Source of the DNA: Torpedo marmorata
Taxonomy: Eukaryota
NCBI GenBank assembly: GCA_977017645.1
Contig: CDRNVU010000224.1
Coordinates: forward strand, 992,001 to 1,056,000
Direction of reading: 5' to 3'
Length of the DNA stretch: 64,000 bases
This document shows, one piece after another, positions 1 to 64,000 of this stretch. The position numbers were made by a program, and so were the translations under genes. A model generated the notes under the pieces. The model saw only the letters and a list, made by a program, of their open reading frames with translations. It made no database searches and had not been told where the DNA came from. Within the stretch, counting starts at the first letter, position 1. The number at the start of each line of letters is the position of its first letter.

Positions 1-1127
1 GTGATCCTGGATTGAATCTGTTCCCGGAATGAGTGTGATCCTGGATTGAATCTGTTCCCGGAATGAGTGTGATCCTGGATTGAATCAGTTCCAGGAATGA
101 GTGTGATCCTGGATTGAGTCTGTTCCCGAATGAGTGTGATCCATGATTGAGTCTGTTCCCGGAATGAGAGTGATCCTGGATTGAATCCGTTCCCGGAATG
201 AGTGTGATCCTGGATTGAGTCTGTTCCCGGAATGAGTGTGATCCTGGATTGAGTCTGTTCCCGGAATGAGTGTGATCCTGGATTGTAACTGTTCCCGGAA
301 TGAGTGTGATCCTGGATTGAGTCTGTTCCGAAATTAGTGTGATCCTGGATTGAGTCTGTTCCCGGAATGAGTGTGATCCTGGATTGAATCTGTTCCCGGA
401 ATGGGTGTGATCCTGGATTGAATCTTTTCCCGGAATGAGTGTGATCCTGGATTGAGTCTGTTCCCGGAATGAGTGTGATCCTGGATTGAATCTTTTCCCG
501 GAATGTGTGTGATCCTGGATTGAATCTGTTCCCGGAATGAGTGTGATCCTGGATTGAGTCTGTTCCCGGAATAAGTGTGATCCTGGATTGAGTCTGTTCC
601 CGGAATGGGTGTGATCCTGGATTGCGTCTGTTCCCGGAATGAGTGTGATCCTGGATTGAGTCTGTTCCCGGAATAAGTGTGATCCTGGATTGCGTCTTTT
701 CCCGGAATGAGTGTGATCCTGGATTGAGTCTGTTCCCGGAATGAGTGTGATCCTGGATTGAGTCTGTTCCCGGAATGAGTGTGATCCTGGATTGAGTCTG
801 TTCCCGGAATAAGTGTGATCCTGGATTGAGTCTTTTCCCGGAATGAGTGTGATCCTGGATTGAGTCTGTTCCCGGAATAAGTGTGATCCTCGATTGAGTC
901 TGTTCCCGGAATGAGTGTGATCCTGGATTGAGTCTGTTCCCGGAATGAGTGTGATCCTGGATTGAGTCTGTTCCCGGAATAAGTGTGATCCTGGATTGAG
1001 TCTGTTCCCGGAATGAGTGTGATCCTGGATTGAGTCTGTTCCCGGAATAAGTGTGATCCTGGATTGAGTCTTTTCCCGGAATAAGTGTGATCCTGGATTC
1101 AGTCTGTTCCCGGAATAAGTGTGATCC
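1..1127 (+). repeat. Homogeneous 34-bp dimer array (GAGTGTGATCCTGGATT-GAGTCTGTTCCCGGAAT)n, ~33 units, left end outside the window
   Basis: Near-perfect 34-nt tandem units read directly. The array ends at GATCCAAAAAAGAGTC (~1123-1138). Confidence 0.96.
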
Positions 1128-4100
1128 AAAAAAGAGTCTGTCCCTGGAGTGAGTGTGAACCTGGAAGGAGTGCATTCCCGGAGTGAATCTATACCTTGAT
1201 TGAGTCTGAACGCGGATTGAGTCTGTTTATAGAGTGAGTCTGTACCCGGAGTGAGAATGATCCCGTTGTTAGACTGTTCCCGCAGTGATAATGTTGCTAG
1301 ACTGAGTCTAATCCCGGAGTGAGTCTGAACTGGTGTGAGTCCTTACCAGATTGTGTCTGTTCCCGGAGTGAGTCGGTTCCCCGAGTGAATCTGTTTCCGG
1401 AGTGAGTGTGTTCTCGGAGTGAGTTTGTTCCTGGAGTGACTCTGATCCCAGAGTGAAATAGTTCCTGGAGTGTAACAGATACCGGAGTGAGTCTGTTTCC
1501 CGATGTGAGCCAGATTCCAGAGTGCGTTCGTTTCCCGGAGTGCGTCTGATCCCGCAGAAAATCTTTTCCTGAGCTGAATCTGTTTCTGAAGTGAGTGTGA
1601 TCCTGGAGTGATACCGTCCCCGGAATGAGTCTGATCCCGCAGTGATTCTGATCCCGGAGTGAGACTGATCCCAGATTGATACTGATCCCAGAGTGAGTCT
1701 GTTCCCAGAGTGAAACTGTTTCCGGAGTGAGTCTGTTCCTGGAGTGACTCTGGTCCCGGAGTGAAATAGTTCGCGGAGTGAAACAGATCCCGGAGTGAGT
1801 CTGTTTCCCGATGTCAGTCAGATCCCAGAGTGCGTCTGATCCCGCAGAAAATCTTTTCCTGAGCTGAATCGGTTTCTGGAGTGACTGTGATCCTGGAGTG
1901 AGTCTGAACCCGGATTGAGTCTTTTTCTGAAGTGTGTTCGTACTCAGATTGAGTCTGTTCACGCATTCAGTCCGACGCCAGAGTGAGTCTGTTCCCGGAG
2001 TGAGCGTGATCCTGGAGTGAGTCCGTAACCGGAATGAGTCTGATCCCGGAGTGAGCGTGATCCTGGAGTGAGTCCGTAACCGGAATGAGTCTGATCCCTG
2101 AGTGATTCTGTTCCCGGATTGAGTGTGATCCTGGATTGAGTCTGTTCCTGGAATGAATGCGATCCTGGCGTGAGTACATTCCCGGTGTGGGTCTATTCCT
2201 TGCGTGGTTCTAGACCCGGATTGAGTCTCTTTGTGGAGTGAGTCCGTACTGGAGTGAGTCTGCTCCCGGAGAGATTGTGTTGCCAGAGTGAGTCTGAACC
2301 GGAGTGAGTCTGTTCCTGGAGTGAATCTGTTACCGGAGTGAGTCTGAACCGGAGTGAGTTTGTTCCCAGAGGGCGTTTCGTCCCAGACTGAGTCTTTACT
2401 CGAGTGAGTCTTTCCCCTGAGTGAGCTTGATACCGGCGTGAGATATTTCCCGGAGTGAGACCGATATCGGAGTGAATCTGTTTCCTGGTGTGAGTCAGAT
2501 CCCAGAGTGAGTCAGTTTTCTGGGGTGAGTCTGATCCCGGAGTGAGTCTGCTCCTGGATTGAGCCTTTTTTCTGAAGTGTGTTCGTTCTCAGAGTGAGTA
2601 TGTTCCCGCATTCAGTCCGACGCCAGAGTGAGTCTGTTCCCGGAGTGAGCGTGATACTGGAGTGAGGCCGCAACCGGAATGAGTCTGATCCCGGAGTGAT
2701 TCTGAACCCGGAGTGAGTCTGATCTCAGAGTGGTACTGATCCCGGAGTGAGTCTGTTCCCCACGTGGATCTGTTTCCGGAGAGAGTCTTTTCCCGGAGTG
2801 AATCTGCTCCCGGAATGAGTCTGATGCAGGTGTGAAATAGTTCCTGGAGTGTAACAGATACCGGAGTGAGTCTGTTTCCCGATGTGAGTCAGTTTCCAGA
2901 GTGAGTTCGTTTCCCGGAGTGCGTCTGATCCCACAGAAATTATTTTCCTGAGCTGAATCTGTTTCTGGAGTGAGTGTGATCCTGGAGTGAGTCGGAACCC
3001 GGATTGAGTATTTTTCTGAAGTGTGTTCGTACTCAGAGTGAGTCTGTTCGCGCATTCATTCCGACGCCAGAGTGAGTCTGTTGCTGGAGTGAACGTGATC
3101 CTGGAGTGAGGCCGTAACCGGAATGAGTCTGATCCCGGAGTGATTCTGATCCCGGAGTGAGTCTGATCTCAGAGTAGTACTGATCCCGGAGTGAGTCTGT
3201 TCCCCAAGTGAATCTGTTTCCGGAGTGAGTGTGTTCTCGGAGTGAGTTTGTTCCTGGAGTGACTCTGATCCCAGAGTGAAATAGTTCCTGGAGTGTAACA
3301 GATACCGGAGTGAGTCTGTTTCCCGATGTGAGCCAGATTCCAGAGTGCGTTCGTTTCCCGGAGTGCGTCTGATCCCGCAGAAAATCTTTTCCTGAGCTGA
3401 ATCTGTTTCTGAAGTGAGTGTGATCCTGGAGTGATACCGTCCCCGGAATGAGTCTGATCCCGCAGTGATTCTGATCCCGGAGTGAGACTGATCCCAGATT
3501 GATACTGATCCCTTGAGTGAGTCTGTTCCCCGAGTGAAACTGTTTCCGGAGTGAGTCTGTTCTCGGAGTGAGTCTGTTCCTGGAGTGACTCTGATCCCGG
3601 AGTGAAATAGTTCGCAAAGTGAAACAGATCCCGGAGTGAGTCTGTTTCCCGATGTCAGTCAGATCCCAGAGTGCGTCTGTTTCCCGGAGTGCATCTGATC
3701 CCGCAGAAAATCTTTTCCTGAGCTGAAACGGTTTCTGGAGTTAGTCTGATCCTGGAGTGAGTCTGAACCCGGATTGAGTCTTTTTCTGAAGTGTGTTCGT
3801 ACTCAGAGTGAGTCTGTTCCCGCATTCAGTCCGACGCCAGAGTGAGTCTGTTCCCGGAGTGATCGTGATCCTGGAGTGAGTCCGTAACCGGGATGAGTCT
3901 GATCCCGGAGTCAAGTAGTTCCCGGAGTGAAACAGATCCCGGAGTGAATCTGTTTCCTGGTGTGAGTCAGCACCCAGAGTGTGTCAGTTTGATGTAGTGA
4001 GTCTGTTCCCGGAGTGTGTGTGATCCTGGATTGAGTCTGCTCCCGGAGTGAGTCTGATCCCAGAGTGGTACTGATCCCGGAGTGAGTCTGTTCTGCGAAT

Positions 4101-5960
4101 GAATCTGTTTCCTGAGTGAGTCTGTTCTCGGGGTGAGTCTGTTTCCGGAGTCTGTCCAACGCTAGAGTGAGTTTGATCCCGGTTGGAGTCTGTTTCCGGA
4201 GTGAATGTGATCCAAGAGTGAGTTCGTACCGGAAAGAGTCTGATTCCAGAGTGATTCTGATCCGCGATTGAGTCTGATCACAGAGTGGTACTGATCCCGG
4301 GGTGCGTCGGTTCCGAGTGAATCTGTTTCCGGAGTGAGTCTGCTCTCAGAGTGAGTATGTTCCCTCAGTGAGTCTGATCCTGTAGTGAGATAGTTCCCGG
4401 AGTGAGACCGAGCCCGGAGTAAATCTGTTGACAAGTGTGAGTCAGATCCAAGAGTGAGTCAGTTTGCTGGAGTAAGCCTGATCTCGGTGTGAGTCTATCC
4501 TGGATTGAGTCTGCTCCCGGAATGAGTGTGATCCTGGATTGAGTCTGTTCCCGGAATGAGTGTGATCCTGGATTGAGTCTGTTCCCGGAATTGAGTGTGA
4601 TCCTGGATTGAATCTGTTCCCGGAATGAGAGTGATCCTGGATTGGGTCTGTTCCCGGAATGAGTGTGATCCTGGATTGAGTCTGTTCCCGGAATGAGTGT
4701 GATCCTGGATTGAATCTGTTCCCGGAATGAGTGTGATCCTGGATTGAATCTGTTCCCGGAATGAGTGTGATCCTGGATTGAATCTGTTCCCGGAATGAGT
4801 GTGATCCTGGATTGAATCTGTTCCCGGAATGAGTGTGATCCTGGATTGAGTCTTTTCCCGGAATGAGTGTGATCGTGGATTGAGTCTGTTCCCGGAATGA
4901 TTGTGATCCTGGATTGAGTCTGTTCCCGGAATGTGTGTGATCCTGGATTGAGTCTGTTCCCGGAATGAGTGTGATCCTGGATTGAATCTGTTCCCGGAAT
5001 GAGAGTGATCCTGGATTGGGTCTGTTCCCGGAATGAGTGTGATCCTGGATTGAGTCTGTTCCCGGAATGAGTGTGATCCTGGATTGAGTCTGTTCCCGGA
5101 ATGAGTGTGATCCTGGATTGAATCTGTTCCCGGAATGAGTGTGATCCTGGATTGAATCTGTTCCCGGAATGAGTGTGATCCTGGATTGAATCTGTTCCCG
5201 GAATGAGTGTGATCCTGGATTGAATCTGTTCCCGGAATGAGTGTGATCCTGGATTGAGTCTTTTCCCGGAATGAGTGTGATCGTGGATTGAGTCTGTTCC
5301 CGGAATGATTGTGATCCTGGATTGAGTCTGTTCCCGGAATGAGTGTGATCCTGGATTGAATCTGTTCCCGGAATGAGTATGATCCTGGATTGAGTCTGTT
5401 CCGAAATGAGTGTGATCCTGGATTGAGTCTGTTCCCGGAATGAGTGTGATCCTGGATTGAATCTGTTCCCGGAATGGGTGTGATCCTGGATTGAATCTGT
5501 TCCCGGAATGAGTGTGATCCTGGATTGAGTCTGTTCCCGGAATGAGTGTGATCCTGGATTGAATCTTTTCCCGGAATGAGTCTGATCCTGGATTGAATCT
5601 GTTCCCGGAATGAGTGTGATCCTGGATTGAGTCTGTTCCCGGAATAAGTGTGATCCTGGATTGAGTCTGTTCCCGGAATGAGTGTGATCCTGGATTGCGT
5701 CTGTTCCCGGAATGAGTGTGATCCTGGATTGAGTCTGTTCCCGGAATGAGTGGGATCCTGGATTGAGTCTGTTCCCGGAATGAGTGTGATCCTGGATTGA
5801 GTCTGTTCCCGGAATGAGTGTGATCCTGGATTGAGTCTGTTCCCGGAATAAGTGTGATCCTGGATTGAGTCTTTTCCCGGAATAAGTGTGATCCTGGATT
5901 GAGTCTGTTCCCGGAATAAGTGTGATCCTGGATTGAGTCTGTTCCCGGAATAAGTGTGAT
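1126..5960 (+). repeat. One unit of a ~4,835-bp superrepeat (diverged 17-mer block plus 34-bp dimer array); the next copy starts at 5961 and stays collinear to ~8100
   Basis: Sequence after 1126 matches sequence after 5961 nearly base for base. ORF-track twins 1967..2179 and 6802..7014 are offset by 4835, and 2612..3055 and 7496..7939 by 4884 (after a 49-bp internal duplication near 7140-7230). Confidence 0.9.
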
Positions 5961-5962
5961 CC
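4491..5962 (+). repeat. Second homogeneous 34-bp dimer array, ~43 units
   Basis: Same 34-mer as 1-1127. It ends in the identical GATCCAAAAAAGAGTCTGTCCCTGG junction (CCAAAAAA at 5961 versus 1126). Confidence 0.96.
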
Positions 5963-8900
5963 AAAAAAGAGTCTGTCCCTGGAGTGAGTGTGAACCTGGA
6001 AGGAGTGCATTCCCGGAGTGAATCTATACCTTGATTGAGTCTGAACGCGGATTGAGTCTGTTTATAGAGTGAGTCTGTACCCGGAGTGAGAATGATCCCG
6101 TTGTTAGACTGTTCCCGCAGTGATAATGTTGCTAGACTGAGTCTAATCCCGGAGTGAGTCTGAACTGGTGTGAGTCCTTACCAGATTGTGTCTGTTCCCG
6201 GAGTGAGTCGGTTCCCCGAGTGAATCTGTTTCCGGAGTGAGTGTGTTCTCGGAGTGAGTTTGTTCCTGGAGTGACTCTGATCCCAGAGTGAAATAGTTCC
6301 TGGAGTGTAACAGATACCGGAGTGAGTCTGTTTCCCGATGTGAGCCAGATTCCAGAGTGCGTTCGTTTCCCGGAGTGCGTCTGATCCCGCAGAAAATCTT
6401 TTCCTGAGCTGAATCTGTTTCTGAAGTGAGGGTGATCCTGGAGTGATACCGTCCCCGGAATGAGTCTGATCCCGCAGTGATTCTGATCCCGGAGTGAGAC
6501 TGATCCCAGATTGATACTAATCCCAGAGTGAGTCTGTTCCCAGAGTGAAACTGTTTCCGGAGTGAGTCTGTTCCTGGAGTGACTCTGGTCCCGGAGTGAA
6601 ATAGTTCGCGGAGTGAAACAGATCCCGGAGTGAGTCTGTTTCCCGATGTCAGTCAGATCCCAGAGTGCGTCTGATCCCGCAGAAAATCTTTTCCTGAGCT
6701 GAATCGGTTTCTGGAGTGACTGTGATCCTGGAGTGAGTCTGAACCCGGATTGAGTCTTTTTCTGAAGTGTGTTCGTACTCAGATTGAGTCTGTTCCCGCA
6801 TTCAGTCCGACGCCAGAGTGAGTCTGTTCCCGGAGTGAGCGTGATCCTGGAGTGAGTCCGTAACCGGAATGAGTCTGATCCCGGAGTGAGCGTGATCGTG
6901 GTGTGAGTCCGTAACCGGAATGAGTCTGATCCCGGAGTGATTCTGTTCCCGGATTGAGTGTGATCCTGGATTGAGTCTGTTCCTGGAATGAATGCGATCC
7001 TGGCGTGAGTACATTCCCGGTGTGGGTCTATTCCTTGCGTGATTCTAGACCCGGATTGAGTCTCTTTGTGGAGTGAGTCCGTACTGGAGTGAGTGTGCTC
7101 CCGGAGAGATTGTGTTGCCAGAGTGAGTCTGAACCGGAGTGAGTCTGTTCCTGGAGTGAGTCTGTTACCGGAGTGAGTCTGAACCGGAGTGAGTCTGTTC
7201 CTGGAGTGAGTCTGTTACCGGAGTGAGTCTGAACCGGAGTGAGTTTGTTCCCAGAGGGCGTTTGTTCCCAGACTGAGTCTTTACTCGAGTGAATCTTTCC
7301 CCTGAGTGAGCTTGATACCGGCGTGAGATAGTTCCCGGAGTGAGACCGATATCGGAGTGAATCTGTTTCCTGGTGTGAGTCAGATTCCAGAGTGAGTCAG
7401 TTTTCTGGGGTGAGTCTGATCCCGGAGTGAGTCTGCTCCTGGATTGAGCCTTTTTCTGAAGTGTGTTCGTTCTCAGAGTGAGTATGTTCCCGCATTCAGT
7501 CCGACGCCAGAGTGAGTCTGTTCCCGGAGTGAGCGTGATACTGGAGTGAGGCCGCAACCGGAATGAGTCTGATCCCGGAGTGATTCTGAACCCGGAGTGA
7601 GTCTGATCTCAGAGTGGTACTGATCCCGGAGTGAGTCTGTTGCCCAAGTGGATCTGTTTCCGGAGAGAGTCTTTTCCCGGAGTGAATCTGCTCCCGGAAT
7701 GAGTCTGATGCAGGTGTGAAATAGTTCCCGGAGTGTAACAGATACCGGAGTGAGTCTGTTTCCCGATGTGAGTCAGATTCCAGAAAGAGTTCGTTTCCCG
7801 GAGTGCGTCTGAACCCACAGAAAATCTTTTCCTGAACTGAATCTGTTTCTGGAGTGAGTGTGATCCTGGTGTGGGTCGGAACCCGGATTGAGTATTTTTC
7901 TGAAGTGTGTTCGTACTCAGAATGTGTCTGTTCGCGCATTCAGTCCGAAGCCAGAGTGAGTCTGTTGCTGGAGTGAACGTGATCCTGGAGTGAGGCCGTA
8001 ACCGGAATGAGTCTGATCCCGGAGTGATTCTGATCCCGGAGTGAGTCTGATCTCAGAGTAGTACTGATCCCGGAGTGAGTCTGTTCCCCAAGTTAATCTG
8101 TTTCCGGAGAGAGTCCGTTCTAGGAGTGAATCTGTTCCCGGAATGAGTCTGCTGCAGGAGTGAAATAGTTCCCGGAATGAAACAGATCCCGGAGTGAATT
8201 TGCTTCCTGGTGTGAGTCAGATCCCAGAGCGAGTCTGTTTGCTGGAGAGAGTCTAATCCCGGTGTGAGTCTGTTCCTGGATTGTCTTTGCAAGAGTGTGT
8301 ATGATCCTGGAGTGAGTGCATTCCCCCAGCGTGTCCATCAATTGAGTGATTCTGAACCCATAATTTATCTGCTACTGGAGTGAGTCGGTACCTTGAGTGA
8401 ATCTTAACCCAGAGTGAGTCTGTCCCGGAGTGATAATGTTGCCAGAGTGAGTCTGCTCCCGGAGTGAGTGTAATCCTGGTGTGAGTCTGTTCCTCGATTG
8501 AGTCTGTTGTCGGAGTGATTCTGATCCCGGATTGATTCTGTTTCTAGAATTAGTCCGTACCCGGAGTGATTCTGATCCCGTAGTGAGTCTGTTCCCGGAG
8601 TGATAATGTTGCCAGAGTGAGTCGGATCCAGGAGTGAGTCTGAACCGGAGTGAGGCCGTTCCAGAGTAGGTCTGTCCCCGGAGTCAGTCCGACGTCAGTG
8701 TGAGTCTGTTGCCGGTTTGAGTCCTTTCCGGAGTGAGAGTGATCCTGGAGTGATACCGTCCCCGGAATGAGTCTGATCCCGGAGTGATTCTGATGCCGGA
8801 GTGAGACTGATCCCAGATTGATACTGATCCTAAAGTGAGTCTGTTCCCCGAGTGAAACTGTTTCAGAAGTGAGTCTGTTCTCGGAGTGAGTCTGTTCCTG

Positions 8901-9599
8901 GAGTGACTCTGATACCGGAGTGAAATAGTTCCCGGAGTGTAACAGATCCCGGAGTGAGTCTGTTTCCCGATGTCAGTCAGATCCCAGAGTGCGTCTGATC
9001 CCGCAGAAAATCTTTTCCTGAGCTGAATCGGTTTCTGGAGTGAGTCTGATCCTGGAGTGTGTCTAAACCCGGATTGAGTCTTTTTCTGAAGTGTGTTCGT
9101 ACTCAGATTGAGTCTGTTCCCGCATTCAGTCCGACGCCAGAGTGAGTCTGTTCCCGGAGTGAGCGTGATCCTGGAGTGAGTCCGTAACCGGGATGAGTCT
9201 GATCCCGGAGTGAATCTTGTTCCCGGAGTGAGCGTGATCCTGGATTGAGTCTGTTCCTGGAATGAATGCGATCCTGGCGCGAGTACACTCCCGGTGTGCG
9301 TCTATCCCTTGCGTGAATCTCAACCCGGATTGAGTCTCTTTGTGGAGTGAGTCCGTACTGGAGTGAGTGTGCTCCCGGAGAGATTGTGTTGCCAGAGTGA
9401 GTCTGAACCGGAGTGAGTCTGTTCCTGGAGTGAGTCTGTTACCGGAGTGAGTCTGAACCGGAGTGAGTTTGTTCCCAGAGGGCGTTTCGTCCCAGACTGA
9501 GTCTTTACTCGAGTGAGTCTTTCCCCTGAGTGAGTTTGATTCCGGCGTGAGATAGTTCCCGGAGTGAGACCGATATCGGAGTGAATCTGTTTCCTGGTG

Positions 9600-10540
9600 T
9601 GAGTCATATCCCAGAGCGAAACAGTTGGCAAGAGTGAGTCTCATCCCGGAGTGACTGCTCCTGGATTGAGTCTGTTCCCGGAGTGCGTGCGAACATGGGG
9701 TGAGTCGGTACCCAGAATGACTCTGATCCCGGAGTGATTCTGATCCCGGAGTGTGTCTGATCCCAGAGTGGTGCTGATTCCGGAGTGTGTCTGTTCCCCG
9801 AGTGAATCTGTTTCCGGAGTGTGTCTGTTCTCAGAGTGACTCTGAAGCCTGAGTGAGTCTGATACCGGAGTCAAGTCATTCCCGGTGTGAAACCAGTCCC
9901 TGCGTGAATCTGTTTCCTTGTCTGAGTCAGATCCCAGAGTGAGTCAGTTTTCTGGAGTGAGCTTGATACCGCAGTGAGCATGCTCCTGGAGTTAGTCCGT
10001 AACCGGAGTGAGTCTGATCCCAGAGTGGCTCTAATTCCGGAGTGATTCTGATGCCAAAGTTTTATGATCCCGGAGTGCGTCCGTTCACCGAGTAAGTCCG
10101 TTTCCGGAGAGAGTCTGTTGCCAGAGTGAGTCTGAGGCATGAGTGAAATATTTTCCGGAGTGAAACAGAGCCCGGAGTGAATCTATTTCCTGGCGTGAAT
10201 CATATCCCAGAGCGAGTCTGTTTTCTAGAGTGAATCTGATCCCGGAGTGTCTGTTCCTGGATTGAGTCTGTTCCCGGAGTGCGTGCGAACCTGGAGTTAG
10301 TCTGAACCGGTGTGGATCCGTATCCAGAGTGAGGCTGTTCGCGGAGTCAGTCCGAAGTCAGAGTGAGTCTGTTCCCGGTTTGAGTTTGTTCCCGGAGTGA
10401 GTGTGATCCTTGAGTGATTCCGTAACCGGATAGACTCTCATCCCGGTGTGATTCTGATCCCGGAGTAAGTCTGATCCCAAAGTGGTACTGATCCTGGAGT
10501 GTGTCCGTTCGCCGAGTGATTCCGTTTCCGGAGTGAGTCT
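9600..10540 (+). repeat. Transition zone between the left satellite domain and the central HOR domain
   Basis: Left-domain landmarks (CCGCAGAAAATCTTTTCCTGAGC, last at ~9001) stop. Diverged versions of HOR landmarks appear (GGAGTGCGTGCGAAC, GAGGCATGAGTGAAATA, GCCAAAGTTTTATGATCC). Confidence 0.65.
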
Positions 10541-11283
10541 GTTCCTGGAGTGAGTCTGAGGCATGAGTGAAATAGTTCTCGGTGTGAAACAGATCCCGGA
10601 GTGAATCTGTTCCCTGGTGTGGGTCAGATCCCAGAGCGCGTCTGTTTGCTGGTGTGAGTCTGATCCCGGAGTGTCTGTTGCTGGAGGGAGTGCGAACCTG
10701 GAGTGAGTCTGTCCCCGGAATAACTCTGGTCCCGGAGTTATTCTGATCCCGGAGTGAGTGTGATTCTGATCCGGGAGTGAGTCTGATCCCAGAGTGCTGA
10801 TACCGGAGTGTGTCCGTTCCCCGAGTAAATATTTTCCAGGAGTCTCTCTGTTCTCAGAGTGACTCTGAACCCTGAGTGAGTCTGATCCCGGAGTCAAGTA
10901 GTTCCCGGAGTGAAACAGATCCCTGCGTGAATCTGTTTCCTGGTCTGAGTCAGATCCCAGAGTGAGTCAATTTTCTGGAGTGAGTTTGATACCCGAGTAA
11001 GTTTTTTTTTCCTGGATTGAGTCTGTTCCCGCATTCAGTCCGACGCCAGAGTGGGTCTGCTCCCGGAGTGAGCGTGATCCTGGAGTGAGTCCGTAACCGG
11101 TATGAATCTGATCCCGGAGGGATTCTGATCTCAGAGTGAGTCTGATCCCAGAGTGCTACTGATCCCGGAGTAAGACAGTTCCCCAAGTGAATATTTTTCC
11201 GGTGTGTGTCTGATCTCGGAGTGACTCTGTTCCCGGAGTGAGTCTGATCCCGCAGTCAAGTATTTCCCGGAGTGAAACAGATC

Positions 11284-11333
11284 CCGGATTCATTCCGTGT
11301 ACGGACTCACCCCAGTTGCGCACGCACTCCGGA
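11284..11333 (-). repeat. ~50-bp inverted satellite segment (about 3 monomers); first of ~39 copies
   Basis: The reverse complement of CCGGATTCATTCCGTGTACGGACTCACCCCAGTTGCGCACGCACTCCGG is CCGGAGTGCGTGCGCAACTGGGGTGAGTCCGTACACGGAATGAATCCGG. This matches forward satellite such as 21496-21545 (AGTGCGTGCGAACCTGGGGTGAGTCTGTACCCGGAATGACTC). Confidence 0.88.
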
Positions 11334-14300
11334 GTGAGCGCATTCCCGGAGTGAGTCGAAACCTTGAATGATTCTGAACCCGGAATGTGTGTGTTTCTGG
11401 AGTGAGTCCGTACCCGGAGTGAGTCTGATCCCAGAGTGGTGCTGATACCGGAGTGTGTCTGTTCCCGAAGTGAATCTGTTTCCGGAGTGTGTTTGTTCAC
11501 GGAGTGACTCTGTTCCCGGAGTGAGTCTGATCCCGGAGTCAAGTAGTTCCCGGAGTGAAACAGATCCCGGAGTGAATCTGTTTCCTGGTGTGAGTCAGAT
11601 CCCAGAGCGAATCTGTTTGCTGGAGTGAGTTTGATCCCGGAGTGTCTGCTCCTGGATTGAGTCTGTTCCCGGAGGGAGTGCGAACCTGGAGTGAGTCTGT
11701 ACACGGAATGACTCTGGTCCCGTAGTGATTCTGATCTCGGAGTGTGTCAGATCCCGGAGTGAGTCTGATCACAGAGCGGTGCTAATACCGGAGTGTGTCT
11801 GTTCCCGTGTAAATATTTTTCAGGAGTGTGTCTGTTCTCAGTGTGACTCTGAACACTGAATGAATCTGATCCCGGAGTCAAGTATTTCCCGGAGTGAAAC
11901 AGATCCCGGATTCATTCCGTGTCCGGACTCACCCCAGTTGCGCACGCACTCCAGAGTGAGCGCATTCCCGGAGTGAGTCGAACCCTTGAATGATTCTGAA
12001 CCCGGATTGTGTGTGTTTCTGGAGTGAGTCCGTACCCGGAGTGAGTCTGATCCGAGAGTGATTCTAATCCCGGAGTGAACCTGATGCCAAAAGTGGTACT
12101 GATCCCGGAGTGAGTCCGTTCGCCGAGTGAATACGTTTCCCAAGTGATCCTGGTCCCGGAGTGTGTCTGAGGCATGAGTGAAATATTTTCCGGAGTGAAA
12201 CAGATCCCGGAGTGAATCTGTTTCCTGGTGTGAGTCAGTTCTCAGAGCGAGACAGTTTGCTGGAGTGAGACTGATCCCGGAGTGTCTGTTCCTGGATTGA
12301 GTCTGTTCCCGGCGTGCGTGCGAACCTGGGGTGTGTCTGTACCCAGTATGAATCTTGTCCAGGAGTGATTCTGATCCCGGAGTGTGTCTGATCCCAGAGT
12401 GGTTCTGAATCCGGAGTGTGTCTGTTCCCCGAGTGAATCTGTTTCCGGAGTGTGTCTGTTCTCGGAGTGACTCTGTTCCCGGAGTGCGTCTGATCCCGGA
12501 GTCAAGGAGTTCCCAGAGTGAAACGGATCCCGGAGTGAATCTGTTTCCTTGTGTGTCAAATCCCACAGCGAGTCTGTTTGCTGGAAAGCGTCTGTTCCCG
12601 GACTGTGTTTGATAATGGATTGAGTCTGTTCCCGGTGTGTGTCTGATCGCAGAGTGGTACTGATCCTGGAATGAGTCCGTAACCGGAATGAATCTGATCC
12701 CGGAGTGAATCTGAACCCAACGTGGTACTGTTCCCGGAGTGAGCCTGAACACGGATTGAGACTTTTTCTAAAGTGTGTTCGTACTGAGAGTGAGTCTGTT
12801 CCCGAGTTCAGTCGGGCGACAGAGTGAGTCTTTTCCGGAGTGAGCGTGATCCTGGATTGAGTCCCAAACCGGAATGAGGCTGATCCCAGAGTGCTACTGA
12901 TCCCGGAGTGTGTCTGTTCCCCAAGTGAATCTGTTCCGGAGAGATTCTTTTATCGGAGTGAATCTGTTCCCGGAATGAGTCTGATGCAGGAGTGAAATAG
13001 TTCCCGGAGTGAAACAGATCCCGGAGTGAATCTGTTTCCTGGTGTGAGTCAGATCCCAGAGCGAGCATGTTTTCTGGAGTGAGTCTGATCCCGGTGTGAG
13101 TCTGTTCCTGGATTGTCTGTTACCGGAGTTTGTGAGATCCTGGAGTGTGAACCTGGAGTGAGCGCATTCCCGGATTGAGTCTGAGGCATGAGTGAAATAG
13201 TTCCCGGAGTGAAAAAGACCCCGGAGTGAATCTATTTCCTGGTGTGAGTCAGATCCCAGAGCGAGTCTGTTTGCTGGAGTGAGTCTGATCCCGGAGTGTC
13301 TGTTCCTGGATTGAGTCTGTTCCCGGAGGGAGTGCGAACCTGGAGTGAGTCTGTACACGGAATGACTCTGGTCCCGAAGTGATTCTGATCCCGGAGTGAG
13401 TCAGATCCCTGAGTGAGTCTGATCACAGAGCGGTGCTAATACCGGAGTGTGTCTGTTCCCGAGTAAATATTTTTCAGGAGTGTGTCTGTTCTCAGAGTGA
13501 TTCTGAACCCTGAATGAGTCTGATCCCGGAGTAAAGTATTTCCCGGAGTGAAACAGATCCCGGATTCAATCCGTGTACAGACTCACCCCAGTTGCGCATC
13601 CACTCCAGAGTGAGCGCATTCCCGGAGTGAGTCGAACCCTTGAATGATTCTGAACCCGGATTGTGTGTGTTTCTGGAGTGAGTCCGTACCCGGAGTGAGT
13701 CTGATCCGAGAGTGATTCTAATCCCGGTGTGAACCTGATGCGAAAGTGGTACTGATCCCGAAGTGAGTCCGTTCGCCGAGTGAATACGTTTCCCGAGTGA
13801 GCCTGGTCCCGGAGTGTGTCAGAGGCATGAGTGAAATATTTTCCGGAGTGAAACAGATCCCGGAGTGAATCTGTTTCCTGGTGTGAGTCAGATCCCAGAG
13901 CGAGTCTGTTTGCTGGAGTGAGTTTGATCCCGGAGTGTCTGTTCCTGGATTGAGTCTGTTCCCGGAGGGAGTGCGAACCTGGAGTGAGTCTGTACACGGA
14001 ATGACTCTGGTCCCGAAGTGATTCTGATCCCGGAGTGTGTCAGATCCCGGAGTGAGTCTGATCACAGAGCGGTGCTAATACCGGAGTGTGTCTGTTCCCG
14101 AGTAAATATTTTTCAGGAGTGTGTCTGTTCTCAGTGTGACTCTGAACCCTGAATGAGTCTGATCCCGGAGTCAAGTATTTCCCGGAGTGAAACTGATCCC
14201 GGATTCATTCCGTGTACGGACTCACCCCAGTTGCGCACGCACTCCAGAGTGAGCGCATTCCCGGAGTGAGTCGAACCCTTGAATTATTCTGAACCCGGAT

Positions 14301-17300
14301 TGTGTGTGTTTCTGGAGTGAGTTCGTTCCCGGAGTGAGTCTGAGGCATGAGTGAAATAGTTCTCGGTGTGAAACAGATCCCGGAGTGAATCTGTTCCCTG
14401 GTGTGGGTCAGATCCCAGAGCGCGTCTGTTTGCTGGTGTGAGTCTGATCCCGGAGTGTCTGTTGCTGGAGGGAGTGCGAACCTGGAGTGAGTCTGTCCCC
14501 GGAATAACTGGTCCCGGAGTGATTCTGATCCCGGAGTGAGTGTGATTCTGATCCCGGAGTGAGTCTGATCCCAGAGTGCTGATACCGGAGTGTGTCCGTT
14601 CCCCGAGTAAATATTTTCCAGGAGTCTCTCTGTTCTCAGAGTGACTCTGAACCCTGAGTGAGTCTGATCCCGGAGTCAAGTAGTCCCCGGAGTGAAGCCG
14701 ATCCCTGCGTGAATCTGTTTCCTGGTCTGAGTCAGATCCCAGAGTGAGTCAATTTTCTGGAGTGAGTTTGATACCCGAGTAAGTTTTTTTTCCTGGATTG
14801 ATTCTGTTCCCGCAATCAGTCCGACGCCAGAGTGGGTCTGCTCCCGGAGTGAGCGTGATCCTGGAGTGAGTCCGTAACCGGTATGAATCTGATCCCGGAG
14901 TGATTCTGATCTCAGAGTGAGTCTGATCCCAGAGTGCTACTGATCCCTGAGTGAGACAGTTCCCCAAGTGAATATTTTTCCGGAGTGTGTCTGATCTCGG
15001 AGTGACTCTGTTCCCGGAGTGAGTCTGATCCCGCAGTCAAGTATTTCCCGGAGTGAAACAGATCCCGGATTCATTCCGTGTACGGACTCACCCCAGTTGC
15101 GCACGCACTCCGGAGTGAGCGCATTCCCGGAGTGAGACGAAACCTTGAATGATTCTGAACCCGGATTGTGTGTGTTTCTGGAGTGAGTCCGTACCCGGAG
15201 TGAGTCTGATCCCAGAGTGGTGCTGATACCGGAGTGTGTCTGTTCCCGGAGTGAATCTGTTCCGGAGTGTGTCTGTTCACGGAGTGACTCTGTTCCCGGA
15301 GTGAGTCTGATGCCGGAGTCAAATATTTCCCGGAGTGAAACAGATCCCGAAGTGAACCTGTTTCCTGGTGTGAGTCAGATCCCAGAGCGAGTATGTTTGC
15401 TGGAGTGAGTCTGATCCCGGTGTGAGTCTTTTCCTGGATTGTCTGTTGCCGGAGATTGTGTGATGCTGGGTTGAGTCTGGTCCTGGAGTGTGTGTGAACC
15501 TGGAGTGAGTGCATTCCCGGAGCGTGTCTATATCTTGAGTGATTCTGAACCAGGATTGTATCTGTTACTGGAGTGAGTCGGTACCCGGAGTGAGGCTGAT
15601 CCCAGAGTGAGTCTTTTCCCGGAGTGATAATGTAGCCAGAGTGAGTCTGTTCCCGGAGTTAGTGTGTCCCTGGATTAAGTCTGTTGCCGGAGCGAGTGTG
15701 ATCCTGGATTGATTCTGTTCCTGGAATGAGTGTGGACCAGGAGTGAGCGCATTACCGGAGTGAGTCTATCCTTGAATGATTCTGAAACGGATTGTGTGTG
15801 TTTCTGGAGTGGGTCCGTACCCAGAGTGAGTCTGACCCCAGAGTGACTCTAATCCCGGAGTGATTCTGATGCCAAAGTTTTATGATCCCGGAGTGAGTCC
15901 GTTCGCCGAGTAAATCCGTTTCCGGAGTGAGTCTGTTCCCGCAGTGAGTCTGAGGCATGAGTGAAATATTTTCCGGAGTGAAACAGATCCCGGAGTGAAT
16001 CTATTTCCTGGCGTGAGTCAGATCCCAGAGCGAGTCTGTTTGCTGGAGTGAGTCTGATCCCGGAGTGTCTGTTCCTGGATTGAGTCTGTTCCCGGAGGGA
16101 GTGCGAACCTGGAGTGAGTCTGTACACGGAATGACTCTGGTCCCGAAGTGATTCTGATCCCGGAGTGTGTCAGATCCCGGAGTGAGTCTGATCACAGAGC
16201 GGTGCTAATTCCGGAGTGTGTCTGTTCCCGAGTAAATATTTTTCAGGAGTGTGTCTGTTCTCAGAGTGATTCTGAACCCTTAATGAGTCTGATCCCGGAG
16301 TCAAGTATTTCCCGGAGTGAAACAGATCCCGGATTCATTCCGTGTACGGACTCACCCCAGTTGCGCACGCACTCCAGACTGAGCGCATTCCCGGAGTGAG
16401 TCGAACCCTTGAATGATTCTGAACCCGGATTGTGTGTGTTTCTAGAGTGAGTCCGTTCCCGGAGTGAGTCTGAGGCATGAGTGAAATAGTTCTCGGTGTG
16501 AAACAGATCCCGGAGTGAATCTGTTCCCTGGTGTGGGTCAGATCCCAGAGCGCGTCTGTTTGCTGGTGTGAGTGTGATCCCGGAGTGTCTGTTGCTGGAG
16601 GGAGTGCGAACCTGGAGTGAGTCTGTCCCCGGAATAACTGATTCCGGAGTGATTCTGATCCCGGAGCGAGTGTGATTCTGATCCCGGAGTGAGTCTGATC
16701 CCAGAGTGCTGATACCGGAGTGTGTCCGTTCCCCGAGTAAATATTTTCCAGGAGTCTCTCTGTTCTCAGAGTGACTCTGAACCCTGAGTGAGTCTGATCC
16801 CGGAGTCAAGTAGTTCCCGGAGTGAAACCGATCCCTGCGTGAATCTGTTTCCTGGTCTGAGTCAGATCCCAGAGTGAGTCAATTTTCTGGAGTGAGTTTG
16901 ATACCCGAGTAAGTTTTTTTTCCTGGATTGAGTCTGTTCCCGCATTCAGTCCGACGCCAGAGTGGGTCTGCTCCCGGAGTGAGCGTGATCCTGGAGTGAG
17001 TCCGTAACCGGTATGAATCTGATCCCGGAGTGATTCTGATCTCAGAGTGAGTCTGATCCCAGAGTGCTACTGATCCCGGAGTGAGACAGTTCCCCAAGTG
17101 AATATTTTTCCGGAGTGTGTCTGATCTCGGAGTGACTCTGTTCCCGGAGTGAGTCTGATCCCGCAGTCAAGTATTTCCCGGAGTGAAACAGATCCCGGAT
17201 TCATTCCGTGTACGGACTCACCCCAGTTGCGCACGCAATCCGGAGTGAGCGCATTCCCGGAGTGAGTCGAAACCTTGAATGATTCTGAACCCGGATTGTG

Positions 17301-20300
17301 TGTGTATCTGGAGTGAGTCCGTACCCGGAGTGAGTCTGATCCCAGAGTGGTGCTAATACCGGAGTGTGCCTGTTCCCGGAGTGAATCTGTTTCCGGAGTG
17401 TGTCTGTTCACGGAGTGACTCTGTTCCCGGAGTGAGTCTGATCCCGGAGTCAAGTAGTTCCCGGAGTGAAACAGATCCAGGAGTGAATCTGTTTCCTGGT
17501 GTGAGTCAGATCCCAGAGCGAGTCTGTTTGCTGGAGTGCGTTTGATCCCGGAGTGTCTGTTCCTGGATTGAGTCTGTTCCCGGAGGGAGTGCGAACCTGG
17601 AGTGAGTCTGTACACGGAATAACTCTGGTCCCGAAGTGATTCTGATCCCGGAGTGTGTCAGATCCCGGAGTGAGTCTGATCACAGAGCGGTGCTAATACC
17701 GGAGTGTGTCTGTTCCCGTGTAAATATTTTTCAGGAGTGTGGCTGTTCTCAGTGTGACTCTGAACCCTGAATGAGTCTGATCCCGGAGTCAAGTATTTCC
17801 CGGAGTGAAACAGATCCCGGATTCATTCCATGTACGGACTCACCCCAGTTGCGCACGCACTCCGGAGTGAGCGCATTCCCGGAGTGAGGCGAACCCTTGA
17901 ATGATTCTGAACCCGGATTGTGTGTGTTTCTGGAGTGAGTCCGTACCCGGAGTGAGTCTGATCCCAGAGTGATTCTAATCCCGGAGTGAGCCTGATGCCA
18001 AAGTGGTACTGATCCCGGAGTGAGTCCGTTCGCCGAGTGAATACGTTTCCGGAGTGAGTCTGGTCCCGGAGTGTGTCTGAGGCATGAGTGAAATATTTTA
18101 CGGAGTGAAACAGATCCCGGAGTGAATCTGTTTCCTGGAGTGCGTCAGTTCCCAGAGCGAGACTGTTTGCTGGAGTGAGACTGATCCCGGAGTGTCTGTT
18201 CCTAGATTGAGTCTGTTCCCGGAGTGCGTGCGAACCTGGGTTGAGTCTGAACCCAGAATGAATCTGGTCGCGGAGTGATTCTGATCCCGGAGTGTGTCTG
18301 ATCCCAGAGAGGTTCTGAATCCGGAGTGTGTCAGTTCCCCGAGTGAATCTGTTTCCGGAGTGTGTCTTTTCTCGGAGTGACTCTGTTCCCGGAGTTTGTC
18401 TGATCCGGGAGTCAAGGAGTTCCCAGAGTGAAACGGATCCCGGAGTGAATCTGTTTCCTTGTGTGACAAATCCCACAGCGAGTCTGTTTGCTGGAACGAG
18501 TCTGTTCCCGGACTGTGTGTGATAATGGATTGAGTCTGTTCCCGGTGTGTGTCTGATCGCAGAGTGGTACTGATCCTGGAGTGAGTCTGTAACCGGAATG
18601 AATCTGATCCCGGAGTGAATCTGAACCCAACGTGGTACTGTTCCCGGAGTGAGCCTGAACAAGGATTGAGACTTTTTCTAAAGTGTGTTCGTACTGAGAG
18701 TGAGTCTGTTCCCGAATTCAGTCGAGCGACAGAGTGAGTTTTTTCCGGAGTGAGCGTGATCCTGGAGTGAGTCCCAAACCGGAATGAAGCTGATCCCAGA
18801 GTGCTACTGATCCCGGAGTGAGTCTGTTCCCCAAGTGAATCTGTTCCGGAGAGATTCTTTTATCGGAGTGAATCTGTTCCCGGAATGAGTCTGATGCAGG
18901 AGTGAAATAGTTCCCGGAGTGAAACAGATCCCGGAGTGAATCTGTTTCCTGGTGTGAGTCAGATCCCAGAGCGAGCATGTTTTCTGGAGTGAGTCTGATC
19001 CCGGTGTGAGTCTGTTCCTGGATTGTCTGTTGCCGGAGTTTGTGTGATCCTGGAGTGTGAACCTGGAGTGAGCGCATTCCCGGATTGAGTCTGAGGCATA
19101 AGTGAAATAGTTCCCGGAGTGAAAAAGACCCCGGAGTGAATTTATTTCCTGGTGTGAGTCAGATCCCAGAGCGAGTCTGTTTGCTGGAGTGAGTCTGATC
19201 CCGGAGTGAGTCTGATCCCGGAGTCAAGTAGTTCCCGGAGTGAAACAGATCCCGGAGTGAATCTGTTTCCTGGTTTTAGTCAGATCCCAGAGCGAGTCTG
19301 TTTGCTGGAGTGAGTCTGATCCCGGAGTGTCTGTTCCTGGATTGAGTCTGTTCCCGGAGGGAGTGCGAACCTGGAGTGAGTCTGTACACGGAATGACTCT
19401 GGTCCCGAAGTGATTTTGATCCCGGGGTGAGTCAGATCCCGGAGTGAGTCTGATCACAGAGCGGTGCTAATACCGGAGTGTGTCTGTTCCCGAGTAAATA
19501 TTTTTCAGGAGTGTGTCTGTTCTCAGAGTGATTCTGAACCCTGAATGAGTCTGATCCAGGAGTCAAGTATTTCCCGGAGTGAAACAGATCCCGGATTCAT
19601 TCCGTGTACGGACTCACCCCAGTTGCGCACGCACTCCAGACTGAGCGCATTCCCGGAGTGAGTCGAACCCTTGAATGATTCTGAACCCGGATTGTGTGTG
19701 TTTCTGGAGTGAGTCCGTTCCCGGAGTGAGTCTGAGGCATGAGTGAAATAGTTCTCGGTGTGAAACAGATCCCGGAGTGAATCTGTTCCCTGGTGTGGGT
19801 CAGATCCCAGAGCGCGTCTGTTTTCTGGTGTGAGTCTGATCCCGGAGTGTCTGTTGCTGGAGGGAGTGCGAACCTGGAGTGAGTCTGTCCCCGGAATAAC
19901 TCTGGTCCCGGAGTGGTTCTGATCCCGGAGTGAGTGTGATTCTGATCCCGGAGTGAGTCTGATACCAGAGTGCTGATACCGGAGTGTGTCCGTTCCCCGA
20001 GTAAATATTTTCCAGGAGTCTCTCTGTTCTCAGAGTGACTCTGAACCCTGAGTGAGTCTGATCCCGGAGTCAAGTAGTTCCCGGAGTGAAACCGATCCCT
20101 GCGTGAATCTGTTTCCTGGTCTGAGTCAGATCCCAGAGTGAGTCAATATTCTGGAGTGAGTTTGATACCCGAGTAAGTTTTTTTTCCTGGATTGAGTCTG
20201 TTCCCGCATTCAGTCCGAAGCCAGAGTGGGTCTGCTCCCGGAGTGAGCGTGATCCTGGAGTGAGTCCGTAACCGGTATGAATCTGATCCCGGAGTGATTC

Positions 20301-23300
20301 TTATCTCAGAGTGAGTCTGATCCCAGAGTGCTACTGATCCCGGAGTGAGACAGTTCCCCAAGTGAATATTTTTCCGGAGTGTGTCTGATCTCGGAGTGAC
20401 TCTGTTCCCGGAGTGAGTCTGATCCCGGAGTCAAGTATTTCCCGGAGTGAAACAGATCCCGGATTCATTCCGTGTACGGACTCACCCCAGTTGCGCACGC
20501 ACTCCGGAGTGAGCGCATTCCCGGAGTGAGTCGAAACCTTGAATGATTCTGAACCCGGATTGTGTGTGTTTCTGGAGTGAGTCCGTACCCGGAGTGAGTC
20601 TGATCCCAGAGTGGTGCTGATACCGGAGTGTGTCTGTTCCCGGAGTGAATCTGTTTCCGGAGTGTGTCTGTTCACGGAGTGACTCTGTTCCCGGAGTGAG
20701 TCTTATACCGGAGTCAAGTATTTCCCGGAGTGAAACAGATGCCGAAGTGAACCTGTTTCCTGGTGTGAGTCAGATCCCAGAGCGAGTATGTTTGCTGGAG
20801 TGAGTCTGATCCCGGTGTGATTCTGTTCCTGGATTGTCTGTTGCCGGAGTTTGTGTGATGCTGGTTTGAGTCTGGTCCTGGAGTGTGTGTGAACCTGGAG
20901 TGAGTGCATTCCCGGAGCGTGTCTATCTATATCTTGAGTGATTCTGAACCAGGATTGTATCTGTTACTGGAGTGAGTCGGTACCCGGAGTGAGGCTGATC
21001 CCAGAGTGAGTCTTTTCCCGGAGTGATAATGTTGCCAGAGTGAGTCTGTTCCCGGAGTGAGTGTGTCCCTGGATTAAGTCTGTTGCCGGAGCGAGTGTGA
21101 TCCTGGATTGATTCAGTTCCTGGAATGAGTGTGGACCAGGAGTGAGCGCATTACCGGAGTGAGTCTATCTTTGAATGATTCTGAAACCGGATTGTGTGTG
21201 TTTCTGGAGTGGGTCCGTACCCAGAGTGAGTCTGACCCCAGAGTGACTCTAATCCCGGAGTGATTCTGATGCCAAAGTTTTATGATCCCGGAGTGAGTCC
21301 GTTCGCCGAGTAAATCCGTTTCCGGAGTGCGTCTGTTCCCGCAGTGAGTCTGAGGCATGAGTGAAATATTTTCCGGAGTGAAACAGATCCCGGAGTGAAT
21401 CTATTTCCTGGCGTGAGTCATTTCCCAGAGCGAGTCTGTTTTCTAGAGTGAATCTGATCCCGGAGTGTCTGTTCCTGGATTAAGTCTGCTCCCGAAGTGC
21501 GTGCGAACCTGGGGTGAGTCTGTACCCGGAATGACTCTGGTCCCGGAGTGATTCTGATCCCGGAGTGAGTGTGATTCTGATCCCGGCGTGAGCCTGGTCC
21601 CGGAGTGTGTCTGAGGCATGAGTGAAATATTTTCCGGAGTGAAACTGTTCCCGGAGTGAATCTGTTTCCTGGTGTGAGTCAGTTCTCAGAGCGAGACTGT
21701 TTGCTGGAGTGAGACTGATCCCGGAGTGTCTGTTCCTGGATTGAGTCTGTTCCCGGAGTGCGTGCGAACCTGGGGTGTGTCTGTACCCAGAATGAATCTT
21801 GTCCCGGAGTGATTCTGATCCCAGAGTGTGTCTGATCCCAGAGAGGTTCTGAATCCGGAGTGTGTCTGTTCCCCGAGTGAATCTGTTTCCGGAGTGTGTC
21901 TGTTCTCGGAGTGACTCTGTTCCCGGAGTGAGTCTGACCCCGGAGTCAAGGAGTTCCCAGAGTGAAACGGATCCCGGAGTGAATCTGTTACCTTGTGTGT
22001 CAAATCCCACAGAGAGTCTGTTTGCTGGAACGAGTCTGTTCCCGGACTGTGTGTGATAATGGATTGAGTCTGTTCCCGGTGTGTGTCTGATCGCAGAGTG
22101 GTACTGATCCTGGAGTGAGTCCGTAACCGGAATGAATCTGATCCCGGAGTGAATCTGAACCCAACGTGGTACTGTTCCCGGAGTGAGCCTGAACACGGAT
22201 TGAGACTTTTTCTAAAGTGTGTTCGTACTGAGAGTGAGTCTGTTCTCGAATTCAGTCGGACGACAGAGTGAGTCTTTTCCGGAGTGAGCGTGATCCTGGA
22301 GTGAGTCCCAAACCGGAATGAGCCTGATCACAGAGTGCTACTGATCCCGGAGTGAGTCTGTTCCCCACGTGAATCTGTTCCGGAGAGATTCTTTTATCGG
22401 AGTGAATCTGTTCCCGGAATGAGTCTGATGCAGGAGTGAAATAGTTCCCGGAGTGAATCAGATCCCGGAGTGAATCTGTTTCCTGGTGTGAGTCAGATCC
22501 CAGAGCGAGCATGTTTTCTGGAGTGAGTCTGATCCCGGTGTGAGTCTGTTCCTGGATTGTCTGTTGCCGGAGTTTGTGTGATCCTGGAGTGTGTACCTGG
22601 AGTGAGCGCATTCCCGGATTAAGTCTGAGGCATAAGTGAAATAGTTCCCAGAGTGAAACAGATCCCGGAGTGAATCTATTTCCTGGTGTGAGTCAGATCC
22701 CAGAGCGAGTCTGTTTGCTGGAGTGAGTCTGATACCGGAGTGTCTGTTCCTGGATTGAGTCTGTTCCCGGAGGGAGTGCGAACCTGGAGTGAGTCTGTAC
22801 ACGGAATGACTCTGGTCCCGAAGTGATTCTGATCCCGGAGTGTGTCAGATCCCTGAGTGAGTCTGATCACAGAGCGGTGCTAATACCGGAGTGTGTCTGT
22901 TCCCGAGTAAATATTTTTCAGGAGTGTGTCTGTTCTCAGAGTGATTCTGAACCCTGAATGAGTCTGATCCCGGAGTCAGGTATTTCCCGGAGTGAAACAG
23001 ATCCCGGATTCATTCCGTGTACAGACTCACCCCAGTTGCGCACGCACTCCAGAGTGAGCGCATTCCCGGAGTGAGTCGAACCCTTGAATGATTCTGAACC
23101 CGGATTGTGTGTGTTTCTGGAGTGAGTCCGTTCCCGGAGTGAGTCTGAGGCATGAGTGAAATAGTTCTCGGTGTGAAACAGATCCCGGAGTGAATCTGTT
23201 CCCTGGTGTGGGTCAGATCCCAGAGCGCGTCTGTTTGCTGGTGTGAGTCTGATCCCGGAGTGTCTTTTTCTGGAGGGAGTGCGAACCTGGAGTGAGTCTG

Positions 23301-26300
23301 TCCCCGAAATAACTCTTGTCCCGGAGTGATTCTGATCCCGGAGTGAGTGTGATTCTGATCCCGGAGTGAGTCTGATACCAGAGTGCTGATACCGGAGTGT
23401 GTCCGTTCCCCGAGTAAATATTTTCCAGGAGTCTCTCTGTTCTCAGAGTGACTCTGAACCCTGAGTGAGTCTGATCCCGGAGTTAAGTAGTTCCCGGAGT
23501 GAAACCGATCCCTGCGTGAATCTGTTTCCTGGTCTGAGTCAGATCCCAGAGTGAGTCAATTTTCTGGAGTGAGTTTGATACCCGAGTAAGTTTTTTTTCC
23601 TGGATTGAGTCTGTTTCCGCATTCAGTCCGACGTCAGAGTGGGTCTGCTCCCGGAGTGAGCGTGATCCTGGAGTGAGTCCGTAACCGGTATGAATCTGAT
23701 CCCGGAGTGATTCTGATCTCAGAGTGAGTCTGATCCCAGAGTGCCACTGATCCCGGAGTGAGACAGTTCCCCAAGTGAATATTTTTCCGGAGTGTGTCTG
23801 ATCTCGGAGTGACTCTGTTCCCGGAGTGAGTCTGATCCCGCAGTCAAGTATTTCCCGGAGTGAAACAGATCCCGGATTCATTCCGTGTACGGACTCACCC
23901 CAGTTGCGCACGCACTCCGGAGTGAGCGCATTCCCGGAGTGAGACGAAACCTTGAATGATTCTGAACCCGGATTGTGTGTGTTTCTGGAGTGAATCCGTA
24001 CCCGGAGTGAGTCTGATCCCAGAGTGGTGCTGAAACCGGAGTGTGTCTGTTCCCGGAGTGAATCTGTTTCCGGAGTGTGTCTGTTCACGGAGTGACTCTG
24101 TTCCCGGAGTGAGTCTGATCACGGAGTCAAGTATTTCCCGGAGTGAAACAGATCCCGGAGTGAATCTGTTTCCTGGTGTGAGTCAGATCCCAGAGCGAGT
24201 TTGATTGCTGGAGTGAGTCTGATCCCGGAGTGTCTGTTCCTGGATTGAGTCTGTTCCCGGAGGGAGTGCGAAACTGGTGTTAGTCTGTACACGGAATGAC
24301 TCTGGTCCCGAAGTGATTCTGATCCCGGAGTGTGTCAGATCCCGGAGTGAGTCTGATCACAGAGCGGTGCTAATACCGGAGTGTGTCTGTTCCCGTGTAA
24401 ATATTTTTCAGGAGTGTGTCTGTTCTGAGTGTGACTCTGAACCCTGAATGATTCTGATCCCGGAGTCAAGTATTTCCCGGAGTGAAACAGATCCCGGATT
24501 CATTCCGTGTACGGACTCACCCCAGTTGCGCACGCACTCCAGAGTGAGCGCATTCCCGGAGTGAGTCGAACCCTTGCATGATTCTGAACCCGGATTGTGT
24601 GTGATTCTGGAGTGAGTCCGTACCCGAAGTGAGTCTGATCCGAGAGTGATTCTAATCCCGGAGTGAACCTGATGCCAAAGTGGTACTGATCCCGGAGTGA
24701 GTCCGTTCGCCGAGTGAATACGTTTCCCGAGTTAGCCTGGTCCCGGAGTGTGTCAGAGGCATGAGTGAAATATTTTACGGAGTGAAACAGATCCCGGAGT
24801 GAATCTGTTTCCTGGTGTGAGTCAGTTCTCAGAGCGAGACTGTTTGCTGGAGTGAGACTGATCCCGGAGTGTCTGTTCCTGGATTGAGTCTGTTCCCGGA
24901 GTGCGTGCGAACCTGGGGTGTGTCTGTACCCAGAATGAAGATTGTCCCGGAGTGATTCTGATCCCGTAGTGTGTCTGATCCCAGAGTGGTTCTGAATCCG
25001 GAGTGTGTCTGTTCCCCGAGTGAATCTGTTTCCGGAGTGTGTCTGTTCTCGGAGTGACTCTGTTCCCGGAGTGAGTCTGATCCGGGAGTCAAGGAGTTCC
25101 CAGAGTGAAACGGATCCCGGAGTGAATCTGTTTCCTTGTGTGTCAAATCCCACAGCGAGTCTGTTTGCTGGAACGAGTCTGTTCCCGGACTGTGTGTGAT
25201 AATGGATTGAGTCTGTTCCCGGTGTGTGTCTGATCGCAGAGTGGTACTGATCCTGGAGTGAGTCCGTAACCGGAATGAATCTGATCCCGGAGTGAATCTG
25301 AACCCAACGTGGTACTGTTCCCGGAGTGAGCCTGAACAAGGATTGAGACTTTTTCTAAAGTGTGTTCGTACTGAGAGTGAGTCTGTTCCCGAGTTCAGTC
25401 GTGCGACAGAGTGAGTCTTTTCCGGAGTGAGCGTGATCCTGGAGTAAGTCCCAAACCGGAATGAGTCTGATCACAGAGTGCTACTGATCCCGGAGTGAGT
25501 CTGTTCCCCAAGTGAATCTGTTCCGGAGAGATTCTTTTATCGGAGTGAATCTGTTCCCGGAATGAGTCTGATGCAGGAGTGAAATAGTTCCCGGAGTGAA
25601 ACAGATCCCGGAGTGAATCTGTTTCCTGGTGTGAGTCAGATCCCAGAGCGAGCCTGTTTGCTGGAGTGAGTCTGATCCCGGTGTGAGTCTGTTCCTGGAT
25701 TGCCTGTTGCCGGAGTTTGTGTGATCCTGGAGTGTGAACCTGGAGTGAGCGCATTCCCGGATTGAGTCTGAGGCATGAGTGAAATAGTTCCCGGAGTGAA
25801 AAAGACCCCGGAGTGAATCTGTTTCCTGGTGTGAGTCAGATCCCAGAGCGAGTCTGTTTGCTGGAGTGAGTCTGATCCCGGAGTGTCTGTTCCTGGATTG
25901 AGTCTGTCCCCGGAGGGAGTGCGAACCTGGAGTGAGTCTGTACACGGAATGACTCTGGTCCCGAAGTGATTCTGATCCCGGAGTGTGTCAGATCCCGGAG
26001 TTAGTCTGATCACAGAGCGGTGCTAATACCGGAGTGTGTCTGTTCCCGAGTAAATATTTTTCAGGAGTGTGTCTGTTCTCAGAGTGATTCTGAACCCTGA
26101 ATGAGTCTGATCCCGGAGTCAAGTAGTTCCCGGAGTGAAACAGATCCCGGAGTGTCCGTTCCTGGATTGAGTCTGTTCCCGGAGTGCGTGCGAACCTGGG
26201 GTGTGTCTGTACCCAGAATGAATCTTGTCCCGGAGTGATTCTGATCCCGGAGTGTGTCTGATCCCAGAGTGGTTCTGAATCCGGAGTGTGTCTGTTCCCC

Positions 26301-28721
26301 GAGTGAATCTGTTACCGGAGTGTGTCTGTTCTCGGAGTGACTCTGTTCCCGGAGTGAGTCTGATCCCGGAGTCAAGTAGTTCCCGGAGTGAAACAGATCC
26401 CGGAGTGAATATGTTTCCTGGTGTGAGTCAGATCCCAGAGCGAGTCTGTTTGCTGGAGTGAGTCCGATCCCGGAGTGTCTGTTCCTGGATTGAGTCTGTT
26501 CCCGGAGGGAGTGCGAACCTGGAGTGAGTCTGTACACGGAATGACTCTGGTCCCGAAGTGATTCTGATCAAGGGGTGAGTCTGTTCCCCAAGTGAATCTG
26601 TTCCGGAGAGATTCTTTTATCGGAGTGAATCTGTTCCCGGAATGAGTCTGATGCAGGAGTGAAATAGTTCCCGGAGTGAAACAGATCCCGGAGTGAATCT
26701 GTTTCCTGGTGTGAGTCAGATCCCAGAGCGAGCATGTTTTCTGGAGTGAGTCTGATCCCGGTGTGAGTCTGTTCCTGGATTGTCTGTTGCCGGAGTTTGT
26801 GTGATCCTGGAGTGTGAACATGGAGTGATCGCATTCCCGGATTGAGTCTGAGGCATAAGTGAAATAGTTCCCGGAGTGAAAAAGACCCCGGAGTGAATCT
26901 ATTTCCTGGTGTGAGTCAGATCCCAGAGCGAGTCTGTTTGCTGGAGTGAGTCTGATCCCGGAGTGTCTGTTCCTGGATTGAGTCTGTTCCCGGAGGGAGT
27001 GCGAACCTGGAGTGAGTCTGTACACGGAATGACTCTGGTCCCGAAGTGATTCTGATCCCGGAGTGAGTCAGAACCCTGAGTGAGTCTGATCACAGAGCGG
27101 TGCTAATACCGGAGTGTGTCTGTTCCCGAGTAAATATTTTTCAGGAGTGTGTCTGTTCTCAGAGTGATTCTGAACCCTGAATGAGTCTGATCCCGGAGTC
27201 AAGTATTTCCCGGAGTGAAACAGATCCCGGATTCAATCCGTGTACAGACTCACCCCAGTTGCGCATCCACTCCAGACTGAGCGCATTCCCGGAGTGAGTC
27301 GAACCCTTGAATGATTCTGAACCCGGACTGTGTGTGTTTCTAGAGTGAGTCCGTTCCCGGAGTGAGTCTGAGGCATGAGTGAAATAGTTCTCGGTGTGAA
27401 ACAGATCCCGGAGTGAATCTGTTCCCTGGTGTGGGTCAGATCCCAGAGCGCGTCTGTTTGCTGGTGTGAGTCTGATCCCGGAGTGTCTGTTGCTGGAGGG
27501 AGTGCAAACCTGGAGTGAGTCTGTCCCCGGAATAAATCTGGTCCCGGAGTGATTCTGATCCCGGAGTGAGTGTGAATCTGATCCCGGAGTGAGTCTGATC
27601 CCAGAGTGCTGATACCGGAGTGTGTCCGTTCCCCGAGTAAATATTTTCCAGGAGTCTCTCTGTTCTCAGAGTGACTCTGAACCCTGAGTGAGTCTGATCC
27701 CGGAGTTAAGTAGTTCCCGGAGTGAAACCGATCCCTGCGTGAATCTGTTTCCTGGTCTGAGTCAGATCCCAGAGTGAGTCAATTTTCTGGAGTGAGTTTG
27801 ATACCCGAGTAAGTTTTTTTCCTGGATTGAGTCTGTTCCCGCATTCAGTCCGACGCCAGAGTGGGTCTGCTCCCGGAGTGAGCGGGATCCTGGAGTGAGT
27901 CCGTAACCGGTATGAATCTGATCCCGGAGTGATTCTGATCTCAGAGTGAGTCTGATCCCAGAGTGCTACTGATCCCGGAGTGAGACAGTTCCCCAAGTGA
28001 ATATTTTTCCGGAGTGTGTCTGATCTCGGAGTGACTCTGTTCCCGGAGTGAGTCTGATCCCGCAGTCAAGTATTTCCCGGAGTGAAACAGATCCCGGATT
28101 CATTCCGTGTACGGACTCACCACAGTTGCGCACGCACTCCGGAGTGAGCGCATTCCCGGAGTGAGTCGAAACCTTGAATGATTCTGAACCCGGATTGTGT
28201 GTGTTTCTGGAGTGAGTCCGTACCCGGAGTGAGGCTGATCCCAGAGTGGTGCTGATACCGGAGTGTGTCTGTTCCCGGAGTGAATATGTTTCCGGAGTGT
28301 GTCTGTTCACGGAGTGACTCTGTTCCCGGAGTGAGTCTGATCCCGGAGTCAAGTAGTTCCCGGAGGGAAACAGATCCCGGAGTGAATCTGTTTCCTGGTG
28401 TGAGTCAGATCCCAGAGCGAGTCAGTTTGCTGGAGTGAGTCTGATCCCGGGGTGTCTGTTCCTGGATTGAGTCTGTTCCCGGAGGGAGTGCGAACCTGGA
28501 GTGAGTCTGTACACGGAATGACTCTGGTCCCGAAGTGATTCTGATCCCGGAGTGTGTCAGATCCCTGAGTGAGTCTGATCAGAGAGCGGTGCTAATACCG
28601 GAGTGTGTCTGTTCCCGTGCAAATATTTTTCAGGTGTGTGTCTGTTCTCAGTGTGACTCTGAACCCTGAATGAGTCTGATCCCGGAGTCAAGTATTTCCC
28701 GGAGTGAAACAGATCCCGGAT

Positions 28722-31700
28722 TCATTCCGTGTACGGACTCACCCCAGTTGCGCACGCAGTCCAGAGGGAGCGCATTCCCGGAGTGAGTCGAACCCTTGAA
28801 TGATTCTGAACCCGGATTGTGTGTGATTCTGGATTGAGTCCGTACCCGGAGTGAGTCTGATCCGAGAGTGATTCTAATCCCGGAGTCAACCTGATGCCAA
28901 AGTGGTACTGATCCCGGAGTGAGTCCGTTCGCCGAGTGAATACGTTTCCCGAGTGAGCCTGGTCCAGGAGTGTGTCTGAGGCATGAGTGAAATATTTTCC
29001 GGATTGAAACAGATCCCGGAGTGAATCTGTTTCCTGGTGTGAGTCCGTTCTCAGAGCGAGACTGTTTGCTGGAGTGAGACTGATCCCGGAGTGTCTGTTC
29101 CTGGATTGAGTCTGTTCCCGGAGTGCGTGCGAACCTGGGGTGTGTCTGTACCCAGAATGAATCTTGTCCCGGAGTGATTCTGATCCCGGAGTGTGTCTGA
29201 TCCCAGAGTGGTTCTGAATCCGGAGTGTGTCTGTTCCCCGAGTGAATCTGTTTCCGGAGTGTGTCTGTTCTCGGAGTGACTCTGTTCCCGGAGTGAGTCT
29301 GATCCCGGAGTCAAGGAGTTCCCAGAGTGAAACGGATCCCGGAGTGAATCTGTTTCCTCGTGTGTCAAATCCCACAGCGAGTCTGTTTGCTGGAACGAGT
29401 CTGTTCCCGGACTGTGTGTGATAATGGATTGAGTCTGTTCCCGGTGTGTGTCTGATCGCAGAGTGGTACTGATCCTGGAGTGAGTCCGTAACCGGAATGA
29501 ATCTGATCCCGGAGTGAATCTGAACCCAACGTGGTACTGTTCCCGGAGTGAGCCTGAACAAGGATTGAGACTTTTTCTAAAGTGTGTTCGTACTGAGAGT
29601 GAGTCTGTTCCCGAGTTCAGTTGGACGCCAGAGTGAGTCTTTTCCGGAGTGAGCGTGATCCTGGAGTGAGTCCCAAACCGGAATGAGCCTGATCACAGAG
29701 TGCTACTGATCCCGGAGTGAGTCTGTTCCCCAAGTGAATCTGTTCCGGAGAGATTCTTTTATCGGAGTGAATCTGTTCCCGGAATGAGTCTGATGCAGGA
29801 GTGAAATAGTTCCCAGAGTGAATCAGATCCCGGAGTGAATCTGTTTCCTGGTGTGAGTCAGATCCCAGAGCGAGCATGTTTCTGGAGTGAGTCTGATCCC
29901 GGTGTGAGTCTGTTCCTGGATTGTCTGTTACCGGAGATTGTGAGATCCCGGAGTGTGAACCTGGAGTGAGCGCATTCCCGGATTGAGTCTGAGGCATGAG
30001 TGAAATAGTTCCCGGAGTGAAAAAGACCCCGGAGTGAATCTGTTTCCTGGTGTGAGTCAGATCCCAGAGCGAGTCTGTTTGCTGGAGTGAGTCTGATCCC
30101 GGAGTGTCTATTCCTGGATTGAGTCTGTTCCCGGAGGGAGTGCGAACCTGGAGTGAGTCTGTACAGGGAATGAGTCTGGTCCCGAAGTGATTCTGATCCC
30201 GGAGTGAGTCAGATCCCTGAGTGAGTCTGATCACAGAGCGGTGCTAATACCGGAGTGTGTCTGTTCCCGAGTAAATATTTTTCAGGAGTGTGTCTGTTCT
30301 CAGAGTGATTCTGAACCCTGAATGAGTCTGATCCCGGAGTCAAGTATTTCCCGGAGTGAAACAGATCCCGGATTCATTCCGTGTACGGACTCACCCCAGT
30401 TGCGCACGCACTCCAGAGTGAGCGCATTCCCGGAGTGAGTCGAACCCTTTAATGATTCTGAACCCGGATTGTGTGTGTTTCTGGAGTGAGTCCGTTCCCG
30501 GAGTGAGTCTGAGGCATGAGTGAAATAGTTCTCGGTGTGAAACAGATCCCGGAGTGAATCTGTTCCCTGGTGTGGGTCAGATCCCAGAGCGCGTCTGTTT
30601 GCTGGTGTGAGTCTGATCCCGGAGTGTCTGTTGCTGGAGGGAGTGCGAACCTGGAGTGAGTCTGTCCCCGGAATAACTCTGGTCCCGGAGTTATTCTGAT
30701 CCCGGAGTGAGTGTGATTCTGATCCCGGAGTGAGTCTGATCCCAGAGTGCTGATACCGGAGTGTGTCCGTTCCCCGAGTAAATATTTTCCAGGAGTCTCT
30801 CTGTTCTCAGAGTGACTCTGAACCCTGAGTGAGTCTGATCCCGGAGTTAAGTAATTCCCGGAGTGAAACCGATCCCTGCGTGAATCTGTTTCCTGGTCTG
30901 AGTCAGATCCCAGAGTGAGTCAATTTTCTGGAGTGAGTTTGATACCCGAGTAAGTTTTTTTTCCTGGATTGAGTCTGTTACCGCATTCAATCCGACGCCA
31001 GAGTGGGTCTGCTCCCGGAGTGAGCGTGATCCTGGAGTGAGTCCGTAACCGGTATGAATCTGATCCCGGAGTGATTCTGATCTCAGAGTGAGTCTGATCC
31101 CAGAGTGCTACTGATCCCGGAGTGAGACAGTTCCCCAAGTGAATATTTTTCCGGAGTGTGTCTGATCTCGGAGTGACTCTGTTCCCGGAGTGAGTCTGAT
31201 CCCGCAGTCAAGTATTTCCCGGAGTGAAACAGATCCCGGATTCATTCCGTGTACGGACTCACCCCAGTTGCGCACGCACTCCGGAGTGAGCGCATTCCCG
31301 GAGTGAGTCGAAACCTTGAATGATTCTGAACCCGGATTGTGTGTGTTTCTGGAGTGAGTCCGTACCCGGAGTGAGTCTGATCACAGAGTGGTGCTGATAC
31401 CGGAGTGTGTCTGTTCCCGGAGTGAATCTGTTTCCGGTGTGTGTCTGTTCACGGAGTGACTCTGTTCCCGGAGTGATTCTGATCCCGGAGTCAAGTAGTT
31501 CCCGGAGTGAAACAGATCCCGGAGTGAATCTGTTTCCTGGTGTGAGTCAGATCCCAGAGCGAGTCTGTTTGCTGGAGTGAGTCTGATCCCGGAGTGTCTG
31601 TTCCTGGATTGATTCTGTTCCCGGAGGGAGTGCGAACCTGGAGTGAGTCTGTACACGGAATTACTCTGGTCCCGAAGTGATTCTGATCCCGGAGTGTGTC

Positions 31701-31863
31701 AGATCCCGGAGTGAGTCTGATCACAGAGCGGTGCTTATACCGGAGTGTGTCTGTACACGTGTAAATATTTTTCAGGAGTGTGTCTGTTCTCAGTGTGACT
31801 CTGAACCCTGAATGAGTCTGATCCCGGAGTCAAGTATTTCCCGGAGTGAAACAGATCCCGGAT
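28722..31863 (+). repeat. Representative canonical HOR unit (3,142 bp); further complete units at 31864-35005, 47450-50592 and 50593-53734
   Basis: Equivalent positions at 28722, 31864 and 35006, and at 47450, 50593 and 53735, taken from matching ORF-track ends and landmark motifs. Confidence 0.88.
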
Positions 31864-34800
31864 TCATTCCGTGTACGGACTCACCCCAGTTGCGCACGCA
31901 CTCCAGAGTGAGCGCATTCCCGGAGTGAGTCGAACCCTTGAATGATTCTGAACCCGGATTGTGTGTGTTTCTGGAGTGAGTCCGTACCAGGAGTGAGTCT
32001 GATCCGAGAGTGATTCTAATCCCGGAGTGAACCTGATGCCAAAGTGGTACTGATCCCGGAGTGAGTCCGTTCGCCGAGTGAATACGTTTCCCGAGTGAGC
32101 CTGGTCCCGGAGTGTGTCTGAGGCATGAGTGAAATATTTTCCGGAGTGAAACAGATCCCGGAGTGAATCTGTTTCCTGGTGTGAGTCAGTTCTCAGAGCG
32201 AGACTGTTTGCTGGAGTGAGACTGATCCCGGAGTAGCTGTTCCTGGATTGAGTCTGTTCCCGGAGTGCGTGCGAACCTGGGGTGTGTCTGTACCCAGAAT
32301 GAATCTTGTCCCGGAGTGATTCTGATCCCGGAGTGTGTCTGATCCCAGAGAGGTTCTGAATCCGGAGTGTGTCTGTTCCCCGAGTGAATCTGTTTCCGGA
32401 GTGTGTCTGTTCTCGGAGTGACTCTGTTCCCGGAGTGAGTCTGATCCCGGAGTCAAGGAGTTCCCAGAGTGAAACGGATCCCGGAGTGAATCTGTTTCCT
32501 TGTGTGACAAATCCCACAGCGAGTCTGTTTGCTGGAACGAGTCTGTTCCCGGACTGTGTGTGATAATGGATTGAGTCTGTTCCCGGTGTGTGTCTGATCG
32601 CAGAGTGGTACTGATCCTGGAGTGAGTCCGTAACCGGAATGAATCTGATCCCGGAGTGAATCTGAACCCAACGTGGTACTGTTCCCGGAGTGAGCCTGAA
32701 CAAGGATTGAGACTTTTTCTAAAGTGTGTTCGTACTGAGAGTTAGTCTGTTCCCGAATTCAGTCGGACGCCAGAGTGAGTCTTTTCCGGAGTGAGCGTGA
32801 TCCTGGAGTGAGTCCCAAACCGGAATGAGCCTGATCACAGAGTGCTACTGATCCCGGAGTGTGTCTGTTCCCCAAGTGAATCTGTTCCGGAGAGATTCTT
32901 TTCTCGGAGTGAATCTGTTCCCGGAATGAGTCTGATGCAGGAGTGAAATAGTTCCCGGAGTGAAACAGATCCCGGAGTGAATCTGTTTCCTGGTGTGAGT
33001 CAGATCCCAGAGCGAGCATGTTTTCTGGAGTGAGTCTGATCCCGGTGTGAGTCTGTTCCTGGATTGTCTGTTACCGGAGTTTGTGAGATCCCGGAGTGTG
33101 AACCTGGAGTGAGCGCATTCCCGGATTGAGTCTGAGGCATGAGTGAAATAGTTCCCGGAGTGAAAAAGACCCCGGAGTGAATCTATTTCCTGGTGTGAGT
33201 CAGATCCCAGAGCGAGTCTGTTTGCTGGAGTGAGTCTGATCCCGGAGTGTCTGTTCCTGGATTGAGTCTGTTCCCGGAGGGAGTGCGAACCTGGAGTGAG
33301 TCTGTACACGGAATGACTCTGGTCCCGAAGTGATTCTGATCCCGGAGTGAGTCAGATCCCGGAGTAAGTCTGATCACAGAGCGGTGCTAATACCGGAGTG
33401 TGTCTGTTCCCGAATAAATATTTTTCAGGAGTGTGTCTGTTCTCAGAGTGATTCTGAACCCTGAATGAGTCTGATCCCGGAGTCAAGTATTTCCCGGAGT
33501 GAAACAGATCCCGGATTCATTCCGTGTACAGACTCACCCCAGTAGCGCATCCACTCCAGAGTGAGCGCATTCCCGGAGTGAGTCGAACCCTTGAATGATT
33601 CTGAACCCGGATTGTGTGTGTTTCTGCAGTGAGTCCGTTCCCGGAGTGAGTCTGAGGCATGAGGGAAATAGTTCTCGGTGTGAAACAGATCCCGGAGTGA
33701 ATCTGTTCCCTGGTGTGGGTCAGATCCCAGAGCGCGTCTGTTTGCTGGTGTGAGTCTGATCCCGGAGTGTCTGTTGCTGGAAGGAGTGCGAACCTGGAGT
33801 GAGTCTGTCCCCCGAATAACTTTGGTCCCGGAGTGATTCTGATCCCGGAGTGAGTGTGATTCTGATCCCGGAGTGAGTCTGATACCAGAGTGCTGATACC
33901 GGAGTGTGTCCGTTCCCCGAGTAAATATTTTCCAGGAGTCTCTCTGTTCTCAGAGTGACTCTGAACCCTGAGTGAGTCTGATCCCGGAGTTAAGTAGTTC
34001 CCGGAGTGAAACCGATCCCTGCGTGAATCTGTTTCCTGGTCTGAGTCAGATCCCAGAGTGAGTCAATTTTCTGGAGTGAGTTTGATACCCGAGTAAGTTT
34101 TTTTTCCTGGATTGTGTCTGTTCCCGCATTCAGTCCGACGCCAGAGTGGGTCTGCTCCCGGAGTGAGCGTGATCCTGGAGTGAGTCCGTAACCGGTATGA
34201 ATCTTATCCCGGAGTGATTCTGATCTCAGAGTGAGTCTGATCCCAGAGTGCTACTGATCCCGGAGTGAGACAGTTCCCCAAGTGAATATTTTTCCGGTGT
34301 GTGTCTGATCTCGGAGTGACTCTGTTCCGGAGTGAGTCTGATCCCGCAGTCAAGTATTTCCCGGAGTGAAACAGATCCCGGATTCATTCCGTGTACGGAC
34401 TCACCCCAGTTGCGCACGCACTCCGGAGTGAGCGCATTCCCGGAGTGAGACGAAACCTTGAATGATTCTGAACCCGGATTGTGTGTGTTTCTGGAGTGAG
34501 TCCGTACCCGCAGTGAGTCTGATCCCAGAGTGGTGCTGATACCGGAGTGTGTCTGTTCCCGGAATGAATCTGTTTCCGGAGTGTGTCTGTTCACGGAGTG
34601 ACTCTGTTCCCGGAGTGAGTCTGATCCCGGAGTCAATTAGTTCCCGGAGTGAAACAGATCCCGGAGTGAATCTGTTTCCTGGTGTGAGTCAGATCCCAGA
34701 GCGAGTCTGTTTGCTGGAGTGAGTCTGATCCCGGAGTGTCTGTTCCTGGATTGAGTCTGTTCCCGGAGGGAGTGCGAACCTGGAGTGGGTCTGTACACGG

Positions 34801-37800
34801 AATGACTCTGGTCCCGAAGTGATTCTGATCCCGGAGTGTGTCAGATCCCTGAGTGAGTCTGATCACAGAGCGGTGCTAATACCGGAGTGTGTCTGTTCCC
34901 GAGTAAATATTTTTCAGGTGTGTGTCTGTTCTCAGTGTAACTCTGAACCCTGAATGAGTCTGATCCCGGAGTCAAGTATTTCCCGGAGTGAAACAGATCC
35001 CGGATTCATTCCGTGTACGGACTCACCCCAGTTGCGACCGCATTCCAGAGTGAGCGCAATCCCGGAGTGAGTCGAACCCTTGAATGATTCTGAACCCGGA
35101 TTGTGTGTGATTCTGGAGTGAGTCCGTACCCGGAGTGAGTCTGATCCGAGAGTGATTCTAATCCCGGAGTGAACCTGATGCGAAAGTGGTACTGATCCCG
35201 GAGTGAGTCCGTTCGCAGAGTGAATACGTTTCCCGAGTGAGCCTGGTCCCGGAGTGTGTCTGATGCACGAGTCAAATATTTTCCAGAGTGAAACAGATCC
35301 CGGAGTGAATCTGTTCCTGGTGTGAGTCAGTTCTCAGAGCGAGACTGTTTGCTGGAGTGAGACTGATCCCGGAGTGTCTGTTCCTGGATTGATTCTGTTC
35401 CCGGAGTGCGTGCGAACCTAGGGTGTGTCTGTACCCAGAATGAATCTTGTCCCGGAGTGATTCTGATCACGGAGTGTGTCTGATCCCAGAGTGGTTCTGA
35501 ATCCGGAGTGTGTCTGTTCCCCGAGTGAATCTGTTCCGGAGTGTGTCTGTTCTCGGAGTGACTCTGTTCCCGGAGTGAGTCTGATCCCGGAGTCAAGGAG
35601 TTCCCAGAGTGAAACGGATCCCGGAGTGAATCTGTTTCCTTGTGTGACAAATCCCACAGAGAGTCTGTTTGCTGGAACGAGTCTGTTCCCGGACTGTGTG
35701 TGATAATGGATTGAGTCTGTTCCCGGTGTGTGTCTGATCGCAGAGTGGTACTGATCCTGGAGTGAGTCCGTAACCGGAATGAATCTGATCCCGGAGTGAA
35801 TCTGAACCCAACGTGGTACTGATCCCGGAGTGAGCCTGAACAAGGATTGAGACTTTTTCTAAAGTGTGTTCGTACTGAGAGTTAGTCTGTTCCCGAATTC
35901 AGTCGGGCGACAGAGTGAGTCTTTTCCGGAGTGAGCGTGATCCTGGAGTGAGTCCCAATCCGGAATGAGGCTGATCCCAGAGTGCCACTGATCCCGGAGT
36001 GAGTCTGTTCCCCACGTGAATCTGTTCCGGAGAGATTCTTTTATCGGAGTGAATCTGTTCCCGGAATGAGTCTGATGCAGGAGTGAAATAGTTCCCGGAG
36101 TGAAACAGATCCCGGAGTGAATCTGTTTCCTGGTGTGAGTCAGAACCCAGAGCGAGCATGTTTTCTGGAGTGAGTCTGATCCCGGTGTGAGTCTGTTCCT
36201 GGATTGTCTGTTGCCGGAGTTTGTGTGATCCTGGAGTGTGAACCTGGAGTGAGCGCATTCCCGGATTGAGTCTGAGGCATGAGTGAAATAGTTCCCGGAG
36301 TGAAAAAGACCCCGGAGTGAATCTGTTTCCTGGTGTGAGTCAGATCCCAGAGCGAGTCTGTTTGCTGGAGTGAGTCTGATCCCGGAGTGTCTGTTCCTGG
36401 ATTGAGTCTGTCCCCGGAGGGAGTGCGAACCTGGAGTGAGTCTGTACACGGAATGACTCTGGTCCCGAAGTGATTCTGATCCCGGAGTGTGTCAGATCCC
36501 GGAGTGAGTCTGATCAGAGAGCGGTGCTAATACCGGAGTGTGTCTGTTCCCGAGTAAATATTTTTCAGGAGTGTGTCTGTTCTCAGAGTGATTCTGAACC
36601 CTGAATGAGTCTGATCCCGGAGTCAAGTATTTCCCGGAGTGAAACAGATCCCGGATTCATTCCGTGTACGGACTCACCCCAGTTGCGCACGCACTCCACA
36701 GTGAGCGCATTCCCGGAGTGAGTCGAACCCTTGCATGATTCTGAACCCGGATTCTGTGTGATTCTGGAGTGAGTCCGTACCCGGAGTGAGTCTGATCCGA
36801 GAGTGATTCTAATCCCGGAGTGAACCTGATGCCAAAGTGGTACTGATCCCGGAGTGAGTCCGTTCGCCGAGTGAATACGTTTCCCGAGTGAGCCTGGTCC
36901 CGGAGTGTGTCTGAGGCATGAGTGAAATATTTTCCGGAGTGAAACAGATCCCGGAGTGAATCTGTTTCCTGGTGTGAGTCAGTTCTCAGAGCGAGACTGT
37001 TTGCTGGAGTGAGACTGATCCCGGAGTGTCTGTTCCTGGATTGAGTCTGTTCCCGGAGTGCGTGCGAACCTTGGGTGTGTCTGTACCCAGAATGAATCTT
37101 GTCCCGGAGTGATTCTGATCCCGGAGTGTGTCTGATCCCAGAGAGGTTGTGAATCCGGAGTGTGTCTGTTCCCCGAGCGAATCTGTTTCCGGAGTGTGTC
37201 TGTTCTCGGAGTGACTCTGTTCCCGGAGTGAGTCTGATCCCGGAGTCAAGTATTTCCCGGAGTGAAACAGATCCCGGATTCATTCCGTGTACGGACTCAC
37301 CCCAGTTGCGCACGCACTCCGGAGTGAGCGCATTCCGGGAGTGAGTCGAAACCTTGAATGATTCTGAACCCGGATTGTGTGTGATTCTGGAGTGAGTCCG
37401 TACTCGGAGTGTGTCTGATCCGAGAGTGATTCTAATCCCGGAGTGAACCTGATGCCAAAGTGGTACTGATCCCGGACTGAGTCCGTTCGCCGAGTGAATA
37501 CGTTTCCCGAGTGAGCCTGGTCCCGGAGTGTGTCTGAGGCATGAGTGAAATATTTTCCGGAGTGAAACAGATCCCGGAGTGAATCTGCTTCCTGGTGTGA
37601 GTCAGTTCTCAGAGCGAGACTGTTTGCTGGAGTGAGACTGATCCCGGAGTGTCTGTTCCTGGATTGAGTCTGTTCCCGGAGTGCGTGCGAACCTGGGGTG
37701 TGTCTGTACCCAGAATGAATCTTGTTCCGGAGTGATTCTGATCCCGGAGTGTGTCTGATCCCAGAGAGGTTCTGAATCCGGAGTGTGTCTGTTCTCGGAG

Positions 37801-40800
37801 TGACTCTGTTCCCGGAGTGAGTCTGATCCCGGAGTCAATGAGTTCCCAGAGTGAAACGGATCCCGGAGTGAATCTGTTTCCTTGTGTGTCAAATCCCACA
37901 GCGAGTCTGTTTGCTGGAAAGCGTCTGTTCCCGGACTGTGTTTGATAATGGATTGAGTCTGTTCCCGGTGTGTGTCTGATCGCAGAGTGGTACTGATCCT
38001 GGAGTGAGTCCGTAACCGGAATGAATCTGATCCCGGAGTGAATCTGAACCCAACGTGGTACTGTTCCCGGAGTGAGCCTGAACAAGGATTGAGACTTTTT
38101 CTAAAGTGTGTTCGTACTGAGAGTGAGTCTGTTCCCGAATTCAGTCGGACGCCAGAGTGAGTCTTTTCCGGAGTGAGCGTGATCCTGGAGTGAGTCCCAA
38201 ACCTGAATGAGCCTGATCACAGAGTGCTACTGATCCCGGAGTGAGTCTGTTCCCCAAGTGAATCTGTTCCGGAGAGATTCTTTTATCGGAGTGAATCTGT
38301 TCCCGGAATGAGTCTGATGCAGGAGTGAAATAGTTCCCGGAGTGAAACAGATCCCGGAGTGAATCTGTTTCCTGGTGTGAGTCAGATCCCAGAGCGAGCA
38401 TGTTTTCTGGAGTGAGTCTGATCCCGGTGTGAGTCTGTTCCTGGATTGTCTGTTGCCGGAGTTTGTGTGATCCCGGAGTGTGAACATGGAGTGATCGCAT
38501 TCCCGGATTGAGTCTGAGGCATAAGTGAAATAGTTCCCGGAGTGAAAAAGACCCCGGAGTGAATCTGTTTCCTGGTGTGAGTCAGATCCCAGAGCGAGTC
38601 TGTTTGCTGGAGTGAGTCTGATCCCGGAGTGTCTGTTCCTGGATTGAGTCTGTTCCCGGAGGGAGTGCGAACCTGGAGTGAGTTTGTACACGGAATGACT
38701 CTGGTCCCGAAGTGATTCTGATCCCGGAGTGTGTCAGATCCCTGAGTGAGTCTGATCACAGAGCGGTGCTAATACCGGAGTGTGTCTGTTCCCGAGTAAA
38801 TATTTTTCAGGAGTGTGTCTGTTCTCAGAGTGATTCTGAACCCTGAATGAGTCTGATCCCGGAGTCAAGTATTTCCCGGAGTGAAACAGATCCCGGATTC
38901 ATTCCGTGTACAGACTCACCCCAGTTGCGCACGCACTCCAGAGTGAGCGCATTCCCGGAGTGAGTCGAACCCTTTAATGATTCTGAACCCGGATTGTGTG
39001 TGTTTCTGGAGTGAGTCCGTTCCCGGAGTGAGTCTGAGGCATGAGTGAAATAGTTCTCGGTTTGAAACAGATCCCGGAGTGAATCTGTTCCCTGGTGTGG
39101 GTCAGATCCCAGAGCGCGTCTGTTTGCTGGTGTGAGACTGATCCCGGATTGTCTGTTGCTGGAGGGAGTGCGAACCTGGAGTGAGGCTGTCCCCGGAATA
39201 ACTGGTCCCGGAGTGATTCTGATCCCGGAGTGAGTGTGATTCTGATCCCGGAGTGAGTCTGATCCCAGAGTGCTGATACCGGAGTGTGTCTGTTCTCCCA
39301 GTAAATATTTTCCAGGAGTCTCTCTGTTCTCAGAGTGACTCTGAACCCTGAGTGAGTCTGATCCCGGAGTTAAGTAGTTCCCGGAGTGAAACCGATCCCT
39401 GCGTGAATCTGTTTCCTGGTCTGAGTCAGATCCCAGAGTGAGTCAATTTTCTGGAGTGAGTTTGATACCCGAGTAAGTTTTTTTTACCTGGATTGAGTCT
39501 GTTCCCGCATTCAGTCCGACGCCAGAGTGGGTCTGCTCCCGGAGTGAGCGTGATCCTGGAGTGAGTCCGTAACCGGTATGAATCTGATCCCGGAGTGATT
39601 CTGATCTCAGAGTGAGTCTGATCCCAGAGTGCCACTGATCCCGGAGTGAGACAGTTCCCCAAGTGAATATTTTTCCGGAGTGTGTCTGATCTCGGAGTGA
39701 CTCTGTTCCCGGAGTGAGTCTGATCCCGCAGTCAAGTATTTCCCGGAGTGAAACAGATCCCGGATTCATTCCGTCTACGGACTCACCCCAGTTGCGCACG
39801 CACTCCGGAGTGAGCGCATTCCCGGAGTGAGTCGAAACCTTGAATGATTCTGAACCCGGATTGTGTGTGTTTCTGGAGTGAGTCCGTACCCGGAGTGAGT
39901 CTGATCCCAGAGTGGTGCTGATACCGGAGTGTGTCTGTTCCCGGAGTGAATCTGTTCCCTGAGTGAGTCTGATCCCGGAGTCAAGTAGTTCCCGGAGTGA
40001 AACAGATCCCGGAGTGAATCTGTTTCCTGGTGTGAGTCAGATCCCAGAGCGAGTCTGTTTGCTGGAGTGAGTCTGATCCCGGAGTGTCTGTTCCTGGATT
40101 GAGTCTGTTCCCGGAGGGAGTGCGAACCTGGAGTGAGTCTGTACACGGAATGACTCTGGTCCCGAAGTGATTCTGATCCCGGAGTGTGTCAGATCCCGGA
40201 GTGAGTCTGATCACAGAGCGGTGCTAATACCGGAGTGTGTCTGTTCCCGTGTAAATATTTTTCAGGAGTGTGTCTGTTCTCAGAGTGACTCTGAACCCTG
40301 AATGAGTCTGATCCCGGAGTCAAGTATTTCCCGGAGTGAAACAGATCCCGGATTCATTCCGTGTACGGACTCACCCCAGTTGCGCACGCACTCCAGAGTG
40401 AGCGCATTCCCGGAGTGAGTCGAACCCTTGAATGATTCTGAACCCGGATTGTGTGTGATTCTGGACTGAGTCCGTACCCGGAGTGAGTCTGATCCGAGAG
40501 TGATTCTAATCCCGGAGTGAACCTGATGCCAAAGTGGTACTGATCCCGGAGTGAGTCCGTTCGCCGAGTGAATACGTTTCCCGAGTGAGCCTGGTCCCGG
40601 AGTGTGTCTGAGGCATGAGTGAAATATTTTCCGGAGTGAAACAGATCGCGGAGTGAATCTGTTTCCTGGTGTGAGTCAGTTCTCAGAGCGAGACTGTTTA
40701 CTGGAGTGAAACTGATCCCGGAGTGTCTGTTCCTGGATTGAGTCTGTTCCCGGAGTGCGTGCGAACCTGGGGTGTGTCTGTACCCAGAATGAATCTTGTC

Positions 40801-43800
40801 CCGGAGTGATTCTGATCCCGGAGTGTGTCTGATCCCAGAGTGGTTCTGAATCCGGAGTGTGTCTGTTCCCCGAGTGAATCTGTTTCCGGAGTGTGTCTGT
40901 TCTCGGAGTGACTCTGTTCCCGGAGTGAGTCTGATCCGGGAGTCAAGGAGTTCCCAGAGTGAAACGGATCCCGGAGTGAATCTGTTTCCTTGTGTGTCAA
41001 ATCCCACAGCGAGTCTGTTTGCTGGAACGAGTCTGTTCCCGGACTGTGTGTGATAATGGATTGAGTCTGTTCCCGGTGTGTGTCTGATCGCAGAGTGGTA
41101 CTGATCCTGGAGTGAGTCCGTAACCGGAATGAATCTGATCCCGGAGTGAATCTGAACCCAACGTGGTACTGTTCCCGGAGTGAGCCTGAACACGGATTGA
41201 GACTTTTTCTAAAGTGTGTTCGTACTGAGAGTGAGTCTGTTCTAGAATTCAGTCGGACGACAGAGTGAGTCTTTTCCGGAGTGAGCGTGATCCTGGAGTG
41301 AGTCCCAAACCGGAATGAGGCTGATCCCAGAGTGCTACTGATCCCGGAGTGTGTCTGTTCCCCAAGTGAATCTGTTCCGGAGAGATTCTTTTATCGGAGT
41401 GAATCTGTTCCCGGAATGAGTCTGATGCAGGAGTGAAATAGTTCCCGGAGTGAAACAGATCCCGGAGTGAATCTGTTTCCTGGTGTGAGTCAGATCCCAG
41501 AGCGAGCATGTTTTCTGGAGTGAGTCTGATCCCAGAGTGCTGATACCGGAGTGTGTCTGTTCCCAGAGTAAATATTTTCCAGGAGTCTCTCTGTTCTCAG
41601 AGTGACTCTGAACCCTGAGTGAGTCTGATCCCGGAGTCAAGTAGTCCCCGGAGTGAAACCGATCCCTGCGTGAATCTGTTTCCTGGTCTGAGTCAGATCC
41701 CAGAGTGAGTCAATTTTCTGGAGTGAGTTTGATACCCGAGTAAGTTTTTTTCCATGGATTGAGTCTGTTCCCGCATTCAGTCCGACGCCAGAGTGGGTCT
41801 GCTCCCGGAGTGAGCGTGATCCTGGAGTGAGTCCGTAACCGGTATGAATCTGATCCCGGAGTGATTCTGATCTCAGAGTGAGTCTGATCCCAGAGTGCTA
41901 CTGATCCCGGAGTGAGACAGTTCCCCAAGTGAATATTTTTCCGGACTGTGTCTGATCTCGGAGTGACTCTGTTCCCGGAGTGAGTCTGATCCCGCAGTCA
42001 AGTATTTCCCGGAGTGAAACAGATCCCGGATTCATTCCGTGTACGGACTCACCCCAGTTGCGCACGCACTCCGGAGTAAGCGCATTCCCGGAGTGAGTCG
42101 AAACCTTGAATGATTCTGAACCCGGATTGTGTGTGTTTCTGGAGTGAGTCCGTACCCGGAGTGAGTCTGATCCCAGAGTGATGCTGATACCGGAGTGTGT
42201 CTGTTCCCGAAGTGAATCTGTTTCCGGAGTGTGTCTGTTCACGGAGTGACTCTGTTCCCGGAGTGAGTCTGATCCCGGAGTCAAGTAGTTCCCGGAGTGA
42301 AACAGATCCCGGAGTGAATCTGTTTCCTGGTGTGAGTCAGATCCCAGAGCGAGTCTGTTTGCTGGAGTGAGTCTGATCCCGGAGTGTCTGTTCCTGGATT
42401 GAGTCTGTTCCCGGAGGGAGTGCGAACCTGGAGTGAGTCTGTACACGGAATGACTCTGGTCCCGTAGTGATTCTGATCCCGGAGTGTGTCAGATCCCGGA
42501 GTGAGTCTGATCACAGAGCGGTGCTAATACCGGAGTGTGTCTGTTCCCGAGTAAATATTTTTCAGGAGTGTGTCTGTTCTCAGAGTGATTCTGAACCCTG
42601 AATGAGTCTGATCCCGGAGTCAAGTATTTCCCGGAGTGAAACAGATCCCGGATTCATTCCGTGTACGGACTCACCCCAGTTGCGCACGCACTCCAGAGTG
42701 AGCGCATTCCCGGAGTGAGTCGAACCCTTTAATGATTCTGAACCCGGATTGTGTATGTTTCTGGAGTGAGTCCGTTCCCGGAGTGAGTCTGAGGCATGAG
42801 TGAAATAGTTCTCGGTGTGAAACAGATCCCGGAGTGAATCTGTTCCCTGGTGTGGGTCAGATCCCAGAGCGCGTCTGTTTGCTGGTGTGAGTCTGATCCC
42901 GGAGTGTCTGTTGCTGGAGGGAGTGCGAACCTGGAGTGAGTCTGTCCCCGGAATAACTCTGGTCCCGGAGTGATTCTGATCCCGGAGTGAGTGTGATTCT
43001 GATCCCGGAGTGAGTCTGATACCAGAGTGCTGATACCGGAGTGTGTCCGTTCCCCGAGTAAATATTTTCCAGGAGTCTCTCTGTTCTCAGAGTGACTCTG
43101 AACCCTGAGTGAGTCTGATCCCGGAGTTAAGTAATTCCCGGAGTGAAACCGATCCCTGCGTGAATCTGTTTCCTGGTCTGAGTCAGATCCCAGAGTGAGT
43201 CAATTTTCTGGAGTGAGTTTGATACCCGAGTAAGTTTTTTTTCCTGGATTGAGTCTGTTACCGCATTCAATCCGACGCCAGAGTGGGTCTGCTCCCGGAG
43301 TGAGCGTGATCCTGGAGTGAGTCCGTAACCGGTATGAATCTGATCCCGGAGTGATTCTGATCTCAGAGTGAGTCTGATCCCAGAGTGCTACTGATCCCGG
43401 AGTGAGACAGTTCCCCAAGTGAATATTTTTCCGGAGTGTGTCTGATCTCGGAGTGACTCTGTTCCCGGAGTGAGTCTGATCCCGCAGTCAAGTATTTCCC
43501 GGAGTGAAACAGATCCCGGATTCATTCCGTGTACGGACTCACCCCAGTTGCGCACGCACTCCGGAGTGAGCGCATTCCCGGAGTGAGTCGAAACCTTGAA
43601 TGATTCTGAACCCGGATTGTGTGTGTTTCTGGAGTGAGTCCGTACCCGGAGTGAGTCTGATCACAGAGTGGTGCTGATACCGGAGTGTGTCTGTTCCCGG
43701 AGTGAATCTGTTTCCGGTGTGTGTCTGTTCACGGAGTGACTCTGTTCCCGGAGTGATTCTGATCCCGGAGTCAAGTAGTTCCCGGAGTGAAACAGATCCC

Positions 43801-46800
43801 GGAGTGAATCTGTTTCCTGGTGTGAGTCAGATCCCAGAGCGAGTCTGTTTGCTGGAGTGAGTCTGATCCCGGAGTGTCTGTTCCTGGATTGATTCTGTTC
43901 CCGGAGGGAGTGCGAACCTGGAGTGAGTCTGTACACGGAATTACTCTGGTCCCGAAGTGATTCTGATCCCGGAGTGTGTCAGATCCCGGAGTGAGTCTGA
44001 TCACAGAGCGGTGCTTATACCGGAGTGTGTCTGTACACGTGTAAATATTTTTCAGGAGTGTGTCTGTTCTCAGTGTGACTCTGAACCCTGAATGAGTCTG
44101 ATCCCGGAGTCAAGTATTTCCCGGAGTGAAACAGATCCCGGATTCATTCCGTGTACGGACTCACCCCAGTTGCGCACGCACTCCAGAGTGAGCGCATTCC
44201 CGGAGTGAGTCGAACCCTTGAATGATTCTGAACCCGGATTGTGTGTGTTTCTGGAGTGAGTCCGTACCAGGAGTGAGTCTGATCCGAGAGTGATTCTAAT
44301 CCCGGAGTGAACCTGATGCCAAAGTGGTACTGATCCCGGAGTGAGTCCGTTCGCCGAGTGAATACGTTTCCCGAGTGAGCCTGGTCCCGGAGTGTGTCTG
44401 AGGCATGAGTGAAATATTTTCCGGAGTGAAACAGATCCCGGAGTGAATCTGTTTCCTGGTGTGAGTCAGTTCTCAGAGCGAGACTGTTTGCTGGAGTGAG
44501 ACTGATCCCGGAGTAGCTGTTCCTGGATTGAGTCTGTTCCCGGAGTGCGTGCGAACCTGGGGTGTGTCTGTACCCAGAATGAATCTTGTCCCGGAGTGAT
44601 TCTGATCCCGGAGTGTGTCTGATCCCAGAGAGGTTCTGAATCCGGAGTGTGTCTGTTCCCCGAGTGAATCTGTTTCCGGAGTGTGTCTGTTCTCGGAGTG
44701 ACTCTGTTCCCGGAGTGAGTCTGATCCCGGAGTCAAGGAGTTCCCAGAGTGAAACGGATCCCGGAGTGAATCTGTTTCCTTGTGTGTCAAATCCCACAGC
44801 GAGTCTGTTTGCTGGAACGAGTCTGTTCCCGGACTGTGTGTGATAATGGATTGAGTCTGTTCCCGGTGTGTGTCTGATCGCAGAGTGGTACTGATCCTGG
44901 AGTGAGTCCGTAACCGGAATGAATCTGATCCCGGAGTGAATCTGAACCCAACGTGGTACTGTTCCCGGAGTGAGCCTGAACACGGATTGAGACTTTTTCT
45001 AAAGTGTGTTCGTTCTGAGAGTTAGTCTGTTCCCGAATTCAGTCGGGCGACAGAGTGAGTCTTTTCCGGAGTGAGCGTGATCCTGGATTGAGTCCCAAAC
45101 CGGAATGAGGCTGATCCCAGAGTGCTACTGATCCCGGAGTGTGTCTGTTCCCCAAGTGAATCTGTTCCGGAGAGATCCTTTTATCGGAGTGAATCTGTTC
45201 CCGGAATGAGTCTGATGCAGGAGTGAAATAGTTCCCGGAGTGAAACAGATCCCGGAGTGAATCTTTTTCCTGGTGTGAGTCAGATCCCAGAGCGAGCATG
45301 TTTTCTGGAGTGAGTCTGATCCCGGTGTGAGTCTGCTCCTGGATTGTCTGTCGCCGGAGTTTGTGTGATCCCGGAGTGTGAACCTGGAGTGAGCGCATTC
45401 ACGGATTGAGTCTGAGGCATAAGTGAAATAGTTCCCGGAGTGAAAAAGACCCCGGAGTGAATCTGTTTCCTGGTGTGTCAGATCCCAGAGCGAGTCTGTT
45501 TGCTGGAGTGAGTCTGATCGCGGAGTGAGTCTGTTCCTGGATTGTCTGTTACCGGAGTTTGTGAGATCCCGGAGTGTGAACCTGGAGTGAGCGCATTCAC
45601 GGATTGAGTCTGAGGCATAAGTGAAATAGTTCCCGGAGTGAAAAAGACCCCGGAGTGAATCTGTTTCCTGGTGTGTCAGATCCCAGAGCGAGTCTGTTTG
45701 CCGGAATGAATCTGATCGCGGAGTGGATCTGAACCCAACGTGGTACTGTTCCCGGAGTGAGCCTGAACAAGGATTGAAACTTTTTCTAAAGTGTGTTCGT
45801 ACTGAGAGTGAGTCTGTTCCCGAATTCAGTCGGACGACAGAGTGAGTCTTTTCCGGAGTGAGCGTGATCCTGGAGTGAGTCCCAAACCGGAATGAGCCTG
45901 ATCACAGAGTGCTACTGATCCCGGAGTGAGTCTGTTCCCCACGTGAATCTGTTCCGGAGAGATTCTTTTATCGGAGTGAATCTGTTCCCGGAATGAGTCT
46001 GATGCAGGAGTGAAATAGTTCCCGGAGTGAAACAGATCCCGGAGTGAATCTGTTTCCTGGTGTGAGTAAGATCCCAGAGCGAGCATGTTTTCTGGAGTGA
46101 GTCTGATCCCGGTGTGAGTCTGTTACTGGATTGTCTGTTGCCGGAGTTTGTGTGATCCCGGAGTGTGAACCTGGAGTGAGCGCATTCCCGGATTGAGTCT
46201 GAGGCATGAGTGAAATAGTTCCCGGAGTGAAAAAGACCCCGGAGTGAATCTATTTCCTGGTGTGAGTCAGATCCCAGAGCGAGCATGTTTTCTGGAGTAA
46301 GTCTGATCCCGGAGTGTCTGTTCCTGGATTGAGTCTGTTCCCGGAGGGAGTGCGAACCTGGAGTGAGTCTGTACACGGAATGACTCTGGTCCCGAAGTGA
46401 TTCTGATCCCGGAGTGAGTCAGATCCCGGAGTGAGTCTGATCACAGAGCGGTGCTAATACCGGAGTGTGTCTGTTCCCGAGTAAATATTTTTCAGAAGTG
46501 TGTCTGTTCTCAGAGTGACTTTGAACCCTGAATGAGTCTGATTCCGGAGTCAAGTATTTCCCGGAGTGAAACAGATCCCGGATTCATTCCGTGTACGGAC
46601 TCACCCCAGTTGCGCACGCACTCCAGACTGAGCGCATTCCCGGAGTGAGTCGAACCCTTGAATGATTCTGAACCCGGATTGTGTGTGTTTCTGGAGTGAG
46701 TCCGTTCCCGGAGTGAGTCTGAGGCATGAGTGAAATAGTTCTCGGTGTGAAACAGATCCCGGAGTGAATCTGTTCCCTGGTGTGGGTCAGATCCCAGAGC

Positions 46801-49800
46801 GCGTCTGTTTGCTGGTGTGAGTCTGATCCCGGAGTGTCTTTTGCTGGAGGGAGTGCGAACCTGGAGTGAGTCTGTCCCCGGAATAACTGGTCCCGGAGTG
46901 ATTCTGATCCCGGAGTGAGTGTGATTCTGATCCCGGAGTGAGTCTGATCCCAGAGTGCTGATACCGGAGTGTGTCTGTTCCCCTAGTAAATATTTTCCAG
47001 GAGTCTCTCTGTTCTCAGAGTGACTCTGAACCCTGAGTGAGTCTGATCCCGCAGTCAAGTAGTTCCCGGAGTGAAACCGATCCCTGCGTGAATCTGTTTC
47101 CTGGTCTGAGTCAGATCCCAGAGTGAGTCAATTTTCTGGAGTGAGTTTGATTCCCGAGTAAGTTTTTTTACCTGGATTGAGTCTGTTCCCGCATTCAGTC
47201 CGAAGCCAGAGTGGGTCTGCTCCCGGAGTGAGCGTGATCCTGGAGTGAGTCCGTAACCGGTATGAATCTGATCCCGGAGTGATTCTGATCTCAGAGTGAG
47301 TCTGATCCCAGAGTGCTACTGATCCCGGAGTGAGACAGTTCCCCAAGTGAATATTTTTCCGGAGTGTGTCTGATCTCGGAGTGACTCTGTTCCCGGAGTG
47401 AGTCTCATCCCGCAGTCAAGTATTTCCCGGAGTGAAACAGAACCCGGATTCATTCCGTGTACGGACTCACCCCAGTTGCGCACGCACTCCGGAGTGAGCG
47501 CATTCCCGGAGTGAGTCGAACCCTTGCATGATTCTGAACCCGGATTGTGTGTGATTCTGGAGTGAGCCCGTACCCGGAGTGAGTCTGATCCGAGAGTGAT
47601 TCTAATCCCGGAGTGAACCTGATGCCAAAGTGGTACTGATCCCGCAGTGAGTCCGTTCGCCGAGTGAATACGTTTCCCAAGTGAGCCTGGTCCCGGAGTG
47701 TGTCTGAGGCATGAGTGAAATATTTTCCGGAGTGAAACAGATCCCGGAGTGAATCTGGTTCCTGGTGTGAGTCAGTTCTCAGAGCGAGACTGTTTGCTGG
47801 AGTGAGACTGATCCCGGAGTGTCTGTTCCTGGATTGAGTCTGTTCCCGGAGTGCGTGCGAACCTGGGGTGTGTCTGTACCCAGAATGAATCTTGTCCCGG
47901 AGTGATTCTGATCCCGGAGTGTGTCTGATCCCAGAGAGGTTCTGAATCCGGAGTGTGTCTGTTCCCCGAGTGAATCTGTTTCCGGAGTGTGTCTGTTCTC
48001 GGAGTGACTCTGTTCCAGGAGTGAGTCTGATCCCGGAGTCAAGGAGTTCCCAGAGTGAAACGGATCCCGGAGTGAATCTGTTTCCTTGTGTGTCAAATCC
48101 CACAGCGAGTCTGTTTGCTGGAAAGTGTCTGTTCCCGGACTGTGTGTGATAATGGATTGAGTCTGTTCCCGGTGTGTGTTTGATCGCAGAGTGGTACTGA
48201 TCCTGGAGTGAGTCCGTAACCGGAATGAATCTGATCCCGGAGTGAATCTGAACCCAACGTGGTACTGTTCCCGGAGTGAGCCTGAACAAGGATTGAGACT
48301 TTTTCTAAAGTGTGTTCGTACTGAGAGTGAGTCTGTTCCCGAATTCAGTCGGACGACAGAGTGAGTCTTTTCCGGAGTGAGCGTGATCCTGGAGTGAGTC
48401 CCAAACCGGAATGAGCCTGATCCCAGAGTGCTACTGATCCCGGAGTGAGTCTGTTCCCCAAGTGAATCTGTTCCGGAGAGATTCTTTTATCGGAGTGAAT
48501 CTGTTCTCGGAATGAGTCTGATGCAGGAGTGAAATAGTTCCCGGAGTGAAACAGATCCCGGAGTGAATCTGTTTCCTGGTGTGAGTCAGATCCCAGAGCG
48601 AGCATGTTTTCTGGAGTGAGTCTGATCCCGGTGTGAGTCTGTTCTTGGATTGTCTGTTACCGGAGTTTGTGAGATCCCGGAGTGTGAACCTGGAGTGAGC
48701 GCATTCCCGGATTGAGTCTGAGGCATGAGTGAAATAGTTCCCGGAGTGAAAAAGACCCCGGAGTGAATCTATTTCCTGGTGTAAGTCAGATCCAAGAGCG
48801 AGTCTGTTTGCTGGAGTGAGTCTGATCCCGGAGTGTCTGTTCCTGGATTGAGTCTGTTCCCGGAGGGAGTGCGAACCTGGAGTGAGTCTGTACACGGAAT
48901 GACTCTGGTCCCGAAGTGATTCTGATCCCGGAGTGAGTCAGATCCCGGAGTGAGTCTGATCACAGAGCGGTGCTAATACCGGAGTGTGTCTGTTCCCGAG
49001 TAAATATTTTTCAGGAGTGTGTCTGTTCTCAGAGTGATTCTGAACCCTGAATGAGTCTGATCCCGGAGTCAAGTATTTCCCGGAGTGAAACAGATCCCGG
49101 ATTCAATCCGTGTACAGACTCACCCCAGTTGCGCATCCACTCCAGACTGAGCGCATTCCCGGAGTGAGTCGAACCCTTGAATGATTCTGAACCCGGACTG
49201 TGTGTGTTTCTAGAGTGAGTCCGTTCCCGGAGTGAGTCTGAGGCATGAGTGAAATAGTTCTCGGTGTGAAACAGATCCCGGAGTGAATCTGTTCCCTGGT
49301 GTGGGTCAGATCCCAGAGCGCGTCTGTTTGCTGGTGTGAGTCTGATCCCGGAGTGTCTGTTGCTGGAGGGAGTGCAAACCTGGAGTGAGTCTGTCCCCGG
49401 AATAACTCTGGTCCCGGAGTGATTCTGTTCCCGGAGTGAGTGTGAATCTGATCCCGGAGTGAGTCTGATCCCAGAGTGCTGATACCGGAGTGTGTCCGTT
49501 CCCCGAGTAAATATTTTCCAGGAGTCTCTCTGTTCTCAGAGTGACTCTGAACCCTGAGTGAGTCTGATCCCGGAGTTAAGTAGTTCCCGGAGTGAAACCG
49601 ATCCCTGCGTGAATCTGTTTCCTGGTCTGAGTCAGATCCCAGAGTGAGTCAATTTTCTGGAGTGAGTTTGATACCCGAGTAAGTTTTTTTTCCTGGATTG
49701 AGTCTGTTACCGCATTCAGTCCGACGCCAGAGTGGGTCTGCTCCCGGAGTGAGCGGGATCCTGGAGTGAGTCCGTAACCGGTATGAATCTGATCCCGGAG

Positions 49801-52800
49801 TGATTCTGATCTCAGAGTGAGTCTGATCCCAGAGTGCTACTGATCCCGGAGTGAGACAGTTCCCCAAGTGAATATTTTTCCGGAGTGTGTCTGATCTCGG
49901 AGTGACTCTGTTCCCGGAGTGAGTCTGATCCCGCAGTCAAGTATTTCCCGGAGTGAAACAGATCCCGGATTCATTCCGTGTACGGACTCACCACAGTTGC
50001 GCACGCACTCCGGAGTGAGCGCATTCCCGGAGTGAGTCGAAACCTTGAATGATTCTGAACCCGGATTGTGTGTGTTTCTGGAGTGAGTCCGTACCCGGAG
50101 TGAGGCTGATCCCAGAGTGGTGCTGATACCGGAGTGTGTCTGTTCCCGGAGTGAATATGTTTCCGGAGTGTGTCTGTTCACGGAGTGACTCTGTTCCCGG
50201 AGTGAGTCTGATCCCGGAGTCAAGTAGTTCCCGGAGGGAAACAGATCCCGGAGTGAATCTGTTTCCTGGTGTGAGTCAGATCCCAGAGCGAGTCAGTTTG
50301 CTGGAGTGAGTCTGATCCCGGGGTGTCTGTTCCTGGATTGAGTCTGTTCCCGGAGGGAGTGCGAACCTGGAGTGAGTCTGTACACGGAATGACTCTGGTC
50401 CCGAAGTGATTCTGATCCCGGAGTGTGTCAGATCCCTGAGTGAGTCTGATCAGAGAGCGGTGCTAATACCGGAGTGTGTCTGTTCCCGTGCAAATATTTT
50501 TCAGGTGTGTGTCTGTTCTCAGTGTGACTCTGAACCCTGAATGAGTCTGATCCCGGAGTCAAGTATTTCCCGGAGTGAAACAGATCCCGGATTCATTCCG
50601 TGTACGGACTCACCCCAGTTGCGCACGCAGTCCAGAGGGAGCGCATTCCCGGAGTGAGTCGAACCCTTGAATGATTCTGAACCCGGATTGTGTGTGATTC
50701 TGGATTGAGTCCGTACCCGGAGTGAGTCTGATCCGAGAGTGATTCTAATCCCGGAGTCAACCTGATGCCAAAGTGGTACTGATCCCGGAGTGAGTCCGTT
50801 CGCCGAGTGAATACGTTTCCCGAGTGAGCCTGGTCCAGGAGTGTGTCTGAGGCATGAGTGAAATATTTTCCGGATTGAAACAGATCCCGGAGTGAATCTG
50901 TTTCCTGGTGTGAGTCCGTTCTCAGAGCGAGACTGTTTGCTGGAGTGAGACTGATCCCGGAGTGTCTGTTCCTGGATTGAGTCTGTTCCCGGAGTGCGTG
51001 CGAACCTGGGGTGTGTCTGTACCCAGAATGAATCTTGTCCCGGAGTGATTCTGATCCCGGAGTGTGTCTGATCCCAGAGTGGTTCTGAATCCGGAGTGTG
51101 TCTGTTCCCCGAGTGAATCTGTTTCCGGAGTGTGTCTGTTCTCGGAGTGACTCTGTTCCCGGAGTGAGTCTGATCCCGGAGTCAAGGAGTTCCCAGAGTG
51201 AAACGGATCCCGGAGTGAATCTGTTTCCTCGTGTGTCAAATCCCACAGTGAGTCTGTTTGCTGGAACGAGTCTGTTCCCGGACTGTGTGTGATAATGGAT
51301 TGAGTCTGTTCCCGGTGTGTGTCTGATCGCAGAGTGGTACTGATCCTGGAGTGAGTCCGTAACCGGAATGAATCTGATCCCGGAGTGAATCTGAACCCAA
51401 CGTGGTACTGTTCCCGGAGTGAGCCTGAACAAGGATTGAGACTTTTTCTAAAGTGTGTTCGTACTGAGAGTGAGTCTGTTCCCGAGTTCAGTTGGACGCC
51501 AGAGTGAGTCTTTTCCGGAGTGAGCGTGATCCTGGAGTGAGTCCCAAACCGGAATGAGCCTGATCACAGAGTGCTACTGATCCCGGAGTGAGTCTGTTCC
51601 CCAAGTGAATCTGTTCCGGAGAGATTCTTTTATCGGAGTGAATCTGTTCCCGGAATGAGTCTGATGCAGGAGTGAAATAGTTCCCAGAGTGAATCAGATC
51701 CCGGAGTGAATCTGTTTCCTGGTGTGAGTCAGATCCCAGAGCGAGCATGTTTCTGGAGTGAGTCTGATCCCGGTGTGAGTCTGTTCCTGGATTGTCTGTT
51801 ACCGGAGATTGTGAGATCCCGGAGTGTGAACCTGGAGTGAGCGCATTCCCGGATTGAGTCTGAGGCATGAGTGAAATAGTTCCCGGAGTGAAAAAGACCC
51901 CGGAGTGAATCTGTTTCCTGGTGTGAGTCAGATCCCAGAGCGAGTCTGTTTGCTGGAGTGAGTCTGATCCCGGAGTGTCTATTCCTGGATTGAGTCTGTT
52001 CCCGGAGGGAGTGCGAACCTGGAGTGAGTCTGTACAGGGAATGAGTCTGGTCCCGAAGTGATTCTGATCCCGGAGTGAGTCAGATCCCTGAGTGAGTCTG
52101 ATCACAGAGCGGTGCTAATACCGGAGTGTGTCTGTTCCCGAGTAAATATTTTTCAGGAGTGTGTCTGTTCTCAGAGTGATTCTGAACCCTGAATGAGTCT
52201 GATCCCGGAGTCAAGTATTTCCCGGAGTGAAACAGATCCCGGATTCATTCCGTGTACGGACTCACCCCAGTTGCGCACGCACTCCAGAGTGAGCGCATTC
52301 CCGGAGTGAGTCGAACCCTTTAATGATTCTGAACCCGGATTGTGTATGTTTCTGGAGTGAGTCCGTTCCCGGAGTGAGTCTGAGGCATGAGTGAAATAGT
52401 TCTCGGTGTGAAACAGATCCCGGAGTGAATCTGTTCCCTGGTGTGGGTCAGATCCCAGAGCGCGTCTGTTTGCTGGTGTGAGTCTGATCCCGGAGTGTCT
52501 GTTGCTGGAGGGAGTGCGAACCTGGAGTGAGTCTGTCCCCGGAATAACTCTGGTCCCGGAGTGATTCTGATCCCGGAGTGAGTGTGATTCTGATCCCGGA
52601 GTGAGTCTGATACCAGAGTGCTGATACCGGAGTGTGTCCGTTCCCCGAGTAAATATTTTCCAGGAGTCTCTCTGTTCTCAGAGTGACTCTGAACCCTGAG
52701 TGAGTCTGATCCCGGAGTTAAGTAATTCCCGGAGTGAAACCGATCCCTGCGTGAATCTGTTTCCTGGTCTGAGTCAGATCCCAGAGTGAGTCAATTTTCT

Positions 52801-55800
52801 GGAGTGAGTTTGATACCCGAGTAAGTTTTTTTTCCTGGATTGAGTCTGTTACCGCATTCAATCCGACGCCAGAGTGGGTCTGCTCCCGGAGTGAGCGTGA
52901 TCCTGGAGTGAGTCCGTAACCGGTATGAATCTGATCCCGGAGTGATTCTGATCTCAGAGTGAGTCTGATCCCAGAGTGCTACTGATCCCGGAGTGAGACA
53001 GTTCCCCAAGTGAATATTTTTCCGGAGTGTGTCTGATCTCGGAGTGACTCTGTTCCCGGAGTGAGTCTGATCCCGCAGTCAAGTATTTCCCGGAGTGAAA
53101 CAGATCCCGGATTCATTCCGTGTACGGACTCACCCCAGTTGCGCACGCACTCCGGAGTGAGCGCATTCCCGGAGTGAGTCGAAACCTTGAATGATTCTGA
53201 ACCCGGATTGTGTGTGTTTCTGGAGTGAGTCCGTACCCGGAGTGAGTCTGATCACAGAGTGGTGCTGATACCGGAGTGTGTCTGTTCCCGGAGTGAATCT
53301 GTTTCCGGTGTGTGTCTGTTCACGGAGTGACTCTGTTCCCGGAGTGATTCTGATCCCGGAGTCAAGTAGTTCCCGGAGTGAAACAGATCCCGGAGTGAAT
53401 CTGTTTCCTGGTGTGAGTCAGATCCCAGAGCGAGTCTGTTTGCTGGAGTGAGTCTGATCCCGGAGTGTCTGTTCCTGGATTGATTCTGTTCCCGGAGGGA
53501 GTGCGAACCTGGAGTGAGTCTGTACACGGAATTACTCTGGTCCCGAAGTGATTCTGATCCCGGAGTGTGTCAGATCCCGGAGTGAGTCTGATCACAGAGC
53601 GGTGCTTATACCGGAGTGTGTCTGTACACGTGTAAATATTTTTCAGGAGTGTGTCTGTTCTCAGTGTGACTCTGAACCCTGAATGAGTCTGATCCCGGAG
53701 TCAAGTATTTCCCGGAGTGAAACAGATCCCGGATTCATTCCGTGTACGGACTCACCCCAGTTGCGCACGCACTCCAGAGTGAGCGCATTCCCGGAGTGAG
53801 TCGAACCCTTGAATGATTCTGAACCCGGATTGTGTGTGTTTCTGGAGTGAGTCCGTACCAGGAGTGAGTCTGATCCGAGAGTGATTCTAATCCCGGAGTG
53901 AACCTGATGCCAAAGTGGTACTGATCCCGGAGTGAGTCCGTTCGCCGAGTGAATACGTTTCCCGAGTGAGCCTGGTCCCGGAGTGTGTCTGAGGCATGAG
54001 TGAAATATTTTCCGGAGTGAAACAGATCCCGGAGTGAATCTGTTTCCTGGTGTGAGTCAGTTCTCAGAGCGAGACTGTTTGCTGGAGTGAGACTGATCCC
54101 GGAGTAGCTGTTCCTGGATTGAGTCTGTTCCCGGAGTGCGTGCGAACCTGGGGTGTGTCTGTACCCAGAATGAATCTTGTCCCGGAGTGATTCTGATCCC
54201 GGAGTGTGTCTGATCCCAGAGAGGTTCTGAATCCGGAGTGTGTCTGTTCCCCGAGTGAATCTGTTTCCGGAGTGTGTCTGTTCACGGAGTGACTCTGTTC
54301 CCGGAGTGAGTCTGATCCCGGAGTCAAGGAGTTCCCAGAGTGAAACGGATCCCGGAGTGAATCTGTTTCCTTGTGTGTCAAATCCCACAGCGAGTCTGTT
54401 TGCTGGAAAGCGTCTGTTCCCGGACTGTGTGTGATAATGGATTGAGTCTGTTCCCGGTGTGTGACTGATCGCAGAGTGGTACTGATCCTGGAGTGAGTCC
54501 GTAACCGGAATGAATCTGATCCCGGAGTGAATCTGAACCCAACGTGGTACTGTTCCCGGAGTGAGCCTGAACAAGGATTGAGACTTTTTCTAAAGTGTGT
54601 TCGTACTGAGAGTTAGTCTGTTCCCGAATTCAGTCGGGCGACAGAGTGAGTCTTTTCCGGAGTGAGCGTGATCCTGGAGTGAGTCCCAAACCGGAATGAG
54701 CCTGATCACAGAGTGCCACTGATCCCGGAGTGAGTCTGTTCCCCAAGTGAATCTGTTCCGGAGAGATTCTTTTATCGGAGTGAATCTGTTCCCGGAATGA
54801 GTCTGATGCAGGAGTGAAATAGTTCCCGGAGTGAAACAGATCCCGGAGTGAATCTGTTTCCTGGTGTGAGTCAGATCCCAGAGCGAGCATGTTTTCTGGA
54901 GTGAGTCTGATCCCGGTGTGAGTCTGTTCCTGGATTGTCTGTTACCGGAGTTTGTGAGATCCCGGAGTGTGAACCTGGAGTGAGCGCATTCCCGGATTGA
55001 GTGTGAGGCATAAGTGAAATAGTTCCCGGAGTGAAAAAGACCCCGGAGTGAATCTATTTCCTGGTGTGAGTCAGATCCCAGAGCGAGTCTGTTTGCTGGA
55101 GTGAGTCTGATCCCGGAGTGTCTGTTCCTGGATTGAGTCTGTCCCCGGAGGGAGTGCGAACCTGGAGTGAGTCTGTACACGGAATGACTCTGGTCCCGAA
55201 GTGATTCTGATCCCGGAGTGTGTCAGATCCCGGAGTGAGTCTGATCACAAAGCGGTGTTAATACCGGAGTGTGTCTGTTCCCGAGTAAATATTTTTCAGG
55301 AGTGTGTCTGTTCTCAGAGTGATTCTGAACCCTGAATGAGTCTGATCCCGGAGTTAAGTAGTTCCCGGAGTGAAACAGATCCCGGAGTGTCTGTTCCTGG
55401 ATTGAGTCTGTTCCCGGAGTGTGTGCGAACCTGGGGTGTGTCTGTACCCAAAATGAATCTTGTCCCGGAGTGATTCTGATCCCGGAGTGTGTCTGATCCC
55501 AGAGTGGTTCTGAATCCGGAGTGTGTCTGTTCCCCGAGTGAATCTGTTACCGGAGTGTGTCTGTTCTCGGAGTGACTCTGTTCCCGGAGTGAGTCTGATC
55601 CCGGAGTCAAGTAGTTCCCGGAGTGAAACAGATCCCGGAGTGAATATGTTTCCTGGTGTGAGTCAGATCCCAGAGCGAGTCTGTTTGCTGGAGTGAGTCC
55701 GATCCCGGAGTGTCTGTTCCTGGATTGAGTCTGTTCCCGGAGGGAGTGCGAACCTGGAGTGAGTCTGTACACGGAATGACTCTGGTCCCGAAGTGATTCT

Positions 55801-56465
55801 GATCAAGGGGTGAGTCTGTTCCCCAAGTGAATCTGTTCCGGAGAGATTCTTTTATCGGAGTGAATCTGTTCCCGGAATGAGTCTGATGCAGGAGTGAAAT
55901 AGTTTGCGGTGTGAAACAGATCCCGGAGTGAATCTGTTTCCTGGTGTGAGTCAGATCCCAGAGCGAGCATGTTTTCTGGAGTGAGTCTGATCCCGGTGTG
56001 AATCTGTTCCTGGATTGTCTGTTACCGGAGTTTGTGAGATCCCGGAGTGTGAACCTGGAGTGAGCGCATTCCCGGATTGAGTCTGAGGCATGAGTGAAAT
56101 AGTTCCCGGAGTGAAAAAGACCCCGGAGTGAATCTATTTCCTGGTGTGAGTCAGATCCCAGAGCGAGTCTGTTTGCTGGAGTGAGTCTGATACCGGAGTG
56201 TCTGTTCCTGGATTGAGTCTGTTCCCGGAGGGAGTGCGAACCTGGAGTGAGTCTGTACACGGAATGACTCTGGTCCCGAAGTGATTCTGATCCCGGAGTG
56301 TGTCAGATCCCGGAGTGAGTCTGATCACAGAGCGGTGCTAATACCGGAGTGTGTCTGTTCCCGAGTAAATATTTTTCAGGAGTGTGTCTGTCCTCAGAGT
56401 GATTCTGAACCCTGAATGAGTCTGATCCCGGAGTCAAGTATTTCCCGGAGTGAAACAGATCCCGG

Positions 56466-59400
56466 TGTGAGGCTGTGCCCCGATGTGAGTCAGATCGCAG
56501 AGTGCGTCTGATCCTGGAGTGCGCCTGATCCCGGAGAGAGTCTGTTCCTTATCTTAATCTGTTTTGCTGAGTGAGTGTGATCCTGGAGTGAGTCTGAACC
56601 CGGATTGAGACTGCTGCTGCAGTGAGTCCGTACCCAGAGTGAGTCTTATCCCGGAGTGTGTCTGAACCGGATTGTGTCTGTTCCCGGAGTGAGTCTGTTT
56701 GCGGAATGTATCTGAACCGGAGTGAGTGTGTTCCCGAAGTGAGTCTGTTCCCAGAGTGAATCTGTTCCAAAGTGAGTTTGGGCCCTGAGTTAGTCTGATA
56801 CCGGCGTAAGATAGTTCCCAGAGTGAGACCGATCTCGAAGTGAATACGTTTCCTGGTGTGCGTCAGATGCCAGAGTGAGTCATTTTGCTGGAGTGAGTCT
56901 GAATCCGGAGTGAGTCTGTTCCTGGATTGAGTCTGTTCGTGGAGTGAGTGTGAACCTGGATTGAGTGATTTACCGGAGCGAGTCTATCCCTTGAGAGAGA
57001 CTGATCCCGGAGTGAGTCCGATCCCGGAGTGAGTCTGTGTTCCGATGTGATTTATATCCCAGAGTGCGTCCTTTCCCCGGAGTGAGTCTGTTCCGGGAGC
57101 AAGTCTGATCACGGAGTGTGTTCTTTCCCGGGATGAGTCTATTCCTGGAGTGAGTCATAAACCGGATTGAGTCTGTTTCTGAAGTGAGTCCGTACGCAGA
57201 GTGAGTCTGTTCCCGGAGTGAATCTGTTTCCGGAATGATTTTGATCCCGGAGTGAGTCTGATCCCAGAGTAGTAATGATCCTGGAGTGAGTCTGTTCCCC
57301 GAGTGAATCTTTTTCCAGAGTGAGTCAGATCCCAGAGTGATTCAGTTTGCTGAGGTGGGTCTGATCCCGGAGTGAGCCTGTTCCTGGATTGAATCTGTTC
57401 CCGGAGTGAGTGTGATCATGGATTTAGTCTGTTTCTGGAGTGAGTGTGAACCTGGAGAGAGTGCATTCCCGGAGCGAGTCTCTCACTTCGGTGAGTCCCA
57501 ATCCGGATTGAGTCTGTTTCTGAAGTGAGTCCGTACCCGGTGTGAGTCTGATCCCGGAGTGTGTCTGTTCCCGGAGTTATTATGATCCCGGAGTCAGTCC
57601 GGTCCCGGATTGAGTCTGTCTCCCGATGTGAATCAGATCCCAGAGAAAGCCTGTTCCTGAGCGGAATCTGTTTCCGGAGTGTGTGTGATCAAGGAGTGAG
57701 TCTGAACCCAGATTGAGTCTGTGTCTGACGTGAGTCCGTACCCACAGTGAGTCTGTTCCCGGAGTCAGTCCGACGCCAGAGTGATTTTTTTACTGCTTTA
57801 AGTCTGTTCCCGGACTGAGTGTAATCCTGCAGTGAGTGCATACTCGGAAAGAGTCTTATCCCGGAGTGATTCTGATCCCGGAGTGAGTCTGATCCAAGAG
57901 TGGTACTGAATCTGGGGTGAGTCTGTTCTCCGAGTGAAGCTGTTTGCGGAGTGAGTCTGTTCTCGGAGTGATTCTGTTCCCGAGTGAGTCTGATCTTGGA
58001 GTGAGATAGTTCCCGGAGTGAGACCGATCCCGGAGTGAGTCTATTGCCTTAGCGAATATCATCCCGGAATGAGTCAGTTCTCTCGTGAGTCTGACCCAGG
58101 AATGAGTCTGAACCTGGAGTCAGTCCGTTTCTGGGGTTAGTCTGTACCCGGATTGAGCCAGTTTCCTGGTGTGAGTCTGTTCCCGTAATGAGTCTGTTCC
58201 CGGTATGAGTCTTATCCCGGAGCGAGTCTGATCCCGGAGTGTGTCTGCTTCTGGAGTGAGCCAGAACCCGGAGTCATTTTGTTGCCAGAGTGTGTCTGAT
58301 CCCGGAGTGAGTCTGATCCCGGAGTTAGTCTGAACCGGAGTGAGTCTGTTCCCGGAGTGAGTCCGATCCCGGAGTGACTCCTTACCCGGAATGAGTTTGA
58401 TTCCGCAGTGAGTCCGTTTCTCGTGTGAGCCTTTCCTCGGAGTGAGTCTCTTCCCAGAATGAGTCTGATCCAGGAGTGACTCCGTTCCCGGAATTTTTCA
58501 TTTCACCGAGTGAGTCTTATCCCGGAGTGCGTCTGTTCCCTGAATGAGTCTGATCCCGGAGTGAGTCTGTTCCCGGAGATATTATGTCGCCAAAGTGAGT
58601 CTGAACCGGAGTGAGTCTGATCCTGGAGTGAGTCTGAACCGGAGTGAGTCTGTTCCCGGAGTGAGTCCGATCCCGGAGTGATTCTGATCCCGGAGTGAGT
58701 CTGTTCCCAGAGTGAGTCTGATCACGGTGTGCATCTGATCCTGGAATGAGTTATATTTTCCGAATTGTGTCTGTTCCCGGAGTGAGTCTGAACACGGAGA
58801 GAGTCTCGCCCAGCAGTGAGTCCATTCTCGGAGTGAGTCTGTTGCCGGAGTGAGTGTGATCCCAGAGTGAGATAGTTCCCGGAGTGAGTCTGTTCGCGGA
58901 GTAAGTCTGAACCCGGAGTGAGACCATTACCGGACCTAGTATATTGCGGATTGAGCCCCTTTCCTGGAGTGAGTCTATTCCAGGAGTGAGTTTTTTATAC
59001 GAATTGTGTCCGTTCCCGGAGTGATCCTGAACCTGGAGTGAGTCTCTTCCCAGAGTGAGTCTGATCACGTTGTGCATCTGATCCCGGAATGAGTTATATT
59101 TTCCAAACTGTTTCTGTTCCCGGAGTGAGTCTGCTCAAAAGTGCGTAAATTCACTGAGCGAGTCTGTTCTCTGTGTGAATCAGATTCCGGAATGAGTTTC
59201 TGGGGTGAATCTGTTCCCGGATTGACTCCGTTTCCTGGAAAGTGTCTGTTCCCGTCGTGAGTCTGATCACGGTGTGAGTCTGATCCCGGAGTGAGTCCTT
59301 TTCCGGTATTTTTCAGTTTTCCGAGTGATTCCTATCCCGCAGTGAGTTTGTCCCCTGAGTGAGTCTAATCCCGGAGTGAGTCCGATCCCGGAGGAGTCTG

Positions 59401-59935
59401 TTTCCTGATCTGAGTCACATCCCAGAGTAAGTCCGTTTCCTGGTGTGAGTCTGATCCAGGAAAGAGTGTGTTCCTACGTTGAGTGATCCAGGAGTGAGTC
59501 TGAACCCGGATTGAGTCTGTTTCTGGAGTGACTACGTACACAGAGTGAGTCTGTTCCCGGAGTGCGACTGTTCCCGGCATGAGTGTGATATTGGAGTGAA
59601 TCTGTACCCGGAGTGAATCTGTTCCCGGAGTCAGTCCGACGCCAGAGTGAGCCTGCTCCCGGTTGGAGTCTGTTCCCGGAGTGAGCGTGATCCTGGAGTG
59701 AGTCCGTACCGGGAATGAGTCTGAAACCGGAGAGAGTCTGATCCAGGAGTGTGTATGATCCCAGAGTGATACTGATCCAGGAGTGAGTCTGATCCCCGTG
59801 TTAATCTGTTCCCGGAGTGAGTCTGTTCTCGGAGTGAGTCTGTTCGCGGAGTGAGTCTGATCCCGGAGTGAGTCTATTCCTGGTTTGAGTCTGTTCCCGG
59901 TTCGAGTATGTTCCTGGAATGAGTCCGTTCTGTAG
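56466..59935 (+). repeat. Diverged monomeric satellite fringe without the 3.1-kb HOR
   Basis: The 17-bp phasing persists, but HOR landmarks are absent and substitutions and indels are more frequent. There are only short local duplications (e.g. GATCACG[G/T]TGTGCATCTGATCC..GAGTTATATTTTCC at ~58720 and ~59062). Confidence 0.85.
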
Positions 59936-59936
59936 T

Positions 59937-60530
59937 CACACGGCCATGCTGACTATCCTTGAGTAGACTGTACTTCTCCAAATGCTCATAGATCTTATCC
60001 TTAAGAATCCTCTCCAATATTGTGCACACCACTGGCGGAAGACACACCGGTCCGTAATTCCTGTTCCTTAATCTCCACATTGTCCAGCACACTGGCCTGT
60101 TCTATTTCGACCTCACCCTGATCAAGGTCCTTTCCTCTTGTGAATACTGAAGCAAAGTATTCATTTCGGACCTCCCCAACCTCCTCCGCCTCCAGGCACA
60201 TGTCGCCTCCTTTATCCTTTAGCGGCCCCACCTTCATTCTCGTCATCCTTCTGTTCTTCCCATTCGCATAGAACGGCTTGGGCTTCTCCTTAATCCTACA
60301 TGCCGCCTTCTCGTGTCCCCTTCGAGCTCTCCTAATTCCTTTCTTAAGCTACCATATACTTCTCATGAGCCCTTCCTGTTTCCTGCTTCCTATATCTAAC
60401 ATATGCTTCCTTCTTCCTCTTGACTAGGTGCCTCACCTGTTTCCTCAGCCACGGTTCCATTTTACTACCATCATCTCCCTGTCCCAGTGAGAAAAACCTA
60501 TCCTGAACCCAACACAAGTGGTCCCTAAAC
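59937..60530 (-). mobile_element. CR1-clade LINE ORF2 remnant (region between endonuclease and RT, to the start of RT); degraded, with internal deletions
   Basis: Minus-strand peptides EPWLRKQVRHLVKRKKEAY, VGPLKDKGGDMCLEAEEVGEVRNEYFASVFT and NYGPVCLPPVVCTILERILKDKIYEHLEKYSLLKDSQHG match CR1 ORF2 motifs (PW..., LNEYFASVFT, NYRPVSLTSVVGK.LE.I.RD, SQHGF). They lie in different frames. Confidence 0.88.
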
Positions 60531-61378
60531 ATGAGCAGATTTGCAGATGACACTAAACTGGGTGGCGGTGTAAAGTGTGAAGAGGATGTCAGGAAAATGC
60601 AGAGGGACTTGGACAGGTTGGGGGAGTGGGCTGAAGAATGGAAGATGAAGTTCAATGTGAGCAAATGTGAGGTTATCCATTTTGGGGGCAGTAATAGGAA
60701 AGCTGAGTATTATTTAAATGGAGACAAGCTAGGGAGTGGGGAAGTGCAAATGGATCTGGGTGTACTTGTTCACCGGTCACTGAAGGCTAACATGCAGGTT
60801 CAGAAAGCTGTGAAGAAGGCAAATGGCATGTTGGCTTTCATAAAGAGGGGATTGGAGTATAGGAGCAGAGACGCCCTTCTGCAGTTGTACAGGGCCCTGG
60901 TGAGACCCCACCTGGAGTATTGCGTCCAGTTCTGGTCTCCAAATTTGAGGAAGGACATACTAGCTATAGAGGGTGTGCAGCGCAGATTTACAAGGTTAGT
61001 TCCAGGGATGGCAGGGTTGACATATGCTGAAAGGTTAGAAAAACTGGACTTATATCCGATGGAGTTTAGAAGGATGAGGGGGGACATGATTGAGGTATAC
61101 AAAATTATCAAGGGGATAGACAGGGTGAAGTCAGATTACTTGTTCCCAATGATGGGAGAGACGAGGACTAGAGGGCATAGTTTAAGAATACAGGGAAGGC
61201 CCTTTAGGACGGAGATGAGGAAAATATTTTTACCCAGAGAAGTGTGAATCTGTGGAATGCTCTGCCACAGAGGGTGGTAGAGGAAGATTCGCTGATTATG
61301 TTCAAAAGAGAGTTAGATAAGACTCTAGTGGGCAGAGGATTTAAGGGTTATGGGGATAAGGCTGCTAAGGGGTACTGA
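60531..61378 (+). pseudogene. CR1 reverse transcriptase C-terminal fragment; frameshift near 61222-61232, native stop TGA at 61376-61378
   Basis: The 238-aa ORF 60531..61247 continues in another frame as TQRSVNLWNALPQRVVEEDSLIMFKRELDK...KGY*, the typical CR1 ORF2 C-terminus (FFTQRVVNLWN.LP). Confidence 0.9.
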
Positions 61379-61465
61379 TAGTAGTGATCAGCAATGATCT
61401 GTAAAATGGCGGTGCTGGCTCGACGGGCCGAAGGGCCTACTCCAGCTCCTATTGTCTATTGTCTA
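60531..61465 (+). mobile_element. 5'-truncated CR1-clade LINE (elasmobranch HER1-like 3' end): RT C-terminal part, 3'UTR and (CTATTGT)n tail
   Basis: The ORF contains FADDTKLGG, KFNVSKCEVIHFG, DLGVLVH, LYRALVRPHLEYCVQFWSP, IEGVQRRFTR and TRGHSL. The 3'UTR has GCTGGCTCGACGGGCCGAAGGGCCTACTCC followed by CTATTGTCTATTGTCTAT. It is flanked by TAAAC at 60526-60530 and 61466-61470. Confidence 0.95.
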
Positions 61466-61466
61466 T
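61425..61466 (+). other. CR1 3'-terminal stem-loop (GGCC-GAAG-GGCC) and short tandem tail (CTATTGT) x ~2.5
   Basis: GGCC at 61426-61429 can pair with GGCC at 61434-61437, and the tail runs 61449-61466. CR1/L2-type LINEs end in a hairpin plus microsatellite rather than poly(A). Confidence 0.8.
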
Positions 61467-61619
61467 AAACTTCCTCCACATTACCTCTGTGCTTTCACGC
61501 TTAAACATCTGTTTTCAATTTCGTCTCTCTCGTTCCTGCCTCATCCCGTCATAATTAGCCCTTCCCCAGTTTAAACACTTTCCCATTTTGTCTGTTTTGT
61601 GTCCCTTTCCACAGCTATG
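61466..61619 (-). mobile_element. Upstream continuation of the minus-strand CR1 remnant (just after the endonuclease domain)
   Basis: The minus strand reads ..NWGRANYDGMRQERERRN*KQMFKRESTEVMWRKF, which joins in frame to RDHLCWVQDR at 60525 once the plus-strand insert and one TAAAC are removed. Confidence 0.85.
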
Positions 61620-61644
61620 TTTTTTTTTTGTTTTTTTTTATAAT

Positions 61645-61650
61645 TTTATT
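61645..61650 (-). promoter_or_regulatory. L1 polyadenylation signal AATAAA
   Basis: TTTATT on the + strand lies ~5 nt from the T-tract, the usual tight L1 arrangement. Confidence 0.75.
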
Positions 61651-61722
61651 TAATTTTTTAAAATCACAAAATACATATATCAAAAAAAATAATGTATTAT
61701 TGAAAATACATGTGATATATTA

Positions 61723-61760
61723 CCACCCCCCCTTCCCACCCTCCCCTCCCCAACCCTCCC
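61723..61760 (-). other. G-rich polypurine tract in the L1 3'UTR (potential G-quadruplex)
   Basis: The minus strand reads GGGAGGGTTGGGGAGGGGAGGGTGGGAAGGGGGGGTGG: at least seven runs of three or more G with 1-2-nt loops, within an otherwise AT-rich UTR. Confidence 0.75.
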
Positions 61761-61935
61761 AAGCTATCTAATAAAAAAGAAAAAATAGAATATAAAAATG
61801 TTAGTTAAAAGAAAAGAAATAGATTGAATAATAAAGTTAAGAAAGTTAGTGTTAGTGTGAGGAGAAAACGATTTCAAGCTAACTCTACTTATATATTGGA
61901 GGTTACTTTTGTCAGCGGTACTAACTTCTAGAGAA

Positions 61936-64000
61936 TTAATTCATACCCATAATTCTCATGTATGGGCTCCAAATTTTCAGAAAGAAATGGTATTTGTCTC
62001 GTAAATTATACGTAATTTTTTCCAATGGTATACACGAGCGTAACTCTGCATGTAATCTATCCAAATTTAAATCTAAGTCTGATTTCCAAGTAATAGCAAT
62101 ACATTTTTTTGAAATTGCTAACACAATTCGTAAAAATTCTATTTGATACATATTCAATCTATTTCTAATACTGATTTTTTTAATATCTCCAAACAGAAAT
62201 ATCATAGGGTCCATTGGAATCGTAATATTAAGAATTCTATCTAAAAAATCCTTGACTTTAGACCAAAAATTTTTAATTTTCAAACACGACCATGTACAAT
62301 GTACAAAAGAACCTATTTCATCTTTACATCTAAAACACATATCTGACAATGCCGGATTGAATTTCTTTAATTTTTTAGGTGTTATATATAATTGATGAAA
62401 AAAATTATATTGTATATATCTTTATATATTATATTCTATATCTAACATTAATAATCTTAGTCATACTCAGTTTACATAGTTCTTTCCAGTGTTGTTCATC
62501 TATACTAGTATTTAGATCTGATTCCCAATTTAATCTAGATTTATGTAGTCCTACTTTAAGCATTTTTTTCTGAAGTAATTTATACATTTGCGATATAAAT
62601 TTGTTAAAATTTCCATTAGTAATTAATAACTCTAACCCATCTTGTCTAGGGGATAATAATTGATTCCCTAATTTCTCAACTAAAAATCCTTTAACTTGAT
62701 AATAAGCCAAAATTGTATTATCCATTATACCAAATTTTTCTTTCAATCTAGAAAAAGTAACAAATCTTCCTGCCTCAAAACAATCTTTGATCTTCTTAAT
62801 TCCTTTTTGATACCATAATTTTAAAAATTGATTATCAATAGAAAATGGTAATAATAAATTCTGATATAATGGCATATTTAAAGAAATTGATCCTTTTCGT
62901 CCTATTTCATTATCTAATTGATTCCAAATTTCCAATAGATGTTTAATAATCGGTGACTTTTTCTTTTTAATCAATAATAATTTAGAATTCCATTTATAAA
63001 TAATATCTTCCTTATTTCTTTCTCCTATATTACTCAATTCTATATTAATCCAAGCCGTATTTTTAGTTAAATCAAATAGTTCATTTATAAATTTTAATTG
63101 TGCTGCCTTATAATAATATTGAAAATTAGGGAGTTGTAATCCACCCATTTCGTATTCCCAAGTTAATTTATCCATACTTACTCTTGCCAATTTTCCTTTC
63201 CATAAAAACTTTCTAATAATAATTTTTAAATCTTTAAAAAAATTTTGAGGAATACCAAAAGGTATAGATTGAAAAAGATATTGAACTCTTGGAAAAATAT
63301 TCATTTTAATACAATTCACTCTTCCCATTAAAGTTATGGGTAAATCTTTCCAATTATCCAAATCCTTCTTTATTTTCTGAAATAAAGGTATGTAATTTAA
63401 TTTATATAATTTTCTAACTTTGTATCCACTTTAACTCCCAAATATTTAATAGCTTCTTTAGCCCATTTAAATTTTGTAACTTCTTTACATTTAGTATAGT
63501 CTCCTTGAGATAAAGCCATTATCTCACTTTTATCCGAATTAATTTTATATCCAGATATTTCACCATATTCCCTCAATATTTTATCTAATTGTTGAAGTGA
63601 TTTAATAGACTTTGTCATATATATTAATACATCATCTGCAAACAAACTAATTTTATGCTCTTCTACACCTACTTTTATCCCATTTATATTAATATCTTTC
63701 CTAATCATTTCCGCCAACGGTTCTATTGCCAATACAAATAAAGCAGGTGACAATGGACATCCTTGTCTTTTTGACCGCGTCAAAGAGAATTTAGATGATA
63801 TCTGACCATTTGTAATTACTCTGGCTGTAGGTTCCTTATATATAGTCTTAATCCAGTTTATAAACGTATTTCCAAATCCATATTTCTCTAAAACCTTAAA
63901 TAAAAACTTCCATTCTAGTCTATCAAATGCTTTTTCTGCATCTAATGCTATCACTAACGGCAAATCCTGTTTCTTTTTTTGTAAATTAATCAAACTTATT
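61936..64000 (-). pseudogene. L1 ORF2 broken into three frames (63993-63397, 63361-62429, 62349-61936)
   Basis: There is a frameshift near 63410 (KLENYIN* versus ...YKLNYIPLFQKIKKDLDNW in the next frame). An AT-rich insertion/frameshift lies near 62415-62435 (VRYRI* then IQYNFFHQLYITPKKLKKFNPALSDMC). Confidence 0.9.

What the first reader, a model, noticed from the sequence alone, without database searches (positions are those of the whole stretch)
11284..53790. A fixed ~50-bp micro-inversion of the satellite punctuates every HOR sub-block and creates dyad symmetry
Seen: the apparently foreign motif TTCATTCCGTGTACGGACTCACCCCAGTTGCGCACGCACTCC is the reverse complement of about three ordinary monomers, with both breakpoints in palindromic CCGG cores. 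I count ~39 copies, three per canonical HOR, and none in the left domain or right fringe. The right junction forms the 12-bp palindrome CACTCCGGAGTG in one sub-block type (CACTCCAGAGTG in others), within a longer imperfect TGCGC...GCGCA dyad. There is also an internal TCCGT-GT-ACGGA hairpin, and the segment can pair with neighbouring monomers. Inference: one template-switch event preceded sub-block triplication. The fold-back sites may have driven amplification of this HOR, may supply non-B DNA (proposed for centromere specification), or may yield hairpin RNA from satellite transcripts.
Basis: partly seen in the sequence, partly recalled or inferred. Interest (0 to 1): 0.75.

Follow-up and report, generated by a model that had tools for sequence, protein, structure and literature searches.

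The report
Backward 45-bp patch in satellite repeat
A 45-letter piece of a repetitive DNA array sits back-to-front 39 times; it is likely the scar of one old repair error that was later copied along as a passenger, and its template and un-inverted relatives survive in the same array.

Summary
There are exactly 39 copies of a 45-bp reverse-complement satellite segment (11288-53777), the only reverse-oriented DNA in a 59.9-kb array of 17-bp monomers, three per canonical 3143-bp HOR. Its template is one specific three-monomer tract (39/45 identical; shuffles at best 27/45). It is not an in-place flip. The CCGG cores are 45, not 51, bp apart, so only the right junction fits a CCGG-to-CCGG join. 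The flipped-back arrangement was not found. Relic un-inverted cycles (15317, 20712) show that the insert replaced forward monomers. The best reading is one templated inverted insertion with deletion, copied about 350 bp from the break, then spread within a ~190-bp module. The three blocks (868/622/1653 bp) are not triplicates, and only 3 of 10 underlying cycles per HOR carry the insert. Local fold-back rises modestly (-13.2 vs -8.3 kcal/mol per 100 nt). Against a function: the perfect palindrome survives in 14 of 39 copies, the insert is no better conserved than the rest, HOR-variant junctions are not enriched (5 of 22; 3.5 expected), and the HOR's longest perfect dyad lies elsewhere. Inverted subunits in satellites are known. 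Likely a neutral passenger and a good lineage marker.

The parts
5..59930 (+). 17-bp-monomer satellite array, all one orientation except the inserts
   Evidence: TRF period 17, 3504 copies; orientation scan
10530..56465 (+). Homogeneous HOR domain, 3143-bp unit, copies mostly 98-99% to consensus, with variant HORs
   Evidence: Viterbi alignment to HOR consensus
11288..53777 (-). Span of the 39 inverted 45-bp inserts. Starts: 11288, 11910, 13564, 14203, 15069, 16333, 17199, 17821, 19595, 20463, 23008, 23876, 24498, 27231, 28098, 28720, 30372, 31240, 31862, 33515, 34382, 35004, 36655, 37278, 38897, 39764, 40352, 42030, 42652, 43520, 44142, 46582, 47448, 49101, 49969, 50591, 52243, 53111, 53733
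30372..33514 (+). One canonical HOR (868+622+1653 bp); ten K-L cycles, three with the insert
30372..30416 (-). Type A insert (CCAG right junction)
31240..31284 (-). Type B insert (CCGG right junction, perfect 12-bp palindrome; likely the ancestral junction state)
31862..31906 (-). Type C insert (CCAG); its right flank keeps the ancestral continuation
31190..31383 (+). Example of the ~190-bp module shared by all three sites (about 3 monomers, insert, 5-6 monomers)
   Evidence: identity profile by offset
32260..32304 (+). Template-type tract b (D1-D2-part of D3), 39/45 to the reverse complement of the insert, 354 bp downstream of the type C insert
31621..31665 (+). Template-type tract a (consensus 38/45; also at 33274-33318), 197 bp upstream of C/A inserts
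20712..21563 (+). Relic un-inverted block. Insert-type K monomer and L (20712-20745) run on into forward monomers; R tract at 21141 is 362/400 identical to the C right flank; a template tract lies at 21492-21536
15317..15988 (+). Second copy of the relic un-inverted block
31509..31536 (.). Example of the native perfect 9-bp dyad (10-nt loop) across L-M1 in un-inverted cycles; 37 copies. The insert's left junction falls in its loop and removes it
56432..56465 (+). Right edge of the HOR domain: insert-type K and L, ending exactly where a type A insert would begin

Best explanation
The 45-bp segment is the reverse complement of a specific three-monomer tract of the same satellite, and it is likely the scar of one microhomology-mediated templated insertion with deletion that was later copied as a likely neutral passenger. 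Shown: the template tract, the replacement of forward monomers, the junction phases, and the shared ~190-bp module. Inferred mechanism: at a break or stalled fork, the 3' end of the right-hand fragment folded back on a CCGG core about 350 nt away on its own strand and copied about 41 nt. It then let go and joined the left-hand end through about 2 bp of microhomology (up to 4 bp if the template read TCCG), inside the loop of a pre-existing 9-bp dyad. This removed 153 bp or more of forward monomers (395 bp if the relic block reflects the parent molecule). Inferred history: the event dates to roughly 7-10% divergence ago. Two unequal exchanges then copied the module to three places (B split from A/C; A/C lost the palindrome by a CpG-to-CpA change), and the 3143-bp HOR amplified recently (about 1.3% divergence). 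The dyads are a geometric by-product of joining inverted monomers.
For: Template: 6-8 mismatches in 45 for 47 of 3305 phase-matched windows (mean 20.5), and only 3 positions differ from both template types. No L-like monomer is followed by the forward template. Of 42 R1-like hits outside inserts, 23 follow a D1-type monomer, 13 are D2-like hits after R4, 6 are other, and none follows a truncated D3. The relic at 20712 carries the insert-type K monomer (3 of 40 such K are insert-free) with forward monomers after it. Its 21141 tract matches the C flank 362/400 against B 332 and A 282, with a template tract 351 bp on, as in C (354 bp). Two contigs of run X1 have a forward D1-like monomer before R1 at 15112 (weak). 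Passenger evidence: minor alleles in inserts 16 vs 15.5 expected, mismatch rate 0.017 vs 0.013; palindrome intact in 14 of 39; junctions 5 of 22 vs 3.45 expected, P=0.25, and 2 of 18 without module-to-module exchanges; 818 of 3143 HOR 45-mers also have 3 or more internal copies. Templated inverted insertions with microhomology are documented in PMC8421209 (abstract, section 10 part 1) and PMC11724301 (abstract).
Against: Fold-back really is raised at the inserts: DNA MFE -13.2 (112 windows) vs -8.3 (1994 windows) per 100 nt, and dyad cover 0.39 vs 0.155 for perfect arms of 5 bp or more. Two junctions, including the right edge of the HOR domain, fall exactly at the left junction position. With the relic exit counted, the test gives 6 of 23, P=0.12. 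The tests have low power: one array, about 14 HOR copies, a hand-curated junction list. The link from the relic to the left junction rests on one diagnostic base, and the relic's upstream flank is recent B-block sequence (148/153). The 350-nt reach is far longer than the local foldbacks in PMC11724301, which use microhomologies adjacent to the break. One change unique to the insert completes the outer 5-bp stem; this could be chance or palindrome correction. The strand and enzyme are inferred only.
Confidence: 0.7

Rival explanations
1. A longer in-array inversion (or a full fold-back palindrome centred on CCGG) formed first and was then trimmed by deletion or recombination to the 45-bp remnant; it is still a passenger.
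For: It gives the same end product. The right junction is centred on CCGG with 6-bp perfect arms in type B. Long perfect inverted repeats are unstable (own knowledge).
Against: It needs two or more events. No longer inverted intermediate exists in the window, and perfect symmetry ends 4 bp past the core.
Confidence: 0.13
2. The insert is a recombination or replication-stalling hot spot that drove the module's triplication and the amplification of this HOR.
For: All 39 inserts lie in the homogeneous domain; the right edge is at the junction position; 4 variant junctions are exchanges between insert modules; fold-back is raised.
Against: No enrichment (5 of 22, P=0.25; whole module 8 vs 8.2 expected). 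Module-to-module exchanges are expected from homology alone. Other HOR segments have 3-5 internal copies. The insert is several times older than the amplification. The longest perfect pairing is 8 bp with neighbours and 13-14 bp with templates 197-354 bp away.
Confidence: 0.09
3. The insert is kept because it extrudes a cruciform or hairpin used in centromere or heterochromatin function, or gives double-stranded satellite RNA.
For: Local RNA folds over inserts have z -1.8 to -3.3 (4 of 4). The predicted insert-template RNA duplex is about -70 to -75 kcal/mol against -109 for a perfect one. Short dyads are proposed for centromere specification (PMC8997354, passages).
Against: No excess conservation. 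Palindrome lost in 25 of 39 copies. Variants that break the arms persist in duplicated copies. The right-junction DNA hairpin is only -5 to -6 kcal/mol, against -31 to -55 for Tribolium inversion-site hairpins (PMC13081366). One of 4 insert-free control folds also reaches z -3.2. The insert removes a longer perfect dyad. Nothing shows that this array is centromeric or transcribed.
Confidence: 0.06
4. Simple in-place inversion between two CCGG cores.
For: CCGG borders both ends in the present sequence.
Against: Spacing is 45 rather than 51 bp; the flipped-back adjacencies were not found; relics show other monomers at this site.
Confidence: 0.02

Closest known systems
Satellites with inverted subunits: Tribolium madens TmSat2 (~300-bp inverted segments), T. 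brevicornis 1061-bp satellite (~470 bp), Trichogramma brassicae 385-bp satellite (80 bp), as described in PMC13081366 (abstract and passages read; the primary papers seen only as citations)
   Same: An inverted copy of the satellite's own subunit is fixed inside a larger amplified repeat unit; inversion junctions are near-identical between copies.
   Different: Here the inverted part is only 45 bp (3 x 45 of 3143 bp), and its partner is 85-87% identical and 197-354 bp away, so there is no long stem. There are no kilobase macro-dyads. The high identity of junctions equals that of the rest of the HOR.
MMBIR-type templated insertions and foldback inverted insertions at breaks (PMC8421209 abstract and section 10 part 1; PMC11724301 abstract); polymerase-theta templated insertions (recalled)
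   Same: Short insert copied in reverse from nearby DNA, junction microhomology, loss of the original sequence at the site.
   Different: This one is an old germline event inside a satellite, multiplied 39 times. The template is about 350 bp away. It is not of the 'in-place inversion' class of PMC8421209.
Short dyad symmetries proposed for centromere specification (Kasinathan and Henikoff 2018, seen only as summarised in PMC8997354 passages)
   Same: Dyads with arms under 10 bp in a satellite.
   Different: Centromeric status is unknown; the array is 52% GC; the best perfect dyad is native to un-inverted cycles; no conservation signal.

Membership tests
Templated inverted insertion (MMBIR/foldback/TMEJ-like) | Insert is the reverse complement of an identifiable nearby template | tested here: met
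   39/45 to tract b, 354 bp away; shuffles at best 27/45
Templated inverted insertion (MMBIR/foldback/TMEJ-like) | Microhomology at both junctions | tested here: inconclusive
   Right: CCGG, 3-4 bp depending on the ancestral base; left: about 2 bp, up to 4. In a 17-bp satellite such matches are common, and the parent molecule is inferred
Templated inverted insertion (MMBIR/foldback/TMEJ-like) | Original sequence at the site replaced, template retained elsewhere | tested here: met
   Relics at 15317 and 20712; template tracts persist in forward orientation
Templated inverted insertion (MMBIR/foldback/TMEJ-like) | Dependence on a given repair polymerase | not testable with these tools
   Ancient event
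In-place micro-inversion | Flipping back restores an existing in-phase forward arrangement | tested here: not met
   45-bp spacing; adjacencies not found
Satellite with inverted subunit in a complex repeat unit | Inverted subunit fixed in the amplified unit | tested here: met
   3 per canonical HOR, 39 in all
Satellite with inverted subunit in a complex repeat unit | Long intra-unit stem (tens to hundreds of bp) | tested here: not met
   Longest perfect pairing 8 bp locally, 13-14 bp at long range
Non-B-DNA centromeric satellite | Enrichment in short dyads | tested here: inconclusive
   Raised near inserts against the rest of the HOR; no genome-wide background
Non-B-DNA centromeric satellite | CENP-A occupancy and non-B DNA in vivo | not testable with these tools
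   No chromatin data
Hairpin/siRNA-producing satellite | Transcription and small-RNA pile-up | not testable with these tools
   No RNA run to lay; 0 Rfam matches in one HOR

The most novel reading that the evidence does not exclude
The insert is a fragile or recombinogenic seed. It replaced a native 9-bp dyad by a strand-switched module that can pair with templates on both sides, and this started and bounded the recent amplification of a 3.1-kb HOR, whose right edge lies exactly at the insert junction. One repair scar would then have founded a new satellite domain, possibly with centromeric non-B or dsRNA function.
Probability: 0.1. Interest if true: 0.7.

Novelty: new member of a known kind. 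Interest (0 to 1): 0.3.

Why it matters
As a passenger it is still a clear natural record of how error-prone repair feeds satellite evolution. The insert, its template, relic un-inverted sites and the later duplications can all be read in one array, and the 45-mer is a unique probe for tracing this HOR across chromosomes and individuals. It also gives a caution: near-identical inversion junctions in a young HOR need not mean function, since here they are no more conserved than their neighbours. If the driver reading held, it would give a direct test of whether fold-back sites seed HOR amplification or centromere identity.

Tried and rejected
No whole genome is held, so position, copy number elsewhere and centromeric status are unknown. 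The run search gave 1 DNA run (share 0.06) and no RNA holder listed, which is no evidence on expression. That run holds a diverged relative of the satellite (153 contigs laid on 15000-15700, 3 at 99% or more); cover dips over the insert, which proves nothing. A fuzzy-regex scan timed out and was replaced by a Hamming scan. The automatic ambiguity intervals were wrong for 13601, 15639 and 21038. Its 33 jumps were curated by hand to 22: 5 duplicate pairs merged, 9 relic-internal jumps dropped, 1 hidden B-to-C exchange and 2 borders added. The 'best window per site' energies are biased by selection and were not used. The native L-M1 dyad shows no junction enrichment either (3 of 23 vs 5.2). Assembly artefact rejected: copies carry shared variants that follow larger duplications. 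Foldback copy of the present right flank rejected: it pairs far worse than the template tracts (-38 vs -75 kcal/mol). Rfam found 0 matches. Earlier scan notes: nothing in 3 look-ups. Literature searches returned 0 papers; the listings of searches (titles and abstract starts) showed no description of this satellite or insert. The library lacks most subscription papers, and no supplements were read, so an earlier description cannot be excluded.

Full report
OBSERVATION. Bases 5-59930 are a satellite of 17-bp monomers. A strand model trained on the left domain found 39 strong reverse-oriented runs in the array and one negligible one. A Hamming scan gave 39 copies at 0-5 mismatches and nothing else below 18. 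The insert is 45 bp (first copy 11288-11332, last 53733-53777). Alignment to a consensus shows a 3143-bp HOR between 10530 and 56465 with most segments 98-99% identical to it, and inserts at offsets 1, 869 and 1491: types A (13), B (14) and C (12).

ANATOMY. Monomer parsing shows an older cycle of about 300 bp, which I label K, L, M1-M6(8), D1, R1-R4, D2, D3. K-L occurs ten times per HOR. Seven times it runs on into M1; three times it is followed by the insert and then R1-R4-D2. The insert is the reverse complement of D1-D2-part of D3 from a cycle that lacks R1-R4. Of 3305 phase-matched windows, 47 lie within 6-8 mismatches (mean 20.5), and only three positions differ from both template types. 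The flanking CCGG cores are 45 bp apart rather than 51, so the left junction enters the template in mid-monomer. The flipped-back adjacencies were not found: no L-like monomer precedes the forward template, and of 42 R1-like hits outside inserts 23 follow a D1-type monomer, 13 are D2-like hits, 6 are other, and none follows a truncated D3. Two relic blocks (15317-15988, 20712-21563) keep the un-inverted order. The second has the K variant otherwise almost confined to insert sites (37 of 40 copies), then forward monomers. It also has an R tract at 21141 that matches the type C flank at 362/400 (B 332, A 282) and a template tract 351 bp further on, as in the C block (354 bp). Caveat: the relic's upstream flank is recent B-block DNA (148/153), and its link to the left junction rests on one base. 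Two contigs of an unnamed DNA run, which holds a diverged relative, show a forward D1-like monomer before R1 (weak support).

MECHANISM. Shown: replacement of forward monomers by a short reverse copy of a tract that still lies about 350 bp downstream. Inferred: the right-hand 3' end folded back at a CCGG core, copied about 41 nt, released, and rejoined the left-hand end through 2-4 bp of microhomology. The left junction lies in the loop of a native perfect 9-bp dyad across L-M1 (37 copies), a possible stall or break site. A longer inversion that was later trimmed gives the same product and cannot be excluded. Templated inverted insertions with microhomology are described in human germline variants (PMC8421209; abstract and section 10 part 1 read) and in yeast (PMC11724301; abstract read). 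A polymerase-theta route is recalled, not tested.

HISTORY. The insert differs from its inferred template by 3-4 of 45 bases, and the R flank from the relic by about 10%, while HOR copies differ from consensus by about 1.3%. The event is therefore several times older than the amplification. The three sites share only -50..+143; A and C share about -345..+140; the blocks are 868, 622 and 1653 bp. A module was copied twice; whole sub-blocks were not triplicated. B differs from A/C at -35, +43 and +73. At +43 it keeps the template's CCGG, so the perfect palindrome is likely ancestral and was lost in A/C by a CpG-type change. Threefold presence is not special: 818 of 3143 HOR 45-mers have three to five near-identical internal copies.

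STRUCTURE AND FUNCTION. Against a function: the right-junction hairpin is a 4-bp plus 5-bp stem of -5 to -6 kcal/mol, and the CCGG/CCAG difference lies in its loop. The palindrome is intact in 14 of 39 copies. The internal hairpin type occurs 65 times outside inserts. The longest perfect pairing is 8 bp with neighbours and 13-14 bp with templates 197-354 bp away. Inserts carry 16 minor alleles against 15.5 expected. Breakpoints: 33 jumps were curated by hand to 22 independent junctions, of which 5 touch an insert against 3.45 expected (P=0.25), 2 of 18 without module-to-module exchanges, and 8 against 8.2 for the whole module. With the relic exit included the count is 6 of 23, P=0.12. Power is low, and two junctions, one being the right edge of the HOR domain, fall exactly at the left junction position, which keeps the driver reading open at about 10%. 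No genome and no RNA run were available, so centromeric status and expression are untested.

COMPARISON. Inverted subunits fixed in satellite units are known from Tribolium madens, T. brevicornis and Trichogramma (PMC13081366; abstract, outline and passages read). Those have arms of 80-470 bp, and T. madens inversion-site hairpins are predicted at -31 to -55 kcal/mol. Short dyads are proposed for centromere specification (PMC8997354 passages). One passage of 10.1101/2025.06.02.657473 invokes break-induced replication with template switching in Arabidopsis centromeres. I found no description of this satellite or insert in eight searches; the library is incomplete and no supplements were read. 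The organism was not determined. The flank holds reverse-transcriptase frames (Pfam RVT_1, one above and one below the curated cut-off) that from recall look like CR1- and L1-type LINEs of a vertebrate, perhaps a cartilaginous fish.

VERDICT. It is most likely a single templated inverted insertion carried as a passenger: a new member of known kinds. Interest 0.3.

Noticed in passing
window 59935-61470: A LINE-like element (CR1-like by recall) directly borders the satellite. Its upstream part is on the minus strand and its RT end on the plus strand, switching near 60530, like a 5'-inverted (twin-primed) insertion.
   Followed up: partly
window 61700-64000: AT-rich minus-strand LINE with long open frames; RVT_1 E=2e-28 at 63400-63999; L1-like by recall.
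   Followed up: partly
window 27233-31905 and 49103-53776: A 4.7-kb stretch repeated at 21,871 bp distance with 7 mismatches (99.8%), against about 98% between adjacent HORs: a very recent large duplication or conversion.
   Followed up: partly
window 1-1130 and 4520-5960: Homogeneous 34-bp dimer arrays, each followed by the same complex block (1190 identities, 8 mismatches over 1.2 kb): a separate ~4.8-kb higher-order unit in the left domain.
   Followed up: partly
window 31509-31536 (37 copies): The native 9-bp perfect dyad arises from clustered departures from the monomer consensus in L that complement M1; it may itself be an older template-switch correction.
   Followed up: no
window 26143-26563 and 55378-55798: The same three-junction variant HOR appears twice, 29 kb apart; it leaves L without the insert and joins two monomers upstream of a template tract.
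   Followed up: partly
window 45198-46346; 37777; 39951; 19199-19265: Small in-phase variants: a ~200-bp tandem expansion, two 34-bp deletions and a 121-bp duplication.
   Followed up: no
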